This document shows, in pieces, positions 1 to 64,000 of a stretch of DNA of 64,000 bases. The position numbers and the translations under genes were made by a program. Origin of the DNA: a virus. The DNA lies in IMG/VR virus record IMGVR_UViG_3300037475_000032, positions 1 through 64,000 of that record. One strand, given 5' to 3'. The notes under the pieces were generated by a model. That model did not search any database. It saw only the letters and a program-made list of their open reading frames with translations, and had not been told where the DNA came from. Position 1 is the first letter of the stretch. The number at the start of each line of letters is the position of its first letter.

Positions 1-197
1 ACCTTACGGATGTTCTTGACCTTGCCTCGCAACTCGAAGCGGATGGTCGTGAACAGGAAGTGCTTTTCCTCCTCGACAACGCACTCCACATCGTAGTTCC
101 AGCAAGTGGTCTTGAGCGCACTTGCAGCCCCAGCCCATCGCGGACCTTCTAGGCTGCCACGGAACGTCGCCCTCTGGTTGTCGTCCTCGGCGCTCAT
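1..197 (-). CDS. Hypothetical protein, truncated by the window edge
   Basis: ATG at 197 overlaps the upstream TGA (ATGA); frame MSAEDDNQRATFRG... is open to position 1. Confidence 0.6.
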   Translation of the reverse strand, partial: MSAEDDNQRATFRGSLEGPRWAGAASALKTTCWNYDVECVVEEEKHFLFTTIRFELRGKVKNIRK

Positions 198-784
198 AAC
201 TCGATCCTTTCGATGTACGTGACGATGGTGGACTTGCCGTACTTCGGATCGTCTTCGTGGCGCTTGACCTTCGCGCGGAGAAGGAAGGTTTCGCCCTCCT
301 TCCAAGAAGGGTCGGCGTACACGGGCGCGAACCAGGTCAGCTTCGCCGTGTCATCGAGGGTCATGAAGGTGTAGATGGTCCCGCTTCCGCCCTCGTAGGT
401 GCGGATGATCTTGACCTGTCCGGTGATGTGCTTGTCCACCTCACCCAGAAAGCGCAACTCGACCTCAGCGTGGGCCTCGTGAACGACGGCATAGCCTCGT
501 CCGTGGTTAGCTCCGCCGCACGAGCAGGTACACTTCCAGCCCTTCGCATTGAGGCACCGGGCGTCGCACTTGTGATCCTTGGAGTAGGTGCCGTCGATGC
601 GACGCAGGGCGAAGACTCGATGACCCCGGTCGCATCGGGAGAAGATCCCGTTGTTGACTCGGTACGCGACTCCGGCCTTCACGTCGGAGAAGCTATTCGC
701 TTCCCGGACATCCCCGGTCTGCTCAGCGGACACGAATAGCGCGTAGTCGCAATCCTTACAGCGGCCTAGAAGTGGTTGACTCAT
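194..784 (-). CDS. Cys-rich Zn-binding protein with possible C-terminal OB fold
   Basis: CKDC and HKCDARC...CTCSCGGANHG motifs; beta-rich C-terminus (KLTWFA...LRAKVKRH...KSTIVT); own promoter directly upstream. Confidence 0.65.
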   Translation of the reverse strand: MSQPLLGRCKDCDYALFVSAEQTGDVREANSFSDVKAGVAYRVNNGIFSRCDRGHRVFALRRIDGTYSKDHKCDARCLNAKGWKCTCSCGGANHGRGYAVVHEAHAEVELRFLGEVDKHITGQVKIIRTYEGGSGTIYTFMTLDDTAKLTWFAPVYADPSWKEGETFLLRAKVKRHEDDPKYGKSTIVTYIERIEL

Positions 785-820
785 GGACCTAAGTCTAGAC
801 CATCCTGTAGCCTATGTCAA
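785..820 (-). promoter_or_regulatory. sigma70-type promoter, leaderless mRNA
   Basis: TTGACA(820-815)-17bp-TAGACT(797-792)-7nt-ATG(784). Confidence 0.85.
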
Positions 821-975
821 GCAGAATGTTGGGGACGCTCGCTAGTACTGATGCTCCAGATCTTCGACTCGCCGTCTGAGCACGCGGGGCACTTACCGCT
901 CAGCGGCTCACGCTCCGACTGGTAGCCGCAGTGGTTACAGCGATAGCGCGTGACCGTTTCCTTGATGAGGGTCAT
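817..975 (-). CDS. 52-aa zinc-ribbon protein (not in ORF track)
   Basis: MTLIKETVTRYRCNHCGYQSEREPLSGKCPACSDG...; ATGA overlap with upstream gene. Confidence 0.7.
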   Translation of the reverse strand: MTLIKETVTRYRCNHCGYQSEREPLSGKCPACSDGESKIWSISTSERPQHSA

Positions 976-1187
976 TTGTGCAGCGCTCCTTCCGAAATCG
1001 TAACCGTGACGCTTTCGCTCCCTCCCGCCATTATAGCCAGTGAGATAAGCGAGAGCAATGCAAAGACTAGCAGAGCCACAACGACAAGCTCCGTGTCCAT
1101 ACGTCGGGGTTTAAACGCGATGAGCAGTAGGCCCAGTCCGAAGACCGAGCCTACCGTTGCGAACCATGCGATCAATCCCGTGCTCAT
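972..1187 (-). CDS. Small two-TM membrane protein
   Basis: Two hydrophobic stretches; coupled to both neighbours. Confidence 0.7.
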   Translation of the reverse strand: MSTGLIAWFATVGSVFGLGLLLIAFKPRRMDTELVVVALLVFALLSLISLAIMAGGSESVTVTISEGALHK

Positions 1188-1840
1188 CAGTTATCGAACC
1201 AGAATACCAGACGAGGGTTGCCTGCGCCGCCCTCCTCCAGTCCACGGAGAGCCCAGAGCCACGCCCTGCACTCAGCGGGCACCTCAAGGACGCCTTTGTC
1301 CTCCGGCCAGATCTCCTGACCCACCTCCACGTACGCCTTCAAGGCGGCTTCAAGCTCGTCCGCCGTAAGCCACGAGTAGGTGTGCCAGTCGGGGTGCGTG
1401 ACCTTCCAGCCGAAGCGCTTGCCTTCGGGCTCTGGGAGTCCGTCGATCAACTCGCCGTGGATCTTCGGATCGAAGTACACCAGCGGCCTACCCCACTCGG
1501 TTTTGACCCACTTGGACGACGCAAACTGTCCCGTCGTCCACGAACGGGCGTTGTCGTAGGTGCAGTTGCCGCCTTCCTCCCACCTCTCCTCACTGACCCA
1601 CATGAGGGCGTCGTGTTCTGACTCGTAGCCGAGTCGAGAGGGGAGTCCCTTCGGGTCGGGAGCATGACCCGCTGCATCGGAAACACGGACTGCTCCGTTC
1701 GTCAACAGCCCGAACAAGAGGTAGTTGCGTCCGCCGTCGAGCTTGGCGAAGCTACGGGTGTAGAACTTCTCTTCGTCCGGGAAGATGCCCTCACCACGCG
1801 ACTCGTCGTAGTCGATGTATGGATGGATGTCGCAACCCAT
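1187..1840 (-). CDS. Conserved phage hypothetical protein (MGCDIH...RLVFWFDN type)
   Basis: MGCDIH start, RNYLLFGLL, DWHTYSWLT and RLVFWFDN motifs. Confidence 0.75.
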   Translation of the reverse strand: MGCDIHPYIDYDESRGEGIFPDEEKFYTRSFAKLDGGRNYLLFGLLTNGAVRVSDAAGHAPDPKGLPSRLGYESEHDALMWVSEERWEEGGNCTYDNARSWTTGQFASSKWVKTEWGRPLVYFDPKIHGELIDGLPEPEGKRFGWKVTHPDWHTYSWLTADELEAALKAYVEVGQEIWPEDKGVLEVPAECRAWLWALRGLEEGGAGNPRLVFWFDN

Positions 1841-1842
1841 GG

Positions 1843-2439
1843 CTACTCATCCTCCTCATCGTCGTCATCTCGGGTCGCGTCGTGGACGATCTTGGTGAAG
1901 TCGCTGCTGCTCGGCAGGTCATCGAGCGGGAAGGAGGCTACCAGCGTGATCGGAGAGTACTCCCCTCTGCCGCCCTCGCGGCTGGCGAATCTGCCGATGA
2001 CATCCGGGCCATGGTTGAAGCCCTTGTAGACCTCGAAGACGTTGCTGTCCAGATCGACAACGTAGCCCCACTCGCAGAAAAGCGAGTCGCTTGCGAAGTC
2101 GTTGCCGTCGAGGATGACGCCGGACTCCAGCGTCAGGTTCAAGTCGCCCTGCGTGTTGCGCAGAAGCACGTACCACTCATCGAGCGATCCTGTGCTGACG
2201 CCTTGGTCGGCGAAACGACGTAGCGCCTCCTGCTGCTCTGGGGTCGGAGGCGTGTCCTCCTTGACTAGAACGAGGGCACTAGCGGCCTCGCGTACCCCCC
2301 CGATCCCGGCCGCAGCGATCTTCTCGCGGATGGCGTCCAGGACATCGACGCCGAGCCCATCCGGGTAGCTGTCGAAGTGGTTGTATGTCAGCTTCTCATC
2401 GCCATCGATGACAAAGCCCCATGTGCCGCGTGTTCCCAT
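1843..2439 (-). CDS. Conserved phage hypothetical protein (MGTRG...YNHFDSYP...CEWGYVVDLD type)
   Basis: Recurrent phage family motifs; SD AAGGAG upstream. Confidence 0.75.
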   Translation of the reverse strand: MGTRGTWGFVIDGDEKLTYNHFDSYPDGLGVDVLDAIREKIAAAGIGGVREAASALVLVKEDTPPTPEQQEALRRFADQGVSTGSLDEWYVLLRNTQGDLNLTLESGVILDGNDFASDSLFCEWGYVVDLDSNVFEVYKGFNHGPDVIGRFASREGGRGEYSPITLVASFPLDDLPSSSDFTKIVHDATRDDDDEEDE

Positions 2440-2479
2440 GATGGTCTCCTTTTACCTGCGTTTCGCCACTTGTAGCGGC

Positions 2480-3904
2480 CTATAGTAGCTCATCGATCCA
2501 CGAAAGTCCAGTGTGGTCCAACTCCAGCTTCGCACGGGTGAGCGCCACGTAGGCCAGCATCATCTCCGGGCGGCTCGGTTCCTCGCCTTCCTCGGGGGCG
2601 TTGAAGTCGTTGGCGATACGAACCCTGTCCCACTCGCGGCCCTTGGCCTTGTGGGCGGTGGTGCAGACCAGATCGGCCGTTGCCTCGTCAACGCTCGCGG
2701 CGCAGACGGAGAGAACGGTCTGGACCCCGTAGTTATCGATGAGGTTGACCATGACCTTCAAGTCGCGGCCCTCATTTTCGTTGCTGTATCCCTGAACCTC
2801 GCCCCATGACTTGAAGGCAACGAGATCGGGGTGACTGCTCGATCCGCCCTGCATCAGTTCACGAGCACCCTCAGCGAAGCGTTCGATCTCGCCCGTCCCG
2901 CCGACGATGGCAACTGAGCGGCCAGAGGACTGAGCCTCCAGGGCGTGCTCAATGACGCCTGCGTTCGTGCGGCAGAGGATCACGTTGGGGTTGGCAACCG
3001 GGGCGACGACTGACGGGATGGACTCCAGTCCCTTGACACGACAAGGAGCATTGAGGAAGGTCAGGCACAGGTTGGCCTTGTCCGCCACAGCCGGACCAAA
3101 GCGAAAGCTCTGGGAGAGGGTCAGGAGGTGCGTGCCGGTGAACTTGCTCATCGCGTCAATGGCTCCGCGCCAGCCGTAGATTGCCTGACAGCGGTCGCCG
3201 ACCATGACCTTCTGCGCAACCTGTTCTTCGACCACGCGAGCGATCACGGGGTTGGCGTCCTGAGCCTCGTCCAGCATGACGAACTCGAAACGAAGGCGCG
3301 GCTTCGTCAGCGCCCAGATCTTGAGGTAGTGGTCGTGCTGGAACTTGAGCTTGCCAGCCGGGTCGTTCAAGTCCTCCCATGCCTTGCGAGCGTAGGGAGC
3401 AACGTAGGAGGCGAAGGAAGCGTGATCCTCGATGCCCTCGACAGGAGCGACATGGCGCTCAGTGATCTCGTCGTCGGCGCTGTTGCAGAAACGCTGGACG
3501 GCATCAAGGGAGCAGCGAGAGATGACCCACGCTGGGATGACCTGTTCCTTGGAGATCTGGAAGCCGCCCTCCGGGATACCCAGGATGGAGACGGCCATGC
3601 GGCTCGTGACGCGCGTGCCACGAAGACGATCCATGAGGCGCTTGCCGTGGGGCAGACGCATGATCCCGCCGTAGGCCAGCGAGTGTGCCGTGCGGCACTG
3701 TACATTCTCGGGGAAGGTCTTGGAGGCGTCTACCTGGATGGCCTTGTTGTAGGCGATGTAGAGCCCGTCGCGGTCAGTGGACTCGCCCAGGAGACGAAGC
3801 GTGGTGGTCTTGCCGGAGCCAGCCACGGCCTCGATAACCATGTCCTCCTCAGTCTCGAAGGCATCGAGGCAAGCGACCTGCTCGTCTGTGGGTTGGAAGC
3901 TCAT
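2480..3904 (-). CDS. UvrD/REP-like superfamily 1 helicase
   Basis: AVAGSGKTT, LDEAQD, VGDRCQAIYGWRGA, SQSFRFG, TAHKAKGREW, YVALTRAK. Confidence 0.92.
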   Translation of the reverse strand: MSFQPTDEQVACLDAFETEEDMVIEAVAGSGKTTTLRLLGESTDRDGLYIAYNKAIQVDASKTFPENVQCRTAHSLAYGGIMRLPHGKRLMDRLRGTRVTSRMAVSILGIPEGGFQISKEQVIPAWVISRCSLDAVQRFCNSADDEITERHVAPVEGIEDHASFASYVAPYARKAWEDLNDPAGKLKFQHDHYLKIWALTKPRLRFEFVMLDEAQDANPVIARVVEEQVAQKVMVGDRCQAIYGWRGAIDAMSKFTGTHLLTLSQSFRFGPAVADKANLCLTFLNAPCRVKGLESIPSVVAPVANPNVILCRTNAGVIEHALEAQSSGRSVAIVGGTGEIERFAEGARELMQGGSSSHPDLVAFKSWGEVQGYSNENEGRDLKVMVNLIDNYGVQTVLSVCAASVDEATADLVCTTAHKAKGREWDRVRIANDFNAPEEGEEPSRPEMMLAYVALTRAKLELDHTGLSWIDELL

Positions 3905-4077
3905 GACTGGACTTGGAAGGTATAGGTGGCGGGGAACTGGCGGGTGCTACCGTCGCTGAATGAGATCTCGACGCGCCGACGTACGCGGTCTACTTTCGTG
4001 ACCTCGACCCACTCGGAAGCCGTGCGGACCTTTAGGCCAGTGTACAGATCGTTGGCTTGCATCTCAGAAGTGTTCAT
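3901..4077 (-). CDS. Small SH3-like hypothetical protein
   Basis: ATG at 4077 lies 6 nt after the -10 box; ATGA overlap with the helicase. Confidence 0.6.
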   Translation of the reverse strand: MNTSEMQANDLYTGLKVRTASEWVEVTKVDRVRRRVEISFSDGSTRQFPATYTFQVQS

Positions 4078-4112
4078 GGACACAGTATAGCCTATGTTTA
4101 GACCTAAGTCAA
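4078..4112 (-). promoter_or_regulatory. sigma70-type promoter, leaderless mRNA
   Basis: TTGACT(4112-4107)-17bp-TATACT(4089-4084)-6nt-ATG(4077). Confidence 0.85.
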
Positions 4113-4116
4113 GCGA

Positions 4117-4695
4117 TTAGCCCTCGTATCGAGAGGCGGTTACGACGGTCTGGTTCTGGTAGCGGCTCTTGTTCTTCTCGTGCCCGTACGGATAGACAGC
4201 CGGGGTCGTGAGGCTGATGAGCGATAGCTGACAGATAGCCCTACCGGGATGCAGGATGATCGGGCGGTAGTTGAGGTTGTAGATCTCCAGGGTGATCGTG
4301 CCCTTGAAGCCAGGATCGATGTAGCCTGCGGTCGCGTGGACAATGAGCCCCAGGCGTCCGAGACTCGACTTGCCCTCGACACGGGCCACGAGGTAATCAG
4401 GGATCTCTACTCGCTCGACAGTCGAGCCCAAGCAGAACTGTTGCGGGCCAAGGTAGAGCCAGTCGGGTTGACCGACACCACACGTCACGCCGACCATTGG
4501 CTCCAACTCCAGGGTGCCCCGTACGTCCGCCAGATCGATAGGCGGAGGATAGGGAGACTCGTCGTGCGAGACGAGGAACTTGCTCGCCAGCGTCAGATCG
4601 ATGCTGGCAGGCTGAACCCTGTTGTCGTCCAAAGGATCGACAACTAGGTCTCCCCTACAGAGCGCTTGTCTAAGATCCCTGTCGCTCAGGACCAT
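4117..4695 (-). CDS. dcd: dCTP deaminase
   Basis: MVLSDRDL, VQPASIDL, EGKSSLGRLGLIVHATAGYIDPGFKGTITLE, SRYQNQ. Confidence 0.95.
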   Translation of the reverse strand: MVLSDRDLRQALCRGDLVVDPLDDNRVQPASIDLTLASKFLVSHDESPYPPPIDLADVRGTLELEPMVGVTCGVGQPDWLYLGPQQFCLGSTVERVEIPDYLVARVEGKSSLGRLGLIVHATAGYIDPGFKGTITLEIYNLNYRPIILHPGRAICQLSLISLTTPAVYPYGHEKNKSRYQNQTVVTASRYEG

Positions 4696-5005
4696 CGCGG
4701 AATCCCTGCACTGCCTGTGCTGCTTGCTCGGCTGCTCGGATATCGGTGGCCTTGACCAACTTGCTCGGCGGCTTCAAGGTCTCTGCGCCCTCTGAGATCG
4801 TCTTGCCGAGCTTTTCTGACTGCTCCTTGCCGAACCTACCGCGAAGGATGGCAGCCGGGATGTGTGCGACCTGGTTAGGTCCGACAGGGAGAGCCAAGCC
4901 GACGATGAAGGCGATCTCCATGATTCCGCCATCGGGACCAACCTCAGCGTCCGGGTCAGGGGCGCTTACCTGTACGTCAATGACCTGTAGTGTTGCGTCT
5001 AGCAT
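4670..5005 (-). CDS. Hypothetical protein
   Basis: SD AGGAGA; fits operon tiling. Confidence 0.6.
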   Translation of the reverse strand: MLDATLQVIDVQVSAPDPDAEVGPDGGIMEIAFIVGLALPVGPNQVAHIPAAILRGRFGKEQSEKLGKTISEGAETLKPPSKLVKATDIRAAEQAAQAVQGFRDGPERQGS

Positions 5006-5013
5006 GTACTCTC

Positions 5014-5298
5014 CTATGCGGGTTTGCGGATGATCTTCGTGCGGGAGCGCGCCCTATCGAACTGCCCCGTAGGTGTGACGACGTGAAGGTACTGGCCTCT
5101 ACGCCTAGCTCCCTCCGGTCGAGGCAAGATGGCCTCGACGGTGCCAAGCTCAGGTCCAGCCTTGGTACGGACCTTGACTCTCTGGCCGATGAGATCTTGT
5201 GTACGAGCAACTAGACGCGCCGTACGGGCAGCTTCCCTAGCCTTCGTTCGGCTCTTGTTGGCCGAGGTGACTCCTGTGTGATCCTTGGTGGCTGGCAT
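5014..5298 (-). CDS. Basic hypothetical protein
   Basis: TAATG coupling with upstream gene. Confidence 0.6.
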   Translation of the reverse strand: MPATKDHTGVTSANKSRTKAREAARTARLVARTQDLIGQRVKVRTKAGPELGTVEAILPRPEGARRRGQYLHVVTPTGQFDRARSRTKIIRKPA

Positions 5299-5672
5299 TA
5301 GGTAGCTCCTAGCTCGCCGAGCACCTTGCGGAGTCTCGGGACGGTTGTGGCGATTTGCTCCGCCTGTTGAAGCTCGTGCTGTACAGCCTCGCGGGCTCGT
5401 ACTGTACCTTCTCGCACCAACTGGAACGGACGGATGTGAATGTCAGAGCCATCAATGTTCGTTGGGATCAAGTTCTCGAAGGCACGCGCCAGGTCTTCGG
5501 CGTCGGGGACGGATACTCGGCGTGGACCAAGGCGTGCGCCCTGATTCGAGGTAGAGGCGTTCCCCGTGATGTACCAGCCGGGTCCCTCCGGTGCGGACTC
5601 TCCTGTAAGGAGGATCAAGGTCAAGTTGTAGATTGGTGCGTCATCCTGTGGCATCGGGCCAAATGTCTCCAC
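5298..5672 (-). CDS. Hypothetical protein
   Basis: Tiles the operon; start uncertain. Confidence 0.55.
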   Translation of the reverse strand: METFGPMPQDDAPIYNLTLILLTGESAPEGPGWYITGNASTSNQGARLGPRRVSVPDAEDLARAFENLIPTNIDGSDIHIRPFQLVREGTVRAREAVQHELQQAEQIATTVPRLRKVLGELGAT

Positions 5673-6126
5673 TTTTCGTAACTGCTATTCCTGCGCGAGC
5701 TAGCTTAGCATACATCTCCGCTGCGCCCTCGATTGTCTCATCCACTCCAATGGATGAGATGTCTCGGCATACCGTTGTGACATATCCTAGCGCATTTGCA
5801 TCGAAAGCCGTCTGGGCCACGACTGACTCTAGCGTGTGACCACATACTGCTACTTCCGTGACTCCCTCACGGGCCAGAATACTCTCCAACGACTCGATAG
5901 GTCGAAGGGTGCCGCCATCGAAGGCGGAGTAGTTGGGCTTATCGGCATCGATCCCGCGTGTAACCGTGTAAGTGGCAACTCGCTTGAGTGAAGCGGGAAT
6001 CTTGGCCGTCAATGTACCGTCACGCGATACGATGACCAGATCCGCCCTCTCGGCTAGCCAGAGGATGCCAGGAAGATATGCGTCGCCGTTCTCTACGTCG
6101 GCGATGATGACCGCTCGTCTGCTCAT
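5641..6126 (-). CDS. Degenerate isochorismatase/nicotinamidase (PncA)-fold protein
   Basis: RAVIIADVEN, YSAFDG, GVTEVAVCG...VAQTAFDANALGY align to PncA; catalytic Cys position reads Val. Confidence 0.75.
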   Translation of the reverse strand: MSRRAVIIADVENGDAYLPGILWLAERADLVIVSRDGTLTAKIPASLKRVATYTVTRGIDADKPNYSAFDGGTLRPIESLESILAREGVTEVAVCGHTLESVVAQTAFDANALGYVTTVCRDISSIGVDETIEGAAEMYAKLARAGIAVTKSGDIWPDATG

Positions 6127-6297
6127 CTAACAGGTGATAGCAGGTACGGTGAAGGTTGTGGTCTTTCCACATCCAGGACAGGTATGACGATACCTACCGG
6201 GACGGAGAACGATGTGCTGTGGCATGTTGTGTTGCGGGTTGAGACACGGATGGTCACACCTGCCCCACACCTCATCGTCATCAAGGCGTTCTAGCAT
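6127..6297 (-). CDS. 56-aa zinc-binding protein (not in ORF track)
   Basis: MLERLDDDEVWGRCDHPCLNPQHNMPQHIVLRPGRYRHTCPGCGKTTTF...; SD AAGGAG. Confidence 0.7.
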   Translation of the reverse strand: MLERLDDDEVWGRCDHPCLNPQHNMPQHIVLRPGRYRHTCPGCGKTTTFTVPAITC

Positions 6298-6626
6298 GGC
6301 ACTCTCCTTACTTGAATCTCCTCGACCGGCAACACTTCATCGTGATGCTGGGAGGAATCGCAGAACATCTCACCAGTATAGCCGTCACCATCCGGGTGAC
6401 TGCCGAAGATCGTCCCGTCGTGTCCTTCAATCAAGCTGCCTGTGTCTGGAAGGACAAGACCACACTTGGGACAGAGATACACGTCCCAGGTCTCCTGACT
6501 GCCGAAGAACTCACTCGCAGCAGCCCAAGCCCCGTTGAAGACGACGCGCTCCATGACGCTCTGCGGATGCGTGCGATTGAGAGCGTCCTCTCGGGCGACT
6601 TCCTCAGCTATCACTTGATCGGGCAT
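6291..6626 (-). CDS. Hypothetical protein with CPKC motif
   Basis: Tiles the operon. Confidence 0.55.
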   Translation of the reverse strand: MPDQVIAEEVAREDALNRTHPQSVMERVVFNGAWAAASEFFGSQETWDVYLCPKCGLVLPDTGSLIEGHDGTIFGSHPDGDGYTGEMFCDSSQHHDEVLPVEEIQVRRVPC

Positions 6627-6831
6627 CTCGTTCCTCTCTAGGATCGGGCTCAGTCTCGTTCAACATATCACAGATTTCCTTGGCCTCCTCACGAGTCTCG
6701 CAAGGCTCATCTGCGTAGGGCGTCCGCTCGCGCTCATGGAGATCATCCTTGGCGCAGCAATCCATGATCCACCAACCCGTCTGTCCTTTCATGGTGGCGA
6801 TCATCGGATGGAAGCGAGGCAGATAGGTCAC
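6604..6831 (-). CDS. Hypothetical protein
   Basis: GTGA overlap; SD AAGGAG. Confidence 0.55.
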   Translation of the reverse strand: MTYLPRFHPMIATMKGQTGWWIMDCCAKDDLHERERTPYADEPCETREEAKEICDMLNETEPDPREERDARSSDS

Positions 6832-7070
6832 TCTCGCTCCTTGAGAGTGACGGCGTAAGTCTCGCCCGTAGAGAGATCATCTGCTACCTCGATCCAGCCA
6901 TCAGCTAGCAAGCGGTCGAGGACGTTCCTGCGAATAGGGTCTCCGTTCCAGCGAGACTGGCCCCAGCCTCCGCCCTTCCAGACCCACACATGACCCTCTT
7001 GGACAGCTACAAGAGCCTTCCGCTGGGGTTTCGTGAGTTTCTTCCAAGCGACGGGCAGCTTGTCCATCAC
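6828..7070 (-). CDS. Small winged-helix-like hypothetical protein
   Basis: KLTKPQRKAL...VLDRLLADGWIE pattern. Confidence 0.55.
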   Translation of the reverse strand: MMDKLPVAWKKLTKPQRKALVAVQEGHVWVWKGGGWGQSRWNGDPIRRNVLDRLLADGWIEVADDLSTGETYAVTLKERE

Positions 7071-7273
7071 ACGATATCTGTGTCTCGGCCTGCGGCCTCA
7101 AGGATGTCGTACAGCCCTTCGACTCGTGGCTTGGCTCCCTGAGCGATCTCACGAATGAGAGTTTCAGCGATGTCCGCTACCTCGTCAACGGGAACCACGT
7201 CTATTGCGTCCTCTACGCGGATGAAGCCTTGCATGGCTACGTCCTTGAGGTTGATGACGTTCAATCGGGGCAT
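7067..7273 (-). CDS. Hypothetical protein
   Basis: Extended -10 TGaTAGGCT 6 nt upstream of ATG (leaderless). Confidence 0.6.
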   Translation of the reverse strand: MPRLNVINLKDVAMQGFIRVEDAIDVVPVDEVADIAETLIREIAQGAKPRVEGLYDILEAAGRDTDIV

Positions 7274-7332
7274 GGCGGGAGCCTATCACAAGGACAGCAT
7301 GAATCCAAGGGCCATCTGCGGAGTAACTAGCG

Positions 7333-7668
7333 ATGGCGCACTTCACGTCCTACAACACCTCCGACAAAAGCACCGGCAATCTTCCCCTCCAGGCGTCGGA
7401 ATCGAAGACGTTTGGTCCCATGCAGACCGACCGTGCTCAGAACATCGCTGGGTCGGTCTTCGCCGATCAGGTTGGTACGTTGAAGGTGCAGCAGTCGTTT
7501 GATGGTGAACACTGGGATATCTCACAGTCCTTCTCGGTCGTCGCCAGCACAGGTCAGGGATTCAACGTCGCCATCATCGCCCCGAATGTCCAGTTGGTCT
7601 ACGAAAACGGTGGAGTCAACCAGACAGTCATGAGGCTCTTTGCTCGCACGTTCGTAACTGGAGCCTAA
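7333..7668 (+). CDS. Small beta-sandwich protein, probably virion-associated
   Basis: First plus-strand gene; GTLKVQQSFDGEHWD...VQLVYENG; GTAACT late-type motif upstream. Confidence 0.65.
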   Translation: MAHFTSYNTSDKSTGNLPLQASESKTFGPMQTDRAQNIAGSVFADQVGTLKVQQSFDGEHWDISQSFSVVASTGQGFNVAIIAPNVQLVYENGGVNQTVMRLFARTFVTGA

Positions 7669-8493
7669 ATGGGCGATAACATCCTTGGACCCGGAAACAT
7701 CATCGGGCTTGCGGATGGACCTGCCGATGGCGACCTTCAAGGTAACTATCCAGGACCGACCGTAAAATCCCTCCAGGGAGTCGTCCTCTCCGGCACTCCT
7801 GGAATCGGCTACACCCTAGTCTCTACAGGCTCGTCAGCAGCCAAATGGACTCGTCAGCTACAGGCGGTAGCCCCTGTCTCATCCACGGGCACGCTTGTCG
7901 CCAACGCCCTCAACCCCATCGAAGCGACGGCTGGCCCTATCGTCATGAACCTCCCGACCGGACAGCAGGTCGGTACGCTCTGCGCCATCCAGAAGTACGA
8001 TTCGACTACTCACGTCGTCTCGGTCAGCGGAAGCATCCAGGGATCGTCCCATACTCTCGAACTTCCCTACCAGTTCGACACCTACCTCTTTGTCACCGAT
8101 TCAACCGGATCATGGTGGCCCGCAGCGTCGTACAGGACGCTCGCAGGGCTAGATACGCGCTACGTTGGGACTACTCGCAAGGTCAGCGAAGTCGCCAACT
8201 CCGGGGCGGCCACGACGATCCCAGACACGACCGTTGCCACGGTCACGAACGTCGTCCTGACAGCCAACTGTACCCTCACCTTCCCAGCCATCGCCGTAGG
8301 GAAGCAGTTCACCTTGGTCCTCACTCAGGACTCTACGGGCTCTCGAACGGTCACATGGCCCACCGAAGTCAAGTGGCCTGGAGGCACACCCCCAACTCTC
8401 ACCACAGCCGCAGGTTCGGTCGATTACTTCTCCTTCCTCTGCGTCGATGGCACGCACTGGTTGGGGTCCACAATCGGCCTCAATATGCACTAG
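7669..8493 (+). CDS. Minor virion/fibre-like protein
   Basis: C-terminal FTLVLTQDSTGSRTVTWP..VKWPGGTPPTLTT...VDYFSF domain typical of phage fibre proteins. Confidence 0.7.
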   Translation: MGDNILGPGNIIGLADGPADGDLQGNYPGPTVKSLQGVVLSGTPGIGYTLVSTGSSAAKWTRQLQAVAPVSSTGTLVANALNPIEATAGPIVMNLPTGQQVGTLCAIQKYDSTTHVVSVSGSIQGSSHTLELPYQFDTYLFVTDSTGSWWPAASYRTLAGLDTRYVGTTRKVSEVANSGAATTIPDTTVATVTNVVLTANCTLTFPAIAVGKQFTLVLTQDSTGSRTVTWPTEVKWPGGTPPTLTTAAGSVDYFSFLCVDGTHWLGSTIGLNMH

Positions 8494-8512
8494 ACCTGAC
8501 GGCTAATAGGTG

Positions 8513-11500
8513 ATGAATGTCCAGTGCGAAAACTGTGATGCACACTTCCAGATCAGTCCAGGAGATATGTCGGGGGCGACTGCTTGCCCCGATTGCGGTG
8601 GGACTCGATTTCTTCGAAGTCAACCTTCTCCTACTCGATCAGACGGAACGCTTAGGGACATGGTTGACTCCGATTCTCAGAAGGATCAGGGCGGTAACCC
8701 GCTAGGCGAGGGAACCATCATGGGTAGTGACGGTGAGCGTCCTCCCGGAAAGCGTGACAACTACATGCACTCTAGGGTCGCAGACTTCGATTCCACCGTC
8801 AAGGAGATGGAGAAGTACCACAACGGAGTGAATGGTTATGGTCAGGGTGACTCAAATGTTGCCGATGAGTGGCATGAGGGTGACTTCCGCATCGGGGATC
8901 AGTGGTTCGATGGAGCAGATGGAGACCCAGTTCCCAGCGTCACGTCTGCACTTGTAGCCACATCGGGTGAAATGGAGGACATCCTTGGTCTGAGTCCTCC
9001 AACTCCGCCATCAGGCGGATTCATGGCCTGGAAGCCGGGTATGCACGGCCGAGGACTCATCATCAACGGCGAGCCACACACCTGGAACGCCTACGATCCA
9101 TCCACTGTAGAGCAGACTGGTACAGGCAATAGTCACAGTCAGTACGTGCAGAGTCTTGGCATCAACCCGTCGATGGTTGACTGGCACTCTGGGGTCGAGA
9201 TCAGGCCGACCGGAGAGGTCGAGAATCTTACTGGACGCGACCCTATGCCATATATCAAGGCGGACCCACGACTTAAACCACAAGAGGGCGGCGGTGACCT
9301 GTTCTCAATCCAGCCTACTATGCAACCGACTTCCCGAACACTCGACATGACCCCGTACACGCCTTGGGCTCACCAGGCGGATGTGCAGTTTGATATGGGG
9401 CCGGATGCCAACGTTCCGCAGCACAAAATCACCGTACAGCCGGGGCCACTGGGAATCCACGCAGGTCATACCAAGTATCTCCGTTTCCTCGATGCTCACG
9501 TAAACGGCATCCCGGCTCGTCAGAACGCCGGACAGATCATCTCGCGCTACGGGCTTCACGACAGCCCGGAGTTTGGTCAGCCCGTAGAGATCGGGGTACA
9601 CGACCCAGCCCACATCGCCCCCATTGTGGAGCAGATCCAGTCGAGCCAGGGTGCTATCGCTACTCCGCGCATGAAGGAACTGGGTCACAAGATCCAGTCG
9701 GGTCAGCTTCCGCCGCCCCCAGGCATCGACCCAGCTTCCATCGCCCCGGTTCAGCAGGCCCCGGCACCAGAGCAGCCAGAGGTGCCGGTCACAGCCCGCA
9801 CAGCCGGACCCGCTCTAGCTATTGGTGGTGAGGCGTTGCTAGGAGGCGGCGCTGCCGAGGCAGCCGGTGGAGCAGCCGCAGCCGGTGGAGAGGGAGCAGC
9901 GGGCGGAGGGATGCTTTCAGGTGGCCTTGGTGGTATGGCACCCTCACTCATGAAGGGTGCCCTCTTTAGGCAGGGCGAGAACATGATCGGTGGAGGAGGC
10001 GGAGGTGGATCGGCTCCTGCGGGAGGCGGTGGTGAAGGTGGTAGCTCAGGTCCGCCCGAACTGTCACAGTTGGCCGCCATTCTCGTGTCCGACTACGAGA
10101 CTCCTAGCTCCAACCCAGATGTTGGAACGAAGCACGACGATCCCGAGGACGTTGACCAGAAGGAGTTTAACGACAAGGAGTCCGACCCCAACCCGAAGAA
10201 TCCGAACACGGATGACTCGGGCGCATCGGGTGAGGATGAAGTCCGCGATCATGCAGGATTCGCCCCCGACAGCCCAGGCATCGAACGCCTTGGCCTACTT
10301 CTTCCGTTGGTTCTTCACTACTTCAACTCCGCTGAGTCGGGAGCCGAGGACCCGATGCTCAAGGGTCTTCATGAAGTTCTTGAAGCCGAGAATCCCGGCT
10401 ACCTCGACAACGTAACTCCTGAGGATGAACAAGAGGCAAGAAGGCTAGTCAAGGAACATGGAACACATCAGCATGACAAGCATCAAGGAAAGGTTGCGCT
10501 AGTGCCTCCTATGCAGAACGGATACGTCGATCCGGCCTTCCAGCAACAGCAGGCAGAACAACTGCAAGGTCAGATGCCAGTAGCACAAACGCCGCCAGGT
10601 GGCGCTCAGCAGCAGGGTCATTGCCCTAACTGTGGAGGAGTTTTGACAGCCGATGGAACCTGCCCGCAGTGCGGAGCCAAGCAGAATCCGATGGGAGGCA
10701 GCACGATCCCCGGACAGACTCCCTTGACAGGAGGTCCGTCGATGCCTGCTCAGATCAGTGCTCACTACGACATCCTTGCCGCCCTCGTGGACTCCGCTAA
10801 CCACCAGGGACCCGTTACGCCTGAGCAGATCGCAGCCGTCCAGCAGTTGCTCATCAAGCAGCACCGTGTACACGAGGTTCCGAACGTTCCCCTCAACCCA
10901 GGCGACTACGCCAAGGAGATGTCGGAAATCCAGCAGGTTCCGAACGTCGCTCCACAGGTTCCTCAGGGTGAACAAACCTCACCTCCGGCTCCCGCAATGG
11001 GTGGCGCACCAGGCGGTATGCCGATGCCGGGCATGGGAGGCGAAGCCGGTGGAGCACCGATGCAGCCGATGTCACATACTGCGGCTGATAGCGTCGCTGG
11101 ACGTTGCCCCGTGTGCAACTCCGCTACGACCGGGATGCTCATGGATGAAGGCGGCCATCAGCGTTGCCATTCGTGCGGGAACATCTGGAAGAACGAGGAT
11201 GCCTTTACCGACAAGTCGGTCAACAAGGAAACACGAGTCGCAGCGCCAGCCGAGGCTACGCCGGACCAGACCCAGGACCCCAATCCTACACAGGCCCCTG
11301 CCGCCGAGCAGCATCATCGCCACGACATCGAGAATGACCAGGATTCTTCACTGACCTGGAAGGACACAGAAGGCAATCCGCTCCAGGCAGGCCAGGAATA
11401 CGAGATGCACAACCCCGCTTATGAGATCCCGGATATCATCCGTGTAGATCGAGTCAAGCCGGATGGTCTCGACGTTCACATTCTCGGCACCTTCTCCAAC

Positions 11501-12469
11501 GATCCTAATGCCCTAGCTGCCAGCACATCCATCTCTCATGAGGAGGCTCAGCTACAGCACTTCACCTTCGCTCCTGTGGCTGAAAACGCCGACCAGAGAG
11601 GTGAAGTACCTCCGGGCTCGCAGACTCCGGGCGATCAGCAGATTCCACCGTCAGGTCAGACGACGGATGAAGTCGCCAACAGCACCCAGCAGCAGGTATC
11701 GAGTGTTCAGAAGCACGCCCCGATGTCTGAGCACGACCAGTACTTTGGCGGCGCTGGAGGTGCTGAAAAGGCCCTCAGTGCCATGAAGAAGGAGTACGGA
11801 CCCGATAAGGGTGAGAGCGTCTTCTACGCGCTCCTGAACAAGCGTAAGCAGTCGATGGTCACGGAGGCGGACATTCGCCAGGCCGAGATGCTTGCTGTAC
11901 AGGCTCAGAGCAGTGGCAACATCGTCCAGAGCTTGAACGAAATCCCCGAGCCGGAAACCGACGACACCTGCCCCAAGTGTGGGAACCTTCGCATCGAGTC
12001 CTCGATGTCGAGCCCGACGACGATCATGCACGACTGCTTCCGTTGCGGTCATGTCTGGGAGTCGAGGGACGAGATGCCGGACTACGGTGGCGCAGGCGAG
12101 GCTCGCTCATGGGTGATGGAGAGCAACGGACCAGGCGGGGATGACTTCTTCGCTGAGATGGATCGTGCTCGTGCCATGGCTGCATCCGGCCAGATGGGCT
12201 CCCGCAACCTCTCCGACATCGCTGCCAAGGATACCCGTATGCAGCAGATCGGCGAGTACTTGTCCAGCCAGGCCAGCGAGCGCCAGGAAAGGATCGCGGG
12301 TAAGCACTTCACTCCATCCGAACAGCGTGCCCTCATTGATGAGGACGGACATGCTCGCAACAGTGACATGCTCCAGCTACAAGGCACTCACTACCGAACA
12401 CGCTACGACTTCACAGGTAAGGCGAACGGATCGAATGTCCCCGAGGGACATTTGGTCATGGGCGTTTAA
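8513..12469 (+). CDS. 1,318-aa head-region multidomain protein with four Zn ribbons (candidate internal head polyprotein)
   Basis: CENC/CPDC, CPNC/CPQC, CPVC/CHSC, CPKC/CFRC pairs; P/Q/G-rich linkers; C-terminal FTPSEQRALIDE..ARNSD.L.LQGTHY motif; lies upstream of the protease. Confidence 0.75.
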   Translation: MNVQCENCDAHFQISPGDMSGATACPDCGGTRFLRSQPSPTRSDGTLRDMVDSDSQKDQGGNPLGEGTIMGSDGERPPGKRDNYMHSRVADFDSTVKEMEKYHNGVNGYGQGDSNVADEWHEGDFRIGDQWFDGADGDPVPSVTSALVATSGEMEDILGLSPPTPPSGGFMAWKPGMHGRGLIINGEPHTWNAYDPSTVEQTGTGNSHSQYVQSLGINPSMVDWHSGVEIRPTGEVENLTGRDPMPYIKADPRLKPQEGGGDLFSIQPTMQPTSRTLDMTPYTPWAHQADVQFDMGPDANVPQHKITVQPGPLGIHAGHTKYLRFLDAHVNGIPARQNAGQIISRYGLHDSPEFGQPVEIGVHDPAHIAPIVEQIQSSQGAIATPRMKELGHKIQSGQLPPPPGIDPASIAPVQQAPAPEQPEVPVTARTAGPALAIGGEALLGGGAAEAAGGAAAAGGEGAAGGGMLSGGLGGMAPSLMKGALFRQGENMIGGGGGGGSAPAGGGGEGGSSGPPELSQLAAILVSDYETPSSNPDVGTKHDDPEDVDQKEFNDKESDPNPKNPNTDDSGASGEDEVRDHAGFAPDSPGIERLGLLLPLVLHYFNSAESGAEDPMLKGLHEVLEAENPGYLDNVTPEDEQEARRLVKEHGTHQHDKHQGKVALVPPMQNGYVDPAFQQQQAEQLQGQMPVAQTPPGGAQQQGHCPNCGGVLTADGTCPQCGAKQNPMGGSTIPGQTPLTGGPSMPAQISAHYDILAALVDSANHQGPVTPEQIAAVQQLLIKQHRVHEVPNVPLNPGDYAKEMSEIQQVPNVAPQVPQGEQTSPPAPAMGGAPGGMPMPGMGGEAGGAPMQPMSHTAADSVAGRCPVCNSATTGMLMDEGGHQRCHSCGNIWKNEDAFTDKSVNKETRVAAPAEATPDQTQDPNPTQAPAAEQHHRHDIENDQDSSLTWKDTEGNPLQAGQEYEMHNPAYEIPDIIRVDRVKPDGLDVHILGTFSNDPNALAASTSISHEEAQLQHFTFAPVAENADQRGEVPPGSQTPGDQQIPPSGQTTDEVANSTQQQVSSVQKHAPMSEHDQYFGGAGGAEKALSAMKKEYGPDKGESVFYALLNKRKQSMVTEADIRQAEMLAVQAQSSGNIVQSLNEIPEPETDDTCPKCGNLRIESSMSSPTTIMHDCFRCGHVWESRDEMPDYGGAGEARSWVMESNGPGGDDFFAEMDRARAMAASGQMGSRNLSDIAAKDTRMQQIGEYLSSQASERQERIAGKHFTPSEQRALIDEDGHARNSDMLQLQGTHYRTRYDFTGKANGSNVPEGHLVMGV

Positions 12470-12487
12470 ACGACAGGAAGGAAAGTC

Positions 12488-12766
12488 ATGCCAGCAGCTA
12501 AAAAGTCTACCTCCACCAAGAAGGAGAAGACACCAGAGAAGCCCGTTGTGGCTTCGGAGCCAGATGAGTCAATCGAGTGCGGCATTTGTGGAAAGGCCGG
12601 AGGACCCAACATCCAGTGTGGAATCTGCCATGGACACGCTCCTACCCAGACACGCGCCTACACATTGAGCGACGTTCGTTCGGGTCGAGCACCTGACGAC
12701 GGACGCTACGGACCAGGCGGCTCAGTGAGCCCCACAATAGTCACACTTCCAGGGTCAGCCAGGTAG
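12488..12766 (+). CDS. Small Lys-rich Zn-finger protein
   Basis: MPAAKKSTSTKKEK; CGICG twice; SD AGGAAGG. Confidence 0.65.
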   Translation: MPAAKKSTSTKKEKTPEKPVVASEPDESIECGICGKAGGPNIQCGICHGHAPTQTRAYTLSDVRSGRAPDDGRYGPGGSVSPTIVTLPGSAR

Positions 12767-12808
12767 GGACCCTTTCTAAACCATCGACACCTAAGGGTAA
12801 TACGTGAG

Positions 12809-13627
12809 ATGCCAGTTTACCACCTAGAGGGGCCACCAACAAGTAAGGTCAGTCGCGCTGAGGCTGAGGCAAAGCTACAGCGCCATCCAGCTATGCCTAA
12901 GGATGCCGAGTACGACCTTTGGGACCAGGGAGGACGTTGGACCGCAGCTTGGCACCAGGCCGGTCCTCCGCCGTTTGGTCCGCCAGCCGACGATGATGAA
13001 GAGGCACCGGGACCGAAGTCTGAGGGTCCTGATGACACTGCCCCTGAGCCGCCCGATGCGGACAAGGGACCCGAGGAGCCGGATGAAGGTGACGAGGGCG
13101 CAGCCGATGGCGAGGATGGTCCTCCGAAGGATGAGAAGGACAAGGGTAAGGGCGAGAAGGAGGATGTCAAGCTCGACCACGAGATCTATGACCTTCTCCA
13201 GAAGATCGTTGTTGCTCTCGGTATCTCAGACGGTGGACCGGAAGACAGCCCTGTTCCAGGTGAAGAGGAAGCTCCTCCGATCAACCCACAGGGACCGCCA
13301 GTCAAGCCCCCGGAGGGAGGACCGCCAGGTGGTGGAGACAAGCACCCAGCCCCGCCGCTCAAGCAGGGTGAGGTTCCGCCCGGTGGAACGCCTGTAGGTG
13401 CCCCCGCTTTCTCTAGCGTAGCCGACGATCATCCTTGGAAGGGTCTTGTCGGGAAGGTCGCATCCTTCTCTGTCGAGGAGCAGTGGCCCGAGGATCGTCC
13501 GGTAGCCGAGTTCGAGGCGCTTGCTCGCCGCGTCGCACATGGCACAGGCTTCAAGGTGAAGCAGACTCAGCGTGGCGCAGACGAGGACGGTAATCCTACC
13601 GTCAGAGCTTTGATCTCAACTTACTAG
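12809..13627 (+). CDS. Acidic Pro-rich head-region protein
   Basis: D/E/P/G low complexity; late-type GTAAT motif upstream. Confidence 0.65.
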   Translation: MPVYHLEGPPTSKVSRAEAEAKLQRHPAMPKDAEYDLWDQGGRWTAAWHQAGPPPFGPPADDDEEAPGPKSEGPDDTAPEPPDADKGPEEPDEGDEGAADGEDGPPKDEKDKGKGEKEDVKLDHEIYDLLQKIVVALGISDGGPEDSPVPGEEEAPPINPQGPPVKPPEGGPPGGGDKHPAPPLKQGEVPPGGTPVGAPAFSSVADDHPWKGLVGKVASFSVEEQWPEDRPVAEFEALARRVAHGTGFKVKQTQRGADEDGNPTVRALISTY

Positions 13628-13638
13628 GGAGTACAGAC

Positions 13639-13827
13639 ATGTCGGAGCCATCTTCCGACGACCTTGAGCGAGTCATTCGTAAAGAGTTTGACCGAATGAG
13701 GGGTCGTCTATGCGGTTTCATCGAGGCTTGTGGCCTGCCTGAAAAGCAGGAGCGCGGAGCCATCGCTACACTCAAGTCCTTGAGCTACGATTCAGAGAAC
13801 CTGATCGTGGATCTTGTGAGTGACTAG
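13639..13827 (+). CDS. Small hypothetical protein
   Basis: SD GGGAG; tiles between head genes. Confidence 0.55.
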   Translation: MSEPSSDDLERVIRKEFDRMRGRLCGFIEACGLPEKQERGAIATLKSLSYDSENLIVDLVSD

Positions 13828-13859
13828 CAATCTCGTCACTGCGGCGACGTAAAGAGTGA

Positions 13860-16193
13860 ATGTCGCTCACAAAGTATGCAAGTTTCGAGGTCTCGGAGAT
13901 CCTTGAGGTCAAGGGTTCTCCTGTGCGCAGACATGCGTCACTCGATAAGCTCTCGGACTATGACAACTATCGTACCAGCGATGGGTACATGTACGTCCGA
14001 ATCAGGGCGATCTCATCGAGGGTCAACAAGAACCACGATGGTTGGCCCTCAGTCGAGCTTGCGGGCTCCCCGGAGATCTTCGAGCGTCATGCCAAGCAGT
14101 CCTCCACAGGTTTCACGGTGGAGGCAGCAGACGGGGACAAGAAGTACGGCTTCGCTACGTTCGTCGGCAAGCCCATCTTCGTGGATCACCACAACTCCGA
14201 TCCCAAGAGGGCTCGTGGTGTCATCGTTGATGCCAAGCTCAACGTTTCCTCACTTGACAAGGAGGCAGCCCTTGACTCCTACTACTCAAGCTCGGACCTA
14301 GACAAGGAGCACGCACCGCCCACAGAGGTCGAGCTTCTTCTTGAGGTCGATGCCAAGTCCTTTCCCACGTTCGCCAAGGCCATCGAGTCGGGCGACCTAG
14401 ACGGCTTCTCCATGGGATGCGACGTAGAGCGCTCCAAGTGCTCCCACTGCGGCAACATCGCCACCAACCCGGACGAGTACTGCTCACACATCGTCATGAA
14501 GGGCGCTCACCACGACTTCAAGACAGCCGATGGAAAGCGCGTAGCCCGCAAGTCCTACGAGAACTGCTACGGCATCAGCTTCTTCGAGATCTCAGGCGTA
14601 TTCGAACCTGCCGACGAGACAGCCTTGACGAAGGAAGTGCGAGCCAACGTTCACCGTGAGGCTGCCGGACTTCCTCAGTTCACTGCCGAGAATCCCCTCC
14701 CCCAGTCCTTCCACACCACGGCCCCCGAAGAGATTGACACTCTGAGGCAGGAGCAGATCTGCCCTGTCTGTGGTTCTGACATGGACGGAGAGACCTGCGA
14801 TGCCTGCGGTTACGTCAAGCCACCAAAGGGATTTGACAACCCGGACTTGGAGAAGGCTCAGCACATCGAGGAGGAGATGAAGCAGAACGGTGAAGCCGAT
14901 ATCGAGGGCGACGAAGCCTCCCCTACAGCGGAGAATATCGGCGATCAGCAGGAGCCTCCTACTGAGAAGCAACCGGGCTCTTACCTCCAACAGACTAGAA
15001 ATACGCAGCCCACCGCGAGCGTAAAGAGTGATATGAACTGGAAGCCTATCTTGCATCCTAAGGTTGCTGCTCGCATCAACCCGAACGAAAAGCCACTCAA
15101 GACGACTTCTAAGCCCGCAACAAACGAGCCTACACAGGAGAGAGTGATTAGCGATCAGACCACTCCGGTCACAGCAGCAATGCTAACCGCCCAACACCTC
15201 ATGCAGGCCGCACAAACAAATCACACAGGAGACTCCATGAGCACCAAGACCGCTGATGGCCCAACACCGCCCGACGCTTCGGCCGACAAGCGCGTCGATG
15301 TCACAGGCGTTGGTGGAGTCATCGAGCCAAGCAACGATGCAGCATCCGCAGCAGACGCCCAGGTCGATGTCACAGGCACCGGATCTACAGGCGTCTCGGA
15401 TGTCGAGGCACAGAGCACCCAGGATCTTCCGGCCGCAGGACGCGACTCGGACGATTCGGGATTCAACAAGGACAAGACGACCGAGGACTCAGGTCCGACC
15501 GCTACCTTCGGTGACTCCGATGGTACGGAGAAGGGTGTCAGTGATCCTGTCACAAACGAGAGCCTTGAAGGGAACCAGAACAAGGACGCATCTGTCCGCC
15601 AGGCCCTTGACGCCGCACCGTTCCCGAACGACGAGATCGAGGGCGGCTCAGCCAACCAGGGCACACAGCCCTCAGACCCGGTTGGTAAGGCTCAGAATCG
15701 CGTTGACGTTCTCGACGCCACCACAACTCCTTCCAACAACTCAGGCGCTACCAAGACCTGGAGCGGCACGGACGGTACGGCTGTTGAAAGGCAGCAGGAC
15801 CCGGTAACCCGTGAGCTACAGCCGAACAACACGGACAACGCTTGGACTTCACACATCGTCTCCGCCATGAAGCTAGCTGACCAAGAGGTCGAGCTAGGTC
15901 TTATCACCAAGGAGGAGAAGTACGAGCGCATTGCCGAGATCGAGCAGCAGGACCCAGGCGAGATCCAGGCTCAGCTTGACACCTTGTCTCGCGTCAAGAC
16001 GGCTGGCCTCAACAAGCTAGCCAAGGCTCGTACAGCCGGAGTTACTTCCTTCCCGCGTATGCTCGGACAGCGAACCGCAGCCCCTCAGGGTGCTTTCGGT
16101 AAGACGTTCGAGAGGATCGCGTCAGGAGAGGAGCAGGCGGAGCAGCAGGTCGTGGACGAGAGCGTTCTCGACTCGGCTCTGTTCAGCCGCTAA
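13860..16193 (+). CDS. Capsid maturation protease-scaffold fusion
   Basis: FVDHHN...RARGVIVDA, VELLLEVDA, GFSMGCDV..SKCSHCGN, FFEISGVFEPAD; acidic repeat-rich C-terminal half (xVDVTG repeats); two genes upstream of the MCP. Confidence 0.8.
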   Translation: MSLTKYASFEVSEILEVKGSPVRRHASLDKLSDYDNYRTSDGYMYVRIRAISSRVNKNHDGWPSVELAGSPEIFERHAKQSSTGFTVEAADGDKKYGFATFVGKPIFVDHHNSDPKRARGVIVDAKLNVSSLDKEAALDSYYSSSDLDKEHAPPTEVELLLEVDAKSFPTFAKAIESGDLDGFSMGCDVERSKCSHCGNIATNPDEYCSHIVMKGAHHDFKTADGKRVARKSYENCYGISFFEISGVFEPADETALTKEVRANVHREAAGLPQFTAENPLPQSFHTTAPEEIDTLRQEQICPVCGSDMDGETCDACGYVKPPKGFDNPDLEKAQHIEEEMKQNGEADIEGDEASPTAENIGDQQEPPTEKQPGSYLQQTRNTQPTASVKSDMNWKPILHPKVAARINPNEKPLKTTSKPATNEPTQERVISDQTTPVTAAMLTAQHLMQAAQTNHTGDSMSTKTADGPTPPDASADKRVDVTGVGGVIEPSNDAASAADAQVDVTGTGSTGVSDVEAQSTQDLPAAGRDSDDSGFNKDKTTEDSGPTATFGDSDGTEKGVSDPVTNESLEGNQNKDASVRQALDAAPFPNDEIEGGSANQGTQPSDPVGKAQNRVDVLDATTTPSNNSGATKTWSGTDGTAVERQQDPVTRELQPNNTDNAWTSHIVSAMKLADQEVELGLITKEEKYERIAEIEQQDPGEIQAQLDTLSRVKTAGLNKLAKARTAGVTSFPRMLGQRTAAPQGAFGKTFERIASGEEQAEQQVVDESVLDSALFSR

Positions 16194-16297
16194 TAGGTAC
16201 ACCCAAAGGTTCCTACTTACTTTTCTGATTTCGCCGTTGGGAAAGTAGTAGAAGCTCTAGCGCCGAGGCGCTTAACCCAAACACAGGAAGCTGACAT

Positions 16298-16885
16298 ATG
16301 CAAACAATCTACGGTCCTGGTAATGCTTCCAACATTACCCTTACGGCTCAGAAGCGCCTCATCAGGCCCGTGTACGCCCAGACGCAGGGTACTCCGTACG
16401 CTGCCTACCTGGACCCGTCGCTTAGGAACGCGAATGGAACCATTCGCATCCCCCAGGCTTCGGACACGGAACCGATTGCGCGTTCAGCCAACGCCTTCTC
16501 CTACGAAGGCTCCCTAACCCCCGGCTTGGTTCTCCTCAAGTCAACGGGTGAGAATGTGGTTATCGCCACAGGTGCTAACTCGGCTCTCCAGCCGTTTGGT
16601 CTTCTCGCTCAGTGGCTCGGCGGAACCTTCGACAACGTTGGACAGGTCAACGAGGTCGCAGCTTGGAGGGGTCCTGACTCAGTATTCGATCTTCTTGCTC
16701 CGGCATGGAACGACACTGGTCTCGCCTCTGCCATCGCAGCCGCAGGTCCGGGCACAAACGTCCTCCTATACGCAGGTGCGGACGGTCGTCTTGAAGTCAA
16801 CGGTTCACCGGGATCTCGTGTCGCGGTTGCCTCCGTTGTCGAAAGGCCATCGGCTTCACGTCTGCGAATCAACCTCCTAGTCTAA
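16298..16885 (+). CDS. Capsid decoration/cement protein
   Basis: KRLIRPVYAQTQGTPYAAYLDP motif; immediately upstream of the MCP as in Bxz1-like phages. Confidence 0.7.
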   Translation: MQTIYGPGNASNITLTAQKRLIRPVYAQTQGTPYAAYLDPSLRNANGTIRIPQASDTEPIARSANAFSYEGSLTPGLVLLKSTGENVVIATGANSALQPFGLLAQWLGGTFDNVGQVNEVAAWRGPDSVFDLLAPAWNDTGLASAIAAAGPGTNVLLYAGADGRLEVNGSPGSRVAVASVVERPSASRLRINLLV

Positions 16886-16900
16886 GGAAAACTGACAACA

Positions 16901-18007
16901 ATGCCTCTTGAACTAACAGCACGCCAGGCGGTTGCCAGTGGCGACTACGAGGATCACCTAAAGGATCTTCCAAAGCTCTCCCGTAAGCAGAAGGTTGGAC
17001 GCTTGGAGGCCATCTTGGCTGACAAGCAGAACGCCCTCCGCCGCATCGGGCAGGGAATGATCGGTCCTATCCAGATTCGACTCCGCTACGAGGGAATCGT
17101 CCGCAACGTTCTTGTGGAGGACACCCTTGAGCGTGGACCGCTCATGCCTTACGACATCCTCGATGACCTTGGTCGCGCATACGTGCTCAACAGCACGGAT
17201 GCCGAGGTCAAGATCACGCCATTCGAGGGTAAGCAGGCGTTCCCGCAGCTATTTAGGATCGCATCCTTCCCGCGCATCCGCAAGGAGGATTTGTACTTCC
17301 TCCGCGTCAACGCAGTCGAGTACGCTCAGGACGAGACCCGTCAGGCCATCCAGAAGCAGGAGGACGCACGTCTCATCTTGCTCTTGGAGCAGGCTATCGT
17401 CGGACTCGGCCAGGCCATCGCCAATGGTGTAGTTGGACTTGCACCTACAGGTGGTCTTGCAACCGGCATCGCTGCCGGTCCTGCGGTTGCACCAAACGAG
17501 CACACCGTTCTCCTTGGTGCAGGTAACCCGCTTGAGCCTGCCGACTTCTACAACGCAGTGACGCAAATCGAGATCAACCAGCTAGAGGCTCGTCGTGTCT
17601 TGGCTCACCCGGCCGACATCCGCGATCTCTACAACTGGGACTTGAACGTCACCGGATTCCGCTTCAAGGATGAGGTATTTGCTGGAGGACGCATCACATC
17701 CTTCGGTGAGTTCCAGATCCAGAGGAGCATCATCGTTCCGCAGGGAGAGGTCTTCTTGACCGCCGAGCCCGAGTTCATCGGTGTCTTCCCGGTCATGTAC
17801 TCCCTCGACGTTGAGGAGAACCACCAGGTAGAGCAGTTCTACAAGGGATGGGTCATGGACGAGCTTGTAGGTATGCTCGTGCTCAACCCACGCGGTATCT
17901 CCCGTATCCTCAAGGCAGACTCCACCGCTGCACCGCAGAAGCTCGACATCTCCGGTCTCTCGACTGGTACTCCGATCACCTCCGGCACAGGAGAATGGGA
18001 GCTTTAG
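16901..18007 (+). CDS. Major capsid protein (Bxz1-like, HK97 fold)
   Basis: GQGMIGPIQIRLRYEGIVRNVLVEDTL, YDILDDLG, ITPFEGK, LFRIASFPRIRKEDLY, KGWVMDELVGM. Confidence 0.92.
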   Translation: MPLELTARQAVASGDYEDHLKDLPKLSRKQKVGRLEAILADKQNALRRIGQGMIGPIQIRLRYEGIVRNVLVEDTLERGPLMPYDILDDLGRAYVLNSTDAEVKITPFEGKQAFPQLFRIASFPRIRKEDLYFLRVNAVEYAQDETRQAIQKQEDARLILLLEQAIVGLGQAIANGVVGLAPTGGLATGIAAGPAVAPNEHTVLLGAGNPLEPADFYNAVTQIEINQLEARRVLAHPADIRDLYNWDLNVTGFRFKDEVFAGGRITSFGEFQIQRSIIVPQGEVFLTAEPEFIGVFPVMYSLDVEENHQVEQFYKGWVMDELVGMLVLNPRGISRILKADSTAAPQKLDISGLSTGTPITSGTGEWEL

Positions 18008-18033
18008 TCTGAGCGTCAGACAGCAACCTAAAG

Positions 18034-18060
18034 AGAAAGGCCCCGAAAGGGGCCTTTCTT
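18034..18060. terminator. Bidirectional intrinsic terminator
   Basis: AGAAAGGCCCC-GAAA-GGGGCCTTTCT hairpin between the MCP and converging genes. Confidence 0.9.
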
Positions 18061-18136
18061 ATTGGTGAAGTCTCTTGAGTCTTTCTTGCTCCATGACCCA
18101 CGCTAGGATCACGGACTCAGCATGTCTATGACGCAT
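18059..18136 (-). CDS. Possible 25-aa peptide
   Basis: SD GGGAGG then MRHRHAESVILAWVMEQERLKRLHQ*; ends at the terminator. Confidence 0.4.
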   Translation of the reverse strand: MRHRHAESVILAWVMEQERLKRLHQ

Positions 18137-18208
18137 AGCGCCTCCCTTGTCCGTTGTACATATTCTGCACCAGACGGAGAGGGTCTTTGATCGGACAGAT
18201 GTCCAGGA

Positions 18209-18619
18209 TTACACAGGTTCCCCTTGGACATCATCTTGGAGGTAGATGGCGGGCGGCACATACTGGGGTTTAAACGGGTCAGAGAAGTTCACGTAGCGGT
18301 AGCCCCTGAATCCCTTCATAGGGCGTTCAACGCCCCACTCGGCCATCCAGTAGGGGTTACGCACCACATAGACTCCAGGGCGCATTAGCGCGCCGCTCAC
18401 GGGGTCTGTGACATCCTCCCTGTACTCGACGCCCAATACCTCGTTCCATCCCCTTACAACGCCGTCGTGGACCATGTAGCAGCGATCTCCGACGTTGAGA
18501 TCTTTTGGTCGGCTCGGCACACGGTAGTTGATGACCAGCCCGTTGTCGGCGGCCTTCTCCAACTCGTCCAGATAGGACTCAAGCGGCCTTGACTTGGGCC
18601 ACGTAATGGCTATGTCCAT
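18209..18619 (-). CDS. PUA/ASCH/EVE-like domain protein
   Basis: VGDRCYMVHDGVVRG and MKGFRGYRY motifs; start trimmed to MDIAITW. Confidence 0.55.
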   Translation of the reverse strand: MDIAITWPKSRPLESYLDELEKAADNGLVINYRVPSRPKDLNVGDRCYMVHDGVVRGWNEVLGVEYREDVTDPVSGALMRPGVYVVRNPYWMAEWGVERPMKGFRGYRYVNFSDPFKPQYVPPAIYLQDDVQGEPV

Positions 18620-18797
18620 CTTGGTCCACTCCTGACCCGCCGCAAGTCTCGCAGCATTGGTACATCGAGAATAGCTGATTGCCTGTGCCGTTGCACGTTT
18701 CGCACGCCTTGAGCCCTTCGGAGAACACACGACAAGCGACGCGCATGTCTTCGATGTTCGCTAGCTCCGGGATAGGAAGATCGTCTCGATGAATCAT
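18579..18797 (-). CDS. Small protein with two CxxCxGxG motifs
   Basis: CETCNGTG and CETCGGSG. Confidence 0.6.
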   Translation of the reverse strand: MIHRDDLPIPELANIEDMRVACRVFSEGLKACETCNGTGNQLFSMYQCCETCGGSGVDQDGHSHYVAQVKAA

Positions 18798-19117
18798 GGC
18801 ATCGTGTACTTGAAGGCGTCCTCGATACCGGCATCCTCAGAGCGCTTGTGAGCCGCTAGCCATTGCTCAGCATCCTTGCAGGCATCCTCAGATACTTGCC
18901 ATCCAAGAGAACGTCCCTCGTGAATGATGTGCTTGGTCTTGAGATCGGTGATGTAGTAGCGCCACTGGACAAGCTCTTGGCGATTCAGATGATTCACCGT
19001 GTATTCGGGATACACGACGATCTCGTAGCGGTCCTGCTTGGGCTTCCAGTGTCTACTCATCCCAGGCACCCCAAGCTCGCCAGTCGTCTTTCTGGAGATG
19101 GTCGTCAAGCCAGTCAA
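18794..19117 (-). CDS. Hypothetical protein (probable start 19060)
   Basis: ATGA coupling downstream. Confidence 0.55.
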   Translation of the reverse strand: MTGLTTISRKTTGELGVPGMSRHWKPKQDRYEIVVYPEYTVNHLNRQELVQWRYYITDLKTKHIIHEGRSLGWQVSEDACKDAEQWLAAHKRSEDAGIEDAFKYTMP

Positions 19118-19532
19118 AGAGAGGACGGTTCATCTTATGCACCGCATAGACATCGTGATCGGTGCGACCGGAGGTGTGGAACCACCTCTCCTCCGCAGTC
19201 TCACCACGCTCACGGTCGAAGCCGGGCTCAGGCTCGTCACAGACGTTGCAGACGCTAAAGCCCTCGACCACCTCGATGCCCTCCGGTACGGTGTCGGTCA
19301 ACTCGACCGGACGGACAGTTCCGAAGCTCTTGGAGAGGTCGAAGTGGATCTCCTTGAAGAGGAAGCGTTCGCCGAACTTCGTGCGGATGCCAATGAAGCC
19401 CTCCTCGCCGTCCCAGACCCCGAGATCGAGGTTACGGGAGTAGAGGCGATACAGGCCACGGTCCTGGAGGTCCGGGACCCGGATGTACGGCTCGTAGTTC
19501 ATGTAGGTGTAGCGTGGCGGAGATGCACCCAT
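19053..19532 (-). CDS. Conserved phage hypothetical protein
   Basis: YRLYSRNLDLGVWDG..GFIGIRTKFG.RFLFKE; extended -10 TGcTACGCT 7 nt before ATG. Confidence 0.7.
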   Translation of the reverse strand: MGASPPRYTYMNYEPYIRVPDLQDRGLYRLYSRNLDLGVWDGEEGFIGIRTKFGERFLFKEIHFDLSKSFGTVRPVELTDTVPEGIEVVEGFSVCNVCDEPEPGFDRERGETAEERWFHTSGRTDHDVYAVHKMNRPLFDWLDDHLQKDDWRAWGAWDE

Positions 19533-19565
19533 GCCGGGGAGCGTAGCACATCTCCGCCAGCACCG

Positions 19566-19985
19566 CTACTTGTAGCCCAAACAGGGCGGGATGGTGTTCG
19601 GCCAGGCCCCAGGATCACGGGCCGAGTAGCTGTTGAACACCTGTGATTGCTCATCGGGGGTTGCTTCGTTGGCGTTGTAAGCGAATCTCTCGCCTCCAGC
19701 CGCCCTCCACGTCTCGTGAAGGAAGCTATACGCCCCGTAGTATTCGTTTACAGCGTGCCAGTTGACATCGCTGAAACGAAGCGAGCCCGGTTCCCCGTTC
19801 TCGCGGTTCGCAACGCACAGATCGAACGTTGTGATATGTCCATTCGTGGTCTGCTTTCTCTTGTGGTGTCTGTGCTTATGGACATGATGTACTGCGGGTC
19901 CTACGTGATGATGCGTGTGATGAGTCTTTACGGCTGTTGTATTCGCTCCAAAGAACAGAGCGATTATGGTTATGCTCGTTGCCAA
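19566..19985 (-). CDS. Secreted Rpf-like lytic transglycosylase
   Basis: CVANRE.G...NW...YYGAYSF...TW...GG...ATPDEQ...GAWP...C pattern; hydrophobic N-terminus; His/Lys-rich linker; start uncertain. Confidence 0.8.
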   Translation of the reverse strand: MATSITIIALFFGANTTAVKTHHTHHHVGPAVHHVHKHRHHKRKQTTNGHITTFDLCVANRENGEPGSLRFSDVNWHAVNEYYGAYSFLHETWRAAGGERFAYNANEATPDEQSQVFNSYSARDPGAWPNTIPPCLGYK

Positions 19986-20029
19986 CAGGCTAATCGTTCT
20001 CAGCCTCCTTCGGTTGCTTACAGAAACGC

Positions 20030-20054
20030 GAAGGGACCGATAAACGGTCCCTTC
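20030..20054. terminator. Perfect hairpin (terminator or 5' leader stem)
   Basis: GAAGGGACCG-ATAAA-CGGTCCCTTC. Confidence 0.65.
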
Positions 20055-20095
20055 TCATACCCTATCGTGGGTAAGCGTCGTAGACTAGCAGCCTA

Positions 20096-20869
20096 CTAAA
20101 CGATCTTCAAGTCTGCTTGTAGTTGCGCCCAATCGTAGCCGCCCCAGTTCTTCTGGGTCTTGGCGTTTAGGCTCTCCTCTGTGATGTAGGCGTAAGCCTC
20201 ATCGCAGTACTCGGAGAAGAACGCATCGGTCATGACCCAGCGCTTAGCCCAGGTCACGAAGGCGAGATTGCCAGTTGCCGGACATCCAACGACTGGGATG
20301 TAGTGGCCGCCGTCGATCTGAGCACCCTTGACGACGCTCCACACCTTGCCTTCGTTGAACTGGTCCATGGCGGACTCCGGGAACTGAATCCCGATTCCAA
20401 CGGCGTCGAAGATGTAAGCGGCCTCTAGGATGTGCTGGAAGTTGCCGGGCTCGATGGACACGAAAGCGGCGATCTTGTGACGATTGCCATTTGCGTCCAC
20501 GATGCCGGTCTTGACGCGATATTCAAGGGCTTCCTGTACGTCCGTACCCTTGTCGGTCGCTTCCGTGTAGTTGAAGCCGGTAACGGCTGCGTAGTCCGAT
20601 AGCGCGTTGGCTTCGGTTACCTTGACGACTTCCTGTCCGGTCACACCACCGTTGGCGAGATTCGCTAGAAGCTCGGTCTCGTGACCCGCTCCAGCGAAAA
20701 CGCAGTCTCCCCACTTGTCGTTACCCAACATTCCCCATTCGGAGAAGGAGTTCCCGTGCCCGAAGATGGACGGGACGGTTACGGGTGAGGTGCTGAGACG
20801 ATAGTCACAGAATCGCTTCGTGGACTTGAGATAGCGAGCAGGCTTCTTTCCGGTCTTAAGTTCAGGCAT
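20096..20869 (-). CDS. Papain-like cysteine peptidase, possible endolysin
   Basis: MLGNDKWGDCVFA (Cys), GGHYIPVVG (His), VTWA; SD AAGGAG before ATG 20869. Confidence 0.7.
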   Translation of the reverse strand: MPELKTGKKPARYLKSTKRFCDYRLSTSPVTVPSIFGHGNSFSEWGMLGNDKWGDCVFAGAGHETELLANLANGGVTGQEVVKVTEANALSDYAAVTGFNYTEATDKGTDVQEALEYRVKTGIVDANGNRHKIAAFVSIEPGNFQHILEAAYIFDAVGIGIQFPESAMDQFNEGKVWSVVKGAQIDGGHYIPVVGCPATGNLAFVTWAKRWVMTDAFFSEYCDEAYAYITEESLNAKTQKNWGGYDWAQLQADLKIV

Positions 20870-21027
20870 TACGGTCTCCTTACCCCTGCAAGCAAGGGCG
20901 TCTCTAGTAGGACGAGGACAACCGCCACGATGCCGAGAACCAAGGCTAGCGTTGATGAAACGGTCGTCAAGGCCGACAGGATCACAAGCGCAGCAAGTAC
21001 GATTACAGCTAGTTGAGTCAAGGACAT
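20869..21027 (-). CDS. 52-aa two-TM membrane protein, holin-like (not in ORF track)
   Basis: SD GGAGGT; MSLTQLAVIVLAALVILSALTTVSSTLALVLGIVAVVLVLLETPLLAGVRRP*; TAATG coupling to the peptidase. Confidence 0.7.
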   Translation of the reverse strand: MSLTQLAVIVLAALVILSALTTVSSTLALVLGIVAVVLVLLETPLLAGVRRP

Positions 21028-21169
21028 AGATACCTCCATCGATTGTCACTTCTTACCCGACAGAGGATCGCTCCCTTGAAGGGCATGGTTTGGGCCTTCC
21101 CCGGTGAGGTAAGAAGCGAGTAGCAGTACCGAAGTAGTCCAGTACGAACATATAGACACAGGAGAAATC

Positions 21170-22102
21170 ATGCCAACAGGCACACGTAAGTCGGGCACGA
21201 CTGCCCGTAAAACCGCGAAGCGCTCTACGGCTAAGAAGCCCGCGACTCGCAAAGCAGCACCGAAGGCCAAGGCCCAGCCAGTAGCGCTTGATCTGCTCGA
21301 TGAGGGGCAGCGTAACGCGAAGATCCAGGCATACACGGCCCTCAAGGGCGCAGGAGCCGATGTTCCGGCTGAGCTAGCTACTGAGGTCGAGGAGTGGATT
21401 CTCGCCCAGCAGGCACGTCAAGCCGCCGCTGAGGAGACTCAGGCCCAGGAGCAGAAGCGCATCGACAAGGAAAACGCTGATGGCCCGTGGTGGGTCCGCA
21501 ACGCTTATCCGGCTCCGTTCTCCATCCGCCTTGAGCGCCAGGAGAAGAAGAAGCGAATCGAACTAAAGGCCCGTGGTCACAGAGGGGACTTGTTCCCGCT
21601 CCAGGACGGCGATCTGGACGACCCGAACCTACAGAGCAATCTCAACACCGGATTCATCGAAATCGTTCCGAATGGTGAGGCGAAGAACATCCTCTCCAAG
21701 CAGACGCAGAACCTCCAGAGGGCTCACGTCCCCATTGCGATCTTGCGCAACGAGAAGGGTGAACCGTACAACCCAGGCAGCCTCAAGCTGGAGGCTGAGT
21801 TCAACAGCCAGGGTGTTGTCGTCGCTTACGAGGACCCGAGCATCGGTAAGCAGCACGAGAACATCAAGTGGGGAGGCGGAGGTCAGAAGACCGGACTCGT
21901 CAGGGCACAGCCCGGACAGCCAGCCCCGCAGGCTCAGGTGCCTCAGCAGGTTGCGCAGTTCGTTCCCACAGGTGGCAATCCTGCCATCATCTCCAGTGGG
22001 TTCAGCAACGATGCACAGGCTCGCATCTCCGATGATCTTGCCCGTCGTCGTGGCACCGTCCCTCAACTCGCTGTGAGCATTGATCCTGTACAAAGGACAT
22101 AA
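21170..22102 (+). CDS. Virion-associated protein with histone-H1-like basic N-terminus
   Basis: KTAKRSTAKKPATRKAAPKAKA; WVRN...IRL...RIELKARG.RGD core; SD AGGAG. Confidence 0.65.
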   Translation: MPTGTRKSGTTARKTAKRSTAKKPATRKAAPKAKAQPVALDLLDEGQRNAKIQAYTALKGAGADVPAELATEVEEWILAQQARQAAAEETQAQEQKRIDKENADGPWWVRNAYPAPFSIRLERQEKKKRIELKARGHRGDLFPLQDGDLDDPNLQSNLNTGFIEIVPNGEAKNILSKQTQNLQRAHVPIAILRNEKGEPYNPGSLKLEAEFNSQGVVVAYEDPSIGKQHENIKWGGGGQKTGLVRAQPGQPAPQAQVPQQVAQFVPTGGNPAIISSGFSNDAQARISDDLARRRGTVPQLAVSIDPVQRT

Positions 22103-22105
22103 CCA

Positions 22106-22468
22106 ATGTCCCCAGTCAAGAGCAAGGACAGACATGCGTCAGTGCGAATGGGGGGGCAGGCACGACCTAGCCATGTAGCTCGAATCAAGGTCTGGTTCGA
22201 TGAGACATTCCATTCTGAGGAGGATCGCAGGCCAGGTGTGATTTACGACCGTGGCATGGATGACCCAGATGGGATCTTCAATAAGACCGCTGACGCGCCA
22301 GATGCAGTGGCGATTCTCCGCAAGACAACAATCGTCGGAGTGCCCTTTGACTTGGAGAGTGTCGAAGGGTTGAGAATCACGGGGTACGCGGACGTACCGG
22401 CAGTACTAGCAAACGGTCGAATTAGGCCGCGTGTGTCATTCGATTATCCGGTCGAGGCATCGTGCTAG
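22106..22468 (+). CDS. Hypothetical protein
   Basis: Follows the previous gene by 3 nt. Confidence 0.55.
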   Translation: MSPVKSKDRHASVRMGGQARPSHVARIKVWFDETFHSEEDRRPGVIYDRGMDDPDGIFNKTADAPDAVAILRKTTIVGVPFDLESVEGLRITGYADVPAVLANGRIRPRVSFDYPVEASC

Positions 22469-22794
22469 CGATTCTCTTGTTCTGGCCCAGGTTGCGAGCG
22501 TACTACGTCAGTAGTCCTCGCTTCTTGGGTTTCAGGACCCTCAGCAAGATCATGAAGGCACAGGTCTCAGGAAATCGTTGGGACAGGAATATCCTTGAGC
22601 CAATGGTCTTCTACAAGCCGAAGCGACGCTGGTTCAGGAAGGTGAAATCACGTTCTCTCCCGCAACCTTCGCATGTCGGATGTCATGCTCACCGTTCCTC
22701 TCATCCTGTCGAAAGAGAGGTTCCGAGAGCGAGATTCAACGCTGCTCCAAGAGCAAAGATCCTGGAGCAGCTTGAGGATGCCTTGTTTATCTAG
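22462..22794 (+). CDS. Basic hypothetical protein
   Basis: Overlapping start; tiles region. Confidence 0.4.
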   Translation: MLAILLFWPRLRAYYVSSPRFLGFRTLSKIMKAQVSGNRWDRNILEPMVFYKPKRRWFRKVKSRSLPQPSHVGCHAHRSSHPVEREVPRARFNAAPRAKILEQLEDALFI

Positions 22795-22854
22795 GCGATT
22801 CCGTCGAGTAAAAGGTGAATCGATTCACTAACACCTAGCTAGGGAGACAAACAC

Positions 22855-23457
22855 ATGGCAGTAGATTGGGAGCAGTTCCAGAAGGACGCAGAGGCAGCAG
22901 CAGAGAGGGCAAAGGCTGAGGTAGCGGCTAAGATCCAGGAGATCGAGGACGTGTACAAGGCCAAGTTCGCAGAGGCGCAGAGCGCCGCCCTATCGGAGCG
23001 ACCGGATGACGTTGGTCCGGGCGAGACGAAGGAGCAGCTACAGGCTCGCATCGCACAGGTGCCGGGTAGCTTCTCTGACAACGCCGAGAGCGCCGTACAG
23101 GTTGTTACCGCTCCGCAGGTTCAGGCAGCAGTCGCAGCGCAGCAGGGAGTCGCCGCACCAGTGGCAGCCCCGCCCGCCGCAACGCCGCCAGGAGCTTCGG
23201 AGGCTCAGTCAACCGTAATCACACCAGCCCCCGTGTCGGATCAGCCGGAGCCACAGCCCGATCAGCCGACACCGGAGCCCACGGTGGAGCCCGAGCAGAC
23301 CCCTGAGCCAGAGGCACAGGCACCTGTCGAGGAGCCTGCCGCAGAGCCGGTTGTCGAGCCAGTCGCAGAGGTAGCCCCGGAGGTAACTCCTGAGGCACCT
23401 GCCGAGGCAGAGGCTCCAGCGGAGACACCTGCACCGGAGGCAACGCCAGCAGCCTAA
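22855..23457 (+). CDS. Acidic Pro/Glu/Ala-repeat protein
   Basis: SD GGGAG; helical N-terminus and EP/AP low-complexity tail. Confidence 0.7.
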   Translation: MAVDWEQFQKDAEAAAERAKAEVAAKIQEIEDVYKAKFAEAQSAALSERPDDVGPGETKEQLQARIAQVPGSFSDNAESAVQVVTAPQVQAAVAAQQGVAAPVAAPPAATPPGASEAQSTVITPAPVSDQPEPQPDQPTPEPTVEPEQTPEPEAQAPVEEPAAEPVVEPVAEVAPEVTPEAPAEAEAPAETPAPEATPAA

Positions 23458-23873
23458 ACTACGGCTACAGGCGGAGCACTTGGGAGGGCACCTACGGGTG
23501 CCCTTTCTTGTAGTACTTCCGGGTTCGCTCCCTCACCAGGCGTATAGCTACGGTTTGGGATGATCCAGGACTCGGCCCCGTTGGGTCCTGACTTGACGGC
23601 AGTCGCAGCTTGATGATTGGCGATGTCACCTACATGAGCCGCTAGCTGCTTCACATACGAGTCGGTTTCAGGTGTATCGTCAGCGATGGTGACGACATGA
23701 TGCACTGGCCCGTTTAAACCCTGATGCGGACCCTCTACCCATCCTTCGTGAAAGAGATTGGGGTGAGTGGATCTCAGCCAGCGATGCGATGCTTGCGGCA
23801 GGCGCTCATGTAGGGGTTGTCCCAACTCGTCCGTCGTGGGGATGGGAATACGGTAGAGAGCCTTCTGTGCCAT
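23454..23873 (-). CDS. Hypothetical protein with late-type upstream motif
   Basis: CCTAATAGGTG directly before ATG. Confidence 0.65.
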   Translation of the reverse strand: MAQKALYRIPIPTTDELGQPLHERLPQASHRWLRSTHPNLFHEGWVEGPHQGLNGPVHHVVTIADDTPETDSYVKQLAAHVGDIANHQAATAVKSGPNGAESWIIPNRSYTPGEGANPEVLQERAPVGALPSAPPVAVV

Positions 23874-23889
23874 CACCTATTAGGCGACG

Positions 23890-24288
23890 CTACGTGGAGC
23901 TATGGAGCAACTTCCACTCGTAGTCCTCTGGCAGGTAGCGAGCGTCATCCTCCAACTCACGGCGTTCGCGGCCCACGTCGATGACTTCTGCGACCATGCC
24001 ACAGTCTTTGCAGACGTTGACGGCTCCGAGATGTGCTTGACCGGCGTTCCCGAGGCTTTTGTGTGAGCACTTGTCGGGGTAGCACTTGAAGGAGTGGAAA
24101 CGAGGGATCAACTCAGGATTCTTGACGATCTGACCATCCCACGGACCACGGTCGAAGCTCTCTTTCATGCCGGGATCACAGGTCGAGCACAGGGCACGGC
24201 CGTCGTGCCCGTACTGACCACGCAGCCAGTAGTGTGACGTAGCCGTGTTCTCGACATGCCCGCACTCCTCACACAGAAACAGACTCAT
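23890..24288 (-). CDS. Zn-binding hypothetical protein
   Basis: MSLFLCEECGHVENTA...ALCSTC...CSH...CKDC; SD AGGAGG. Confidence 0.7.
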   Translation of the reverse strand: MSLFLCEECGHVENTATSHYWLRGQYGHDGRALCSTCDPGMKESFDRGPWDGQIVKNPELIPRFHSFKCYPDKCSHKSLGNAGQAHLGAVNVCKDCGMVAEVIDVGRERRELEDDARYLPEDYEWKLLHSST

Positions 24289-24296
24289 ATCCCCTC

Positions 24297-24572
24297 CTAG
24301 ATCGCGTCGTGGAACGCTTCGATGTTGTGCTTCGCGCCAGTGTACTTCAACGTGTAGCGACTGCCGATGAGGAAGTAGACGACTCGGACCTGACCCTGGA
24401 GGTGCAGTAGCTTCGCAGCCTTGCGCACATCGCGCTTCCAGTTGCCCTTGCCGATTCCCCACTCCGTACGCTCAACCGTGCCTTCTCCCGAGCCGCCATA
24501 GAATGTACGCATGGTCTTGGTTTGCTCGGAGCGAATCGCGTACACACGCACGCCCAATCTTGGTCGTCTCAT
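24297..24572 (-). CDS. Basic hypothetical protein
   Basis: ATGA coupling. Confidence 0.55.
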   Translation of the reverse strand: MRRPRLGVRVYAIRSEQTKTMRTFYGGSGEGTVERTEWGIGKGNWKRDVRKAAKLLHLQGQVRVVYFLIGSRYTLKYTGAKHNIEAFHDAI

Positions 24573-24823
24573 GATCCTGCACGCGCCTTTCCGAATAGAC
24601 CGTCGAGCACGTCTCCCATGGAGTCGAAATCGAAGTTGCCGAAGTCGAATGGCTTCCTCTTGCCGCCAAGATCACCAGGCTTCGGTGAGCCTGCTTTGGG
24701 GCGATGCTCGTACACCTCGCGTGTGAGGGCCTTGTTCGGGTGCGTGGGGCACGCTCCCGCTCTGGCCGCGATGGTGACGCAGCCCGGCACCGGACATACG
24801 TGGATTGCGAGCTTAGCTACCAT
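24569..24823 (-). CDS. Small Zn-binding protein with G/F-rich tail
   Basis: CPVPGC...CPTH; FDFGNFDFDSMGDVLDGLFG. Confidence 0.6.
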   Translation of the reverse strand: MVAKLAIHVCPVPGCVTIAARAGACPTHPNKALTREVYEHRPKAGSPKPGDLGGKRKPFDFGNFDFDSMGDVLDGLFGKARAGS

Positions 24824-25133
24824 CTGACTCCCTCTCGATCTCGGATAGGAACGTGCAGCCTACGGCCTTCGCTATCACGTCCTCAGGACAACGACTCTCC
24901 ATGGCCTCGATAAGCTCTCCGATGCTCGCAGGAGGTTCACGAAGAAGCTCTACGAGGCGGTCGTACCGCCTGCAATAGTAGTCGGCCCTTCGCTGCATGA
25001 AGTCGAAGCCTGATTTGGCGGTCTCAAGCTCGCTCTCCCTGACGACAGCTACGCCGTCATCGACCGCCTGACCCTCCTTCTCCAGGAAGGCAGCATGGTC
25101 AAGCATCCCTTGACTGACGATCCAGTGCATCAT
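24813..25133 (-). CDS. Hypothetical protein
   Basis: Start trimmed to the ATGA overlap at 25133. Confidence 0.55.
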   Translation of the reverse strand: MMHWIVSQGMLDHAAFLEKEGQAVDDGVAVVRESELETAKSGFDFMQRRADYYCRRYDRLVELLREPPASIGELIEAMESRCPEDVIAKAVGCTFLSEIERESDGS

Positions 25134-25456
25134 CCCACCAACGTCACGAGCAGGAAGGTGGACCCGAGGGCGAAGCCGACAGCGATTGGTACACGGTGAT
25201 ACCAGTGTTTGCAGAATGTCGAGGCGTAGAAGCCTCCTGCGTCGGCGATACCGTCGAAGAATAGGTGCTGCGAAAAGAGCTTCATTCCGGGGAAGCCATG
25301 AATGTGGTGAAGGTCGAAGAGAGGACTCGCAAGTCCAATCAATGCGATCACCAGCAGAATGAGGGGGAAGACGGCCCGCTTGGGGATAGTCAATCCCTTG
25401 ATCTGCCATGACCCGGAAAGCAGCGAGGGTGAAGCTGTTGATGAAATGGCCTTCAT
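25130..25456 (-). CDS. Membrane protein
   Basis: Two to three hydrophobic segments; ATGA coupling. Confidence 0.6.
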   Translation of the reverse strand: MKAISSTASPSLLSGSWQIKGLTIPKRAVFPLILLVIALIGLASPLFDLHHIHGFPGMKLFSQHLFFDGIADAGGFYASTFCKHWYHRVPIAVGFALGSTFLLVTLVG

Positions 25457-25713
25457 CGCTCTATCAGTCTCCCAAACTCGTCTAGGTAGAATTCCACGTC
25501 GCCCTGCTTCTGCGTGCCGATCAGAACCTCAGTCAACTCTCCCTGACGGAGGATGAGCGTCACTGGACCAACATCTCTGTCGGGTCCGTACCGAACGTCG
25601 ATCTCGCGGATCTGCTCGGCCAGGTCTTGGATCAGCGAGCAAGAGAAGGAGGCGCGAATCTCAACCTCCGGGCTTCCGTCCTGACCCGTCTCGATGTCTA
25701 CGCTGATGTCCAT
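25453..25713 (-). CDS. Acidic hypothetical protein
   Basis: Extended -10 TGgTATCCT upstream. Confidence 0.6.
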   Translation of the reverse strand: MDISVDIETGQDGSPEVEIRASFSCSLIQDLAEQIREIDVRYGPDRDVGPVTLILRQGELTEVLIGTQKQGDVEFYLDEFGRLIER

Positions 25714-25719
25714 GGGTCG

Positions 25720-26562
25720 CTAGGATACCAGACCGAGGGTGAAGGGGTCAAGGGCCAGGGCGAAAGGAGCGGCACCTGTCGCGTCGGGTGCGCCGATCTT
25801 CTTGATGCGCTGCTTCCGCACCTTGCGGTGGTGCTTCTTGGCCTTGTGCTTCCGCACCTTCGAGACGTGGGCGGTAGCTTCGACCGGGGCAGCCAGTTCC
25901 TTGCACTCCTGCGGCATCCCCTGTTCGTACATCGTGAAGGGGTTCATGACCGAGTTCGGGTTCGTCGTGTGCGGGTGCCCGAGCGAGTGGCCGTACTCGT
26001 GGATGAAGACGGCGCAGGTGTCTTCGGTCTGCGCACCAGGCGACAGCGTTTCCTCCCAGTAGGACGGGATGATCCGCATGGAGCAACCAGGCACCTCAGC
26101 CTCACCGGCTGCGTTCGTGCCGGTCCCGTCCGGGTTGTTCGGCTGGTCCGTGATGTTGTTCACGTAGACGTGGTAGCCACCAGGACAGACGGGTTCGTAG
26201 CCCCAGTACTCCTGAGCCAGTTCGGTCAGCTTCCGAGCGGCGCTCGTCTGTGCCTTTTCGACATCGCCCGGCTGGGTCTGCGTGGTCGGCGTGACCTGGA
26301 CGACTACGACAGTCGTGGTAGTAGTCGTGGTGGTCGAGGGGCCTTCCGCAGGCGGTGTGCTCTGCGGAGGCGAAGGCTGTGCGGTTTCAGGAGCCGAAGC
26401 AGCAGGCGGTTCAGCCGGAGGAGTCGAGGGACCTTCCCTAGAGCCTTCGGCTTTGACGATGGGCGACGGAGAGTGGCCCAGGATGACGAGGGCGTTGGCA
26501 GTCGCGGGGACGGCCAGAGAGACGAGAAGCGCTACGAGGAATATGCGGATTGTGTTGAACAT
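25720..26562 (-). CDS. Secreted matrixin-like zinc metalloprotease
   Basis: Signal peptide ending ANA; P/T linker; HEYGHSLGHPH plus Met-turn SVMNP; K/H-rich tail. Confidence 0.85.
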   Translation of the reverse strand: MFNTIRIFLVALLVSLAVPATANALVILGHSPSPIVKAEGSREGPSTPPAEPPAASAPETAQPSPPQSTPPAEGPSTTTTTTTTVVVVQVTPTTQTQPGDVEKAQTSAARKLTELAQEYWGYEPVCPGGYHVYVNNITDQPNNPDGTGTNAAGEAEVPGCSMRIIPSYWEETLSPGAQTEDTCAVFIHEYGHSLGHPHTTNPNSVMNPFTMYEQGMPQECKELAAPVEATAHVSKVRKHKAKKHHRKVRKQRIKKIGAPDATGAAPFALALDPFTLGLVS

Positions 26563-26598
26563 AGGTGTATCATATCATGCCACCTATGTCTGAGTCAA
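26563..26598 (-). promoter_or_regulatory. sigma70-type promoter, leaderless mRNA
   Basis: TTGACT(26598-26593)-18bp-TATGAT(26574-26569) with TGn extension, then 6 nt to ATG. Confidence 0.75.
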
Positions 26599-27462
26599 TC
26601 AGTGTCCAGGATCTTTGGACACATCCACTTCAACGATGTCCTCACTGGGGAGCCAGATTCCGGCCAGTCGCCCGTTGTCCTTGTCGCCGATGTCGATGCA
26701 GAACGACCAGCCTGATTCGTTCTCGTAGCGGCGGATCTTGGGCTTGCTCGTGTGTCCGAAGATCTGTCGGAAGCCAGGGAATAGGCTCTCGTTGGCGTCG
26801 CGCCACAAGATGCCTCCGTACGGGCTCCAGCCTCCACGGCTGCTAGAGATCGCGTCTACGACGGGATGCGTGTCGATGTCGCAGTTCTCGTTGCACCACT
26901 TGGCGAAGGCCACGGGATCGGTCTTCGTCTTGGTCGGCGCGTCGTTATACTTGAACTGCTTGTGCAGACCCGCGTGCGTGAGCAGGAAGCCATGAGCGGC
27001 GAACGACAGGATCATGCGTCCTTCGTCGCGTAGCTTCTGCATCATACGGAAGGTCTCGACGGGCGGAGAGATGTATCCGCCGAAGGCGTGCTGTCGGTCG
27101 ATGACGGCTCGATCATGGTTGCCCCACAGAACAATGTCCAACCACTTGGAGCCATGCTCGTAGGTCATCATGTCCGCCATCTGCGAGCCCGGCACGCTAT
27201 GACCACCACGAGGCGGCCCAACCCAGCTAGAGCCGAAGTGTCCCAGGTCGCCTAGCTGGACCACAACACAGTCGTCTCGCAGACGCCTAGTCCCGCTTCC
27301 AGCACACTTGTCGCAGAAGCCGCTATCAGGATCGTCGCCTAGTCCATTGCAGTCCGGGCAAGGACCGATGATGCCCTCTTGCGTGAGAAGGGCCTCTAGG
27401 CGATTGAGATGACCGTGGCAATCGCCGATGGCAAAGACGGGCTTGTCAGTTGTGAAGTTCAT
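26599..27462 (-). CDS. Calcineurin-like metallophosphoesterase with inserted Zn finger
   Basis: IGDCHG, LGDLG, GNHD, THAG, FGHT; CPDCNGLG/CDKCAGSG insert. Confidence 0.88.
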   Translation of the reverse strand: MNFTTDKPVFAIGDCHGHLNRLEALLTQEGIIGPCPDCNGLGDDPDSGFCDKCAGSGTRRLRDDCVVVQLGDLGHFGSSWVGPPRGGHSVPGSQMADMMTYEHGSKWLDIVLWGNHDRAVIDRQHAFGGYISPPVETFRMMQKLRDEGRMILSFAAHGFLLTHAGLHKQFKYNDAPTKTKTDPVAFAKWCNENCDIDTHPVVDAISSSRGGWSPYGGILWRDANESLFPGFRQIFGHTSKPKIRRYENESGWSFCIDIGDKDNGRLAGIWLPSEDIVEVDVSKDPGH

Positions 27463-27647
27463 TGGCTCTGAATGACTGTGACGGGGATGTGGTTGCGGGC
27501 CTTCTTGAGTGCTCGCTTGAGCGTCCAAGCCTTACCGCTTCGGTAGGAGTTCCAGCCGCCGTGTTCGGTCAGGTATTCAACATCCCACTCCCATTCGCCA
27601 ACGTTCTTGACGGTGATGCGGTAGTTGGCTACTACAGGGTAGGTCAT
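27459..27647 (-). CDS. Small hypothetical protein
   Basis: ATGA coupling on both sides. Confidence 0.6.
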   Translation of the reverse strand: MTYPVVANYRITVKNVGEWEWDVEYLTEHGGWNSYRSGKAWTLKRALKKARNHIPVTVIQSQ

Positions 27648-28117
27648 CGGCCTGCTCTCTGACGTGCGACTAGCTCACAAGCCGCCTTCGTACGCTCCAT
27701 GACATCGGAGGGACGTGCAGGGACCATCATCTTCTTGTAGACTAGCACAGATGCTTCGCGGTTGAGCGTGCCGTTAATCATGCGGCCTGTCGGAGCACCT
27801 GTTGCTACGTCGTACTCTGGTTCCTGCTCATAGACGTAGTAGGAGTTCTCGTCGTCCACGACTTCATCCTCGACCATCTCCAAGGGCATGAATGAAGCAT
27901 CAGCGAGGATGCGCTGCACATCGGGGTCACGGGCGTCCGGCCACACGGCGCTTAGGTCTAGGTTCTCGTTCAGACCACCAAGACGCTCAGTGAGCTTGTC
28001 CTTCTCATCCTCTGTGTAGATGTTCGGGCTCGACAGCTTGGGAGAGGCATCGTTCTTGATCGCGTATCCCAAGAACGTGCCATCTAGGGTGTAGACGACG
28101 ACTGCGCTATAGGCCAT
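27644..28117 (-). CDS. Hypothetical protein
   Basis: Tiles the operon. Confidence 0.6.
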   Translation of the reverse strand: MAYSAVVVYTLDGTFLGYAIKNDASPKLSSPNIYTEDEKDKLTERLGGLNENLDLSAVWPDARDPDVQRILADASFMPLEMVEDEVVDDENSYYVYEQEPEYDVATGAPTGRMINGTLNREASVLVYKKMMVPARPSDVMERTKAACELVARQRAGR

Positions 28118-28388
28118 GCAGGAAGTCTAGCAGGCTAATCGTCCTCTTGGAAGCGTTGCATCCGTAGCAGGCTCCGGTCAGGTTCATCCAACCGTTTCTG
28201 CCCCCCCGCGCCACGGGTTCGATGTGGTCTATGGTCATGCGCTTGCGTCGATGGCCGCAGAAGGCGCACGGATCGCGCCTGAGCACGTCCCTGTAGTTCT
28301 CGGCTCGACTACGGACACCCAGCAGCGAATCGAGAAACCCCTCGATGTCGCAGATCTCATCGCTCAGCGCCCCAGGTGCATGTCCCAT
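28107..28388 (-). CDS. HNH endonuclease
   Basis: CAFCG...TIDHIEPVARGGRNGWMNLTGACYGCNASK; extended -10 TGaTATCCT. Confidence 0.9.
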   Translation of the reverse strand: MGHAPGALSDEICDIEGFLDSLLGVRSRAENYRDVLRRDPCAFCGHRRKRMTIDHIEPVARGGRNGWMNLTGACYGCNASKRTISLLDFLHGL

Positions 28389-28436
28389 GGAGGCAGGATA
28401 TCAAAGGACCCCTATACGAGCAAGTAATCAGTAGCT

Positions 28437-29294
28437 ATGAGTCTAGGCGTCAGGTACAACATCGGCACGGTCAACGTGGGCGATACGGCGGAGCTATATG
28501 CGGCTCTGCGAGTCAACGAAGTCCCCGTGGGAGCTAACGACATCGCGTCCGTGTCCTTCACGGTCCAGTTGCCGAACGATCAGACCGTGGGTCCTGTCGA
28601 AGGAGAAGTGCAGGAAGACGGCCAGGGCTACTACCAGTGGACGGAAACCGAAGAACCGGGCGAGTACTATGCTCAGGCCCAGTTTACCCTCACGACGGGC
28701 GAGATTCGCTCCGTCATGGTGAACTTCGCCGTCATCGATCCGTTCGATGTCACACCTCTCACTCCAATGGAGATCGTCGTTGACGAAGTGTGGTTCAGGC
28801 TAGAGGATTGTTTCGACTCCATTGAGGGAGGACCGTGGCTCCGCGATATCACGCTCGCGCACTTCGACAAGCTCAAGATCGCTCGATTCATCCCCGAGAC
28901 GCTGCTCGACATCAACGTCCAGATGCCGCCCACCACAGCGGTCATCACTGACTTCACCACTCCGCAAGCTAATGGTGAACCGAACGCCATCCTTCCCCTC
29001 CTTGCCAAGGGCGTGCTCTGCAAGGTCATCATGCACCTCGTACGTTCCTACTCGGAGCAGCCAGTCCCGCAGGGCGGTCAGATCGTGTACGAAGATCGCA
29101 CACGCTACAAGGACAACTGGATGGCCGTCTACAAGTCGGAGCACGAAGACTACATCACGATGGTCCGACTCTGGAAGCGCGGATTCCTCCACTTGGGTCA
29201 CTCGGCGCTCTTGGTCTCAAGCAAGGCCGGACGCCTATTCCCATACGGCACGATGCGCTCGCGCAACATCGGTCGAGGTGTCGGGTACTACTAA
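28437..29294 (+). CDS. Head-to-tail adaptor (neck) protein
   Basis: Ig-like N-terminus; DCFDSIEGGPWL, HLVRSYSEQP; first gene of the tail block. Confidence 0.7.
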   Translation: MSLGVRYNIGTVNVGDTAELYAALRVNEVPVGANDIASVSFTVQLPNDQTVGPVEGEVQEDGQGYYQWTETEEPGEYYAQAQFTLTTGEIRSVMVNFAVIDPFDVTPLTPMEIVVDEVWFRLEDCFDSIEGGPWLRDITLAHFDKLKIARFIPETLLDINVQMPPTTAVITDFTTPQANGEPNAILPLLAKGVLCKVIMHLVRSYSEQPVPQGGQIVYEDRTRYKDNWMAVYKSEHEDYITMVRLWKRGFLHLGHSALLVSSKAGRLFPYGTMRSRNIGRGVGYY

Positions 29295-29578
29295 TGACAA
29301 TCCAGGGAAGACGAGTCGCAGACAACGAGCTAAGAGACGATCCATTCAGGCCCACAGCCTATGGTCGTGTGCTCGGCATACAGACTCCCGGAGAGTGGGA
29401 CTGGATGGCCGTTACCCCGAATGGCCTCCACGCCAACCTCTCAGCGCATGATGTGACCGAGAACGAGGACGGCACGATCACCGTCAGTCCCTCAATCCTC
29501 GTGACGCTTCCGCAAGGAGACGCCCCGACGAAGGAATGGCACGGATATCTTGAGAATGGTGTCTGGAGGAAGTGCTAA
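29294..29578 (+). CDS. DUF6527-like small protein
   Basis: DGTITVSPSILV...WHGYLENGVWRKC. Confidence 0.55.
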   Translation: MTIQGRRVADNELRDDPFRPTAYGRVLGIQTPGEWDWMAVTPNGLHANLSAHDVTENEDGTITVSPSILVTLPQGDAPTKEWHGYLENGVWRKC

Positions 29579-30303
29579 TGCCAAGCGCTCTCACCACACC
29601 CATCTACAACAACGTCATCAGGTATCTGGGAGATGCCGGAGTGCCGCAGGAGATCTTGCGCCGACGTAGGCTCTCGCTCCAGACTTTCCGCCGCATGGGG
29701 ACCCCCGTGTTGCTCAAGCGCATGTTCACCATCGATGACGTATCGGCCGGTGACGCCCAGTTGAGCACCAACTACGACACCATCTACGGGCAGTCAACCC
29801 ACGATGATCCGTTCTCCTACGGGATCGGCTACGTCTCGACTGAAACCCAGGAAGGCGAGTGGATCAACACTGAGGGTGAGCTTGTCATCGCCGACACACC
29901 CGAATCGGGATGGACCCCAGCCCCCAAGTACCGTGGCTATGGTCCAGGCTACTTGACATACGCGATCCTCCCGGACGCCCCGGAAGACGTGTTCCGATTC
30001 TCCCCGGAGGGAGGCTTGCTCCACACGCAGGTCTCGCGCACGCAGCTTCCTTGGTGGCCCCAGGTCGGAGACAATGACCTGCTCATCGTGTGCGAAATCA
30101 ACGCCCAGGAGCAGATCATCGCCACGAAGGAGCGCTACCAGCTAAAGCAGGTCACTCCCACCACCATGAGGGGCCTTGACCGCTTTGGACGCCGAGAGTT
30201 CAACGCCGACGCAGCCGGTAACCGCTTCTGGGTCGGCCAGCAGTGCGAAGTCACGAAGGTTCCCGAGACGGACCCGATCTACCAGGTGGAGACCGACCGC
30301 TAA
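29578..30303 (+). CDS. Neck/head-closure protein
   Basis: Position between adaptor and tail completion gene; TAATG coupling. Confidence 0.6.
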   Translation: MPSALTTPIYNNVIRYLGDAGVPQEILRRRRLSLQTFRRMGTPVLLKRMFTIDDVSAGDAQLSTNYDTIYGQSTHDDPFSYGIGYVSTETQEGEWINTEGELVIADTPESGWTPAPKYRGYGPGYLTYAILPDAPEDVFRFSPEGGLLHTQVSRTQLPWWPQVGDNDLLIVCEINAQEQIIATKERYQLKQVTPTTMRGLDRFGRREFNADAAGNRFWVGQQCEVTKVPETDPIYQVETDR

Positions 30304-31325
30304 TGCCTCCTTCCCAGACCAACCAAATCACTGAGATCACGGGCAACACAACGGTCGCTCCCCGCTACGTTCGCCAGTCAACTCTCCAGTACAAGACCTT
30401 CATCAAGCGTGCCGTGGTGGAGTCGCTACAGAACGCCTTCAAGAATCACCCAGACCCGGAAATCGCCAAGACGAGAATCGGGATCGAGTACAAGACCGAC
30501 CGCGCCGACTTCCCAGCCATCATCATCAAGTTCTACGAGCGCAGCATCGACAACATCGGTGTCGGACACGTCGAGTGGGGACCCTCTCCGGCCGATCCGA
30601 ACTACCCGAACGGTCCCTTCACGCTCTTTGTCAAGTACTACCACCGCCTGTACAAGGGCGATCTGGAGTTCGAGGTGCTTGCGATGTCCTCTGTGGATCG
30701 AGACAAGGTGATCGACGCCCTCGTGGAGATCCTTGCGATGGCCGACGTGACAGAAGGGGGTTTAAACCTCCTGGAGCGCCTGTACGAAGACATCGGACAC
30801 ACGCCGTTCGGAGAATCACACTTCATCGCCTTCAACACCGATCTGATTAGCGGATACGGAGAGGGCAAGGAAATCGCTCCTTGGATACCCGAGGACACCC
30901 TTGTCTACACGTCTTCCTACCGACTCCCCATCATCGGCGAGTTCTACTCACTCACCCCGAAGTCGGCCTCTGAGCTTGGAATGATCCAGCAGGTCGATGT
31001 CTACCCATGGGACGACCGCGATCCGCTCGACACCCCACCGGAAGACTTCCCGGATGGAGAAATCCCTGCCGAAGACTACATCAAGTTCAAAGGACGCCCG
31101 TTCATCGAAGCCACAGGCACGGTCACGAAGGAAAGCGACCTGATAACAGGCATGTCTTCTGTGACCGGAATGGCGATTGGCAACAAGGTCACGGCAAACG
31201 GCGTTTTGGCCCATACGACCATCGTTGCAATCCCCTCATCCACGGAACTTAGGATCTCGGAGCCAGCAGTAGATACAGCAGCCGACACGACCGTCAGAGT
31301 GACCGATATTCAGAAGAAGCTCTAG
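30303..31325 (+). CDS. Tail completion/terminator protein with extra C-terminal domain
   Basis: FPAIIIKFYE..I...GVGH, LEFEVLAMSS.DRD; directly upstream of the sheath. Confidence 0.65.
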   Translation: MPPSQTNQITEITGNTTVAPRYVRQSTLQYKTFIKRAVVESLQNAFKNHPDPEIAKTRIGIEYKTDRADFPAIIIKFYERSIDNIGVGHVEWGPSPADPNYPNGPFTLFVKYYHRLYKGDLEFEVLAMSSVDRDKVIDALVEILAMADVTEGGLNLLERLYEDIGHTPFGESHFIAFNTDLISGYGEGKEIAPWIPEDTLVYTSSYRLPIIGEFYSLTPKSASELGMIQQVDVYPWDDRDPLDTPPEDFPDGEIPAEDYIKFKGRPFIEATGTVTKESDLITGMSSVTGMAIGNKVTANGVLAHTTIVAIPSSTELRISEPAVDTAADTTVRVTDIQKKL

Positions 31326-31366
31326 GAGCTTACAAATCCGTTCGATCTAGCTCGTAATCAACGAAG

Positions 31367-32893
31367 ATGTCCCAGTACACTCCGCCAGGCGTCAACGTTA
31401 GAGAGATTGTCTCTCCGCAAGTAGCGCCCTTGCTCGCTTCTCCGGCCAACGTGTGTCTTGTTGGTCTTTCACAGGGCTACCAGATTCGCACGGATCAGGT
31501 ACTTCTTACTGGCACTTCACCCATCCAGCTTCCGTATCTGGCAAGTCTACCAGGTTCGACGCTCGTCTCCGTACTTTCGGTGAAGGATGCCCTCAATCCC
31601 TCCAAGGGAGCCGCCAACGGGTCAGGTTACGTCGTCTCAACCGACTACACCGTCAACCTCAGCGCAGGCACCATTACGAGGCAGGGAAGCGGAGGCATCG
31701 AAAACCCGACTCTCGTCAACGTCACGTACGAGTATGTTCCGGCCAACTACTTCGAACCGATCCGTCTCTTTGACCAAGGATCAGTCGAAAGCCGCTTTGG
31801 CCCGAGCTTCAACCCCGAAGGAAATGGCATCAACTCGCATCTCTCGTACGCCGCCAACCTAGCCTTCCAGAACGGTGCGGGCTCACTCATCCTCCAGCCC
31901 CTATTCACACGCGCTACGCCCGGTAACCCAACGACTGCGGCCAGCCAGCCGAACGCCACACAGGCCGCTGCCGCTGTCACTTGGGCCGACACTCTCTACA
32001 TCTTGCGTAGCATCGAAGAACTGGACATCCTCGTCCCGGTCGTGGGTCAGTCACAGGAAGATGTTACGGACGCTGCTCAGCTAGCCATCTTCCAGACCGT
32101 CCAGGACCACGAGGCTTTCATGAACGGTCAGCAGCAGTACATCGTCGGTATTCTTGGCGAGGACTCGTCTGCATCTGACACCGTTGCTTCGATGTCCACG
32201 ATTCGCTCGCACGCTGTTACGCTCCAGAGCCGCTACGGCGGAGAACTGAACCAGCAGAACGTACTCGTCAACACGTCTGCCTTCGGTGTCCCGCTCCCGA
32301 GCGTCAACACCACTCTTGCCGTTGGTGGTCAGTACATGGCAGCCGCTATTGCTGGTGCTGTTGCTGCCCGTCCGCCGAGCGCAGGACTTACCAAGAAGGC
32401 CATCGCTGGATTCTCAGCCGTTCTCGACACTCGCTTGCTCAGTGACAAGAACATCGATGCTGAAACTGGCCTCATGGTCATTGAACAGAAGAAGACCAAC
32501 GTCCTCTGCCGCCAGCAGTTGACGCTCGACACGACCAGCACCGCCCGCAAGGAACTTTCGGTGGTTCGTGCCAAGTTCATCATGATCGAAAGCATCCGCG
32601 AGACCCTTGAAAACGAGGTCATCGGTCAGATCATCGCAGATGCCAACTCCCCGTACGTTGTCCGCTCGGCCATCAACGCCGTTCTGTCTGCTCTCCAGCA
32701 GGCCGGAGACATCGTTAGCTACTCGCAGGTTCAGGCTTCACTCTCAAGCCTCGAACCGACCACGATCTCAGCTAGCTTCTCCTACAGGCCATCATTCCCG
32801 GTCAACTACGTCACCGTATCCTTCTCCCTCGATCTCTCGACGCAGACGGTTACAGCATCGAGTGAAACAACAAACACGGAATCTACACTGTAA
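31367..32893 (+). CDS. Tail sheath protein
   Basis: YTPPGVNVREI start; KELSVVRA, SFSYRPSFPVNYVTVSF end. Confidence 0.92.
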   Translation: MSQYTPPGVNVREIVSPQVAPLLASPANVCLVGLSQGYQIRTDQVLLTGTSPIQLPYLASLPGSTLVSVLSVKDALNPSKGAANGSGYVVSTDYTVNLSAGTITRQGSGGIENPTLVNVTYEYVPANYFEPIRLFDQGSVESRFGPSFNPEGNGINSHLSYAANLAFQNGAGSLILQPLFTRATPGNPTTAASQPNATQAAAAVTWADTLYILRSIEELDILVPVVGQSQEDVTDAAQLAIFQTVQDHEAFMNGQQQYIVGILGEDSSASDTVASMSTIRSHAVTLQSRYGGELNQQNVLVNTSAFGVPLPSVNTTLAVGGQYMAAAIAGAVAARPPSAGLTKKAIAGFSAVLDTRLLSDKNIDAETGLMVIEQKKTNVLCRQQLTLDTTSTARKELSVVRAKFIMIESIRETLENEVIGQIIADANSPYVVRSAINAVLSALQQAGDIVSYSQVQASLSSLEPTTISASFSYRPSFPVNYVTVSFSLDLSTQTVTASSETTNTESTL

Positions 32894-32899
32894 TAGACA

Positions 32900-33547
32900 A
32901 TGGGTGCTGCTTTCAGAAATAGAGTCCGCGTTGGTGGTATCTTCACCATCTTCACCTTCGGTGGACAGCCGATCACGTTCTGCCAGCAGGTGGCGCATCA
33001 GTCACCGCAGCCTGTGGGCCAAGGAGCATCGGCTATTCACCCCATGGACGAGCCATACCCGGTGGAGATCATCACTCCTGCCGCTGCCGGTATGGGTCAG
33101 CTTACCCTCAACCTCTACGAGCTATTCGGCTCCGGTGGCTCGTCATCCAAGGTCTGGGACCGCCTGGGTGCTTCATTCGGTGGATCTACGTCCGCCTCCA
33201 GCCCCTTCGGCTCGACTACGGAAACCAACACTTCAACCAACATCACGCTTGGTGGAGACGGCGTATTCCAGAACGCCACGGACATCGTTGACATCTTCGT
33301 CCGTCAGGCTCAGGCTAACCCGAGCCAGTTGAACATCGTCAAGTACATCCGCCCGCTCTCAGCAGGCGGCTCGCCACTGCCATATACGGAAGAGTACAAC
33401 GGCTGCATCATCACCAACGTAGTTGATGGTGAGCAGATCGAAGTAGGCACGCTTGAGGTAATCAAGCAAGTCACAGTCGCATACAGGTATGTAACACGTA
33501 ACGGCCAGCCAAACCCGGCCTTCGCCGTTCGTGACAACCCGATCTAG
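32900..33547 (+). CDS. Tail tube protein
   Basis: Follows the sheath; IHPMDEPYPVEIITP, YNGCIITNVVDGE.IEVGTL. Confidence 0.8.
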   Translation: MGAAFRNRVRVGGIFTIFTFGGQPITFCQQVAHQSPQPVGQGASAIHPMDEPYPVEIITPAAAGMGQLTLNLYELFGSGGSSSKVWDRLGASFGGSTSASSPFGSTTETNTSTNITLGGDGVFQNATDIVDIFVRQAQANPSQLNIVKYIRPLSAGGSPLPYTEEYNGCIITNVVDGEQIEVGTLEVIKQVTVAYRYVTRNGQPNPAFAVRDNPI

Positions 33548-33581
33548 TCAGTAAGGCTCCGGTAGGAGCAAGGAGAACAAC

Positions 33582-34139
33582 ATGGCAGATATCGCACTGG
33601 AGGAGCCCGAGCGCATCGACCCGTTCGAGATCTTCTCCCCTCAGATACGCGAAAGCGTGCGTGGCCTCGCATACGTTGGCAACCTGGAGAAGACCGTCAA
33701 GTTCTGCGGTCACTCGTTCACCCTTCGCACTCTCAGGCCCGCCGAGAAGGCAGCCATCGCCACAGCCGTTCAGCCGTGGCGCAACACCCTCATCGAGTCG
33801 GTCGTGTGGGCCAACGCCCATGTCGGCCTAGCCCTCGTGGCAGTCGATGACGATGACGCCTTCTGTCCCCAGACAGGACCGGAGCTAAGCAGCTTCGCTC
33901 GTGCCCGACTCAACTTCCTCACCAACTCCGAGACGGGTTGGTATCAGCCCACGCTCGACTTCCTCTACACGACCTACTTGGGTCTTGAGAATGAAGTCTT
34001 GCAGGCCATTGACGAGCTACAGGATTTAGCAGAGAGGAGTCAGCAGTCCTCTTTGCCCTCTGCCGATTCCTTGACCGATCCGGGCACCTCAGCCGACGAG
34101 ACCAGTTCGGCAATCCCATCTGCGGAGCCTTCCAGCTAG
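33582..34139 (+). CDS. Tail assembly chaperone (unshifted form)
   Basis: Between tube and tape measure; GHSFTLRTL; low-complexity tail after ELQDL. Confidence 0.8.
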   Translation: MADIALEEPERIDPFEIFSPQIRESVRGLAYVGNLEKTVKFCGHSFTLRTLRPAEKAAIATAVQPWRNTLIESVVWANAHVGLALVAVDDDDAFCPQTGPELSSFARARLNFLTNSETGWYQPTLDFLYTTYLGLENEVLQAIDELQDLAERSQQSSLPSADSLTDPGTSADETSSAIPSAEPSS

Positions 34140-34366
34140 AGCTATTGAAGTATCTGCAACTCCAGGAGGACAAGCTACGCACCGCCGAGCGCGAAGGAGA
34201 ACTGGAGCGCAACGTGTTCGCAGCCAATCCCGGCTTGTGGAAGGAGATGTTCTCGCACGAGGAGCCCGGCATGGACGAGAACGGGATGATGTGGGCCGAA
34301 ACACCGGAGGAACTTGAGGAGATAGCTCAGGAGATGGAACGCCAGGGTTGGGTTCCAGGGACCTAG
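34022..34366 (+). CDS. -1 frame extension of the tail assembly chaperone (gpGT-like)
   Basis: -1 frame open 34013-34366; slippery G GAT TTA at 34022-34028. Confidence 0.7.
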   Translation, partial: GFSREESAVLFALCRFLDRSGHLSRRDQFGNPICGAFQLELLKYLQLQEDKLRTAEREGELERNVFAANPGLWKEMFSHEEPGMDENGMMWAETPEELEEIAQEMERQGWVPGT

Positions 34367-34731
34367 AGGTTGTGGATGCTGCGAGTGTGGGCGGCCATCG
34401 CGTAGTTGCCTTCCCGTTCGTAGGCTTCTGCGCGAAGCAGATGCGGGTTGACGACCGGGACGACAGGGGCCACCTTCTTGGGGCGGTTGAAGTAGAGCAC
34501 GAGCAGCACCACGGCGATGGCGAGGACCAGAAGCCCCAGCAGAGCCGAGAAGCTAAACAGGTAGTAGAGACCGACGAGGAAGGCGATGGCGGCGATCTTG
34601 ACACCCAGCAGGGCGGCCACGAAGGCGATCCCGCTACCCAGGTCCCCGAAGCTACCGAAGCCCTCCTGGTGGATGGTGGAGTCAAGGTCTCCCTTGACGA
34701 CGATGCTGGAAGTGCTTCCGATTGTGCTCAT
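34363..34731 (-). CDS. Membrane protein moron (122 aa, two long hydrophobic segments)
   Basis: ATG 34731 lies 6 nt after TATACT; hydrophobic core IAFVAALLG...VLLVLYF. Confidence 0.75.
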   Translation of the reverse strand: MSTIGSTSSIVVKGDLDSTIHQEGFGSFGDLGSGIAFVAALLGVKIAAIAFLVGLYYLFSFSALLGLLVLAIAVVLLVLYFNRPKKVAPVVPVVNPHLLRAEAYEREGNYAMAAHTRSIHNL

Positions 34732-34766
34732 AGAAGTAGTATAGCCTAAGTTATGACCTATGTCAA
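34732..34766 (-). promoter_or_regulatory. Near-consensus sigma70 promoter, leaderless mRNA
   Basis: TTGACA(34766-34761)-17bp-TATACT(34743-34738). Confidence 0.9.
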
Positions 34767-34818
34767 GGATCAGGGCTTTCCTAAACGAATAGGCTATAGC
34801 GCGCCCTAATAGACGAGG

Positions 34819-37107
34819 ATGCCGCCACGCGATAACACCGAACAGGACATGCCTGTAGCAAGCGCACAGGTCCCGCGTGCGACTTTGCAGGCCCTCAACC
34901 AGCTTACCCGTCAGATCGAGTCTCTGAACGATTATCTGGTGGCCCAGAGGTCCCCTACGGCCCAAGGACAGATCCAGGGCGAACTACAGCAGGTCGCATC
35001 TCGTCAGAGGGCCGCTCAGGTGGCTCCTACGATGCCTCCGACCTTCGCCGGAGGCACAACGACCACAGGTGGTGTCGTGCTACCCGGAGGGGTTGTGGGT
35101 CCGCCACCTCCTGCCCCGCCTCCGCCTCGTCCTTACCTGCCCGAACCAAGCGAGGTCTCGTTCCGCAACCGCCTCAAGGAAGGGAAGAAGCGAGTTGGGG
35201 AAGAAGGCCAAGGGAACGCTTTCAATCGCTTCTCAGAAGGCTTCCTGGAACCGAAAACACGCTCGGCTCGACCAACGGCCACACCGCCTCCACCTGTGCC
35301 TAACGAAGGCCCCGCAGGTAACAGCGAAACGATCCCGCCAAACGCACTGCCGCCGAACGCTCCAGGCGTCACACAGTCTGGAAGCACACGCACGCCCTCA
35401 GGTGTCATTCCGGGTATGTCGCAGCAGGAAGTCTCGAAGCTGCAACGAGAGGGATTCGAAATCCCTCAGTTCGGTGAGTGGCAGCTTGACACGAAGCTCA
35501 AGATGGCCCGCGATTGGATCGGTCAGTACGCCACCAACAAGGGTGCTTATGACCAGGAAGGTAACTGGCAATGGGGCGGCTCGATTGATGAACACGGTAA
35601 CTTCCAGGCCGGATCAGGTAAGTCCGCCGTGGGACAGACTGCCGCCACGGTCTCCGGTTACCTCAACTACGCCGCTTCACACGCTGCTCAGATCCACGCT
35701 ATCCGCCGCTCCTTCGATAGGGTGATGAACTTCGGCTCCGGGATGCAGCAGACCGGAGAACAGCTAGGTTATTCACCTCAGAGCGGTCTTGGTCCTTCGT
35801 CCATCTTCGGGTTCCGCAACCCGCTAGCGCCCTACACGTCAGAAGCCGGTCAGCAGGGAGCCGGTATCCGCTGGGATGCGGAGAAGATGACCCGACTCGG
35901 CACGGGAATCACCTCGGCCCAGGCCAAGGAAATCTACGGCTCGCTCGCGGGCATGGGATTCTCCAATCAGCAGCACGACGCCTTGGGTCTTACGACAGGA
36001 GGTGATTTGGAGAACATCGCCACTCAGCTTGTCGCCCCGATGGTCAAGAACACGGGAATGAGCCCAGAGGTTGCCTCTCAGTTTGCCAACGCCCTGCGTA
36101 ACGGTAACACCTCGATTCAGGAACTATCCAAGACCCTCACCAACTTGCCCGAAGCCGCCCACACGGCACGCGAGGGCATCAATGAATACACCGAATCCCT
36201 CCAGGGCTTTGCGGAACAAGCTGAGCAGATGGGAGCCACGAAGCAGCAGGGCTATCAGAGCGGCATGGCCTTTACTCAGTCTACGGGCCTCGATCCCCGC
36301 TTGCTCGGCCAGATGCAGCAGAGCCCATTCTTCCAGGGCTTGGCTCTTACCCAGATGGGTGTCCTCCCGTCCGGGATCGGGGCACTTCCAGGAGGTTCAC
36401 AGGTTGGGCTCACAATGCAGGCCATGAAGATGGCGATGAACGCTACACAGGGCCTCAACCAGAACAAGTACCAGACCATCGGGGGTAAGAGAGTCCTCGT
36501 CCAGTCAGGCTCGCAGGCGCAGCAGGATCAGGCCGCTCAGTTGCTCGGCATGAGCCCAGAAGAGTTCCAGCGTCTATACCGCAACCAGGGCCAGAACACG
36601 GCTTCCGCCAACGCTCTCACGCTCTTGCAGGCAGATACGGCTCAGGGATGGAAGAACGAGCTTGCAGGAGCCATGCAGAAGTCACACGGCAACCTCACGA
36701 AGGAACAACGTGAAAAGCTCCAGAAAGGTGGCGAAGGGATCACTGGTTGGAACCAGATCTCTCAGCAGCTACTCAACGCGGGCATCAGCAAGAAGGAAGT
36801 GGGGAGAATCGGCAGTGAGGGATTCGACAAGCGTGCCAGCGACGTGGAAAACCTCCTAGCGAAGCTCAACAAGCAGTCCATCTCCGAAGAAGGTCAGAAT
36901 AAGGTACAAGTCCAGTTCACTGGTGCCGCCGCCAAGTTCTTCCAGCAGGTGCCGATCTCACCCGCGAAGGCAGCCTCGAACGCAGGAGGTCAGTCGATCA
37001 CGAGTCTCGCTACGTCACCGCTTACACAGGCCCTCACTTCCATGAGTCCGCTCGGTCCTCTGACAACGGGGGCGTCGATAGCGTCTGACATAGCAGGCAT
37101 CCTCTAA
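34819..37107 (+). CDS. Tape measure protein
   Basis: Long A/G/Q-rich helical protein downstream of the frameshifting chaperone. Confidence 0.75.
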   Translation: MPPRDNTEQDMPVASAQVPRATLQALNQLTRQIESLNDYLVAQRSPTAQGQIQGELQQVASRQRAAQVAPTMPPTFAGGTTTTGGVVLPGGVVGPPPPAPPPPRPYLPEPSEVSFRNRLKEGKKRVGEEGQGNAFNRFSEGFLEPKTRSARPTATPPPPVPNEGPAGNSETIPPNALPPNAPGVTQSGSTRTPSGVIPGMSQQEVSKLQREGFEIPQFGEWQLDTKLKMARDWIGQYATNKGAYDQEGNWQWGGSIDEHGNFQAGSGKSAVGQTAATVSGYLNYAASHAAQIHAIRRSFDRVMNFGSGMQQTGEQLGYSPQSGLGPSSIFGFRNPLAPYTSEAGQQGAGIRWDAEKMTRLGTGITSAQAKEIYGSLAGMGFSNQQHDALGLTTGGDLENIATQLVAPMVKNTGMSPEVASQFANALRNGNTSIQELSKTLTNLPEAAHTAREGINEYTESLQGFAEQAEQMGATKQQGYQSGMAFTQSTGLDPRLLGQMQQSPFFQGLALTQMGVLPSGIGALPGGSQVGLTMQAMKMAMNATQGLNQNKYQTIGGKRVLVQSGSQAQQDQAAQLLGMSPEEFQRLYRNQGQNTASANALTLLQADTAQGWKNELAGAMQKSHGNLTKEQREKLQKGGEGITGWNQISQQLLNAGISKKEVGRIGSEGFDKRASDVENLLAKLNKQSISEEGQNKVQVQFTGAAAKFFQQVPISPAKAASNAGGQSITSLATSPLTQALTSMSPLGPLTTGASIASDIAGIL

Positions 37108-37889
37108 TGACGGTTGCCAACCCTACTAACAACCGCTGCAACCTTCTCTTCTCGCATCCACAGGTGGGATCTATCACCGTGGACACAGGAGCAGACGAAA
37201 TCGGTTGGGCCTACAACCTGAATACCGCCAACTTCCCTACGTTCGGAGGCGAGGTGGTTCAGATCCTCAGCGTGTACATTGACGACCTGCTCATCAAGGG
37301 CACCATCCGCACGTACACGGACATGGAGGAAATCTACAACTTCTTCGCCTCCTACATGCTCATCGCTACGCAGGGAAGCAAGGGAGTGGGGTCCTATGAC
37401 CAGACGCCCATGACGATGACCTACTCGCCGCGTCAGTGGACCTTCTCCATCCAGCCGATTAGCACGCCGGGATTCACCTACGACCGCGAAACCGTCGCCC
37501 CGCAGTGGCAGCTACAGGCCCACATCGTAGACAATACACCCGATGTAGAAGCGCTCAAGGACATGGTTGTCACACAGGTACTTCACGGAGAGGACAACCA
37601 GAACTTCGCGCTCTCCGGCATCATCTCTCCCGATTCCGGGGACCCAGCCAACAATCCCTTCTCCGCACCCGGAACCACGCAGGGCAACACGTTTAAACCC
37701 CTTACGGAAGCCCAGACCCAGGAAGACATCGGCAAGTACGCCGACTACTACAACTCCCTTATCCCATCTTACATGAAGGGCGATTACTCGTCGGTCTTCT
37801 CCGAAATCGGCTCCAAGCCCGCCTTCGGCACCACCTCCGCCCCCACAAAGGGCGAACAGTCAATCACCGGCGCTACTCAGAACAAATAG
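37107..37889 (+). CDS. Baseplate/tube-initiator-like minor tail protein
   Basis: WAYNLNTANFPTFGGEVVQILSVYIDDL.I.G; follows the TMP. Confidence 0.65.
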   Translation: MTVANPTNNRCNLLFSHPQVGSITVDTGADEIGWAYNLNTANFPTFGGEVVQILSVYIDDLLIKGTIRTYTDMEEIYNFFASYMLIATQGSKGVGSYDQTPMTMTYSPRQWTFSIQPISTPGFTYDRETVAPQWQLQAHIVDNTPDVEALKDMVVTQVLHGEDNQNFALSGIISPDSGDPANNPFSAPGTTQGNTFKPLTEAQTQEDIGKYADYYNSLIPSYMKGDYSSVFSEIGSKPAFGTTSAPTKGEQSITGATQNK

Positions 37890-37913
37890 AGCCGGTCGCA
37901 GCGTAATCAGTGA

Positions 37914-38741
37914 ATGGCAAACGCACCTTACACAGGCGGCACCCCCTATAGCTACAGCACGGGCGCTACGGGCAATATCCCCGTCTACGGCGTGCCTTTG
38001 CCAAACCATGCCGGAGTCTCGTTCAGGCCCGACACTGGATATGACACCACGGCAGTCAAGATCAACCAGGCCCGTAGAGAAACGGCCGAAGGTCGTTTCA
38101 ACGGACGCCTCCACGACGGCACTTGGTACGTGGACTTCTTCGTCACCAAGATCAGCATTGACGTGGGGCTTGCCGGTAGCACCGGACAGTCTCGATTCAC
38201 TCGTGACTTCTACCCGCACAACATGGTCATGCCGTCGTTTGCTGTCGAAGGTCAGTGCATGGACCAGAACGACTACGGGACACTTATCGAGTTCGTTCAT
38301 CAGGCTCAGCAGAAGGGCGTCTATGACGGCACCCTTCTACAGCTTGATGTTGCCGGAAATGGCCTCTCGGTCAGGCGTCCGATCATGAAGGGCAGCCACA
38401 AGCCCATTCATGCACAGGGGTTCATTCGCAACATGCCCCGCAAACACGAACGCTTCGTGTACGCCCCGACATTTCAGTTCTCATTCGTTGTCTCCACGAT
38501 GTTCGAAGGCATCTACCAGGAGTCAACCGCATCGAGCCCGGAACAGGAATCGTGGGCTCAGATCCTTGCTGGCCTCGTCGCCCGTACACCAATCAACGAA
38601 GAAGGCGGAGCGGACCAGGAACTAGCCGGTCCTCCGCTCGCAGGTGGACTTGGCGCACCGGGCGCTACTGCTCCGCCACCGTCCGGGAATGGTGTCTTTG
38701 GCCCGCTTGGATCGGAAACCGAAAGGCTCGGGAATCTCTAA
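37914..38741 (+). CDS. Baseplate/minor tail protein
   Basis: Position; RDFYPHN...F.VEG pattern. Confidence 0.6.
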   Translation: MANAPYTGGTPYSYSTGATGNIPVYGVPLPNHAGVSFRPDTGYDTTAVKINQARRETAEGRFNGRLHDGTWYVDFFVTKISIDVGLAGSTGQSRFTRDFYPHNMVMPSFAVEGQCMDQNDYGTLIEFVHQAQQKGVYDGTLLQLDVAGNGLSVRRPIMKGSHKPIHAQGFIRNMPRKHERFVYAPTFQFSFVVSTMFEGIYQESTASSPEQESWAQILAGLVARTPINEEGGADQELAGPPLAGGLGAPGATAPPPSGNGVFGPLGSETERLGNL

Positions 38742-41512
38742 TGGCAGAGAGGCTAGTCTACGCCCCGAAGGCATGGGTCTACACTAAGGATGCCAACGAA
38801 AACATCTACGACCTAACGAACTACGTCACGGCCGGTCAAGTGGATCGTCTCGTTAACCAGGTCTCAACGGCCTCGATCACGCTCCGCAACCCCCAGAAGA
38901 TCTTCACCTCACCGGCTACGGGCGTAGCCTTCCATCCCCAGGACCCAATCACCATCTTCCTCCAGCGCAAAGCCGGGAAGCCCGTGCGCGTCTTCACCGG
39001 ATACCTGGATGAAACTCCGTACTACCAGATGTATCCGGGCACGATCACCCTCAAGGCATCCTGCACGCTCAAGAAGCTGCTCTACACGTTCTTTGATCCG
39101 GCTCTCCCGTATGTGACGAGCTTCTTGGAGCAGTACGGCTGGATCAACAAGGGTGACGGCACAATCGTCTCCTCACAGGCGTACTCAACGGGCCAGGACG
39201 GCAATCCAACGTCACAGGGACTCGTCCCCTTCTCCGCCGATGGCAAGACCGCAAACCTCAACGATGGCTCGATGGGGAAGCTGCTTTGGGCGGTCCTCTA
39301 CCACATCGCCGATTGGCACACAGAGAAGATCTACGTCGAGGCGATCCCGGAAGGCGTCCCGAAGCTGATGGCCTCCCTCATGAAGGACTTTGACAAGGGT
39401 CAGGAAGTGACTCAGAAGGAGTTTGAATACTTCATGAAGAAGATCATCGGCGTCTCGTCACAGGGCTCCGGTGGCTCGAACGAAGGAGGGACTGCCACGC
39501 CATCAGGTCCGGTTGCCGGGCTTGACAAAATCGTACCGCTCGTGGAGAGCACTGCCAAGAAGTACAACATCCCTACTGAAATGGTGTTGGCGACCATGTA
39601 CGTGGAGACCAACATGTCGGACAAAGACGATCCGGGCAACCCTCACTTCGGATGGTTCCAGGTCCAGACGGCCGCTCCGCCCTACGCCTACGGCCCATGG
39701 TCACACACGACTCCGACTGTTGAACAAGCCCATGACTTGGGTCTTGCCTGTGATGCCTTCTGTCAGGCCGCTGCCGGATGGGCCAATGCCGAACCGTCAC
39801 TCCGCACCGCTCCCTACTTGCAGTGGGCCATGAAGGTGCAGGGAGTGAACGAAGGCAACAACCCACGCTACCCAGAAACGTGGAGTGGCTACATCGCCAC
39901 GGCCAAGAAAAACATCTCTGAATTCGGAGGTGAAGGCAATCTTGCTCTCAATCCCGGCACTACCAATCTGGGAATCACGGAAGAACAACGTGGCTCGACA
40001 GACAAGAGTGGCAAGGGTGAATCTGGTGAAGGACTCACTCACTACCAGGCCATCATCGCCAAGTGCAACGAAATCGATGAAAAGCACTACACGTACGTTT
40101 ATGGCGGAGGACATAATCCTCAGTACGCGCCTACGGGTGGAGGATACGACTGCTCGGGCTCGGTCAGTGCAGTTCTCCACGGCGCAGGCTACGAACTTGG
40201 AGGACCGCAGGTCGCTTCGTTCTACGAGACGTGGGGAGAACCAGGACCGGACCCAAAGGGACAGGTCACGATCTTCGCCGCCAAGGACGGCTCCCACGTC
40301 TTCATGAAGGTCGGGGGGCGCTACTGGGGAACCTCGGATGGTCATAACGGAAACCCGAACCAGCCGGGAGGACAGGGACCCGGATGGCTACCGGAAGCCG
40401 CAGGAGAAGGCTATCTAGCTGGCTTCACTCAGATTCATCCTCCGGGACTTGAAAAGCCCGCGAACGTCAAGATCACGGGGAACACTAGCGTTCCTGGAGA
40501 AGGAGGCGCAGAAGGCGGAGGAGAAACGGGCTCCAGCACCCAGAACATGATGAGTGAGGCATCCGCTACTGCCTTCACGAACGAAATCTCCTTCCCCAGT
40601 GTCGAGGAACAGGTTGTGGCCGTCGCTCTCACGGGCCAGAAGTCACTCATGAACGACAAGAGCGTCATGCCGTTTGTTCAGCAGCTAGCGCAGGCATCCA
40701 TGCGTAACTTCATGTCCCTTCCTAACGGTGACTTCTTCGCCTTCTACCCGGACTACTTCGGCGAGATGGGCCACCGCAAGCCCTACTGGCTAATCGATGA
40801 CATCGAGGTGCTTGGCGGAGGCATCAACCTCACGGACGACAACCTCGCTACTCACGTCTTCGCCGTAGGTGACAACACATGGCCGGTCAACAACGAACTG
40901 CTCAACATGCTTTTCAGCGCCGGTACGATCAGCGTCTTCAACGCTTTCGAGTCAGCAGGCGTGCTCGACCGCACGGCTGAAAACGTCGCCAACAACAAGA
41001 ACAACCCCGGCTTCTCCAGCGTCATGGACAAGGGAGAGGCGGTCAAGTTCTTGCAGCGCTACGGGGCACGTCCACTCGTGCTCGACTTCCCGATGGTGCG
41101 CTCTCCGATGTTCGAGATGTTGATGGCCTATCAGCAGTTCATGATGGCTTGGTCCCGTCAGTTCATCACCCCATTCACCTTCACCTTCATGCCAGAGATC
41201 TTCCCAGGCGGCAAGGTTGGCTTCCCGGATCACGGCTTGCAGATGTACGTGGAATCCGTCCAGCACTCCTGGGACCTTGAAAGCGGCTTCACCACGACCG
41301 CTCAGTTGTCGGCCCCATCGTTGCTCGAAGGTGTCACGTCCGTCATCAACCCGAACCTACCGCCCAACATGGTGAGCGCCCTTGTGGAGCCGCTACGTGG
41401 TGAAACGGCCTCGACCAACGAAAAGGGCCAGCAGATCAAGAAGCCAATCGCCAAGTCCAAGGCTGGTCTCTCCAAGACTGCCTCCAACCCCGGCACGACC
41501 TTCAACGGATAA
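38741..41512 (+). CDS. Baseplate hub with inserted lysozyme-like and NlpC/P60-like domains
   Basis: Hub N- and C-termini (LVYAPKA..., TFMPEIFPG...MYVESVQHSW); ATMYVET...GWFQ; YVYGGGH...YDCSGSVS...HVFM. Confidence 0.85.
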   Translation: MAERLVYAPKAWVYTKDANENIYDLTNYVTAGQVDRLVNQVSTASITLRNPQKIFTSPATGVAFHPQDPITIFLQRKAGKPVRVFTGYLDETPYYQMYPGTITLKASCTLKKLLYTFFDPALPYVTSFLEQYGWINKGDGTIVSSQAYSTGQDGNPTSQGLVPFSADGKTANLNDGSMGKLLWAVLYHIADWHTEKIYVEAIPEGVPKLMASLMKDFDKGQEVTQKEFEYFMKKIIGVSSQGSGGSNEGGTATPSGPVAGLDKIVPLVESTAKKYNIPTEMVLATMYVETNMSDKDDPGNPHFGWFQVQTAAPPYAYGPWSHTTPTVEQAHDLGLACDAFCQAAAGWANAEPSLRTAPYLQWAMKVQGVNEGNNPRYPETWSGYIATAKKNISEFGGEGNLALNPGTTNLGITEEQRGSTDKSGKGESGEGLTHYQAIIAKCNEIDEKHYTYVYGGGHNPQYAPTGGGYDCSGSVSAVLHGAGYELGGPQVASFYETWGEPGPDPKGQVTIFAAKDGSHVFMKVGGRYWGTSDGHNGNPNQPGGQGPGWLPEAAGEGYLAGFTQIHPPGLEKPANVKITGNTSVPGEGGAEGGGETGSSTQNMMSEASATAFTNEISFPSVEEQVVAVALTGQKSLMNDKSVMPFVQQLAQASMRNFMSLPNGDFFAFYPDYFGEMGHRKPYWLIDDIEVLGGGINLTDDNLATHVFAVGDNTWPVNNELLNMLFSAGTISVFNAFESAGVLDRTAENVANNKNNPGFSSVMDKGEAVKFLQRYGARPLVLDFPMVRSPMFEMLMAYQQFMMAWSRQFITPFTFTFMPEIFPGGKVGFPDHGLQMYVESVQHSWDLESGFTTTAQLSAPSLLEGVTSVINPNLPPNMVSALVEPLRGETASTNEKGQQIKKPIAKSKAGLSKTASNPGTTFNG

Positions 41513-41515
41513 CTC

Positions 41516-42430
41516 ATGGGATTCGATCTAAACGAAGTCGAAAAGTACGGATGCAAGATCATCACGGTCGAACCGGCTCAGCGCCGAGTCGAGGGTGTCA
41601 TCAAGTCGGGTGCCGTTGTGCAGGTAGCCGTCTACACAGTCGATCCGTTCTTCCGCTGGCCCAAGGTCGGGGAGAACTGGATGATCCGTCGAGAGAACGG
41701 CACATGGTTTCTTGACAGCAAGTGGCAGAACCAGGAAGGTGAATCGGAAGCCAACCCGACGATCATCAACAACCTCAACGAAGGCGACGCTCTCATTGAC
41801 ACTCCCACAGGGAATGTCTACCTCACGTCGGGCAATCTCTTGGCTTCTGAGCCTTGGACTACGACCAAGATCGAAGAAATGATCTCGGCTGCGAAACCGC
41901 AGCTTGTATCCGTCCTTCCCACACCTAAAGATGGTCTTGAGGTTTACTTCCAGAACTCCATCATGGCGACTGCGGGCGTCATCTGGCATTTGCGCTACAG
42001 AGAAGCCTCTGCGCGTGCTCACAAGTGGGAGTATCTTGGCGGAGCTAACCTCAACTTCGGTCAGTCGGGGATCGTCCACAACACGGTTTCTGGAGAATGG
42101 AAGCGTCCGGGCTCTGGCGAAATCACTCCGCCTCTTGCAGGAGAATATGAAGTCATTCAAGAGGGTTGGTTCCTTGGTAACACGGCCGGAGGGACGAACT
42201 TTGCCATGACTATGGCAAAGGTATCGGCGCTCAATACCCCGTTGACCAGCGTTGTACTAGAGGTGACTGATACCGCTGGTGGTGGATCGCAGTATAACAC
42301 GCTCACTCAGCACGCTTACGCCACATTGCCCGCAGAACCCGTTACGGGAATCACGACCCTTTCGGCAACCACATACGAATACACGGTCGAGTCTCTACAG
42401 AACTTCCTCATACCGCGATGCGTGGGGTAA
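41516..42430 (+). CDS. Baseplate spike-like protein with C-terminal putative binding domain
   Basis: OB-like N-terminus (WPKVGENW); between hub and gp25-like gene. Confidence 0.6.
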   Translation: MGFDLNEVEKYGCKIITVEPAQRRVEGVIKSGAVVQVAVYTVDPFFRWPKVGENWMIRRENGTWFLDSKWQNQEGESEANPTIINNLNEGDALIDTPTGNVYLTSGNLLASEPWTTTKIEEMISAAKPQLVSVLPTPKDGLEVYFQNSIMATAGVIWHLRYREASARAHKWEYLGGANLNFGQSGIVHNTVSGEWKRPGSGEITPPLAGEYEVIQEGWFLGNTAGGTNFAMTMAKVSALNTPLTSVVLEVTDTAGGGSQYNTLTQHAYATLPAEPVTGITTLSATTYEYTVESLQNFLIPRCVG

Positions 42431-42436
42431 TAGGTG

Positions 42437-42916
42437 ATGAGCTTTAGCCTTTTGATCGAACACGGGGACTTGCCGCTCAACGGCACCTCTTTGGCAACCG
42501 TCGAAGGAGCGCACAAGCTCACCCAAGACCTGATGTGCGGGATCATGACCCCGATGGGGACTGACGAAGCCCATCCCGACTTCGGATCGCTCCTAGAAGG
42601 TGGCTTCACGGACGATGGACGCTACGTGGAGGGAGTCATCGGAAGTGAGGACTGGAACCGTGTGGCCCTCGTGGTGCAGTCTGAAATCCAGCGCATCTGC
42701 AATGAATACCAGCTACAGCAGATCTCTCGCAACCGCAATGACGCCGCAGTCTACGGAAAGACGACCCTGACGCCCTCCGAGATGCTTGTCGCCGTGGATG
42801 GGATTCAGCTACAGCAGGCGGAAGACAATCTACTCGTGACAGTGACCCTCAAGACCGGGAATGGACCGATCCAGGTTAACGTTCCAGTCGCAAGCGGGAC
42901 CGTAATCGGTACTTAG
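42437..42916 (+). CDS. gp25/gpW-like baseplate wedge protein
   Basis: KLTQDL...TPMGTD..HPDFGSLL. Confidence 0.8.
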   Translation: MSFSLLIEHGDLPLNGTSLATVEGAHKLTQDLMCGIMTPMGTDEAHPDFGSLLEGGFTDDGRYVEGVIGSEDWNRVALVVQSEIQRICNEYQLQQISRNRNDAAVYGKTTLTPSEMLVAVDGIQLQQAEDNLLVTVTLKTGNGPIQVNVPVASGTVIGT

Positions 42917-42917
42917 T

Positions 42918-45554
42918 ATGGCTACGACGACCCAATCAGAATTCGCACAGCAGTTGATCGCGCAGCTTAGGCTCCTCAACCCCTCCGTATCGGCCCTTGT
43001 AGGGACTCCTGAGCGCTTGATCCTAGATACTGTGGCCCAGGCCCTATCTGACTCTCAGATCGACCTCATAGGGCTCCAGAACGCCCTCAACATCGATACC
43101 AAGTTTGGGTCCAATCTCGACGCCTTCTTGGCGATGTTCGGATTTGCCCGTCAGACGAGTGCCAAGGCTAGCGGATTCGTCGTGTTCAGCCGCTCTAGCG
43201 TCGCCAACGTCAACATCACCATCCCACAGGGAACGCTCCTCCAGTGCAACGTCGTGACGCCCGAAGGAGTGAATGTACAGTTCACCACCACTTCGGCCGC
43301 CATCCTTGCAGCCGGGACGCTCCAGACGAGCCCCGTTCCCATCGAAGCCGTCAACCCCGGATCGAACGGCAACGTAGCTGCCAACACCATCACGATCATG
43401 ACGGGTAAACCGACCCTTGGGATCACGGCCGTCACCAACCCAGCAGCTACGAGCGGCGGCCAGGATCAGGAGGACGACAACAGCCTCAAGGTCAGGTTCA
43501 AGAACACCGTCTTCCGCAACCTCGCTGGTACGGAAGATCAGTTCCTTGCTCTCGCTGTCTCTACCGCGTTTTCTCAGAAGGCAAACGTCGTTGGCCCGAT
43601 CTCCCAGTACCAGGAGTACGTGCAGGTGCCAGCTACACAGGACTCGGAAGCCTACGCCTACGGTGGAGGCACTTCCTACTCCGGCACGCCGCCGTTTATC
43701 ATAACGACGGGCTCCACTACAGCCTCATCCACGACCCTTACTCTCCCGACAACGGCCGGAATCACGGCCACGATGCCGGTCATCATCTTTGGTGAAGGCG
43801 ACAACCCCGAAGAAGTCTTCTCCGGCACGGTCAACTCAGTGCTCACGGGCACGACCCTCAAACTGTCCGCCAACTGCTCCAAAACCCTCAACAACGTCGT
43901 TGTCTTCATCGGCACCCAGAACACGGCTGCCTACGTGGGCCAATGGACGACTGCGCTTTCGACCATCCCGTACGCAAAGAGCATTTGGAGCGCCAATCCG
44001 GTCTTCGTCTCCAATGGTCAGTTCGGTGTCGAAAACTACTTCTATCGCCAGGAAGTGGATTACAAGTTCAACTCCCCGGCTGCCTTCCAAGGAGACACGC
44101 TACGCGCGTACGTGGACGGCACAGGACTCAACCCGAAGACCAATGCTCTCGGGATGACGCAGCCGAACGTCACCCTCACCAACGTCTACACGGGCTCCAA
44201 CAACGCCGTCCAGGCTATTGCTCCAAGCCAAGTCGTCCTGTTGGAGTACGCCTACACGAGCACGTCATCGCGTAACGAACCGGCTCACAACGTCAACAAC
44301 GCCGTTGATGTGTACGTGGACGGGGGCAATGAGCAGCCAACGACCACCATCTTCACGGCCCCGACATCATCGGCCGGTGCAGCGTTCGTGGACAACCCCA
44401 CGAGCATGTACTACTACGAGAACTACCGCCGCGATGGTGAACCGACCAAGCGTCCGCTCGAAGGCAACCTTCTCACACCGCTCTACCAAGAGCCTGTCAC
44501 GAGCCTGCCGTCGCAGATCACCATTGGTGAATCGAACTACTACCTCGGGGAGCACTACTGGCTCGTCCACGACATCTCGGGCTACGCCGGAACCATCCGT
44601 GCTCGCAGTGGTATCGAGTGGAGCGCCGCTGTAGGTGGAGATAACACGTCTCTCGGCGTGCCGGTCAATGCGTTCGTCTCCCCACCGGCTTACAAAGGCA
44701 CGTTCTTCAACGCCCTTCCGGCTAACACCGCTGTCGAGGTGGAAAACTACACCTACGATCAGAACATCGCCGAACTCCAGGCCACGCTTGAAGGCGCTCG
44801 CCAGATCACCACGGACGTACTCGCCCACAAGGCGGTCCTTCGCTACTTCAAGCTCGATGTCACGGTTGTCTACAGCCCGTCAAGCTCCGTCTCGATGGTC
44901 AACAACGGTGTCCGCAACGCCGTTCAGACCTACCTCGAATCTCAGTACTTCGGAGCCGTCATCCGCCTCTCGGATCTTCTCCAGGTCATCCACGACGTTC
45001 CGGGTGTCGAAAATGTCCGTTGGTCCAACGACGTGCCCGCTACCTCATCGGCCATCAGGGTCTACGAAACCGACAACAACGGACTCCCGCTCCTACAGGC
45101 CACCATGGATCGTCGCCAGGTCGGTACAGCCTCCGCCAAGGAGATCCAGGGCCTATACGTCGCTGGTCAACCGAAACTAGGCCAGTTCAAGCTCACGTAC
45201 GGGGTCCACTCGCCTATCACTGTCACGATCTCCACCATGACGGCCTCCGCCATCCAGACCGCCATCAATGGCGTGCTTGGTGGAGGCACCGTTGCGGTCA
45301 CAGAGGATACGCGCTCGACCACAGAAGTTGCCTCACCCATTCGCTCGTTCCGCATCGAATGGAACACGAATGGCGCACAGGAACTTCCCCACATCACCAA
45401 CGAAATCAAGGAAGGTGAATACACCTTCGACACCGATTTCTTCTTGAGGGACGACGAGCTACCGACGCTCCCTGAAAACGCACAGACAACAGACACGGTT
45501 GCCGGTCTAATCATCCGACCACGCGCTGAGGGAACATGGCAGCGCGCGAACTAA
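42918..45554 (+). CDS. Baseplate J-like (gp6) protein
   Basis: LDAFLAMFGFAR...ASGFVVF, IPQGT, AVNPGSNGNV, VTNP...GGQDQEDD..LK.R, DVPGVENV. Confidence 0.92.
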   Translation: MATTTQSEFAQQLIAQLRLLNPSVSALVGTPERLILDTVAQALSDSQIDLIGLQNALNIDTKFGSNLDAFLAMFGFARQTSAKASGFVVFSRSSVANVNITIPQGTLLQCNVVTPEGVNVQFTTTSAAILAAGTLQTSPVPIEAVNPGSNGNVAANTITIMTGKPTLGITAVTNPAATSGGQDQEDDNSLKVRFKNTVFRNLAGTEDQFLALAVSTAFSQKANVVGPISQYQEYVQVPATQDSEAYAYGGGTSYSGTPPFIITTGSTTASSTTLTLPTTAGITATMPVIIFGEGDNPEEVFSGTVNSVLTGTTLKLSANCSKTLNNVVVFIGTQNTAAYVGQWTTALSTIPYAKSIWSANPVFVSNGQFGVENYFYRQEVDYKFNSPAAFQGDTLRAYVDGTGLNPKTNALGMTQPNVTLTNVYTGSNNAVQAIAPSQVVLLEYAYTSTSSRNEPAHNVNNAVDVYVDGGNEQPTTTIFTAPTSSAGAAFVDNPTSMYYYENYRRDGEPTKRPLEGNLLTPLYQEPVTSLPSQITIGESNYYLGEHYWLVHDISGYAGTIRARSGIEWSAAVGGDNTSLGVPVNAFVSPPAYKGTFFNALPANTAVEVENYTYDQNIAELQATLEGARQITTDVLAHKAVLRYFKLDVTVVYSPSSSVSMVNNGVRNAVQTYLESQYFGAVIRLSDLLQVIHDVPGVENVRWSNDVPATSSAIRVYETDNNGLPLLQATMDRRQVGTASAKEIQGLYVAGQPKLGQFKLTYGVHSPITVTISTMTASAIQTAINGVLGGGTVAVTEDTRSTTEVASPIRSFRIEWNTNGAQELPHITNEIKEGEYTFDTDFFLRDDELPTLPENAQTTDTVAGLIIRPRAEGTWQRAN

Positions 45555-45555
45555 C

Positions 45556-47574
45556 ATGGCATCCGAAGCTAACACCGTAACGCCCCCTGACTTCACCGGG
45601 GTTGTCAATCAGGAATTCTTCCTGGAGCCTCAGGGCGGCCCACAGGACCCGGTTTCCTACCTAGATCGTTTCCCTGAAACCATCTACAACAAGGGCCAGG
45701 ATTCAGTCCTCGTAGCCCTCATGTACACGCTGCTTGGTCCTGCCGGAATCGGATGGCTCAGGCAGAACTACCTCAAGGCACGTCTGGAGGTGGAAGCTAA
45801 CGGGCTCTCCACAGCCAATCTAGACGAACTCTACGCCAACCCTCTCTCATTCGCTCGTACGGCCGCTGAGACCTATGAGAACGACCCGGAAGGGCTTCTC
45901 ACGAACGCCGAATGGGAGAAAGTCAACGAATCTGATGCCGCCTACCGCAACAGGGCCATCGACTACCTCAAGGCTGTCAGGGCCGGAGGAACCCTCCAGG
46001 GAATCACGCTCGCTGCCAAGAGTGGGCTCAACATGCCCGTGGAGGTGGTGGAGAACTACCGCGCCCTCTACGACAACTTCTCCGATTCACCGCTGGGTCT
46101 CGAATGGATGGGTCTGACGCGCTCGACGGAAGAGGTAATCGTCTTGCCGCGTCAGAACCGCCCTCAGAGCGCCGTCCAGACGATCTCGTTCTCCAGCCCA
46201 GCCGTCCAGGGCTTTTTCACCATCGCTCTCCCGATGGGATCGGAAACCAACTCCACGACCGGGGAACTCGCCTACAATATCACCCGTAACCTCGTGCAGC
46301 AGGCGCTCGAAGCGCTTCCGGTCATTGGCAAGAACAACGTCATCGTGACAGGCGGCCCTCTCCCGGATGCAGCTATCGAAGTGTCCTTCACGGGCGAACT
46401 GGCAGACAGAGAAATCCCGGAGTTGCTTGTACGCCCCATTCCTACTGGCCCGAACGCCATGCTCAACGCCGAAGGTGAACTCGTTCACGCCCTTGTGGAA
46501 GTCGATCAGGTCGGAGTCGGAGCGGATGGTGAGATCGCCTCTATCCCGCCGATCAACTGGCATTACGCCACCAAGGCCATCGACAACATCAAGCCCATGA
46601 CGACCATCGTGACGCCCGGTAAAGCTCCTGGTGTCACCCAGCGTCAGGTCGCCAACGGCACCTTCACGGGATCGGCTTTCACCCAGGTCTTGCGCTATGT
46701 CACGGGCTCAACGTCCATCAAGTGGCCGCCTACGAGTGCCACTAACTGGATCGTCGCTGGCAAGGAGAAGGAGGCCCCCGTCTCCCAGTACGGCTCTAAG
46801 AGCAACTACGTCGGCTACCACAACGTAGCCAACATCGTCGCCTACACACAGCACGCACTCGAAGATGCCAACTACGAAACGGCCCAGTGGCCCACCGTGG
46901 AGGCGAAATACAAGGACGAACAGATCGGGACCTTCTCGCACTACCAGCAGGCCCTCTATCCGTTCCTCGCTGCCTTCAAGAACACAGACTTCACCTACGC
47001 TCCGCAGTACGCCTTGGCGAATCCGCCAAGCCCACTTACGGTGCAGTCAGTCGCTACCAACGGCAGTGCGGAATCCGTGCCGCTCATCGAAGGCATCTAC
47101 CCCACCTCCTACGGTAATCTGCCGGGCGTCCCGACCGTCTCGACCAAGGCACCGTTCTGGAGCGCCAACGAACGTACCGAAGGCACGGACTACCTGGAGA
47201 TCGACCTCGGAACCGTGCAGGCGGTCAACTTCATCAGCTTTGAAGCCTCCTCCAAGCCCTACAACATCGAAGTCGCCTACGATCTGCTTGACCTAGCGCC
47301 TGCACGCAAGTTCATCCCTGTCACCCTCATCCCCCAGACCGTAGCTCAGTCCGTCACAGCCCTTGGATACTCGGCCGGGAACATCAACCCGTGGGTCTCC
47401 GTCAACATCAACTTCACTAACTCACTGGGGTCCTTGATCTTCACTCGCTTCATCAGGATTGCTCTAGAGCGTCGTCTAGGGAAGGCTTCTCCCTTCGTGA
47501 CACGCGAAGGAGCCCTACTTCCTTACGGCCTTGAGGTACGAAACCTTCGTGTCGGACGCAACATCCCTAGTTAA
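45556..47574 (+). CDS. Baseplate wedge (gpI/gp7-like) protein with C-terminal discoidin-like domain
   Basis: DAAYRNR...GGTLQGI; YLEIDLGTVQAVNFISFE. Confidence 0.7.
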   Translation: MASEANTVTPPDFTGVVNQEFFLEPQGGPQDPVSYLDRFPETIYNKGQDSVLVALMYTLLGPAGIGWLRQNYLKARLEVEANGLSTANLDELYANPLSFARTAAETYENDPEGLLTNAEWEKVNESDAAYRNRAIDYLKAVRAGGTLQGITLAAKSGLNMPVEVVENYRALYDNFSDSPLGLEWMGLTRSTEEVIVLPRQNRPQSAVQTISFSSPAVQGFFTIALPMGSETNSTTGELAYNITRNLVQQALEALPVIGKNNVIVTGGPLPDAAIEVSFTGELADREIPELLVRPIPTGPNAMLNAEGELVHALVEVDQVGVGADGEIASIPPINWHYATKAIDNIKPMTTIVTPGKAPGVTQRQVANGTFTGSAFTQVLRYVTGSTSIKWPPTSATNWIVAGKEKEAPVSQYGSKSNYVGYHNVANIVAYTQHALEDANYETAQWPTVEAKYKDEQIGTFSHYQQALYPFLAAFKNTDFTYAPQYALANPPSPLTVQSVATNGSAESVPLIEGIYPTSYGNLPGVPTVSTKAPFWSANERTEGTDYLEIDLGTVQAVNFISFEASSKPYNIEVAYDLLDLAPARKFIPVTLIPQTVAQSVTALGYSAGNINPWVSVNINFTNSLGSLIFTRFIRIALERRLGKASPFVTREGALLPYGLEVRNLRVGRNIPS

Positions 47575-47594
47575 GTTCTGCGGCCTAATAAGTG

Positions 47595-48434
47595 ATGCCC
47601 CTATCGATCTGCCAGAACTACAGCGGAGTCGTGATCGACCAGAATCACGCCCCTGCCTCTAGCACCGATTACCTCACCATCGGAAGCGCTTGGTGGTATC
47701 AGTCGTTCCGTCTGCCCGCCAACTACCGCTACGGCACCGAACCGGACGAATACCGCTACCCCGAACTCTCAGGCTTCCAGTTGTTCTGCGGGATCGATGA
47801 AGGCTTCGCATCCAGCGTCGAACTCAACTACACCTTCGACTACTACATCTTTGGCTCGGGTTGGAGCAACCTCGAAAAGGGCACGATCCAGGGCGCTCAT
47901 GCCTCCGGCCCGCAGGTCTGGATGGATGTCTTCTTCACCAACCCCGTCGAAATCACGAACACGATTGCCGGATCGCTCATTCGCTTCGGCTTCCAGTGCC
48001 CCAACCCCTCCGGTAAGGCAGTCGAGCGTGTCTGGTACTCCCAGCCAAACCCTCTCCCCACAGGTCAGGCGGCCCTTAGTCAGGACAGCTTCACTGAGCT
48101 TGAATCACCCCAGCACAACCACTACTCCTTCTGCTTCCGCACCCTTGGCCTCAGCGCCGACAGCGGGACGGACTTCCTCGGCAATCCCTACCGTTCCGTG
48201 GTCGTCCAGTCCACGGCCAACAACACCTCCACCACCAACGGGGTTAACTCCGGGTACTGGCTCTCCAGCCCTCAGCCGTCGCAGTTCGCCGTCGTCAGCA
48301 ACTACTTCGACGTGCGCCCTATTCCAGAGACCACCTACGGGCTCGTGAACGAGATCTTGAACCCCAGCTTCGAGTACGACAAGTTGGATACGAAGACGCC
48401 GTTCGGTTGGCACACGTTCGAAGGGGGGGTATAG
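47595..48434 (+). CDS. Minor tail protein, N-terminal part of a split gene
   Basis: YWLSSPQPSQFAVVSNYFDVR then NEILNPSFE...GW; ends at a TAG in frame with the next ORF. Confidence 0.7.
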   Translation: MPLSICQNYSGVVIDQNHAPASSTDYLTIGSAWWYQSFRLPANYRYGTEPDEYRYPELSGFQLFCGIDEGFASSVELNYTFDYYIFGSGWSNLEKGTIQGAHASGPQVWMDVFFTNPVEITNTIAGSLIRFGFQCPNPSGKAVERVWYSQPNPLPTGQAALSQDSFTELESPQHNHYSFCFRTLGLSADSGTDFLGNPYRSVVVQSTANNTSTTNGVNSGYWLSSPQPSQFAVVSNYFDVRPIPETTYGLVNEILNPSFEYDKLDTKTPFGWHTFEGGV

Positions 48435-48437
48435 GTC

Positions 48438-50927
48438 ATGCTCCCTAGCTCCGTTGTTCTACTCGACACGCTCGAACATGCCGAAATCAACTGGTTCGAA
48501 ACCGGGAACTGGTCGAAGATGGGATGGGCCGCAGATGCTATCGCTGCATCTGGAGAAGGCGCAACCATTACATCGGAATCTGCGACTGGCACGATCTTTG
48601 GTTCCTATTGGTCACATCAGGAATTCAACCACAGACAATTCGTGGAGTTTCAACAGGAATCGACCATCCACGAGCCATTCAGAATCGGTCCTCTGGGTAA
48701 AAACAAAGGCCAAGAAGAAATCACCGTGGGTGCGTTTGCTCTGTGGCTCTGTTACAACAACTCGACCCATTCGGGATATCGCTTCTACTTCAATAAGGAA
48801 GCGACCGTAGAAGAAGCTGACCCAACGTGGCAAGTGATGATTCGCAAGGTGACAAGCGGGTCGGAATCAACGTTGGCCGAAGTCAAAACAGTCGCTCTCC
48901 ATTCCGGCGAAAAGTACGCTGGTCAGCTAGAAGGCAAAGTACTTACGATCTGGAGAAAGAAGCCGTCTGAATTCGTCTTCAATGAAATCACTGAAAAAGG
49001 AGAAGAAATCCCCTTCCCATGGGAAGAACTTCTCAAAGTTACTGACAGTGGCTCGGCCTTCACATCGGGATTTGTAGGCTTCGATATCGAACGCCGCACA
49101 CAGCGCGGCAAAGCAGTTGCGCCTCATTTCACCACATTCAGCAACTCCTCATTCGAAGAATATGTTAGATCGGGTGCCGACGCTTCGGTCTCGACCGATG
49201 TATCCACGCGCATCATCACGAGGGGTCGCACCACTGCGGATTCGGCCGTAGAGACAGACGTGGGGAAGAAGGAAAGTCACGTCTCCAAGACCACAAGGGG
49301 AGACGCATCGGCGCTAGAAGACTTCTCTACCTTCTCCATGAAAGGCCATCAGTTCCTCTTGGAGTTTGCAAGAACTACGGACTCTGCTTCCAAGCTCGTA
49401 GCGCTTCCTCGCACCACTGCGGATTCGGCCGTTGTCGTAGATACGCTCGTAAGCTCCTTCTCGGCTCCGCCCATGAGGGTCGAAAACACATGGGCCGCTG
49501 GGGAAGGCAAGCAGTCACTTCGTTCAGTCTTCCACCTCGAACCCGGCAGACGTTTCGGTGTCGAGACGGCCACAGGCACAGGAGGTATGGGAGTCAAGGC
49601 CCAGAAGACCTACACGCTCTCAGCGGACTTCAATGTCAACCAGATCGAACCAGAAATGACGCTTGGCGTCGCTATCGCCTGGTTCACTGAAACCGGCACC
49701 TTCATGAGCCTTGCAGAAGGCAACCAGATCACATCGTCAGGACTTCATACCTCGACGGTCAGTGCAGAAGCACCCATCGGTGCCGCTTTTGCCTGCGCCC
49801 AGCTTGCTGTCACCAATCATGCTTCGATCAAACAGACCATCGATTTCTACTCCGACGACATCATTTTCACTGCTTCACCCACTCCGGTTCCTTACTTCGA
49901 TGGTGACACCATCGGTGTCAAGTGGGAGGGCCAGTTCGGGCAGTCTGGATCTGTACAGGTCGAAGATGGTGGGCCAGGTGAAAACACCGTGGTCATCGAT
50001 AGCGTCTTGCTCGATCCTCTCACTCCGAACATCGCCTTCTCCGTCTACTACTCCACTGAGGGCACCGCCGAAGAAGAAACCACGGAGACTGAATGGGAGA
50101 GGAAGCTCTGGACTCGCGTCCCCAAGACCTTCATCGCCAATCAGCGTCAGACCTACGTGTTCCCCGAACCGATCACGGCGAAGTTCGTCAAGATCGAGTA
50201 CAGCTTCTTGCAGGCCCAGAGTTACAACCCTGGACAGAATCAGCTACCGACGACGTACAAGAAGTTCCCCAAGTGGGTCGCAGACTTCTTCATCGCCCAG
50301 ATGGAGGAACCACAGTTCATCGCCAACACCGTGGGAGTCAAGTACGACGCTCTCGATTTCGCCTACAACTACTTCCTCGATGATCTCGGTCAGTTCCCCG
50401 CATCGCCGGTCCCGGCTCCAAGCTCAGAGACCTCGACGCTCACGCAGTTCTTCAACACCGAACTCGAAACTAACAAGGTAGACCCTGAAACGCTGGCGAA
50501 GATCAACCTCGTGATGCAGACGTACACGCAGCCTCCTGGAGCACAGGCATCCTCCAGCACCCTGCTTGGCAGCAAGGTGCGTCAGATCGCTCTCTCGACA
50601 GTCAACTACCCGGTCGAGAAAGAAGCCGTCACGCCCGCTGAAAACCTATCTGCGGTATCGACCCTCAGGCGAGACAACATCGTCTTTGAGCAGGGCCTAC
50701 CGATCATGTACTTCTTCCTCACCTGCCGTCACTACTACAAGGAACTGACCGCAATCTTCGAGCACAACCGAGCCTACTTTGCCGGGGTCAAGGAGATCGC
50801 GTTCATACGTGACAACTACACCACAACATATGACGGCGAACTTTACATCGAGACAGGTGGAGACGACACGAACACGGAACGCAACGACTTCGTAGTTGAA
50901 CCTGAAACAGGATGGTTCACGTACTAA
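48438..50927 (+). CDS. Minor tail protein, C-terminal part, with lectin-like and CBM-like modules
   Basis: Beta-rich N-terminus, RTTADSA repeats, YTLSA...IAWF...APIGA...PYFDGDT, VIDSVLLDP...VYYS, CRHYYKE...AYFAGVKEI. Confidence 0.75.
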   Translation: MLPSSVVLLDTLEHAEINWFETGNWSKMGWAADAIAASGEGATITSESATGTIFGSYWSHQEFNHRQFVEFQQESTIHEPFRIGPLGKNKGQEEITVGAFALWLCYNNSTHSGYRFYFNKEATVEEADPTWQVMIRKVTSGSESTLAEVKTVALHSGEKYAGQLEGKVLTIWRKKPSEFVFNEITEKGEEIPFPWEELLKVTDSGSAFTSGFVGFDIERRTQRGKAVAPHFTTFSNSSFEEYVRSGADASVSTDVSTRIITRGRTTADSAVETDVGKKESHVSKTTRGDASALEDFSTFSMKGHQFLLEFARTTDSASKLVALPRTTADSAVVVDTLVSSFSAPPMRVENTWAAGEGKQSLRSVFHLEPGRRFGVETATGTGGMGVKAQKTYTLSADFNVNQIEPEMTLGVAIAWFTETGTFMSLAEGNQITSSGLHTSTVSAEAPIGAAFACAQLAVTNHASIKQTIDFYSDDIIFTASPTPVPYFDGDTIGVKWEGQFGQSGSVQVEDGGPGENTVVIDSVLLDPLTPNIAFSVYYSTEGTAEEETTETEWERKLWTRVPKTFIANQRQTYVFPEPITAKFVKIEYSFLQAQSYNPGQNQLPTTYKKFPKWVADFFIAQMEEPQFIANTVGVKYDALDFAYNYFLDDLGQFPASPVPAPSSETSTLTQFFNTELETNKVDPETLAKINLVMQTYTQPPGAQASSSTLLGSKVRQIALSTVNYPVEKEAVTPAENLSAVSTLRRDNIVFEQGLPIMYFFLTCRHYYKELTAIFEHNRAYFAGVKEIAFIRDNYTTTYDGELYIETGGDDTNTERNDFVVEPETGWFTY
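49226..49432 (+). repeat. 24-bp direct repeat encoding RTTADSAV
   Basis: TCGCACCACTGCGGATTCGGCCGT at 49226-49249 and 49409-49432. Confidence 0.85.
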
Positions 50928-53302
50928 TGGCAAACGAACGAGTCAACATCCCGATCTCTGAGGACTTCTTGATCCGCAACATGCACGGCTACGACGTGTA
51001 TGAAGGCTCTGTGCGCGAAATCATGGCGAACCAGAACCACGTTGACATCCGCACGTTTGCCAACGAATCGGGTGAGTCGTGGACCACCGGAACCTTCGGC
51101 TCCAGCAGCGAAACCAACCACTTCCCTCGTCTCAAGCTCAACGTCATCCCAGGCTCGATTGAAAGCGCCTCGGTCACCCCTACCCACACGGTTGATCTTC
51201 TCACGGGCTTCGCGGCTACCGACTTCATCTCGATCTCGCTACCCTCCTTCCCGCTCAGCGTCATCAACACGACCACGAGCTTCATCGACTTCACTTCGCA
51301 CCCAGAAGGCAACTTTACCGAAGGTCCGACGATCTCCGTCCCCTTTAACTCCAGCCTTGCGACACTCACCAACGGCAACTGCGAATTCCGCATCGAGCGA
51401 GCGACTATCGAAAGCAACCCGCTCGTGAACCTTGAAAAGATCACGGCCGTTCGCTTCCGTATCCAGGGAACGGGCAGCGGCACGCTCACGCTCATGGGCT
51501 TCCGTCTCCTCGACTCCGAATGGCAGCAGGGACCCATCGATTACGACAACTGGAATGGTCGCTGGGACAACACGGTGCCTGCAAACGGCAATCCCTCCAA
51601 TCCTCCGGCCTTCGGGCAGCCTATCCTCTGGCGCTCAGATGATCCGAGTGGTGAAAATGACCCACGTCCTATCGATAGCCAGTTCGGGATCATCTTCTAC
51701 ACGGGTGCGCAGGAACACAACAACACCTTCTCCCTATTCCTCCGTGAAGTCTCTGAGGCGTTCTTGACGCAGCTAGACCTCGATGGCACGACGATGAGTG
51801 GCCTAGATGGCAAGCCACAACCCGACCTCGGAGTCAGTGAGTACGCCCCACGTCTCATGTCTGACATGGATCGCTTCGAGATGGAACAGCTTGACACCAT
51901 GGACATGTTCGACATCGAGCGTATCCCCGATCCAGTCTTCACCGGCTGGATTCAGTTCACCTTGCAGTGGGGTATCTCGAACTCCCTGACTGTCACCAAC
52001 TCATCCAACCCCGGATACGTCTTCAACAACGTCCCAAACCTTACCAGCAACACCCACTACCTGCTTGTCTGCACCCTCGAAGGCAACAACGCTCGTGCGC
52101 AGATCTACGAAGTGAACGGCACGACGTTCGCCATCAACCCCAGCGTCGTATTCGACACCACGCTCATCAACGACGACAACCTATTCAAGCGCCGCAAGGG
52201 TCGTGTGGGTTGGCAGGCCACGCTCGGAGACAACAGCGCCTACATCGCCCACATCCGTACACGCCACACCTCATTCGCCGAGTACATCTCGTCGCCGTTG
52301 AGTAGCGTCACGCCGGTCAAGGGAGCCCAGCTATTCGCGGACTACACGCAGAACACGGAGCTATGGGAGGGCTTCAATCCAGCCCCGCAGAACACGAAAA
52401 CCGGATCATCGCTCACACGAGACACGGCCCGCTCGACTTCGGGTGAAAGCTACCGCATCGACAACTACGGAGCCGTCAACCAGGGCTTTGAAACCAACCC
52501 CCTCAACTTCACTGACTTCACACAGTCAGAAATCTCGTTCGACCTCTGGTATCCAAGTGCTCTCATTCAGGAGGCAGAAGCGAAAGGTGAAACACCGGGC
52601 CTTCTCCTCCAGTTGATGGGCCTCTACCAGAACCCGACTTTCAGTCTCATCATGCCGGAGATCATCCCGGACCAGTGGCAGCATGTCAGTGGTATCAATC
52701 TCGCTAACTACGCCCTCAACCAGACGGGTGAATACGCGCTGCTCATCACTCAACCATCAGCCTCGGCGGGTAGCTGGTGGATCGACAAAATGAACGTCTT
52801 TGAGCGAGCCGTGCAGTGGAGCGCTCGATCCGTTGTCAGCAACCCGTGGGAAAGCAACTTCGCACCATGGACGGACTTCCGTGAGTTGGTGAACTCACAG
52901 ACGAGTGGCATCTTGTTCAGCCCTCAGGGCAAGGATCTCCAGATGCGAGGACGAGCCCTGCGCCAGGACGCCAATATCGTCGGGCCTCCCAAGCTCGTAC
53001 CCACATATGCGGAACTAGGACGCCTTGTGTGGCCGGAAAACGCCCTCAAAGGACTCACCCCTCCTACGGCTAACTACCCCAATCCAACGCAGATCGCGGG
53101 TCTCGAATACAGCTTCACAAGTTCGTCTACGCCGGGCACAGGGGGCATCGTGCTCTACGAATGGACCTTCGGGGACGGCGCACGCGCTACGGGTCCTCAT
53201 GCCACGCACACCTACTTGGCCCACGGAACCTACCAGGTAACTTTGACCGTTACTGACCGTAATGGACAGCAGGCCAACCACACCGAACCGTTGGTAATCT
53301 AA
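50927..53302 (+). CDS. Minor tail protein with C-terminal PKD domain
   Basis: YEWTFGDG...ATHTY...GTYQVTLTVTD. Confidence 0.8.
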   Translation: MANERVNIPISEDFLIRNMHGYDVYEGSVREIMANQNHVDIRTFANESGESWTTGTFGSSSETNHFPRLKLNVIPGSIESASVTPTHTVDLLTGFAATDFISISLPSFPLSVINTTTSFIDFTSHPEGNFTEGPTISVPFNSSLATLTNGNCEFRIERATIESNPLVNLEKITAVRFRIQGTGSGTLTLMGFRLLDSEWQQGPIDYDNWNGRWDNTVPANGNPSNPPAFGQPILWRSDDPSGENDPRPIDSQFGIIFYTGAQEHNNTFSLFLREVSEAFLTQLDLDGTTMSGLDGKPQPDLGVSEYAPRLMSDMDRFEMEQLDTMDMFDIERIPDPVFTGWIQFTLQWGISNSLTVTNSSNPGYVFNNVPNLTSNTHYLLVCTLEGNNARAQIYEVNGTTFAINPSVVFDTTLINDDNLFKRRKGRVGWQATLGDNSAYIAHIRTRHTSFAEYISSPLSSVTPVKGAQLFADYTQNTELWEGFNPAPQNTKTGSSLTRDTARSTSGESYRIDNYGAVNQGFETNPLNFTDFTQSEISFDLWYPSALIQEAEAKGETPGLLLQLMGLYQNPTFSLIMPEIIPDQWQHVSGINLANYALNQTGEYALLITQPSASAGSWWIDKMNVFERAVQWSARSVVSNPWESNFAPWTDFRELVNSQTSGILFSPQGKDLQMRGRALRQDANIVGPPKLVPTYAELGRLVWPENALKGLTPPTANYPNPTQIAGLEYSFTSSSTPGTGGIVLYEWTFGDGARATGPHATHTYLAHGTYQVTLTVTDRNGQQANHTEPLVI

Positions 53303-53766
53303 TGACCGCCTCCATCAGCCAAATGCCGAAACCACAAGTGCCGACGCTCTGCAACTTCTGGTGGAACGCTGATGGTCCTCCTATCTCCTACACGGTGGGA
53401 GGCGAAACCTTCCCGTACCAGCATCAGGCAGACGGTCATACTCGCGCGAGCGACTACCGCTACGAAATCCTCACTACGCCCCTGTACGTGTCGATTGCCT
53501 TTGACGCCATAGGTGCCGCCAACCCCGAACACCCCAAGGTCATCCCACCTCCGGGCGTGACGGTCATCCAGTACCTATGGAACTTCGGAGACGGGACGAT
53601 TGGCTACGGGCCTCAGCCCGCCCACACCTTCACGGCCGCTTCGCCCGACACCCAGGTTAACCTCACTGTCACGGACTCCAGGGGACTCCAGTCCTCGTGC
53701 GGCAAGTCCCTCAATCTCATCTACCTCCAGTTGGCAGCCGAGATCGCGTACAAGATTCGTCACTAG
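53302..53766 (+). CDS. PKD-domain virion protein
   Basis: YLWNFGDGT...PAHTF...VNLTVTDSRG. Confidence 0.8.
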   Translation: MTASISQMPKPQVPTLCNFWWNADGPPISYTVGGETFPYQHQADGHTRASDYRYEILTTPLYVSIAFDAIGAANPEHPKVIPPPGVTVIQYLWNFGDGTIGYGPQPAHTFTAASPDTQVNLTVTDSRGLQSSCGKSLNLIYLQLAAEIAYKIRH

Positions 53767-53793
53767 GTTTGCATCCAGACGCCTATCGCGTCA

Positions 53794-55761
53794 CTATGTT
53801 GCGCCAAGCAGGATGTACAGCAAATCTTCACGGGTCAACTTGGCGGACATCGACTCCTCGAAAGCGGCTCCGTCATAGAGGGCCTTGTGGTAGCCGTGCT
53901 TGGTGGCGATGATGTCCTGCTTGCGTTCCTCAATCGAGTCCGCCATGAGCAAGTCGTACCAGTAGTTGAACGGGAGGATAGAGTCGGCCCTGACGTTACG
54001 CATCCTCTGACGCTTGCGGACCCACGTCCACGGCAGGTTGTAGTTGACACCTACGGCGGCCTCTGGAAGGTCAATGGAGTCGGCTCCACGATCACTGGAG
54101 AGGAAGACTCGGATGCTTGGATCTTCACGGAATCGGTCCTTGGCGGCATCGGCCTGTTTCTGCGAGCCCTCGTACGTGACATAGCTAACGCCCCATTCAT
54201 CGAGCGCCGTGGTGAGCGGCTTCATCCCGTAGCTGGCCCAGGTCATGAAGATCAGAACCTTCTCATCCGGGTGCTTCTCCAAGATGATCTCCCTCAGGGT
54301 CTCCAACTTCGTGTGTCCCTTGTCCGTGGGTGCCTTCGGAAGGGCCTCCAGGAGCGTCATAGCGACCTCTGAGCCCTTTGGACCCGTCAGGGCAGGCAAC
54401 CCCTCCATATCGTCCTCGAATTCGCTTAGGAGCAGTTCGAAGGCATTACGATTCTTGGCCGACTCCACGATCATGGATGGCGCATCGCAGACCATCTGCA
54501 TGACCTGGATGAGTGAGAGAACGCACGAGTCATCGAAGTCGGCCTCGATCATCTCCTTGGCCTTCCCCGTGAGTACGTCATAGACGCGCCTCTGCGTCGG
54601 ATGCCAGTCGATGAGCAGCGGGTCCTCAATCACCTTGGGGAAGTACTTGGCAACCTCCGGGTCATCTCGGCTCACGCGATGGGTCATGTGTTCTAGGCGT
54701 GGCTCCAGCTTGTCGAGGTTGATCCACTTCTCGGGCTTATGGGAGAACGGATTCTTGTAGCCCACGTACTCCCCCTCGAACTCCTCGACACGACCCAGGA
54801 GTGGCGGATTCATCATGCGGATGCAGTTGAACTGCCCTTCGGGCGAATTCTCAATGGGAGTAGCCGATAGCTCGAACTGTCGCATCCAGGCAGCACGCGA
54901 CAGCGCACCCTCAAGACCTTCCTCCTTCGAGGTAAAGCGACTCCATAGGCACTTCTTGACGGCCTTGTAGAGGATCGTGTTGCGGTTGCTCAGACGAGTT
55001 GGCATCTCGTCCCAGAAGAACAACACATCGCGGTCCTCAAGCACCACGGCGAAGAACTCGTGATCCTCACGGTACTTCTCGTAGTTGGTGATCGCTACGA
55101 CTTTCTCACCTGCCATGAGGCGGTCCTGGATTTCCTCATAGATCTTCCAGCGACGCTTAGGCGGCCCATCGATGATGACCGACTCCACATCCGCTAGGCG
55201 CATGAGCTTCTTCTGCATGTCACGCTTGTTGTTCGACTTGACGACAACGAACGCGAGATCAAATGGGTGACCATGCTCCATATGCCACAGGATGGCGCTG
55301 GCGATGAAGGCGGTCTTACCTGTGCCGGTATCCCACACCACGCATCCGGCGTTTAAACGCTCGTCTCGGATGAGCTTGTTGAATCCGGTAATCTGCCACG
55401 GAAGCATCCCGTTCTGCGTACCCTCAAGGGTAGAGTTGAGGGAGAACGGTGGAAGATCGTGCAGATGGTCGTAGGCGTGCAGGATGTCTTCGGGCGGATC
55501 GGTGAAGACCACCTGATACCCCGACTCCTGCGCATACGAGAGGAAGTTGTCTAGACCCGCAGGTGAGACCGTGCGGTAGTGACCGATGATCTCCTCGAAG
55601 TCAAAGAAGAAGTCCGGCTGTAGTGACTCCACGGACCATCGGCCTTGGAAGTCCTCGCTCGGCGAGAGAAAGAGCCACAGACCTTGGTCGTCACGAGACA
55701 GACCATCTAGTCTCTCGACTAGCGCCTCATCAAGAAGGTGATATCTCTGTCCATCGACCAT
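53794..55761 (-). CDS. SNF2-like superfamily 2 helicase
   Basis: WDTGTGKT, ITNYE, DEMP, LSATPIEN, KVLIF, RGADSIDL, NYNLPW. Confidence 0.9.
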   Translation of the reverse strand: MVDGQRYHLLDEALVERLDGLSRDDQGLWLFLSPSEDFQGRWSVESLQPDFFFDFEEIIGHYRTVSPAGLDNFLSYAQESGYQVVFTDPPEDILHAYDHLHDLPPFSLNSTLEGTQNGMLPWQITGFNKLIRDERLNAGCVVWDTGTGKTAFIASAILWHMEHGHPFDLAFVVVKSNNKRDMQKKLMRLADVESVIIDGPPKRRWKIYEEIQDRLMAGEKVVAITNYEKYREDHEFFAVVLEDRDVLFFWDEMPTRLSNRNTILYKAVKKCLWSRFTSKEEGLEGALSRAAWMRQFELSATPIENSPEGQFNCIRMMNPPLLGRVEEFEGEYVGYKNPFSHKPEKWINLDKLEPRLEHMTHRVSRDDPEVAKYFPKVIEDPLLIDWHPTQRRVYDVLTGKAKEMIEADFDDSCVLSLIQVMQMVCDAPSMIVESAKNRNAFELLLSEFEDDMEGLPALTGPKGSEVAMTLLEALPKAPTDKGHTKLETLREIILEKHPDEKVLIFMTWASYGMKPLTTALDEWGVSYVTYEGSQKQADAAKDRFREDPSIRVFLSSDRGADSIDLPEAAVGVNYNLPWTWVRKRQRMRNVRADSILPFNYWYDLLMADSIEERKQDIIATKHGYHKALYDGAAFEESMSAKLTREDLLYILLGAT

Positions 55762-56065
55762 TCTCTCTGACCTCGATCCTCAGGTTTCCTTCCGCCATCA
55801 TGGAGTCGATGTCGGGGGCGCAGGTAGCCATCTTACGAGCCCATAGCTGGAACTCTTTTGACTTCGCCATGCGGACGAACGCATTGCGCTTGTTGAGCCC
55901 CTGCGTACGCTCCTCACGGCTTTCACCCCTTGCGCCGCTAGGCTCATGGATGATCCTGACCGCTGTATCTCGCTTGTTCTGGTTCTGACCGCCCGGACCT
56001 CCGGCACGAAACGTTTGCACGATGCAGTCCTTGATCGTGACGGTCGAGATCTTCTCGCGCATCAC
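55730..56065 (-). CDS. RF-1-domain (GGQ) peptidyl-tRNA hydrolase, ArfB-like
   Basis: FRAGGPGGQNQNKRDTAVRIIHEPSG...ERTQGLNK. Confidence 0.9.
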   Translation of the reverse strand: MMREKISTVTIKDCIVQTFRAGGPGGQNQNKRDTAVRIIHEPSGARGESREERTQGLNKRNAFVRMAKSKEFQLWARKMATCAPDIDSMMAEGNLRIEVRENGRWTEISPS

Positions 56066-56844
56066 TCCACTATATCAGCGTCGTCGGGTGCCTCTTCGGC
56101 TTCGATAGGAGGCGGTAGCTGCAAGCCCTCCTCGACGGCGAACTCGACATCATCCATCTGACGCAGACGCCTAACTTCGTTGACGATCTTCTGGTTCGTT
56201 TCATCGTCGCAGACGTTCTTGACGGCTCGGATGAAGATGCGAAGTGAAGTCTCGGCCTCATCGCCCTTGACCTGCGACGAGTTGGATTCCATCTCGTTGA
56301 CGAGCTTTATCATCTGGATGAGATCACGGACCTCAGCCGTGACCACGCCGTTGATGACATCCTCGTACGTCTTGCCGATGAGTACCTTCAATACCCCTCG
56401 GCTTGTCAACGCCCCCTGAACCCCTTCGCGGTAGTTCTGTTTGATGAGATCGGCCTCTTCCTCAAGCTGAGCACGCACAACGGCGTCATCAATCGCCATG
56501 TGCTTCTTCGAATGGTTGGAGATGGAGCGTCGGTCGATCTTCTCGCCGTTGGCATCCGGTGGGATGGACTCAGCTAGGGCCGAGAGGGAAACCATTCCCT
56601 TCACTAGCTGGCGCTCGATGTAGACGCGATACTCGCTTGTACATACCTTGCAGCGTGGCTCCGTAATCATCGGCGGAGCAAGCGCCTTCTCCCTCATGGC
56701 GATCTCGAAGCGATCCTCGTCCTGCCATGACTTCTGGAGATCCTTGCCGGTGGTTTTATCCAACACCTCACGGCGCTTCTTGCGCTCGATGTCGCTGACT
56801 CCTACCTCTCCATCGGTGTCTACGTCGCGTTCTAGATCGGGCAT
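56062..56844 (-). CDS. Zn/HTH protein, possible terminase small subunit
   Basis: PRCKVC...SISNHSKKHM followed by a helical region; function inferred only. Confidence 0.45.
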   Translation of the reverse strand: MPDLERDVDTDGEVGVSDIERKKRREVLDKTTGKDLQKSWQDEDRFEIAMREKALAPPMITEPRCKVCTSEYRVYIERQLVKGMVSLSALAESIPPDANGEKIDRRSISNHSKKHMAIDDAVVRAQLEEEADLIKQNYREGVQGALTSRGVLKVLIGKTYEDVINGVVTAEVRDLIQMIKLVNEMESNSSQVKGDEAETSLRIFIRAVKNVCDDETNQKIVNEVRRLRQMDDVEFAVEEGLQLPPPIEAEEAPDDADIVE

Positions 56845-57030
56845 TTAGGCGAAGGGTCCTAGTAGTGACGGGTGCGTGGCAGTTCTTGATGCGAGAGCGT
56901 GCGTCTCTTCAATGCGCTTGTAGATGTCCAAGATGGCATCGACAATCGGAGCTAGACCCTCCGGGTAGCCTTCGTCTCGGTACTGTTCGAGATTCTGACG
57001 TGGCGGTAGCTTACTCGTCATCGTCCTCAA
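56845..57030 (-). CDS. Small hypothetical protein
   Basis: Tiles the operon. Confidence 0.5.
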   Translation of the reverse strand: MRTMTSKLPPRQNLEQYRDEGYPEGLAPIVDAILDIYKRIEETHALASRTATHPSLLGPFA

Positions 57031-57391
57031 TGACTCCGTGTAGATAGCCCTCTTCCCAAAGCTCGATCCACTCGGGCGGCTGCGGGAACCACTCAGGGGC
57101 GTTACCGTCCCATGCGCCGCTGCGCTGAGCTAGCTCCACACTCACGTAGCCAAGGGCAACAATACCCCTGTCGTGCTCGTCCTTGACCGCCTGACGGAGC
57201 TTGTCGGCCTCTTGCCTTGCTCCAGCGTCACGGCCGGTCTCGATGGCGTTGGCGAACCAGCCAACCAGGAAGTCGAGATCCCACTTCTGATCCTCGCCTA
57301 GCGTTACCACCTTGGCGAATTCCTGAGCCCACACCGTAGCATCGGTGTTGCCCTCTAGTCTGACTGATATTCCCTGATGCTCTGCTGACAT
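57011..57391 (-). CDS. Conserved phage hypothetical protein
   Basis: DATVWAQEF...GWFANAIETGRD motif. Confidence 0.65.
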   Translation of the reverse strand: MSAEHQGISVRLEGNTDATVWAQEFAKVVTLGEDQKWDLDFLVGWFANAIETGRDAGARQEADKLRQAVKDEHDRGIVALGYVSVELAQRSGAWDGNAPEWFPQPPEWIELWEEGYLHGVIEDDDE

Positions 57392-57465
57392 TCGTCTGTC
57401 CTTTCGTGCGTCACTTATGACGCCTTAACCCCGATTTGGGGCCATAAAGCGTCAAAACTGGTGCC

Positions 57466-58017
57466 TTAGCGGTAGAAGCTGGCCCCGTTCTTGACCCTCT
57501 GTCCCTTGGTGTTCACCTTGCGTCCATCCGGGTGCGTGCGGTTGTACATGCCGGTTGTGGGTCGGCCGAAGCGGTCGTTCGTGAACGCTGGATCGGGAGT
57601 CCCGGCTTCCACATAGATCTCACGACGCTGGCGATTGTAGAGGTGGCTCTGGAATAGGATCGGGTTAACCCCTCGGATGTCACGGCGGGGTCCCTCTCCC
57701 TTGTACCAGCGATGGCCCTTCTCACACCTTAGCTCCGGGAAGTCGAGGTAGAGTTGATTCTCTTCCTCATCCAGAAGCGGATTGCCGTCGTTGTCGAACT
57801 GAGCCACGGACTCAACATGCCCGGTCTCGTCCCCATAGGGAAGGCTGTCAGGATCGTTTTCCTTGCACTCACGGCATAGCTCTCGATTGGCGTCTGACCT
57901 CAAAAGCTGATCGGCAAACTCCTCCAACTCAAGCGCAGTGTATTTCTGGCCTGGGACGAACTCGGGGGCTTCGTCCTCGAATCCCTCATCGGGAATGTCC
58001 TCATCCTCAAGACTCAT
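57466..58017 (-). CDS. Zn-binding hypothetical protein
   Basis: CREC...CEKGHRW. Confidence 0.65.
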   Translation of the reverse strand: MSLEDEDIPDEGFEDEAPEFVPGQKYTALELEEFADQLLRSDANRELCRECKENDPDSLPYGDETGHVESVAQFDNDGNPLLDEEENQLYLDFPELRCEKGHRWYKGEGPRRDIRGVNPILFQSHLYNRQRREIYVEAGTPDPAFTNDRFGRPTTGMYNRTHPDGRKVNTKGQRVKNGASFYR

Positions 58018-58423
58018 CTTCTACCTCGGCGAAGTACCTCTTTGCAAGCTGGATGCAACCAGCCTCGACGTACTGACCAACACTCACGGTGGTAATCCCC
58101 ATGATCTTGGCTACGTCCTTCTGCTTCATGTCCAGGATCACATTGTAGAAAATGGCCTCGCGCTTACGCGGCGCTAGCTCTTTCAGTCCAGTGTGCAAAT
58201 CCCAGAACGAGATTGCGATTGTCTGCTTTGTGCGTTCTCCCTTATCGTTCTCGACCCAGTAGCTATGCTCTAGGACGTGCTTACGACCGTCTGCTCCTGC
58301 CTGCGATAGCCCATAACCACCAACAAGCTCGCGGAACTCCGTGTAGTGCCTAAGTACCTCTCGTAGTATGCGATGTGGAGGGACGATCCCTGATTGTTTG
58401 TTCTTCTTGACAGCGGTTGTCAT
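58007..58423 (-). CDS. sigma70 region-4-like HTH protein
   Basis: LAPRKREAI...MKQKDVAKIMGITTVSV; extended -10 TGcTATACT upstream of ATG 58423. Confidence 0.75.
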   Translation of the reverse strand: MTTAVKKNKQSGIVPPHRILREVLRHYTEFRELVGGYGLSQAGADGRKHVLEHSYWVENDKGERTKQTIAISFWDLHTGLKELAPRKREAIFYNVILDMKQKDVAKIMGITTVSVGQYVEAGCIQLAKRYFAEVEDES

Positions 58424-58449
58424 ACCTGCTACGCAGTATAGCACTGCTT

Positions 58450-58962
58450 TCACTTGTTACTGTGACCCAAGTACCAAAGGCCGATTGCGAGGGCGTCGGT
58501 CTCCTCAAAGACCTTGACCCACTCAGATACCCTCGACTTGAGTTGAGGTAACAGCGAGATGACGCCGTTGCGAACTTGCTGCTTCGTGATCTTCTTGCCT
58601 CGTCCTCGAATGGCAATCTCGGATTGCACCGAACGAGCCATTACCTGTGAGACCGGGATGCCCCTCTGGATGGCTATGGCGTGCAGCGTCGTTGCCTGCA
58701 CATTCGCCAAGTAGCCCTGCTCCGGGATATTGAAGCCACGAGAGGGCACAACCTCAGTGACAACATGCTCCGGCCTCCACCAATCAAGAAGCTCCTGGCT
58801 TTCCTGAACCCAGAACCTAGCCAAATCTAGGCGGTACTCTTGAAACCCTACGGTGTCTCCTCGTGGGAAGTGAATCACGCCTGAGGCTAGGTACTTGGGT
58901 CCTGTCTCCAGAACCGCCCACCCCGCTCGCTTTGCTCCTGAGTCGATACTTAGCACCCTCAC
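58450..58962 (-). CDS. ruvC: RuvC-like Holliday junction resolvase
   Basis: MRVLSIDSG...GWAVL, VVTE, TKQQV, ETDALAIG. Confidence 0.85.
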   Translation of the reverse strand: MRVLSIDSGAKRAGWAVLETGPKYLASGVIHFPRGDTVGFQEYRLDLARFWVQESQELLDWWRPEHVVTEVVPSRGFNIPEQGYLANVQATTLHAIAIQRGIPVSQVMARSVQSEIAIRGRGKKITKQQVRNGVISLLPQLKSRVSEWVKVFEETDALAIGLWYLGHSNK

Positions 58963-58979
58963 ACCTATTACGACCCCGT

Positions 58980-59798
58980 TTAAACAGGCAAAGGAAAGTG
59001 TTCATCGTCATCCTTTGTGATCTCGATGTCATGGTCAAGGCACTCGGAGATGAATTCCCACTTGCCGTAGATGGCGTCGATGAGTGCCTGATCGCGTTCG
59101 TACTCGAACTCCTTGAAGTCATGCGGGGCGTCCTTGTTGATGGCGACGATAAGTCCATGCTCCAGATCGAAGAAGTCCATGTACATATTGATCTGGCACT
59201 TGTACTTGTCTGCCGCCCACGGAGGAACGTCCGGGAGCTTGTATTGCGCCGATGCCATGGTCTTGAAGTCCACGACACCTTCCCAGCCGCCCGGTAGCTT
59301 GCACGGGGCTATGTCACCTGATCCGGTAGCCCAGTGGTAGGGCTTGGGGAAGCGGAAGCCATCTCCTGAGCCGCCGAAGTAGTAGGTATTGGGGATTCCC
59401 CATTCCTTCTTGCCCCTACGCTCGATGTCGTTGGGTCCGGCGAACCCAAGCTCCACGGAGAGGTGTTGGAGTAGCTGATGCCAGTAGTGACCCACCATGA
59501 ACGCCTTGCGGGTTTCAGCTTTGATGGCTTCGGGCTTGGCGTCAACGTGATCCTCGAACTGGCTCCCCTGACTGTCCCTCACCTCCCACTCCTGCGTCAG
59601 CATCTTCGCCTCGGCGAACAATGCACTGACAGGGGGCATACAGTGACCGCTCGGGTGCCAACCTGAGTCGGCGATCTTCGGCTCGTACCTGAACTCCCAT
59701 GGAGCGTCGAAGGTCGTCAGGGCCTTATCCAGGAAGGGCACTAGCTTGTAGCGCTTCCCCAGGTTCTTCACGAGCTTGGACTTGTCTAGCTTCTGCAT
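58980..59798 (-). CDS. Cas4-like / PD-(D/E)xK exonuclease
   Basis: HPSGHC, GHYWH, GSGD, VVDFKT, QINMYM. Confidence 0.8.
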   Translation of the reverse strand: MQKLDKSKLVKNLGKRYKLVPFLDKALTTFDAPWEFRYEPKIADSGWHPSGHCMPPVSALFAEAKMLTQEWEVRDSQGSQFEDHVDAKPEAIKAETRKAFMVGHYWHQLLQHLSVELGFAGPNDIERRGKKEWGIPNTYYFGGSGDGFRFPKPYHWATGSGDIAPCKLPGGWEGVVDFKTMASAQYKLPDVPPWAADKYKCQINMYMDFFDLEHGLIVAINKDAPHDFKEFEYERDQALIDAIYGKWEFISECLDHDIEITKDDDEHFPLPV

Positions 59799-60136
59799 GA
59801 GTCGTCATCGACCCTACGCACTACTAGGTCGATCCATCCTTCCCTGTTAGCGAGTATGCTATCCGGTTCGTAGTAGCGTAGCGCAAGCGCCGGATGTCTA
59901 CTCTCTTCGTATGCCTCCTCCGCGATCTTCTCCATCTGTTGAACGAAGATCGGGAGTTTGCTTGGCCTCGTGGGTCCCCCCGTTACCTTGCACTCAAACA
60001 GAGTATCGTCGCAACGGACATCCCCGGCATCGTTGTCGGCTGCTCCTGACGAAGCGGACCTCTTACCCCCGTAGGTGGCGGCGATGAAGTCCTCTTGTCT
60101 GACAGAGAGATCCTTTGTGCTACCTCTCTTCGCCAT
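59786..60136 (-). CDS. Hjc-like resolvase / PD-(D/E)xK endonuclease
   Basis: QEDFIA...GG...SSGA...GDVR...LFECK. Confidence 0.75.
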   Translation of the reverse strand: MAKRGSTKDLSVRQEDFIAATYGGKRSASSGAADNDAGDVRCDDTLFECKVTGGPTRPSKLPIFVQQMEKIAEEAYEESRHPALALRYYEPDSILANREGWIDLVVRRVDDDSCRS

Positions 60137-60356
60137 CACGTTCACCCCACCAATCCGAGAACTCGCCGGGATAGAGGCCGTGAAGGATGTGTTGCTTGAC
60201 AAAGGATTGCAGCACATGAACGGCCTCGGCTAGCTCCTGATTGTTGTAAATGAGAGTCCTCCCTGTCTCAAATCCATCCTCGAAGTTCTCGATGTCCTTA
60301 ATGGCATCCATCGCATCGATAATGCGCTCCCAGGCATATCTCTCACCATCGTTCAT
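60120..60356 (-). CDS. Small hypothetical protein
   Basis: ELAEAVHVLQSFV pattern; start trimmed to MNDGER. Confidence 0.55.
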   Translation of the reverse strand: MNDGERYAWERIIDAMDAIKDIENFEDGFETGRTLIYNNQELAEAVHVLQSFVKQHILHGLYPGEFSDWWGERDGEER

Positions 60357-60384
60357 TGCGCCAATGCGAATTTGATGGCTATAA

Positions 60385-61527
60385 CTACTCGTCTCCATCG
60401 TCATCCTTGTCATCGACTTCGGGCTCAGCCGTTACCTCGGCATCTAGAACCTCTTCGTTCTTCTCGGCGGCCTCAAGCTCGTTTTCCACCATACGAGCTA
60501 GCACCTCTTGGCGCAACACCTCTGCGCCCTCTGGATGCTCGGACAAGTACTGCTCCAAGGCGTTCTTACCCTGTAGCTTGCCTCCGGGGAAGCTCGGGTG
60601 CTTGAGCCATGCGCCGCTACCTTCAATGACGCCCGCTACCTTGGCTACACGGATGATGTCGGCGGCCTTGTCGATGCCGAACCCGTACTCCTCGGTCTCG
60701 ATGTGGAAGAAGTCGAAGCGAGCGGAGGTGTTAACCGCCTGTGCCATCTTGTTCTTGATGAAGGAGGCAACAAGTTCCCTCCCGACCATGACGGGTTTGT
60801 CCTCGCCCGCGATCTTTGCCATGTAGCGCTGCTTCCCAGGCTTCAACTGAATCCTGATCTGGCAGTCGTGCTTGAGGGCTTCGCCTCCGGGTGACTCCAT
60901 GGGCGTACCCTGCCCAGGCTTCACACGAATCTTCGTGTTGTGACGTTGCTGGTTGATGAGCATGAGCCCTTGGTTATTCTTGTACAGCCTCGGCATCACG
61001 ACGTTAAGTCCGGTGGTGATGACACCTGAGGCACCGAACGCCTTCTTCTTGCCGCCCTCCTCGGTCTCCGATTCACTCGCAAGAGCACCAATGGAGTCAA
61101 ACAAGATGTAGTCCACCAATCCCCCGTACACGAGATCATGAAGCATCTCGAACGCCTCCTCGGCGTTATCCGGGTGATTGATGAGCAGAAGGTCGGGATC
61201 GAGCCCATGGAGCCTCTGAGCCCATTCTGCGTCGAAGTGAGGCTCGACCGCGATGATGGCCGGGAGCTTGCCCTGCTTCTGCACATTGGCTAGCACAGAG
61301 TAGCCTATGGCGCTAGTCTTCCCTAGCCCATTGGACCCGAATACCTCCACGGCGAATCCGTAGGGGAAGCCTCCGATACCCAGGCGGTAGTCAAGTGTGA
61401 GGGAGCCTGAGGGGACAACGTTGAAGTTGTACCTCTCGTTCCCGATGCGGGCAGCCTTGTCGCCGAACTTTTTGTTCGTGTCGTTGCGCGCCGCTTCTAG
61501 CTTCTTCTTAGTCGCCGTCTTGTTCAT
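60385..61527 (-). CDS. recA: RecA-like recombinase
   Basis: SGSLTLD..LGIGGFP.G, VEVFG...LGKTS, FDSIGAL, LINQ.R, PGGEALKH, IKNK. Confidence 0.93.
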   Translation of the reverse strand: MNKTATKKKLEAARNDTNKKFGDKAARIGNERYNFNVVPSGSLTLDYRLGIGGFPYGFAVEVFGSNGLGKTSAIGYSVLANVQKQGKLPAIIAVEPHFDAEWAQRLHGLDPDLLLINHPDNAEEAFEMLHDLVYGGLVDYILFDSIGALASESETEEGGKKKAFGASGVITTGLNVVMPRLYKNNQGLMLINQQRHNTKIRVKPGQGTPMESPGGEALKHDCQIRIQLKPGKQRYMAKIAGEDKPVMVGRELVASFIKNKMAQAVNTSARFDFFHIETEEYGFGIDKAADIIRVAKVAGVIEGSGAWLKHPSFPGGKLQGKNALEQYLSEHPEGAEVLRQEVLARMVENELEAAEKNEEVLDAEVTAEPEVDDKDDDGDE

Positions 61528-61690
61528 TCTGCTTTTCCTCTAGCCATCGGAAGTACTCCTCTTCCTGTTGTTTCGCGTACTCACGCTCCAAGTGCTCGTG
61601 ATACATGCGTTCCTCATACGCTTCCTGCTCCATCTGAGCCTCTATCCAGGCGTCATCATTGGGGTAGGGATCTTGGGGCCAAGTGCTCAT
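61508..61690 (-). CDS. Small acidic hypothetical protein
   Basis: Tiles between dnaE and recA. Confidence 0.5.
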   Translation of the reverse strand: MSTWPQDPYPNDDAWIEAQMEQEAYEERMYHEHLEREYAKQQEEEYFRWLEEKQNEQDGD

Positions 61691-64000
61691 GTCAGTAGGT
61701 GTCCTGATCGGAAGTGATAACCCTCGTTGCGTTTGTCGTTGGGGGCAGTGTGCCTAACGGTGAAAATGCCCATCTGCCTCGGCTTGAACAGGAACTTACT
61801 CTTCTTCCAGTTGTCGGAGAAGACCGCAAACGTCAACTCGTCGCCGTCGTACTCGATGGTAACAATCCCCATCGCCGCACCGCTTGAGCGGACCTTCGTT
61901 GGTCGTATATCAGTGATGATACCAGGTAGCGTGTACTCCAAGTACCTCTTTCCAGGCGGGGTCTCCTCACCACTGTCATCTACCCAATCGTACAGTTCCT
62001 CAGCCTCAGCCCACGACATGCACGCCTCTTGGTAACCATCGCACGCCTCGATCTCATCGAGGTTGTTGGCGATTACTTCTTCCGAGTTGTCAGTAAGGAT
62101 CACACTGAGGAACTTCTCCTCAAGTTCCTGCTTTTCTCTCAGCGACACCTCACGCTCCTCAAGGCCATCCCAGGCTCCGGCTTCGTAGATGGCGACGATC
62201 TTATTGGAGGTGATCTGCTGCTTAGGTGACTTCCAATCGCTGGGGAAAGGATCGCCGTCCTTGAGGCGCTGCTTCTTCTCCTTGAGGGCGTAGTCGTTGT
62301 CGTGCTCAAGCTGAGCAACCATCGTGTCCGGCGATGAGATGTCGTACTCAAGCTCGTCACGGAGATACAAGAGGTAGTCTCCCGCCGAGCCTACTCCACT
62401 CACGTCACCGAAGCCGAAATACACATCCTCGTCCACCTTGGAGATGCGACCCTTCGAGTAACGAATGTCGGGAGGGAGAATACTGATCTTCTTGCGCCTC
62501 GCCTCCTTGATGTACTGGGGCATCAACTCCTTGCGCTTCTGGCTCTCGATGGTACGGATACACGCGATGTAGAACTCGGACATCCCGTAGTACTTGGCAA
62601 AGAGGCAGCGGAAGGCGATGATCCCGTAGGCAATAGAGTGGGACTTGTTGAAGGAGTAGGAGGCGAACCCTTCGATGCCTTTCCAGACCTCCGTAGCGAT
62701 CTCCTTGGAGAAGCCCTTGGACATCGCCACCTCAAGGAAGCCCTTCTTGTCCCAGTCCTTGAAGCCCTCGAAGATTTCACTCAGCTTCTCCGGCTGCTTC
62801 TTTCCGAGAATCTTCCTCACGGCGTCAGCGTCACCAAGGGAGTATCCAAGCTCCCACATGAAGCGGATGATCTGCTCCTGGTACACGAACAAGCCGTAGG
62901 TGGGCTTCAAGATTTCTTCGAGCATCGGGTGTGGGTACACCACGGGCTCTCGACCCTCTCGACGGGCCACGTACTTGTTTGGGATGCCGTCTCGCAGCGG
63001 CCCTGGTCGATTGAGGGCCACAAGGATTCCAAGATCCTCGACTGAGCGTGGCTTTAGCTTCTCCGTCAGTATCTTGCCGCTAGGCGTCTCGATCTGGAAG
63101 ATACCGGCTACGAAGCCTTCTTCCAGTAGGTCCCACATCTCGTCCGGGTACTCCTCGCGGTCTAGTCCGCTCCAGTCGAAGTCGATGCCTTGTTCACGCA
63201 TCTGGTCTTCCCACTCCGAGAGTGTGTCGAGGGTACGGAGTCCCAGGACATCGAGCTTGAGCAGCTTGAGGATGTCGATGGTCTTCATGGGGAACAGCGT
63301 GGCCGGGATGCCTTCCGCCTTGCCTCCACGGAGGTAGGCGGGAGCGTAGTCGTCCAGGTCGATGTCGGAGACCACGATGCCCGATGGATGGATGCCGTAG
63401 TTGGAGTTACGAGAACAGGCGTGTTCACACATCTCGATGAACTTGCGTCGCTTCTCGTTGTTGCCGACCCACTCGTCAATCTCGTCACCAACACAGTCCT
63501 TCACGAAGATGACCTTGGGCTTCCCATCCGAGTTGTACTTCTCGATCTCAGGGTCCCATCCGATCTGATCGGTTCCGTGAATGGAGATGTCCTTGGTCTT
63601 CCCCACGATGTTCTTGATTTCCCTCTCTTCCTCAAAGGATATCCCGCATGAGATCGACAGTTTCTCGATGGTGGCGATGGGCTTCATGCGCGTGATCGTG
63701 CCGATGGAGCACACACGCTTCTCACCCCAGCGGTCGATCAAGTACTGACGGATGTCGGGTCTCTTCGAGCGGGCGAAGTCGGAATCGATATCAGGGAACC
63801 CGTCCGTTCGTCCCTTGTTCCAGAATCGCTCAAAGAACAGGTCGTAGTACAACGGGTCTACGTCCGTAATACCGAGCGCGTAGGCGACGATACATCCGGC
63901 TGACGATCCACGTCCTGGACCACGGGCGATGTTTTCAGCGTCACAAAACCTCACCACATCCCAGGCCATAAGGAAGTAGTGCTCCAAGCCATCCTCAAGC
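61687..64000 (-). CDS. dnaE: DNA polymerase III alpha subunit, 5' end beyond the window
   Basis: GPGRGSSAG, FERF, PDIDSDF, HPSG, KLDVLGL, GIFQ, RPGP, YQEQI, YSFNKSHS. Confidence 0.96.
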   Translation of the reverse strand, partial: LEDGLEHYFLMAWDVVRFCDAENIARGPGRGSSAGCIVAYALGITDVDPLYYDLFFERFWNKGRTDGFPDIDSDFARSKRPDIRQYLIDRWGEKRVCSIGTITRMKPIATIEKLSISCGISFEEEREIKNIVGKTKDISIHGTDQIGWDPEIEKYNSDGKPKVIFVKDCVGDEIDEWVGNNEKRRKFIEMCEHACSRNSNYGIHPSGIVVSDIDLDDYAPAYLRGGKAEGIPATLFPMKTIDILKLLKLDVLGLRTLDTLSEWEDQMREQGIDFDWSGLDREEYPDEMWDLLEEGFVAGIFQIETPSGKILTEKLKPRSVEDLGILVALNRPGPLRDGIPNKYVARREGREPVVYPHPMLEEILKPTYGLFVYQEQIIRFMWELGYSLGDADAVRKILGKKQPEKLSEIFEGFKDWDKKGFLEVAMSKGFSKEIATEVWKGIEGFASYSFNKSHSIAYGIIAFRCLFAKYYGMSEFYIACIRTIESQKRKELMPQYIKEARRKKISILPPDIRYSKGRISKVDEDVYFGFGDVSGVGSAGDYLLYLRDELEYDISSPDTMVAQLEHDNDYALKEKKQRLKDGDPFPSDWKSPKQQITSNKIVAIYEAGAWDGLEEREVSLREKQELEEKFLSVILTDNSEEVIANNLDEIEACDGYQEACMSWAEAEELYDWVDDSGEETPPGKRYLEYTLPGIITDIRPTKVRSSGAAMGIVTIEYDGDELTFAVFSDNWKKSKFLFKPRQMGIFTVRHTAPNDKRNEGYHFRSGHLLT

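Follow-up and report, generated by a model that had tools for sequence, protein, structure and literature searches.

What is the role of the 8-letter palindrome GTTTAAAC, which recurs throughout a phage genome, and is it read by a protein? The window analyzed here, a stretch of 64,000 nt, contains eight copies of the word, and the 160,765-bp phage genome contains 20. The phage was from a soil source, and its prophage-like relatives were from unrelated phyla.

Abundance and exactness of the word

The eight copies lie exactly at the positions given in the original prediction (1109, 12464, 18268, 23712, 30760, 37691, 55351 and 58978). The chance figure proposed there was approximately 0.4 copies per window; dinucleotide shuffles yielded 0.24 copies per window and in no case reached eight. 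For the whole genome, Markov models of order 0 to 3 gave an expectation of 0.1–1.2 copies, compared with the 20 observed. A codon-aware null had been named as a possible refutation; in 300 synonymous shuffles the mean was 0.44 and the maximum 3, and the enrichment, approximately 45-fold over this null, survived. GTTTAAAC was the most over-represented 8-mer in the genome, in which the sites were spread at a density of about one per 8 kb.

As had been claimed, TTTAAA was always flanked by G and C, in 8 of 8 cases in the window and in 20 of 20 genome-wide; non-flanked copies, a second possible refutation, were absent (0 observed vs 4.7 expected, p = 0.007). One-mismatch variants occurred at expectation both in this genome (10 vs 9.8) and in G011, a 61-kb relative (18 vs 17.3). 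The enrichment is restricted to the exact 8-mer, and the flanks outside it showed only a weak outer preference for C...G.

TTAA and AATT were under-represented 3- to 5-fold in this genome, though not in some longer contexts, as might be expected if the excess arose from exemption from TTAA avoidance. This explanation, along with chance, base composition and assembly artefact, is effectively refuted. The 20 copies stood against 0.44 under the codon-aware null, and G011 was enriched without any TTAA depletion. Furthermore, a 21-kb stretch with three sites was 100% identical in L135, an independent assembly from another sequencing run, which excludes an assembly artefact. The genome has been purged of approximately 35 hexamer palindromes, yet GTTTAAAC is enriched 45-fold.

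Placement of the sites and their persistence in relatives

Two sites of the window had been placed on stop codons and six in ORFs, and this placement was confirmed. The site at 12464..12471 overlaps the TAA stop of a 1319-aa gene (8510-12469, plus strand), 13 nt past a hairpin and 16 nt ahead of the next ATG, and is kept in relatives that are 89–91% identical. The site at 58978..58985 overlaps the TAA stop of gene 58980-59798 (minus strand) and lies 6 nt upstream of a late-type motif, GTAATAGGTG, which abuts the start of a RuvC-like gene (58450-58962, minus strand).

Within coding sequence the word is read as Phe-Lys (G-TTT-AAA-C) or Leu-Asn (GT-TTA-AAC). Phe-Lys is encoded at three sites. The first, 1109..1116, lies in a minus-strand ORF for a membrane protein of about 72 aa, which is annotated as a gene in a relative; 20 of 20 bases at this site were identical in a relative with approximately 83% local identity. 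The second, 18268..18275, lies in a convergent ORF (18209-18730, minus strand), 261 nt past the stop codon of the major capsid gene, and is kept in relatives; in more distant motif-positive relatives a site is found 69–519 nt after the capsid gene, and two of these adjoin its terminator. The third, 37691..37698, lies in gene 37107-37889 (plus strand) and is kept in a relative 91% identical; in G011 this gene likewise contains a site, but at another codon. Leu-Asn is encoded at 23712..23719, in ORF 23454-23876 (minus strand) near a gene convergence point, where the site is kept in a relative 89% identical; at 30760..30767, in gene 30243-31325 (plus strand), kept in a relative 91–92% identical; and at 55351..55358, in a helicase-like gene (53794-55761, minus strand). 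The word alters amino acids relative to motif-free relatives, which have Leu-Ala, Val-Ser or Ala-Ala at 30760 and Leu-Gln or Ile-Gly at 55351. Five of the 13 TTA codons in the genome fall in GTTTAAAC sites.

Genome-wide, the sites occupy all three reading frames, stop codons, a tRNA variable arm and intergenic DNA. Nine of 20 are at least partly non-coding, compared with 17% of the DNA, three overlap called stop codons, and five are no more than 30 nt from a 3' gene end, compared with 6.4% of random positions. The latter two counts would suit an RNA or gene-boundary signal, in which GUUUAAAC, with TAA on both strands, punctuates gene ends by forming the context of a stop, by marking a site of processing or by coupling the genes of small-gene operons. 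Several sites also adjoin terminator hairpins, and 149 of the 314 sites in the SprT-linked loci described below overlap a stop codon. We nevertheless consider such a signal improbable. TAA is the cheapest fit of the word into compact coding DNA, and approximately half of the sites lie inside genes in the two other frames. One site lies in an untranscribed promoter spacer and one in the tRNA variable arm, and palindromy is needless for an RNA signal.

In relatives with 86–89% DNA identity (mean 88%; 11–14% of bases differ), nine of nine alignable sites were intact, compared with survival of 47% for random 8-mers and 51% for AT-rich 8-mers at the same identity (P = 0.001–0.002 for nine of nine), and no additional sites were found in those relatives. 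At approximately 70% identity most site positions differed; one exception was the promoter-spacer site described below. Absence from close relatives had been named as a further ground for rejection. The closest relatives keep the word, but G001 has one copy and G002 none at an MCP identity of 88–92%, and this patchy occurrence led to the linked gene described below. Together, the codon-aware null and the nine-of-nine persistence uphold the earlier reading that selection acts at the DNA level and not on a protein motif. Selection maintains GTTTAAAC as a cis-acting word in the phage's own DNA, and is strong enough to override codon bias, change amino acids and edit a tRNA variable arm in a genome otherwise purged of most short palindromes. 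The word is best explained as the target of a protein that reads its sequence specifically.

Co-occurrence of the word with a SprT-like gene

Within the phage group, a SprT-like gene was present in six motif-rich lineages, and no SprT-like homologue was found in ten motif-free relatives (82–100% complete). The word was enriched in five of five contigs found via the protein alone, and G011, which was found via its capsid gene, carried both the word and the SprT-like gene. In a broad test, 80 viral contigs or loci (1.01 Mb) were picked only for a short (approximately 190-aa) SprT-like homologue. Across these loci, many of which are mutually related and not independent events, GTTTAAAC was observed 314 times vs 8.8 expected (53 loci individually significant), and the variant GTTTACAC 87 times vs 14.2 (14 loci individually significant). 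Ten composition-matched control palindromes showed no enrichment (70 vs 94 expected), and neither did control loci picked for a capsid gene (14 vs 7.0) or a methyltransferase (1 vs 1.7). The raw association is inflated because sites sit inside the SprT-like CDS (76 sites at fixed Phe-Lys places in the short-form genes), with further sites on its stop codon; about 200 of the 314 lie outside the SprT-like gene itself. Neither word was found in approximately 13 of the 80 loci, and Bordetella phage CN1 has a SprT-like gene and almost no copies of the word.

In the short-form phages the sites are clustered locally, up to approximately 3 kb downstream of the gene, compared with the genome-wide spread here, and the two arrangements may not represent the same system. 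Cultured actinophages with the gene contain 43 (Microdon), 17 (Emotion) and 17 (Caron) copies of GTTTACAC, and E. coli phage ep3, also with the gene, contains four of GTTTAAAC; the reversed-word control gave 0–2 in cultured phages. One or the other word accompanies SprT-like genes across phages with a GC content of 42–71%.

The SprT-like gene of this phage lies outside the window (genome 149345 to about 150385, minus strand) and contains an A7-for-A6 frameshift, so that this phage may have a defective reader, unless the extra A reflects a mistake in the assembly. L129:10001-11032 encodes an intact orthologue of 343 aa. The motifs HExxH...H and CxxC...CxxC are invariant, including H90, E91, H94 and H103 in 31 homologues. 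A zincin core with HExxH is followed by a zinc-binding module, and the lineage adds a domain of approximately 90 aa (beta-sheet plus helix) and an acidic tail. The best Foldseek matches of the N-domain were the DNA-dependent proteases Wss1 5xbv (E 0.053, probability 0.95) and SPRTN 6mdw (E 0.056), both below the usual threshold, and fold matches of the C-domain were weak (Z ≤5.2). The protein of this genome matched PHROG 6361 (8.5e-37) and did not match PF10263 at E 0.01; several homologues of about 50% identity have precomputed PF10263 hits. Homologues are labeled 'SprT-like protease' in GenBank, and one is labeled 'antirestriction protein'. Hundreds of sequenced phages have genes annotated as SprT-like protease, to which nothing beyond this label and a suggested part in lysogeny control has been ascribed, and no paper describing a link between the word and SprT was found.

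The original prediction held that the sites are not in promoter positions. This is true within the window but not genome-wide. The site at genome 150564 lies inside the 17-nt spacer of a predicted sigma-70-type promoter, TTGACA-N17-TATACT (genome 150582-150554, minus strand), which is the best promoter match in 6.6 kb (11 of 12 positions) and heads the operon containing the SprT-like zinc-metalloprotease/zinc-ribbon gene. The layout TTGACA-N5-GTTTAAAC-N4-TATACT is present in this genome (G000) and in L129; L130 (TACACT) and L131 (TTGAAC/TATCCT) have near-consensus promoters in whose spacers the word occupies the matching place, and L139 has a shifted version of the arrangement. At the far end of the operon another GTTTAAAC site lies in a hairpin loop.

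Sites in the promoter spacer and at the operon end would also be expected if the word served as operators or roadblocks of a different sequence-specific regulator, co-inherited with the SprT-like gene, with the SprT-like operon a mere target or neighbor. Also in its favor, small variable ORFs flank the SprT-like gene in every lineage, cultured phages have annotated DNA-binding and HTH genes within 1–2 kb of it, and an HTH_3 gene lies 9 kb from it in L130. We regard this explanation as unlikely. No other gene in the sampled neighborhoods occurred in each of the six motif-positive lineages while being missing from the motif-free genomes, in a comparison biased because most loci were chosen via the SprT gene. 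There was no HTH_3 match in this genome, and the word stays constant while the neighbors of the SprT-like gene differ completely between phage groups.

The promoter site also bears on the idea that the word is the target of a sequence-specific nuclease or nickase, acting in recombination, replication restart or programmed nicks, rather than a regulator or protease site. Programmed nicks occur in T5 and Pseudomonas phage tf. Exact 8-mer specificity with no tolerated variants resembles that of a restriction enzyme, GTTTAAAC is the PmeI/MssI site, and the copy at 58978 has the RuvC-like resolvase gene as its neighbor. The fixed-register placement in the promoter spacer of four lineages, however, is unexpected for a cleavage site, a palindromic nick site would lead to double-strand breaks, and no nuclease gene tracks the word. 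We give this idea little credence.

Proposed function and comparison with known systems

We put at about an even chance the proposal that the GTTTAAAC copies are dispersed, stoperator-like docking or operator sites of the SprT-like protein, for which co-occurrence in sequence suggests binding. The protein, or a complex containing it, would dock at the sites. Docking at its own promoter would result in negative autoregulation, and the approximately 20 dispersed sites could serve as stoperator-like roadblocks or operators, or as tethers of a DNA-activated protease to phage DNA. More tentatively, the word could be a 'self' address label. Docking at GTTTA(A/C)AC in the phage's own DNA would be required to activate the zincin, which would then cut proteins located there (for example silencers of the host, nucleases of restriction or defence systems, polymerases that have stalled, or a repressor). 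It would be an equivalent of SPRTN/Wss1 addressed by sequence, and a form of counter-defence or genome maintenance widespread among phages that infect Actinobacteria, Proteobacteria and uncultured hosts. Nothing pointed to the partitioning, packaging, nicking or host-motif mimicry suggested earlier. The proteins earlier put forward for pull-down (58007-58453, a Sigma70_r4 protein; 56062-56844; 21170-22102) do not track the word, and homologues of all three occur in motif-free relatives. The docking proposal is directly testable in the SEA-PHAGES isolates Microdon, Emotion and Caron and in E. coli phage ep3, and if true would offer a first clue to the function of the many phage genes labeled 'SprT-like protease'.

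To our knowledge, SPRTN, Wss1 and ArdC bind DNA by structure (ssDNA, junctions) and not by sequence, and no description of a cognate DNA word was found for any of them. Like SPRTN and Wss1 (PDB 6mdw, 5xbv) and the plasmid anti-restriction protein ArdC, the phage protein combines a zincin core of the HExxH type with a downstream module, predicted here, that binds zinc and contacts DNA; the added domain and acidic tail of the phage lineage set it apart. The PmeI/MssI target GTTT^AAAC is the identical 8-bp sequence and is likewise recognized in an all-or-none manner. Restriction targets are avoided in phage genomes, in contrast to the enrichment of the word, and no cognate endonuclease was identified here.

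HIP1 (GCGATCGC) of cyanobacteria is found in cellular genomes, roughly once per kb, and is linked to two orphan methyltransferases, DmtA and DmtC (PMC5861425, PMC4390886). Like GTTTAAAC, it is an 8-bp palindrome, tens-fold over codon-aware nulls and conserved beyond the neutral rate; unlike HIP1, GTTTAAAC occurs in phage genomes, at one copy per 1–8 kb, and tracks a protease gene. A HIP1-like origin, through a phage or host DNA methyltransferase or repair bias without a dedicated binding protein, would account for a conserved palindrome enriched approximately 45-fold, as reported for HIP1 (PMC5861425, PMC4390886). An orphan N6/N4 methyltransferase of the beta class is encoded by this phage and not by G001 or G002, and the genome is under extreme restriction pressure. 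Such an origin is very unlikely. This was the sole DNA methyltransferase found (classes other than N6_N4 were checked by motif regex only), and a search of the protein database gave no homologue with more than 53% identity, which also weakens the earlier methylation idea. It appears not to be common to the motif-positive relatives: among the matches listed, none was on contigs sized like the two close ones (118 and 121 kb), of which one would be expected to cover the region. The word was missing from loci whose methyltransferases are 40% identical, one-mismatch variants were undepleted, against the prediction of repair bias, and the word followed the protease gene across hosts of GC 42–71%.

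Stoperators of Cluster A mycobacteriophages are asymmetric, oriented 13-mers in approximately 20–35 copies, bound by an HTH immunity repressor (L5 gp71, Bxb1 gp69; PMC9283540, PMC6550527). Here too, a short, near-exact site is repeated in a phage genome in a similar number (20 copies), sites occupy narrow gaps between genes, stop codons and an early promoter, and presence and sequence vary between related phages; the asymmetric GTTTACAC is, like the oriented stoperators, strand-biased in cultured actinophages (Emotion 15:2). In contrast, the word is an 8-bp perfect palindrome, about half of its copies lie inside genes, its companion gene encodes a zincin protease with a zinc ribbon, and the association spans phages of many host phyla; there was no sign of lysogeny here, as far as covered by a search for HTH_3, which gave no match. 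If the docking proposal is true, GTTTAAAC and its reader would constitute a new cis-word/reader pair beside Chi/RecBCD, KOPS/FtsK, parS/ParB, stoperator/repressor and HIP1, carried by phages of very different hosts.

Enrichment and placement of the word

The full IMG/VR genome record (160,765 bp, GC 57.6%), whose first 64 kb form the window, carries the same 127 bp at both ends, and therefore its assembly is probably circular. Sheath, baseplate, capsid and polymerase genes mark the phage as a myovirus; a large tRNA array lies beyond the window, and 20 kb of sequence gave no megablast match among sequenced phages. A 21.1-kb part of L135, a Logan contig of 83.8 kb from another sequencing run (SRR12917118), was 100% identical to genome positions 6901-28007, indicating that the same phage genotype was sampled twice. 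Three copies of the palindromic word GTTTAAAC fall within this stretch.

The original prediction held that eight dispersed copies of GTTTAAAC in the window are selected protein-binding sites. All eight were exact and lay at the positions given, and every TTTAAA was flanked by G...C, both in the window (8/8) and in the whole genome (20/20). Dinucleotide shuffles gave an expectation of 0.24 copies for the window. Genome-wide, the 20 copies compare with 0.1-1.2 expected under Markov models of order 0-3 and with 0.44 (maximum 3) in 300 within-gene synonymous-codon shuffles, and GTTTAAAC was the most exceptional of all 8-mers. Unflanked TTTAAA, which in large numbers would speak against the prediction, was looked for throughout the genome and numbered 0 against 4.7 expected in synonymous shuffles (p=0.007). 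The 24 one-mismatch variants stood at expectation (10 vs 9.8), and the enrichment was confined to the perfect word; the chance that it is an artefact or an effect of base composition is negligible. The flanking bases favored C or G, with C at -1 in 25 of the 40 half-sites. The sites were not significantly evenly spaced (CV 0.68 vs 0.93 in the null, P=0.054).

GTTTAAAC is read as Phe-Lys or Leu-Asn in the two sense frames and also in the stop frame GTT-TAA, and its sites hold 5 of the 13 TTA codons of the genome. The tRNA-Ser(GGA) gene at L110:19320-19408 (genome 83320-83408) has one copy in its variable arm, showing that even a gene for a structural RNA has had the word written into it. Reading the word as a -1 frameshift heptamer, U_UUA_AAC, was rejected because the use of all frames, the intergenic sites and the requirement for a 5' G do not fit that reading.

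Separately, of the 64 six-base palindromes, about 35 never occur in the 160-kb genome, where each would be expected 12-118 times. CGATCG, CTCGAG, GGATCC, GAGCTC, GACGTC, GTCGAC, AGGCCT and TGATCA are all absent, whereas other six-base palindromes are near expectation, giving an all-or-none pattern in which the missing set differs from relative to relative. This loss is restriction-site avoidance, extreme in scale. Against synonymous shuffles, TTAA (73 vs 211 expected) and AATT (40 vs 209) were depleted, whereas GAATTC (25 vs 33) and GTTAAC (18 vs 21) were spared; 25 of the 40 AATT copies lie within GAATTC. The 168-kb relative G002 (L097-L105) contains one TTAA genome-wide versus 197 AATT.

Distribution and conservation among relatives

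Capsid homologues led to 79 related viral contigs. Ten large relatives held 0-5 copies of GTTTAAAC, not above a reversed-word control; among them, G001 (GC 46.8%) had 1 copy and G002 (GC 57.1%) had none. In the 61-kb relative G011, GTTTAAAC was the top 8-mer with 13 copies, and three short contigs were also positive. In a quick capsid tree, the positive genomes did not group tightly but came out as several branches at the base of one clade. Capsid homologues in bacterial genomes pointed to three unrelated taxa and were uninformative as to the host. G001 (L084-L092; 92% capsid identity) has a strongly over-represented non-palindromic word of its own, CGCAGCAGAC, whose 8-mers occur in 23-27 copies against about 1 expected.

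Two closer relatives, 86-89% identical to the genome under study (Logan SRR33230155_26524 and JGI 3300077553 Ga0633706_0000064), were walked in 10-kb steps over parts of the genome outside 47-140 kb. All nine alignable sites were intact and no new site was present, compared with 47% of 8-mers intact overall and 51% of AT-rich 8-mers in the same alignments (P = 0.001-0.002), and therefore purifying selection holds the sites over this distance. With the excess over the codon-aware null, this supports the selection originally proposed. The expectation that relatives would carry the motif was confirmed for these two and failed for G001 and G002. At about 69% DNA identity, the site positions were unmatched in G011, G001 and G002, and conservation of exact positions at about 70% identity was rejected, as the motif-rich genomes (G000, the genome under study, and G011) differ in the exact codons used; the sites substitute for amino acids that vary freely among relatives. 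By eye, the two genomes nevertheless share three site neighborhoods: downstream of the capsid gene and its terminator, in the gene at 37107-37889, and upstream of an SprT-like gene.

The SprT-like gene and its promoter

When gene content was compared between these two motif-rich genomes and two motif-free ones, the only sizeable gene exclusive to the former was a 321-aa ORF at genome 149345-150310 (-), with GTTTAAAC sites directly upstream in both. Its product belongs to PHROG 6361 and carries HEMLH...GH and a CPxCGY...CPxC ribbon; shorter homologues match Pfam SprT-like and are annotated as "SprT-like protease" in GenBank phages. In an AlphaFold model (mean pLDDT 82), the N-domain was nearest to Wss1 and SPRTN, weakly (E about 0.05). 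The long form of this lineage has an additional sheet-plus-helix domain of about 90 aa and an acidic tail. The best fold matches of this C-terminal domain (YkuJ, AP2, integrase arm-binding and WGR; Z 3.6-5.2) were too weak to name it, and its predicted homodimer scored 0.32 against a mark of 0.42. The gene contains an A7 run at L106:7229-7235 (genome 150228-150234, minus strand), which is A6 in three relatives and breaks the frame after about codon 50; candidate causes are an assembly error, slippage during transcription and recent loss of the gene.

Across sixteen related genomes compared for presence or absence of the gene, none of the ten motif-free genomes had a homologue. Full-length homologues in the database were on long contigs, and every such locus fetched was motif-rich: GTTTAAAC made up 3 of 3 TTTAAA in L129, 3 of 3 in L130, 6 of 7 in L131, 4 of 4 in L139 and 3 of 6 in L140. 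The remaining three in L140, a distant relative, are GTTTAAAT (L140:6237, 13288 and 18849), all on stop codons, and the last base of the word may be relaxed in that lineage.

The SprT operon is preceded by a sigma-70-type promoter, the best match in its region in a consensus scan, with GTTTAAAC in the spacer in the same register (-35, N5, GTTTAAAC, N4, -10) in G000, L129, L130 and L131. The elements are TTGACA...TATACT in G000 and L129 and near-consensus in L130 and L131; L139 has a shifted version. The promoter (TTGACA-17-TATACT) lies at L106:7555-7583 (-), and a 57-aa acidic ORF opens with ATG only 7 nt further on, which implies a leaderless mRNA. This ORF precedes the SprT-like gene and overlaps its start. 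At its far end, the operon meets a convergent gene, and a conserved GTTTAAAC sits in a hairpin loop at the junction. At the other 19 sites, no convincing promoter context was found, save a possible one at 128202, so the idea that every site is an operator in a promoter was rejected. The results show that GTTTAAAC is an exact DNA word under selection, placed wherever the sequence tolerates it, including the SprT-operon promoter.

SprT-like loci beyond the phage group and candidate readers

The long-form protein, used as a single sequence or in a two-sequence alignment to scan viral contigs, gave too few loci for use. A profile of 50 aligned short homologues (~190 aa) was scanned against the viral collection, and the best 80 loci (1.01 Mb in total, GC 40-71%), many of them related to one another, held 314 copies of GTTTAAAC against 8.8 expected. 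The asymmetric variant GTTTACAC and its complement numbered 87 (14.2 expected), whereas ten composition-matched AT-core palindromes numbered 70 (94 expected). Control loci gave 14 copies of GTTTAAAC against 7.0 for the capsid gene and 1 against 1.7 for the methyltransferase. Fifty-three of the 80 loci were individually significant for GTTTAAAC and 14 for GTTTACAC. Thus, GTTTAAAC co-occurs with the SprT-like gene family far outside the original lineage.

In many loci, GTTTAAAC falls at fixed places inside the short-form gene, where it codes for Phe-Lys within the conserved motif GK(A/L)FK(R/Q) (offsets +47 to 62, +287 to 302 and +353 to 368 in L144-L223), and also on its stop codon. About 200 sites lie outside the gene; the total expectation for the loci is below 9. 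Density was 2.4/kb in the first kb from the gene start versus 0.1-0.3/kb elsewhere, the sites clustering within about 3 kb downstream in arrays with a median spacing of 293 bp. Stop codons carry 149 of the 314 sites, and about half of those in arrays are on the stops of small genes. Such placement would suit an RNA or gene-end signal; with the word also used in sense frames, we consider that reading improbable.

Among five cultured phages with an SprT-like gene, GTTTACAC occurred 43 times in Streptomyces phage Microdon, 17 times (15 on one strand) in Arthrobacter phage Emotion and 17 times, with 2 copies of GTTTAAAC, in Microbacterium phage Caron. E. coli phage ep3 had 4 copies of GTTTAAAC, one of them 20 nt from the SprT-like gene; Bordetella phage CN1 had essentially none of either word, and the reversed-word control gave 0-2. 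The existence of GTTTACAC indicates that the system can do without palindromy, and therefore a monomeric or asymmetric reader is possible.

On this co-occurrence, we propose with middling confidence that the SprT-like protein reads GTTTAAAC through its zinc-ribbon module. Bound at its own promoter it would be predicted to repress itself, and at the dispersed sites it might control transcription in the manner of stoperators or tether a DNA-activated protease to phage DNA. A bolder reading, in which the protease is addressed by sequence, is put forward only tentatively. Another regulator, co-inherited with the SprT-like gene, would account for the same co-occurrence and is a less likely alternative.

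Most of the mechanisms first suggested for the sites, and most of the proteins nominated to bind them, were not supported. The small protein with a Sigma70 region-4 domain at window 58007-58453 (-) is kept in motif-free relatives, as is the adjoining RuvC-like resolvase gene (58450-58962, -). A nuclease or nick target is a poor candidate. A HIP1-like word tied to methylation or repair is, if anything, a slightly poorer one: near-cognate words are not depleted, no match in a 5.8-billion-protein database exceeds 53% identity to the one methyltransferase found in the genome, none of the matches listed is on a contig sized like the close motif-positive relatives, and loci with 40%-identical methyltransferases lack GTTTAAAC. 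A motif regex found no C5-methyltransferase motif in the genome. The methyltransferase itself, a 405-aa beta-class N6/N4 enzyme with a long insert at L110:1436-2653 (-) (genome 65436-66653), is encoded between the polymerase gene and its neighbor and is absent from G001 and G002.

Full-text literature searches returned no paper that describes GTTTAAAC as a naturally occurring phage motif or that ties a DNA word to phage SprT-like genes. A jumbo-phage survey regards SprT-like peptidases as likely effectors aimed at host proteins. The pairing of word and gene occurs widely, seems not to have been described, and can be tested directly in cultured phages; the present 160-kb myovirus adds a case in which the word is dispersed genome-wide. 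In behavior, Cluster A mycobacteriophage stoperators (PMC9283540, PMC6550527) and the cyanobacterial word HIP1 (PMC5861425, PMC4390886) come closest. The GTTTAAAC system belongs to neither, because a stoperator is an oriented 13-mer whereas GTTTAAAC is a palindromic octamer, neither an HTH repressor nor a lysogeny module was seen (the repressor search, for the HTH_3 family, gave no match in the genome), and, unlike in HIP1, no shared methyltransferase was found in the close motif-positive relatives among the matches listed. As a phage-encoded DNA reader with dispersed cognate sites, which it would appear to be, the system is of a known kind.
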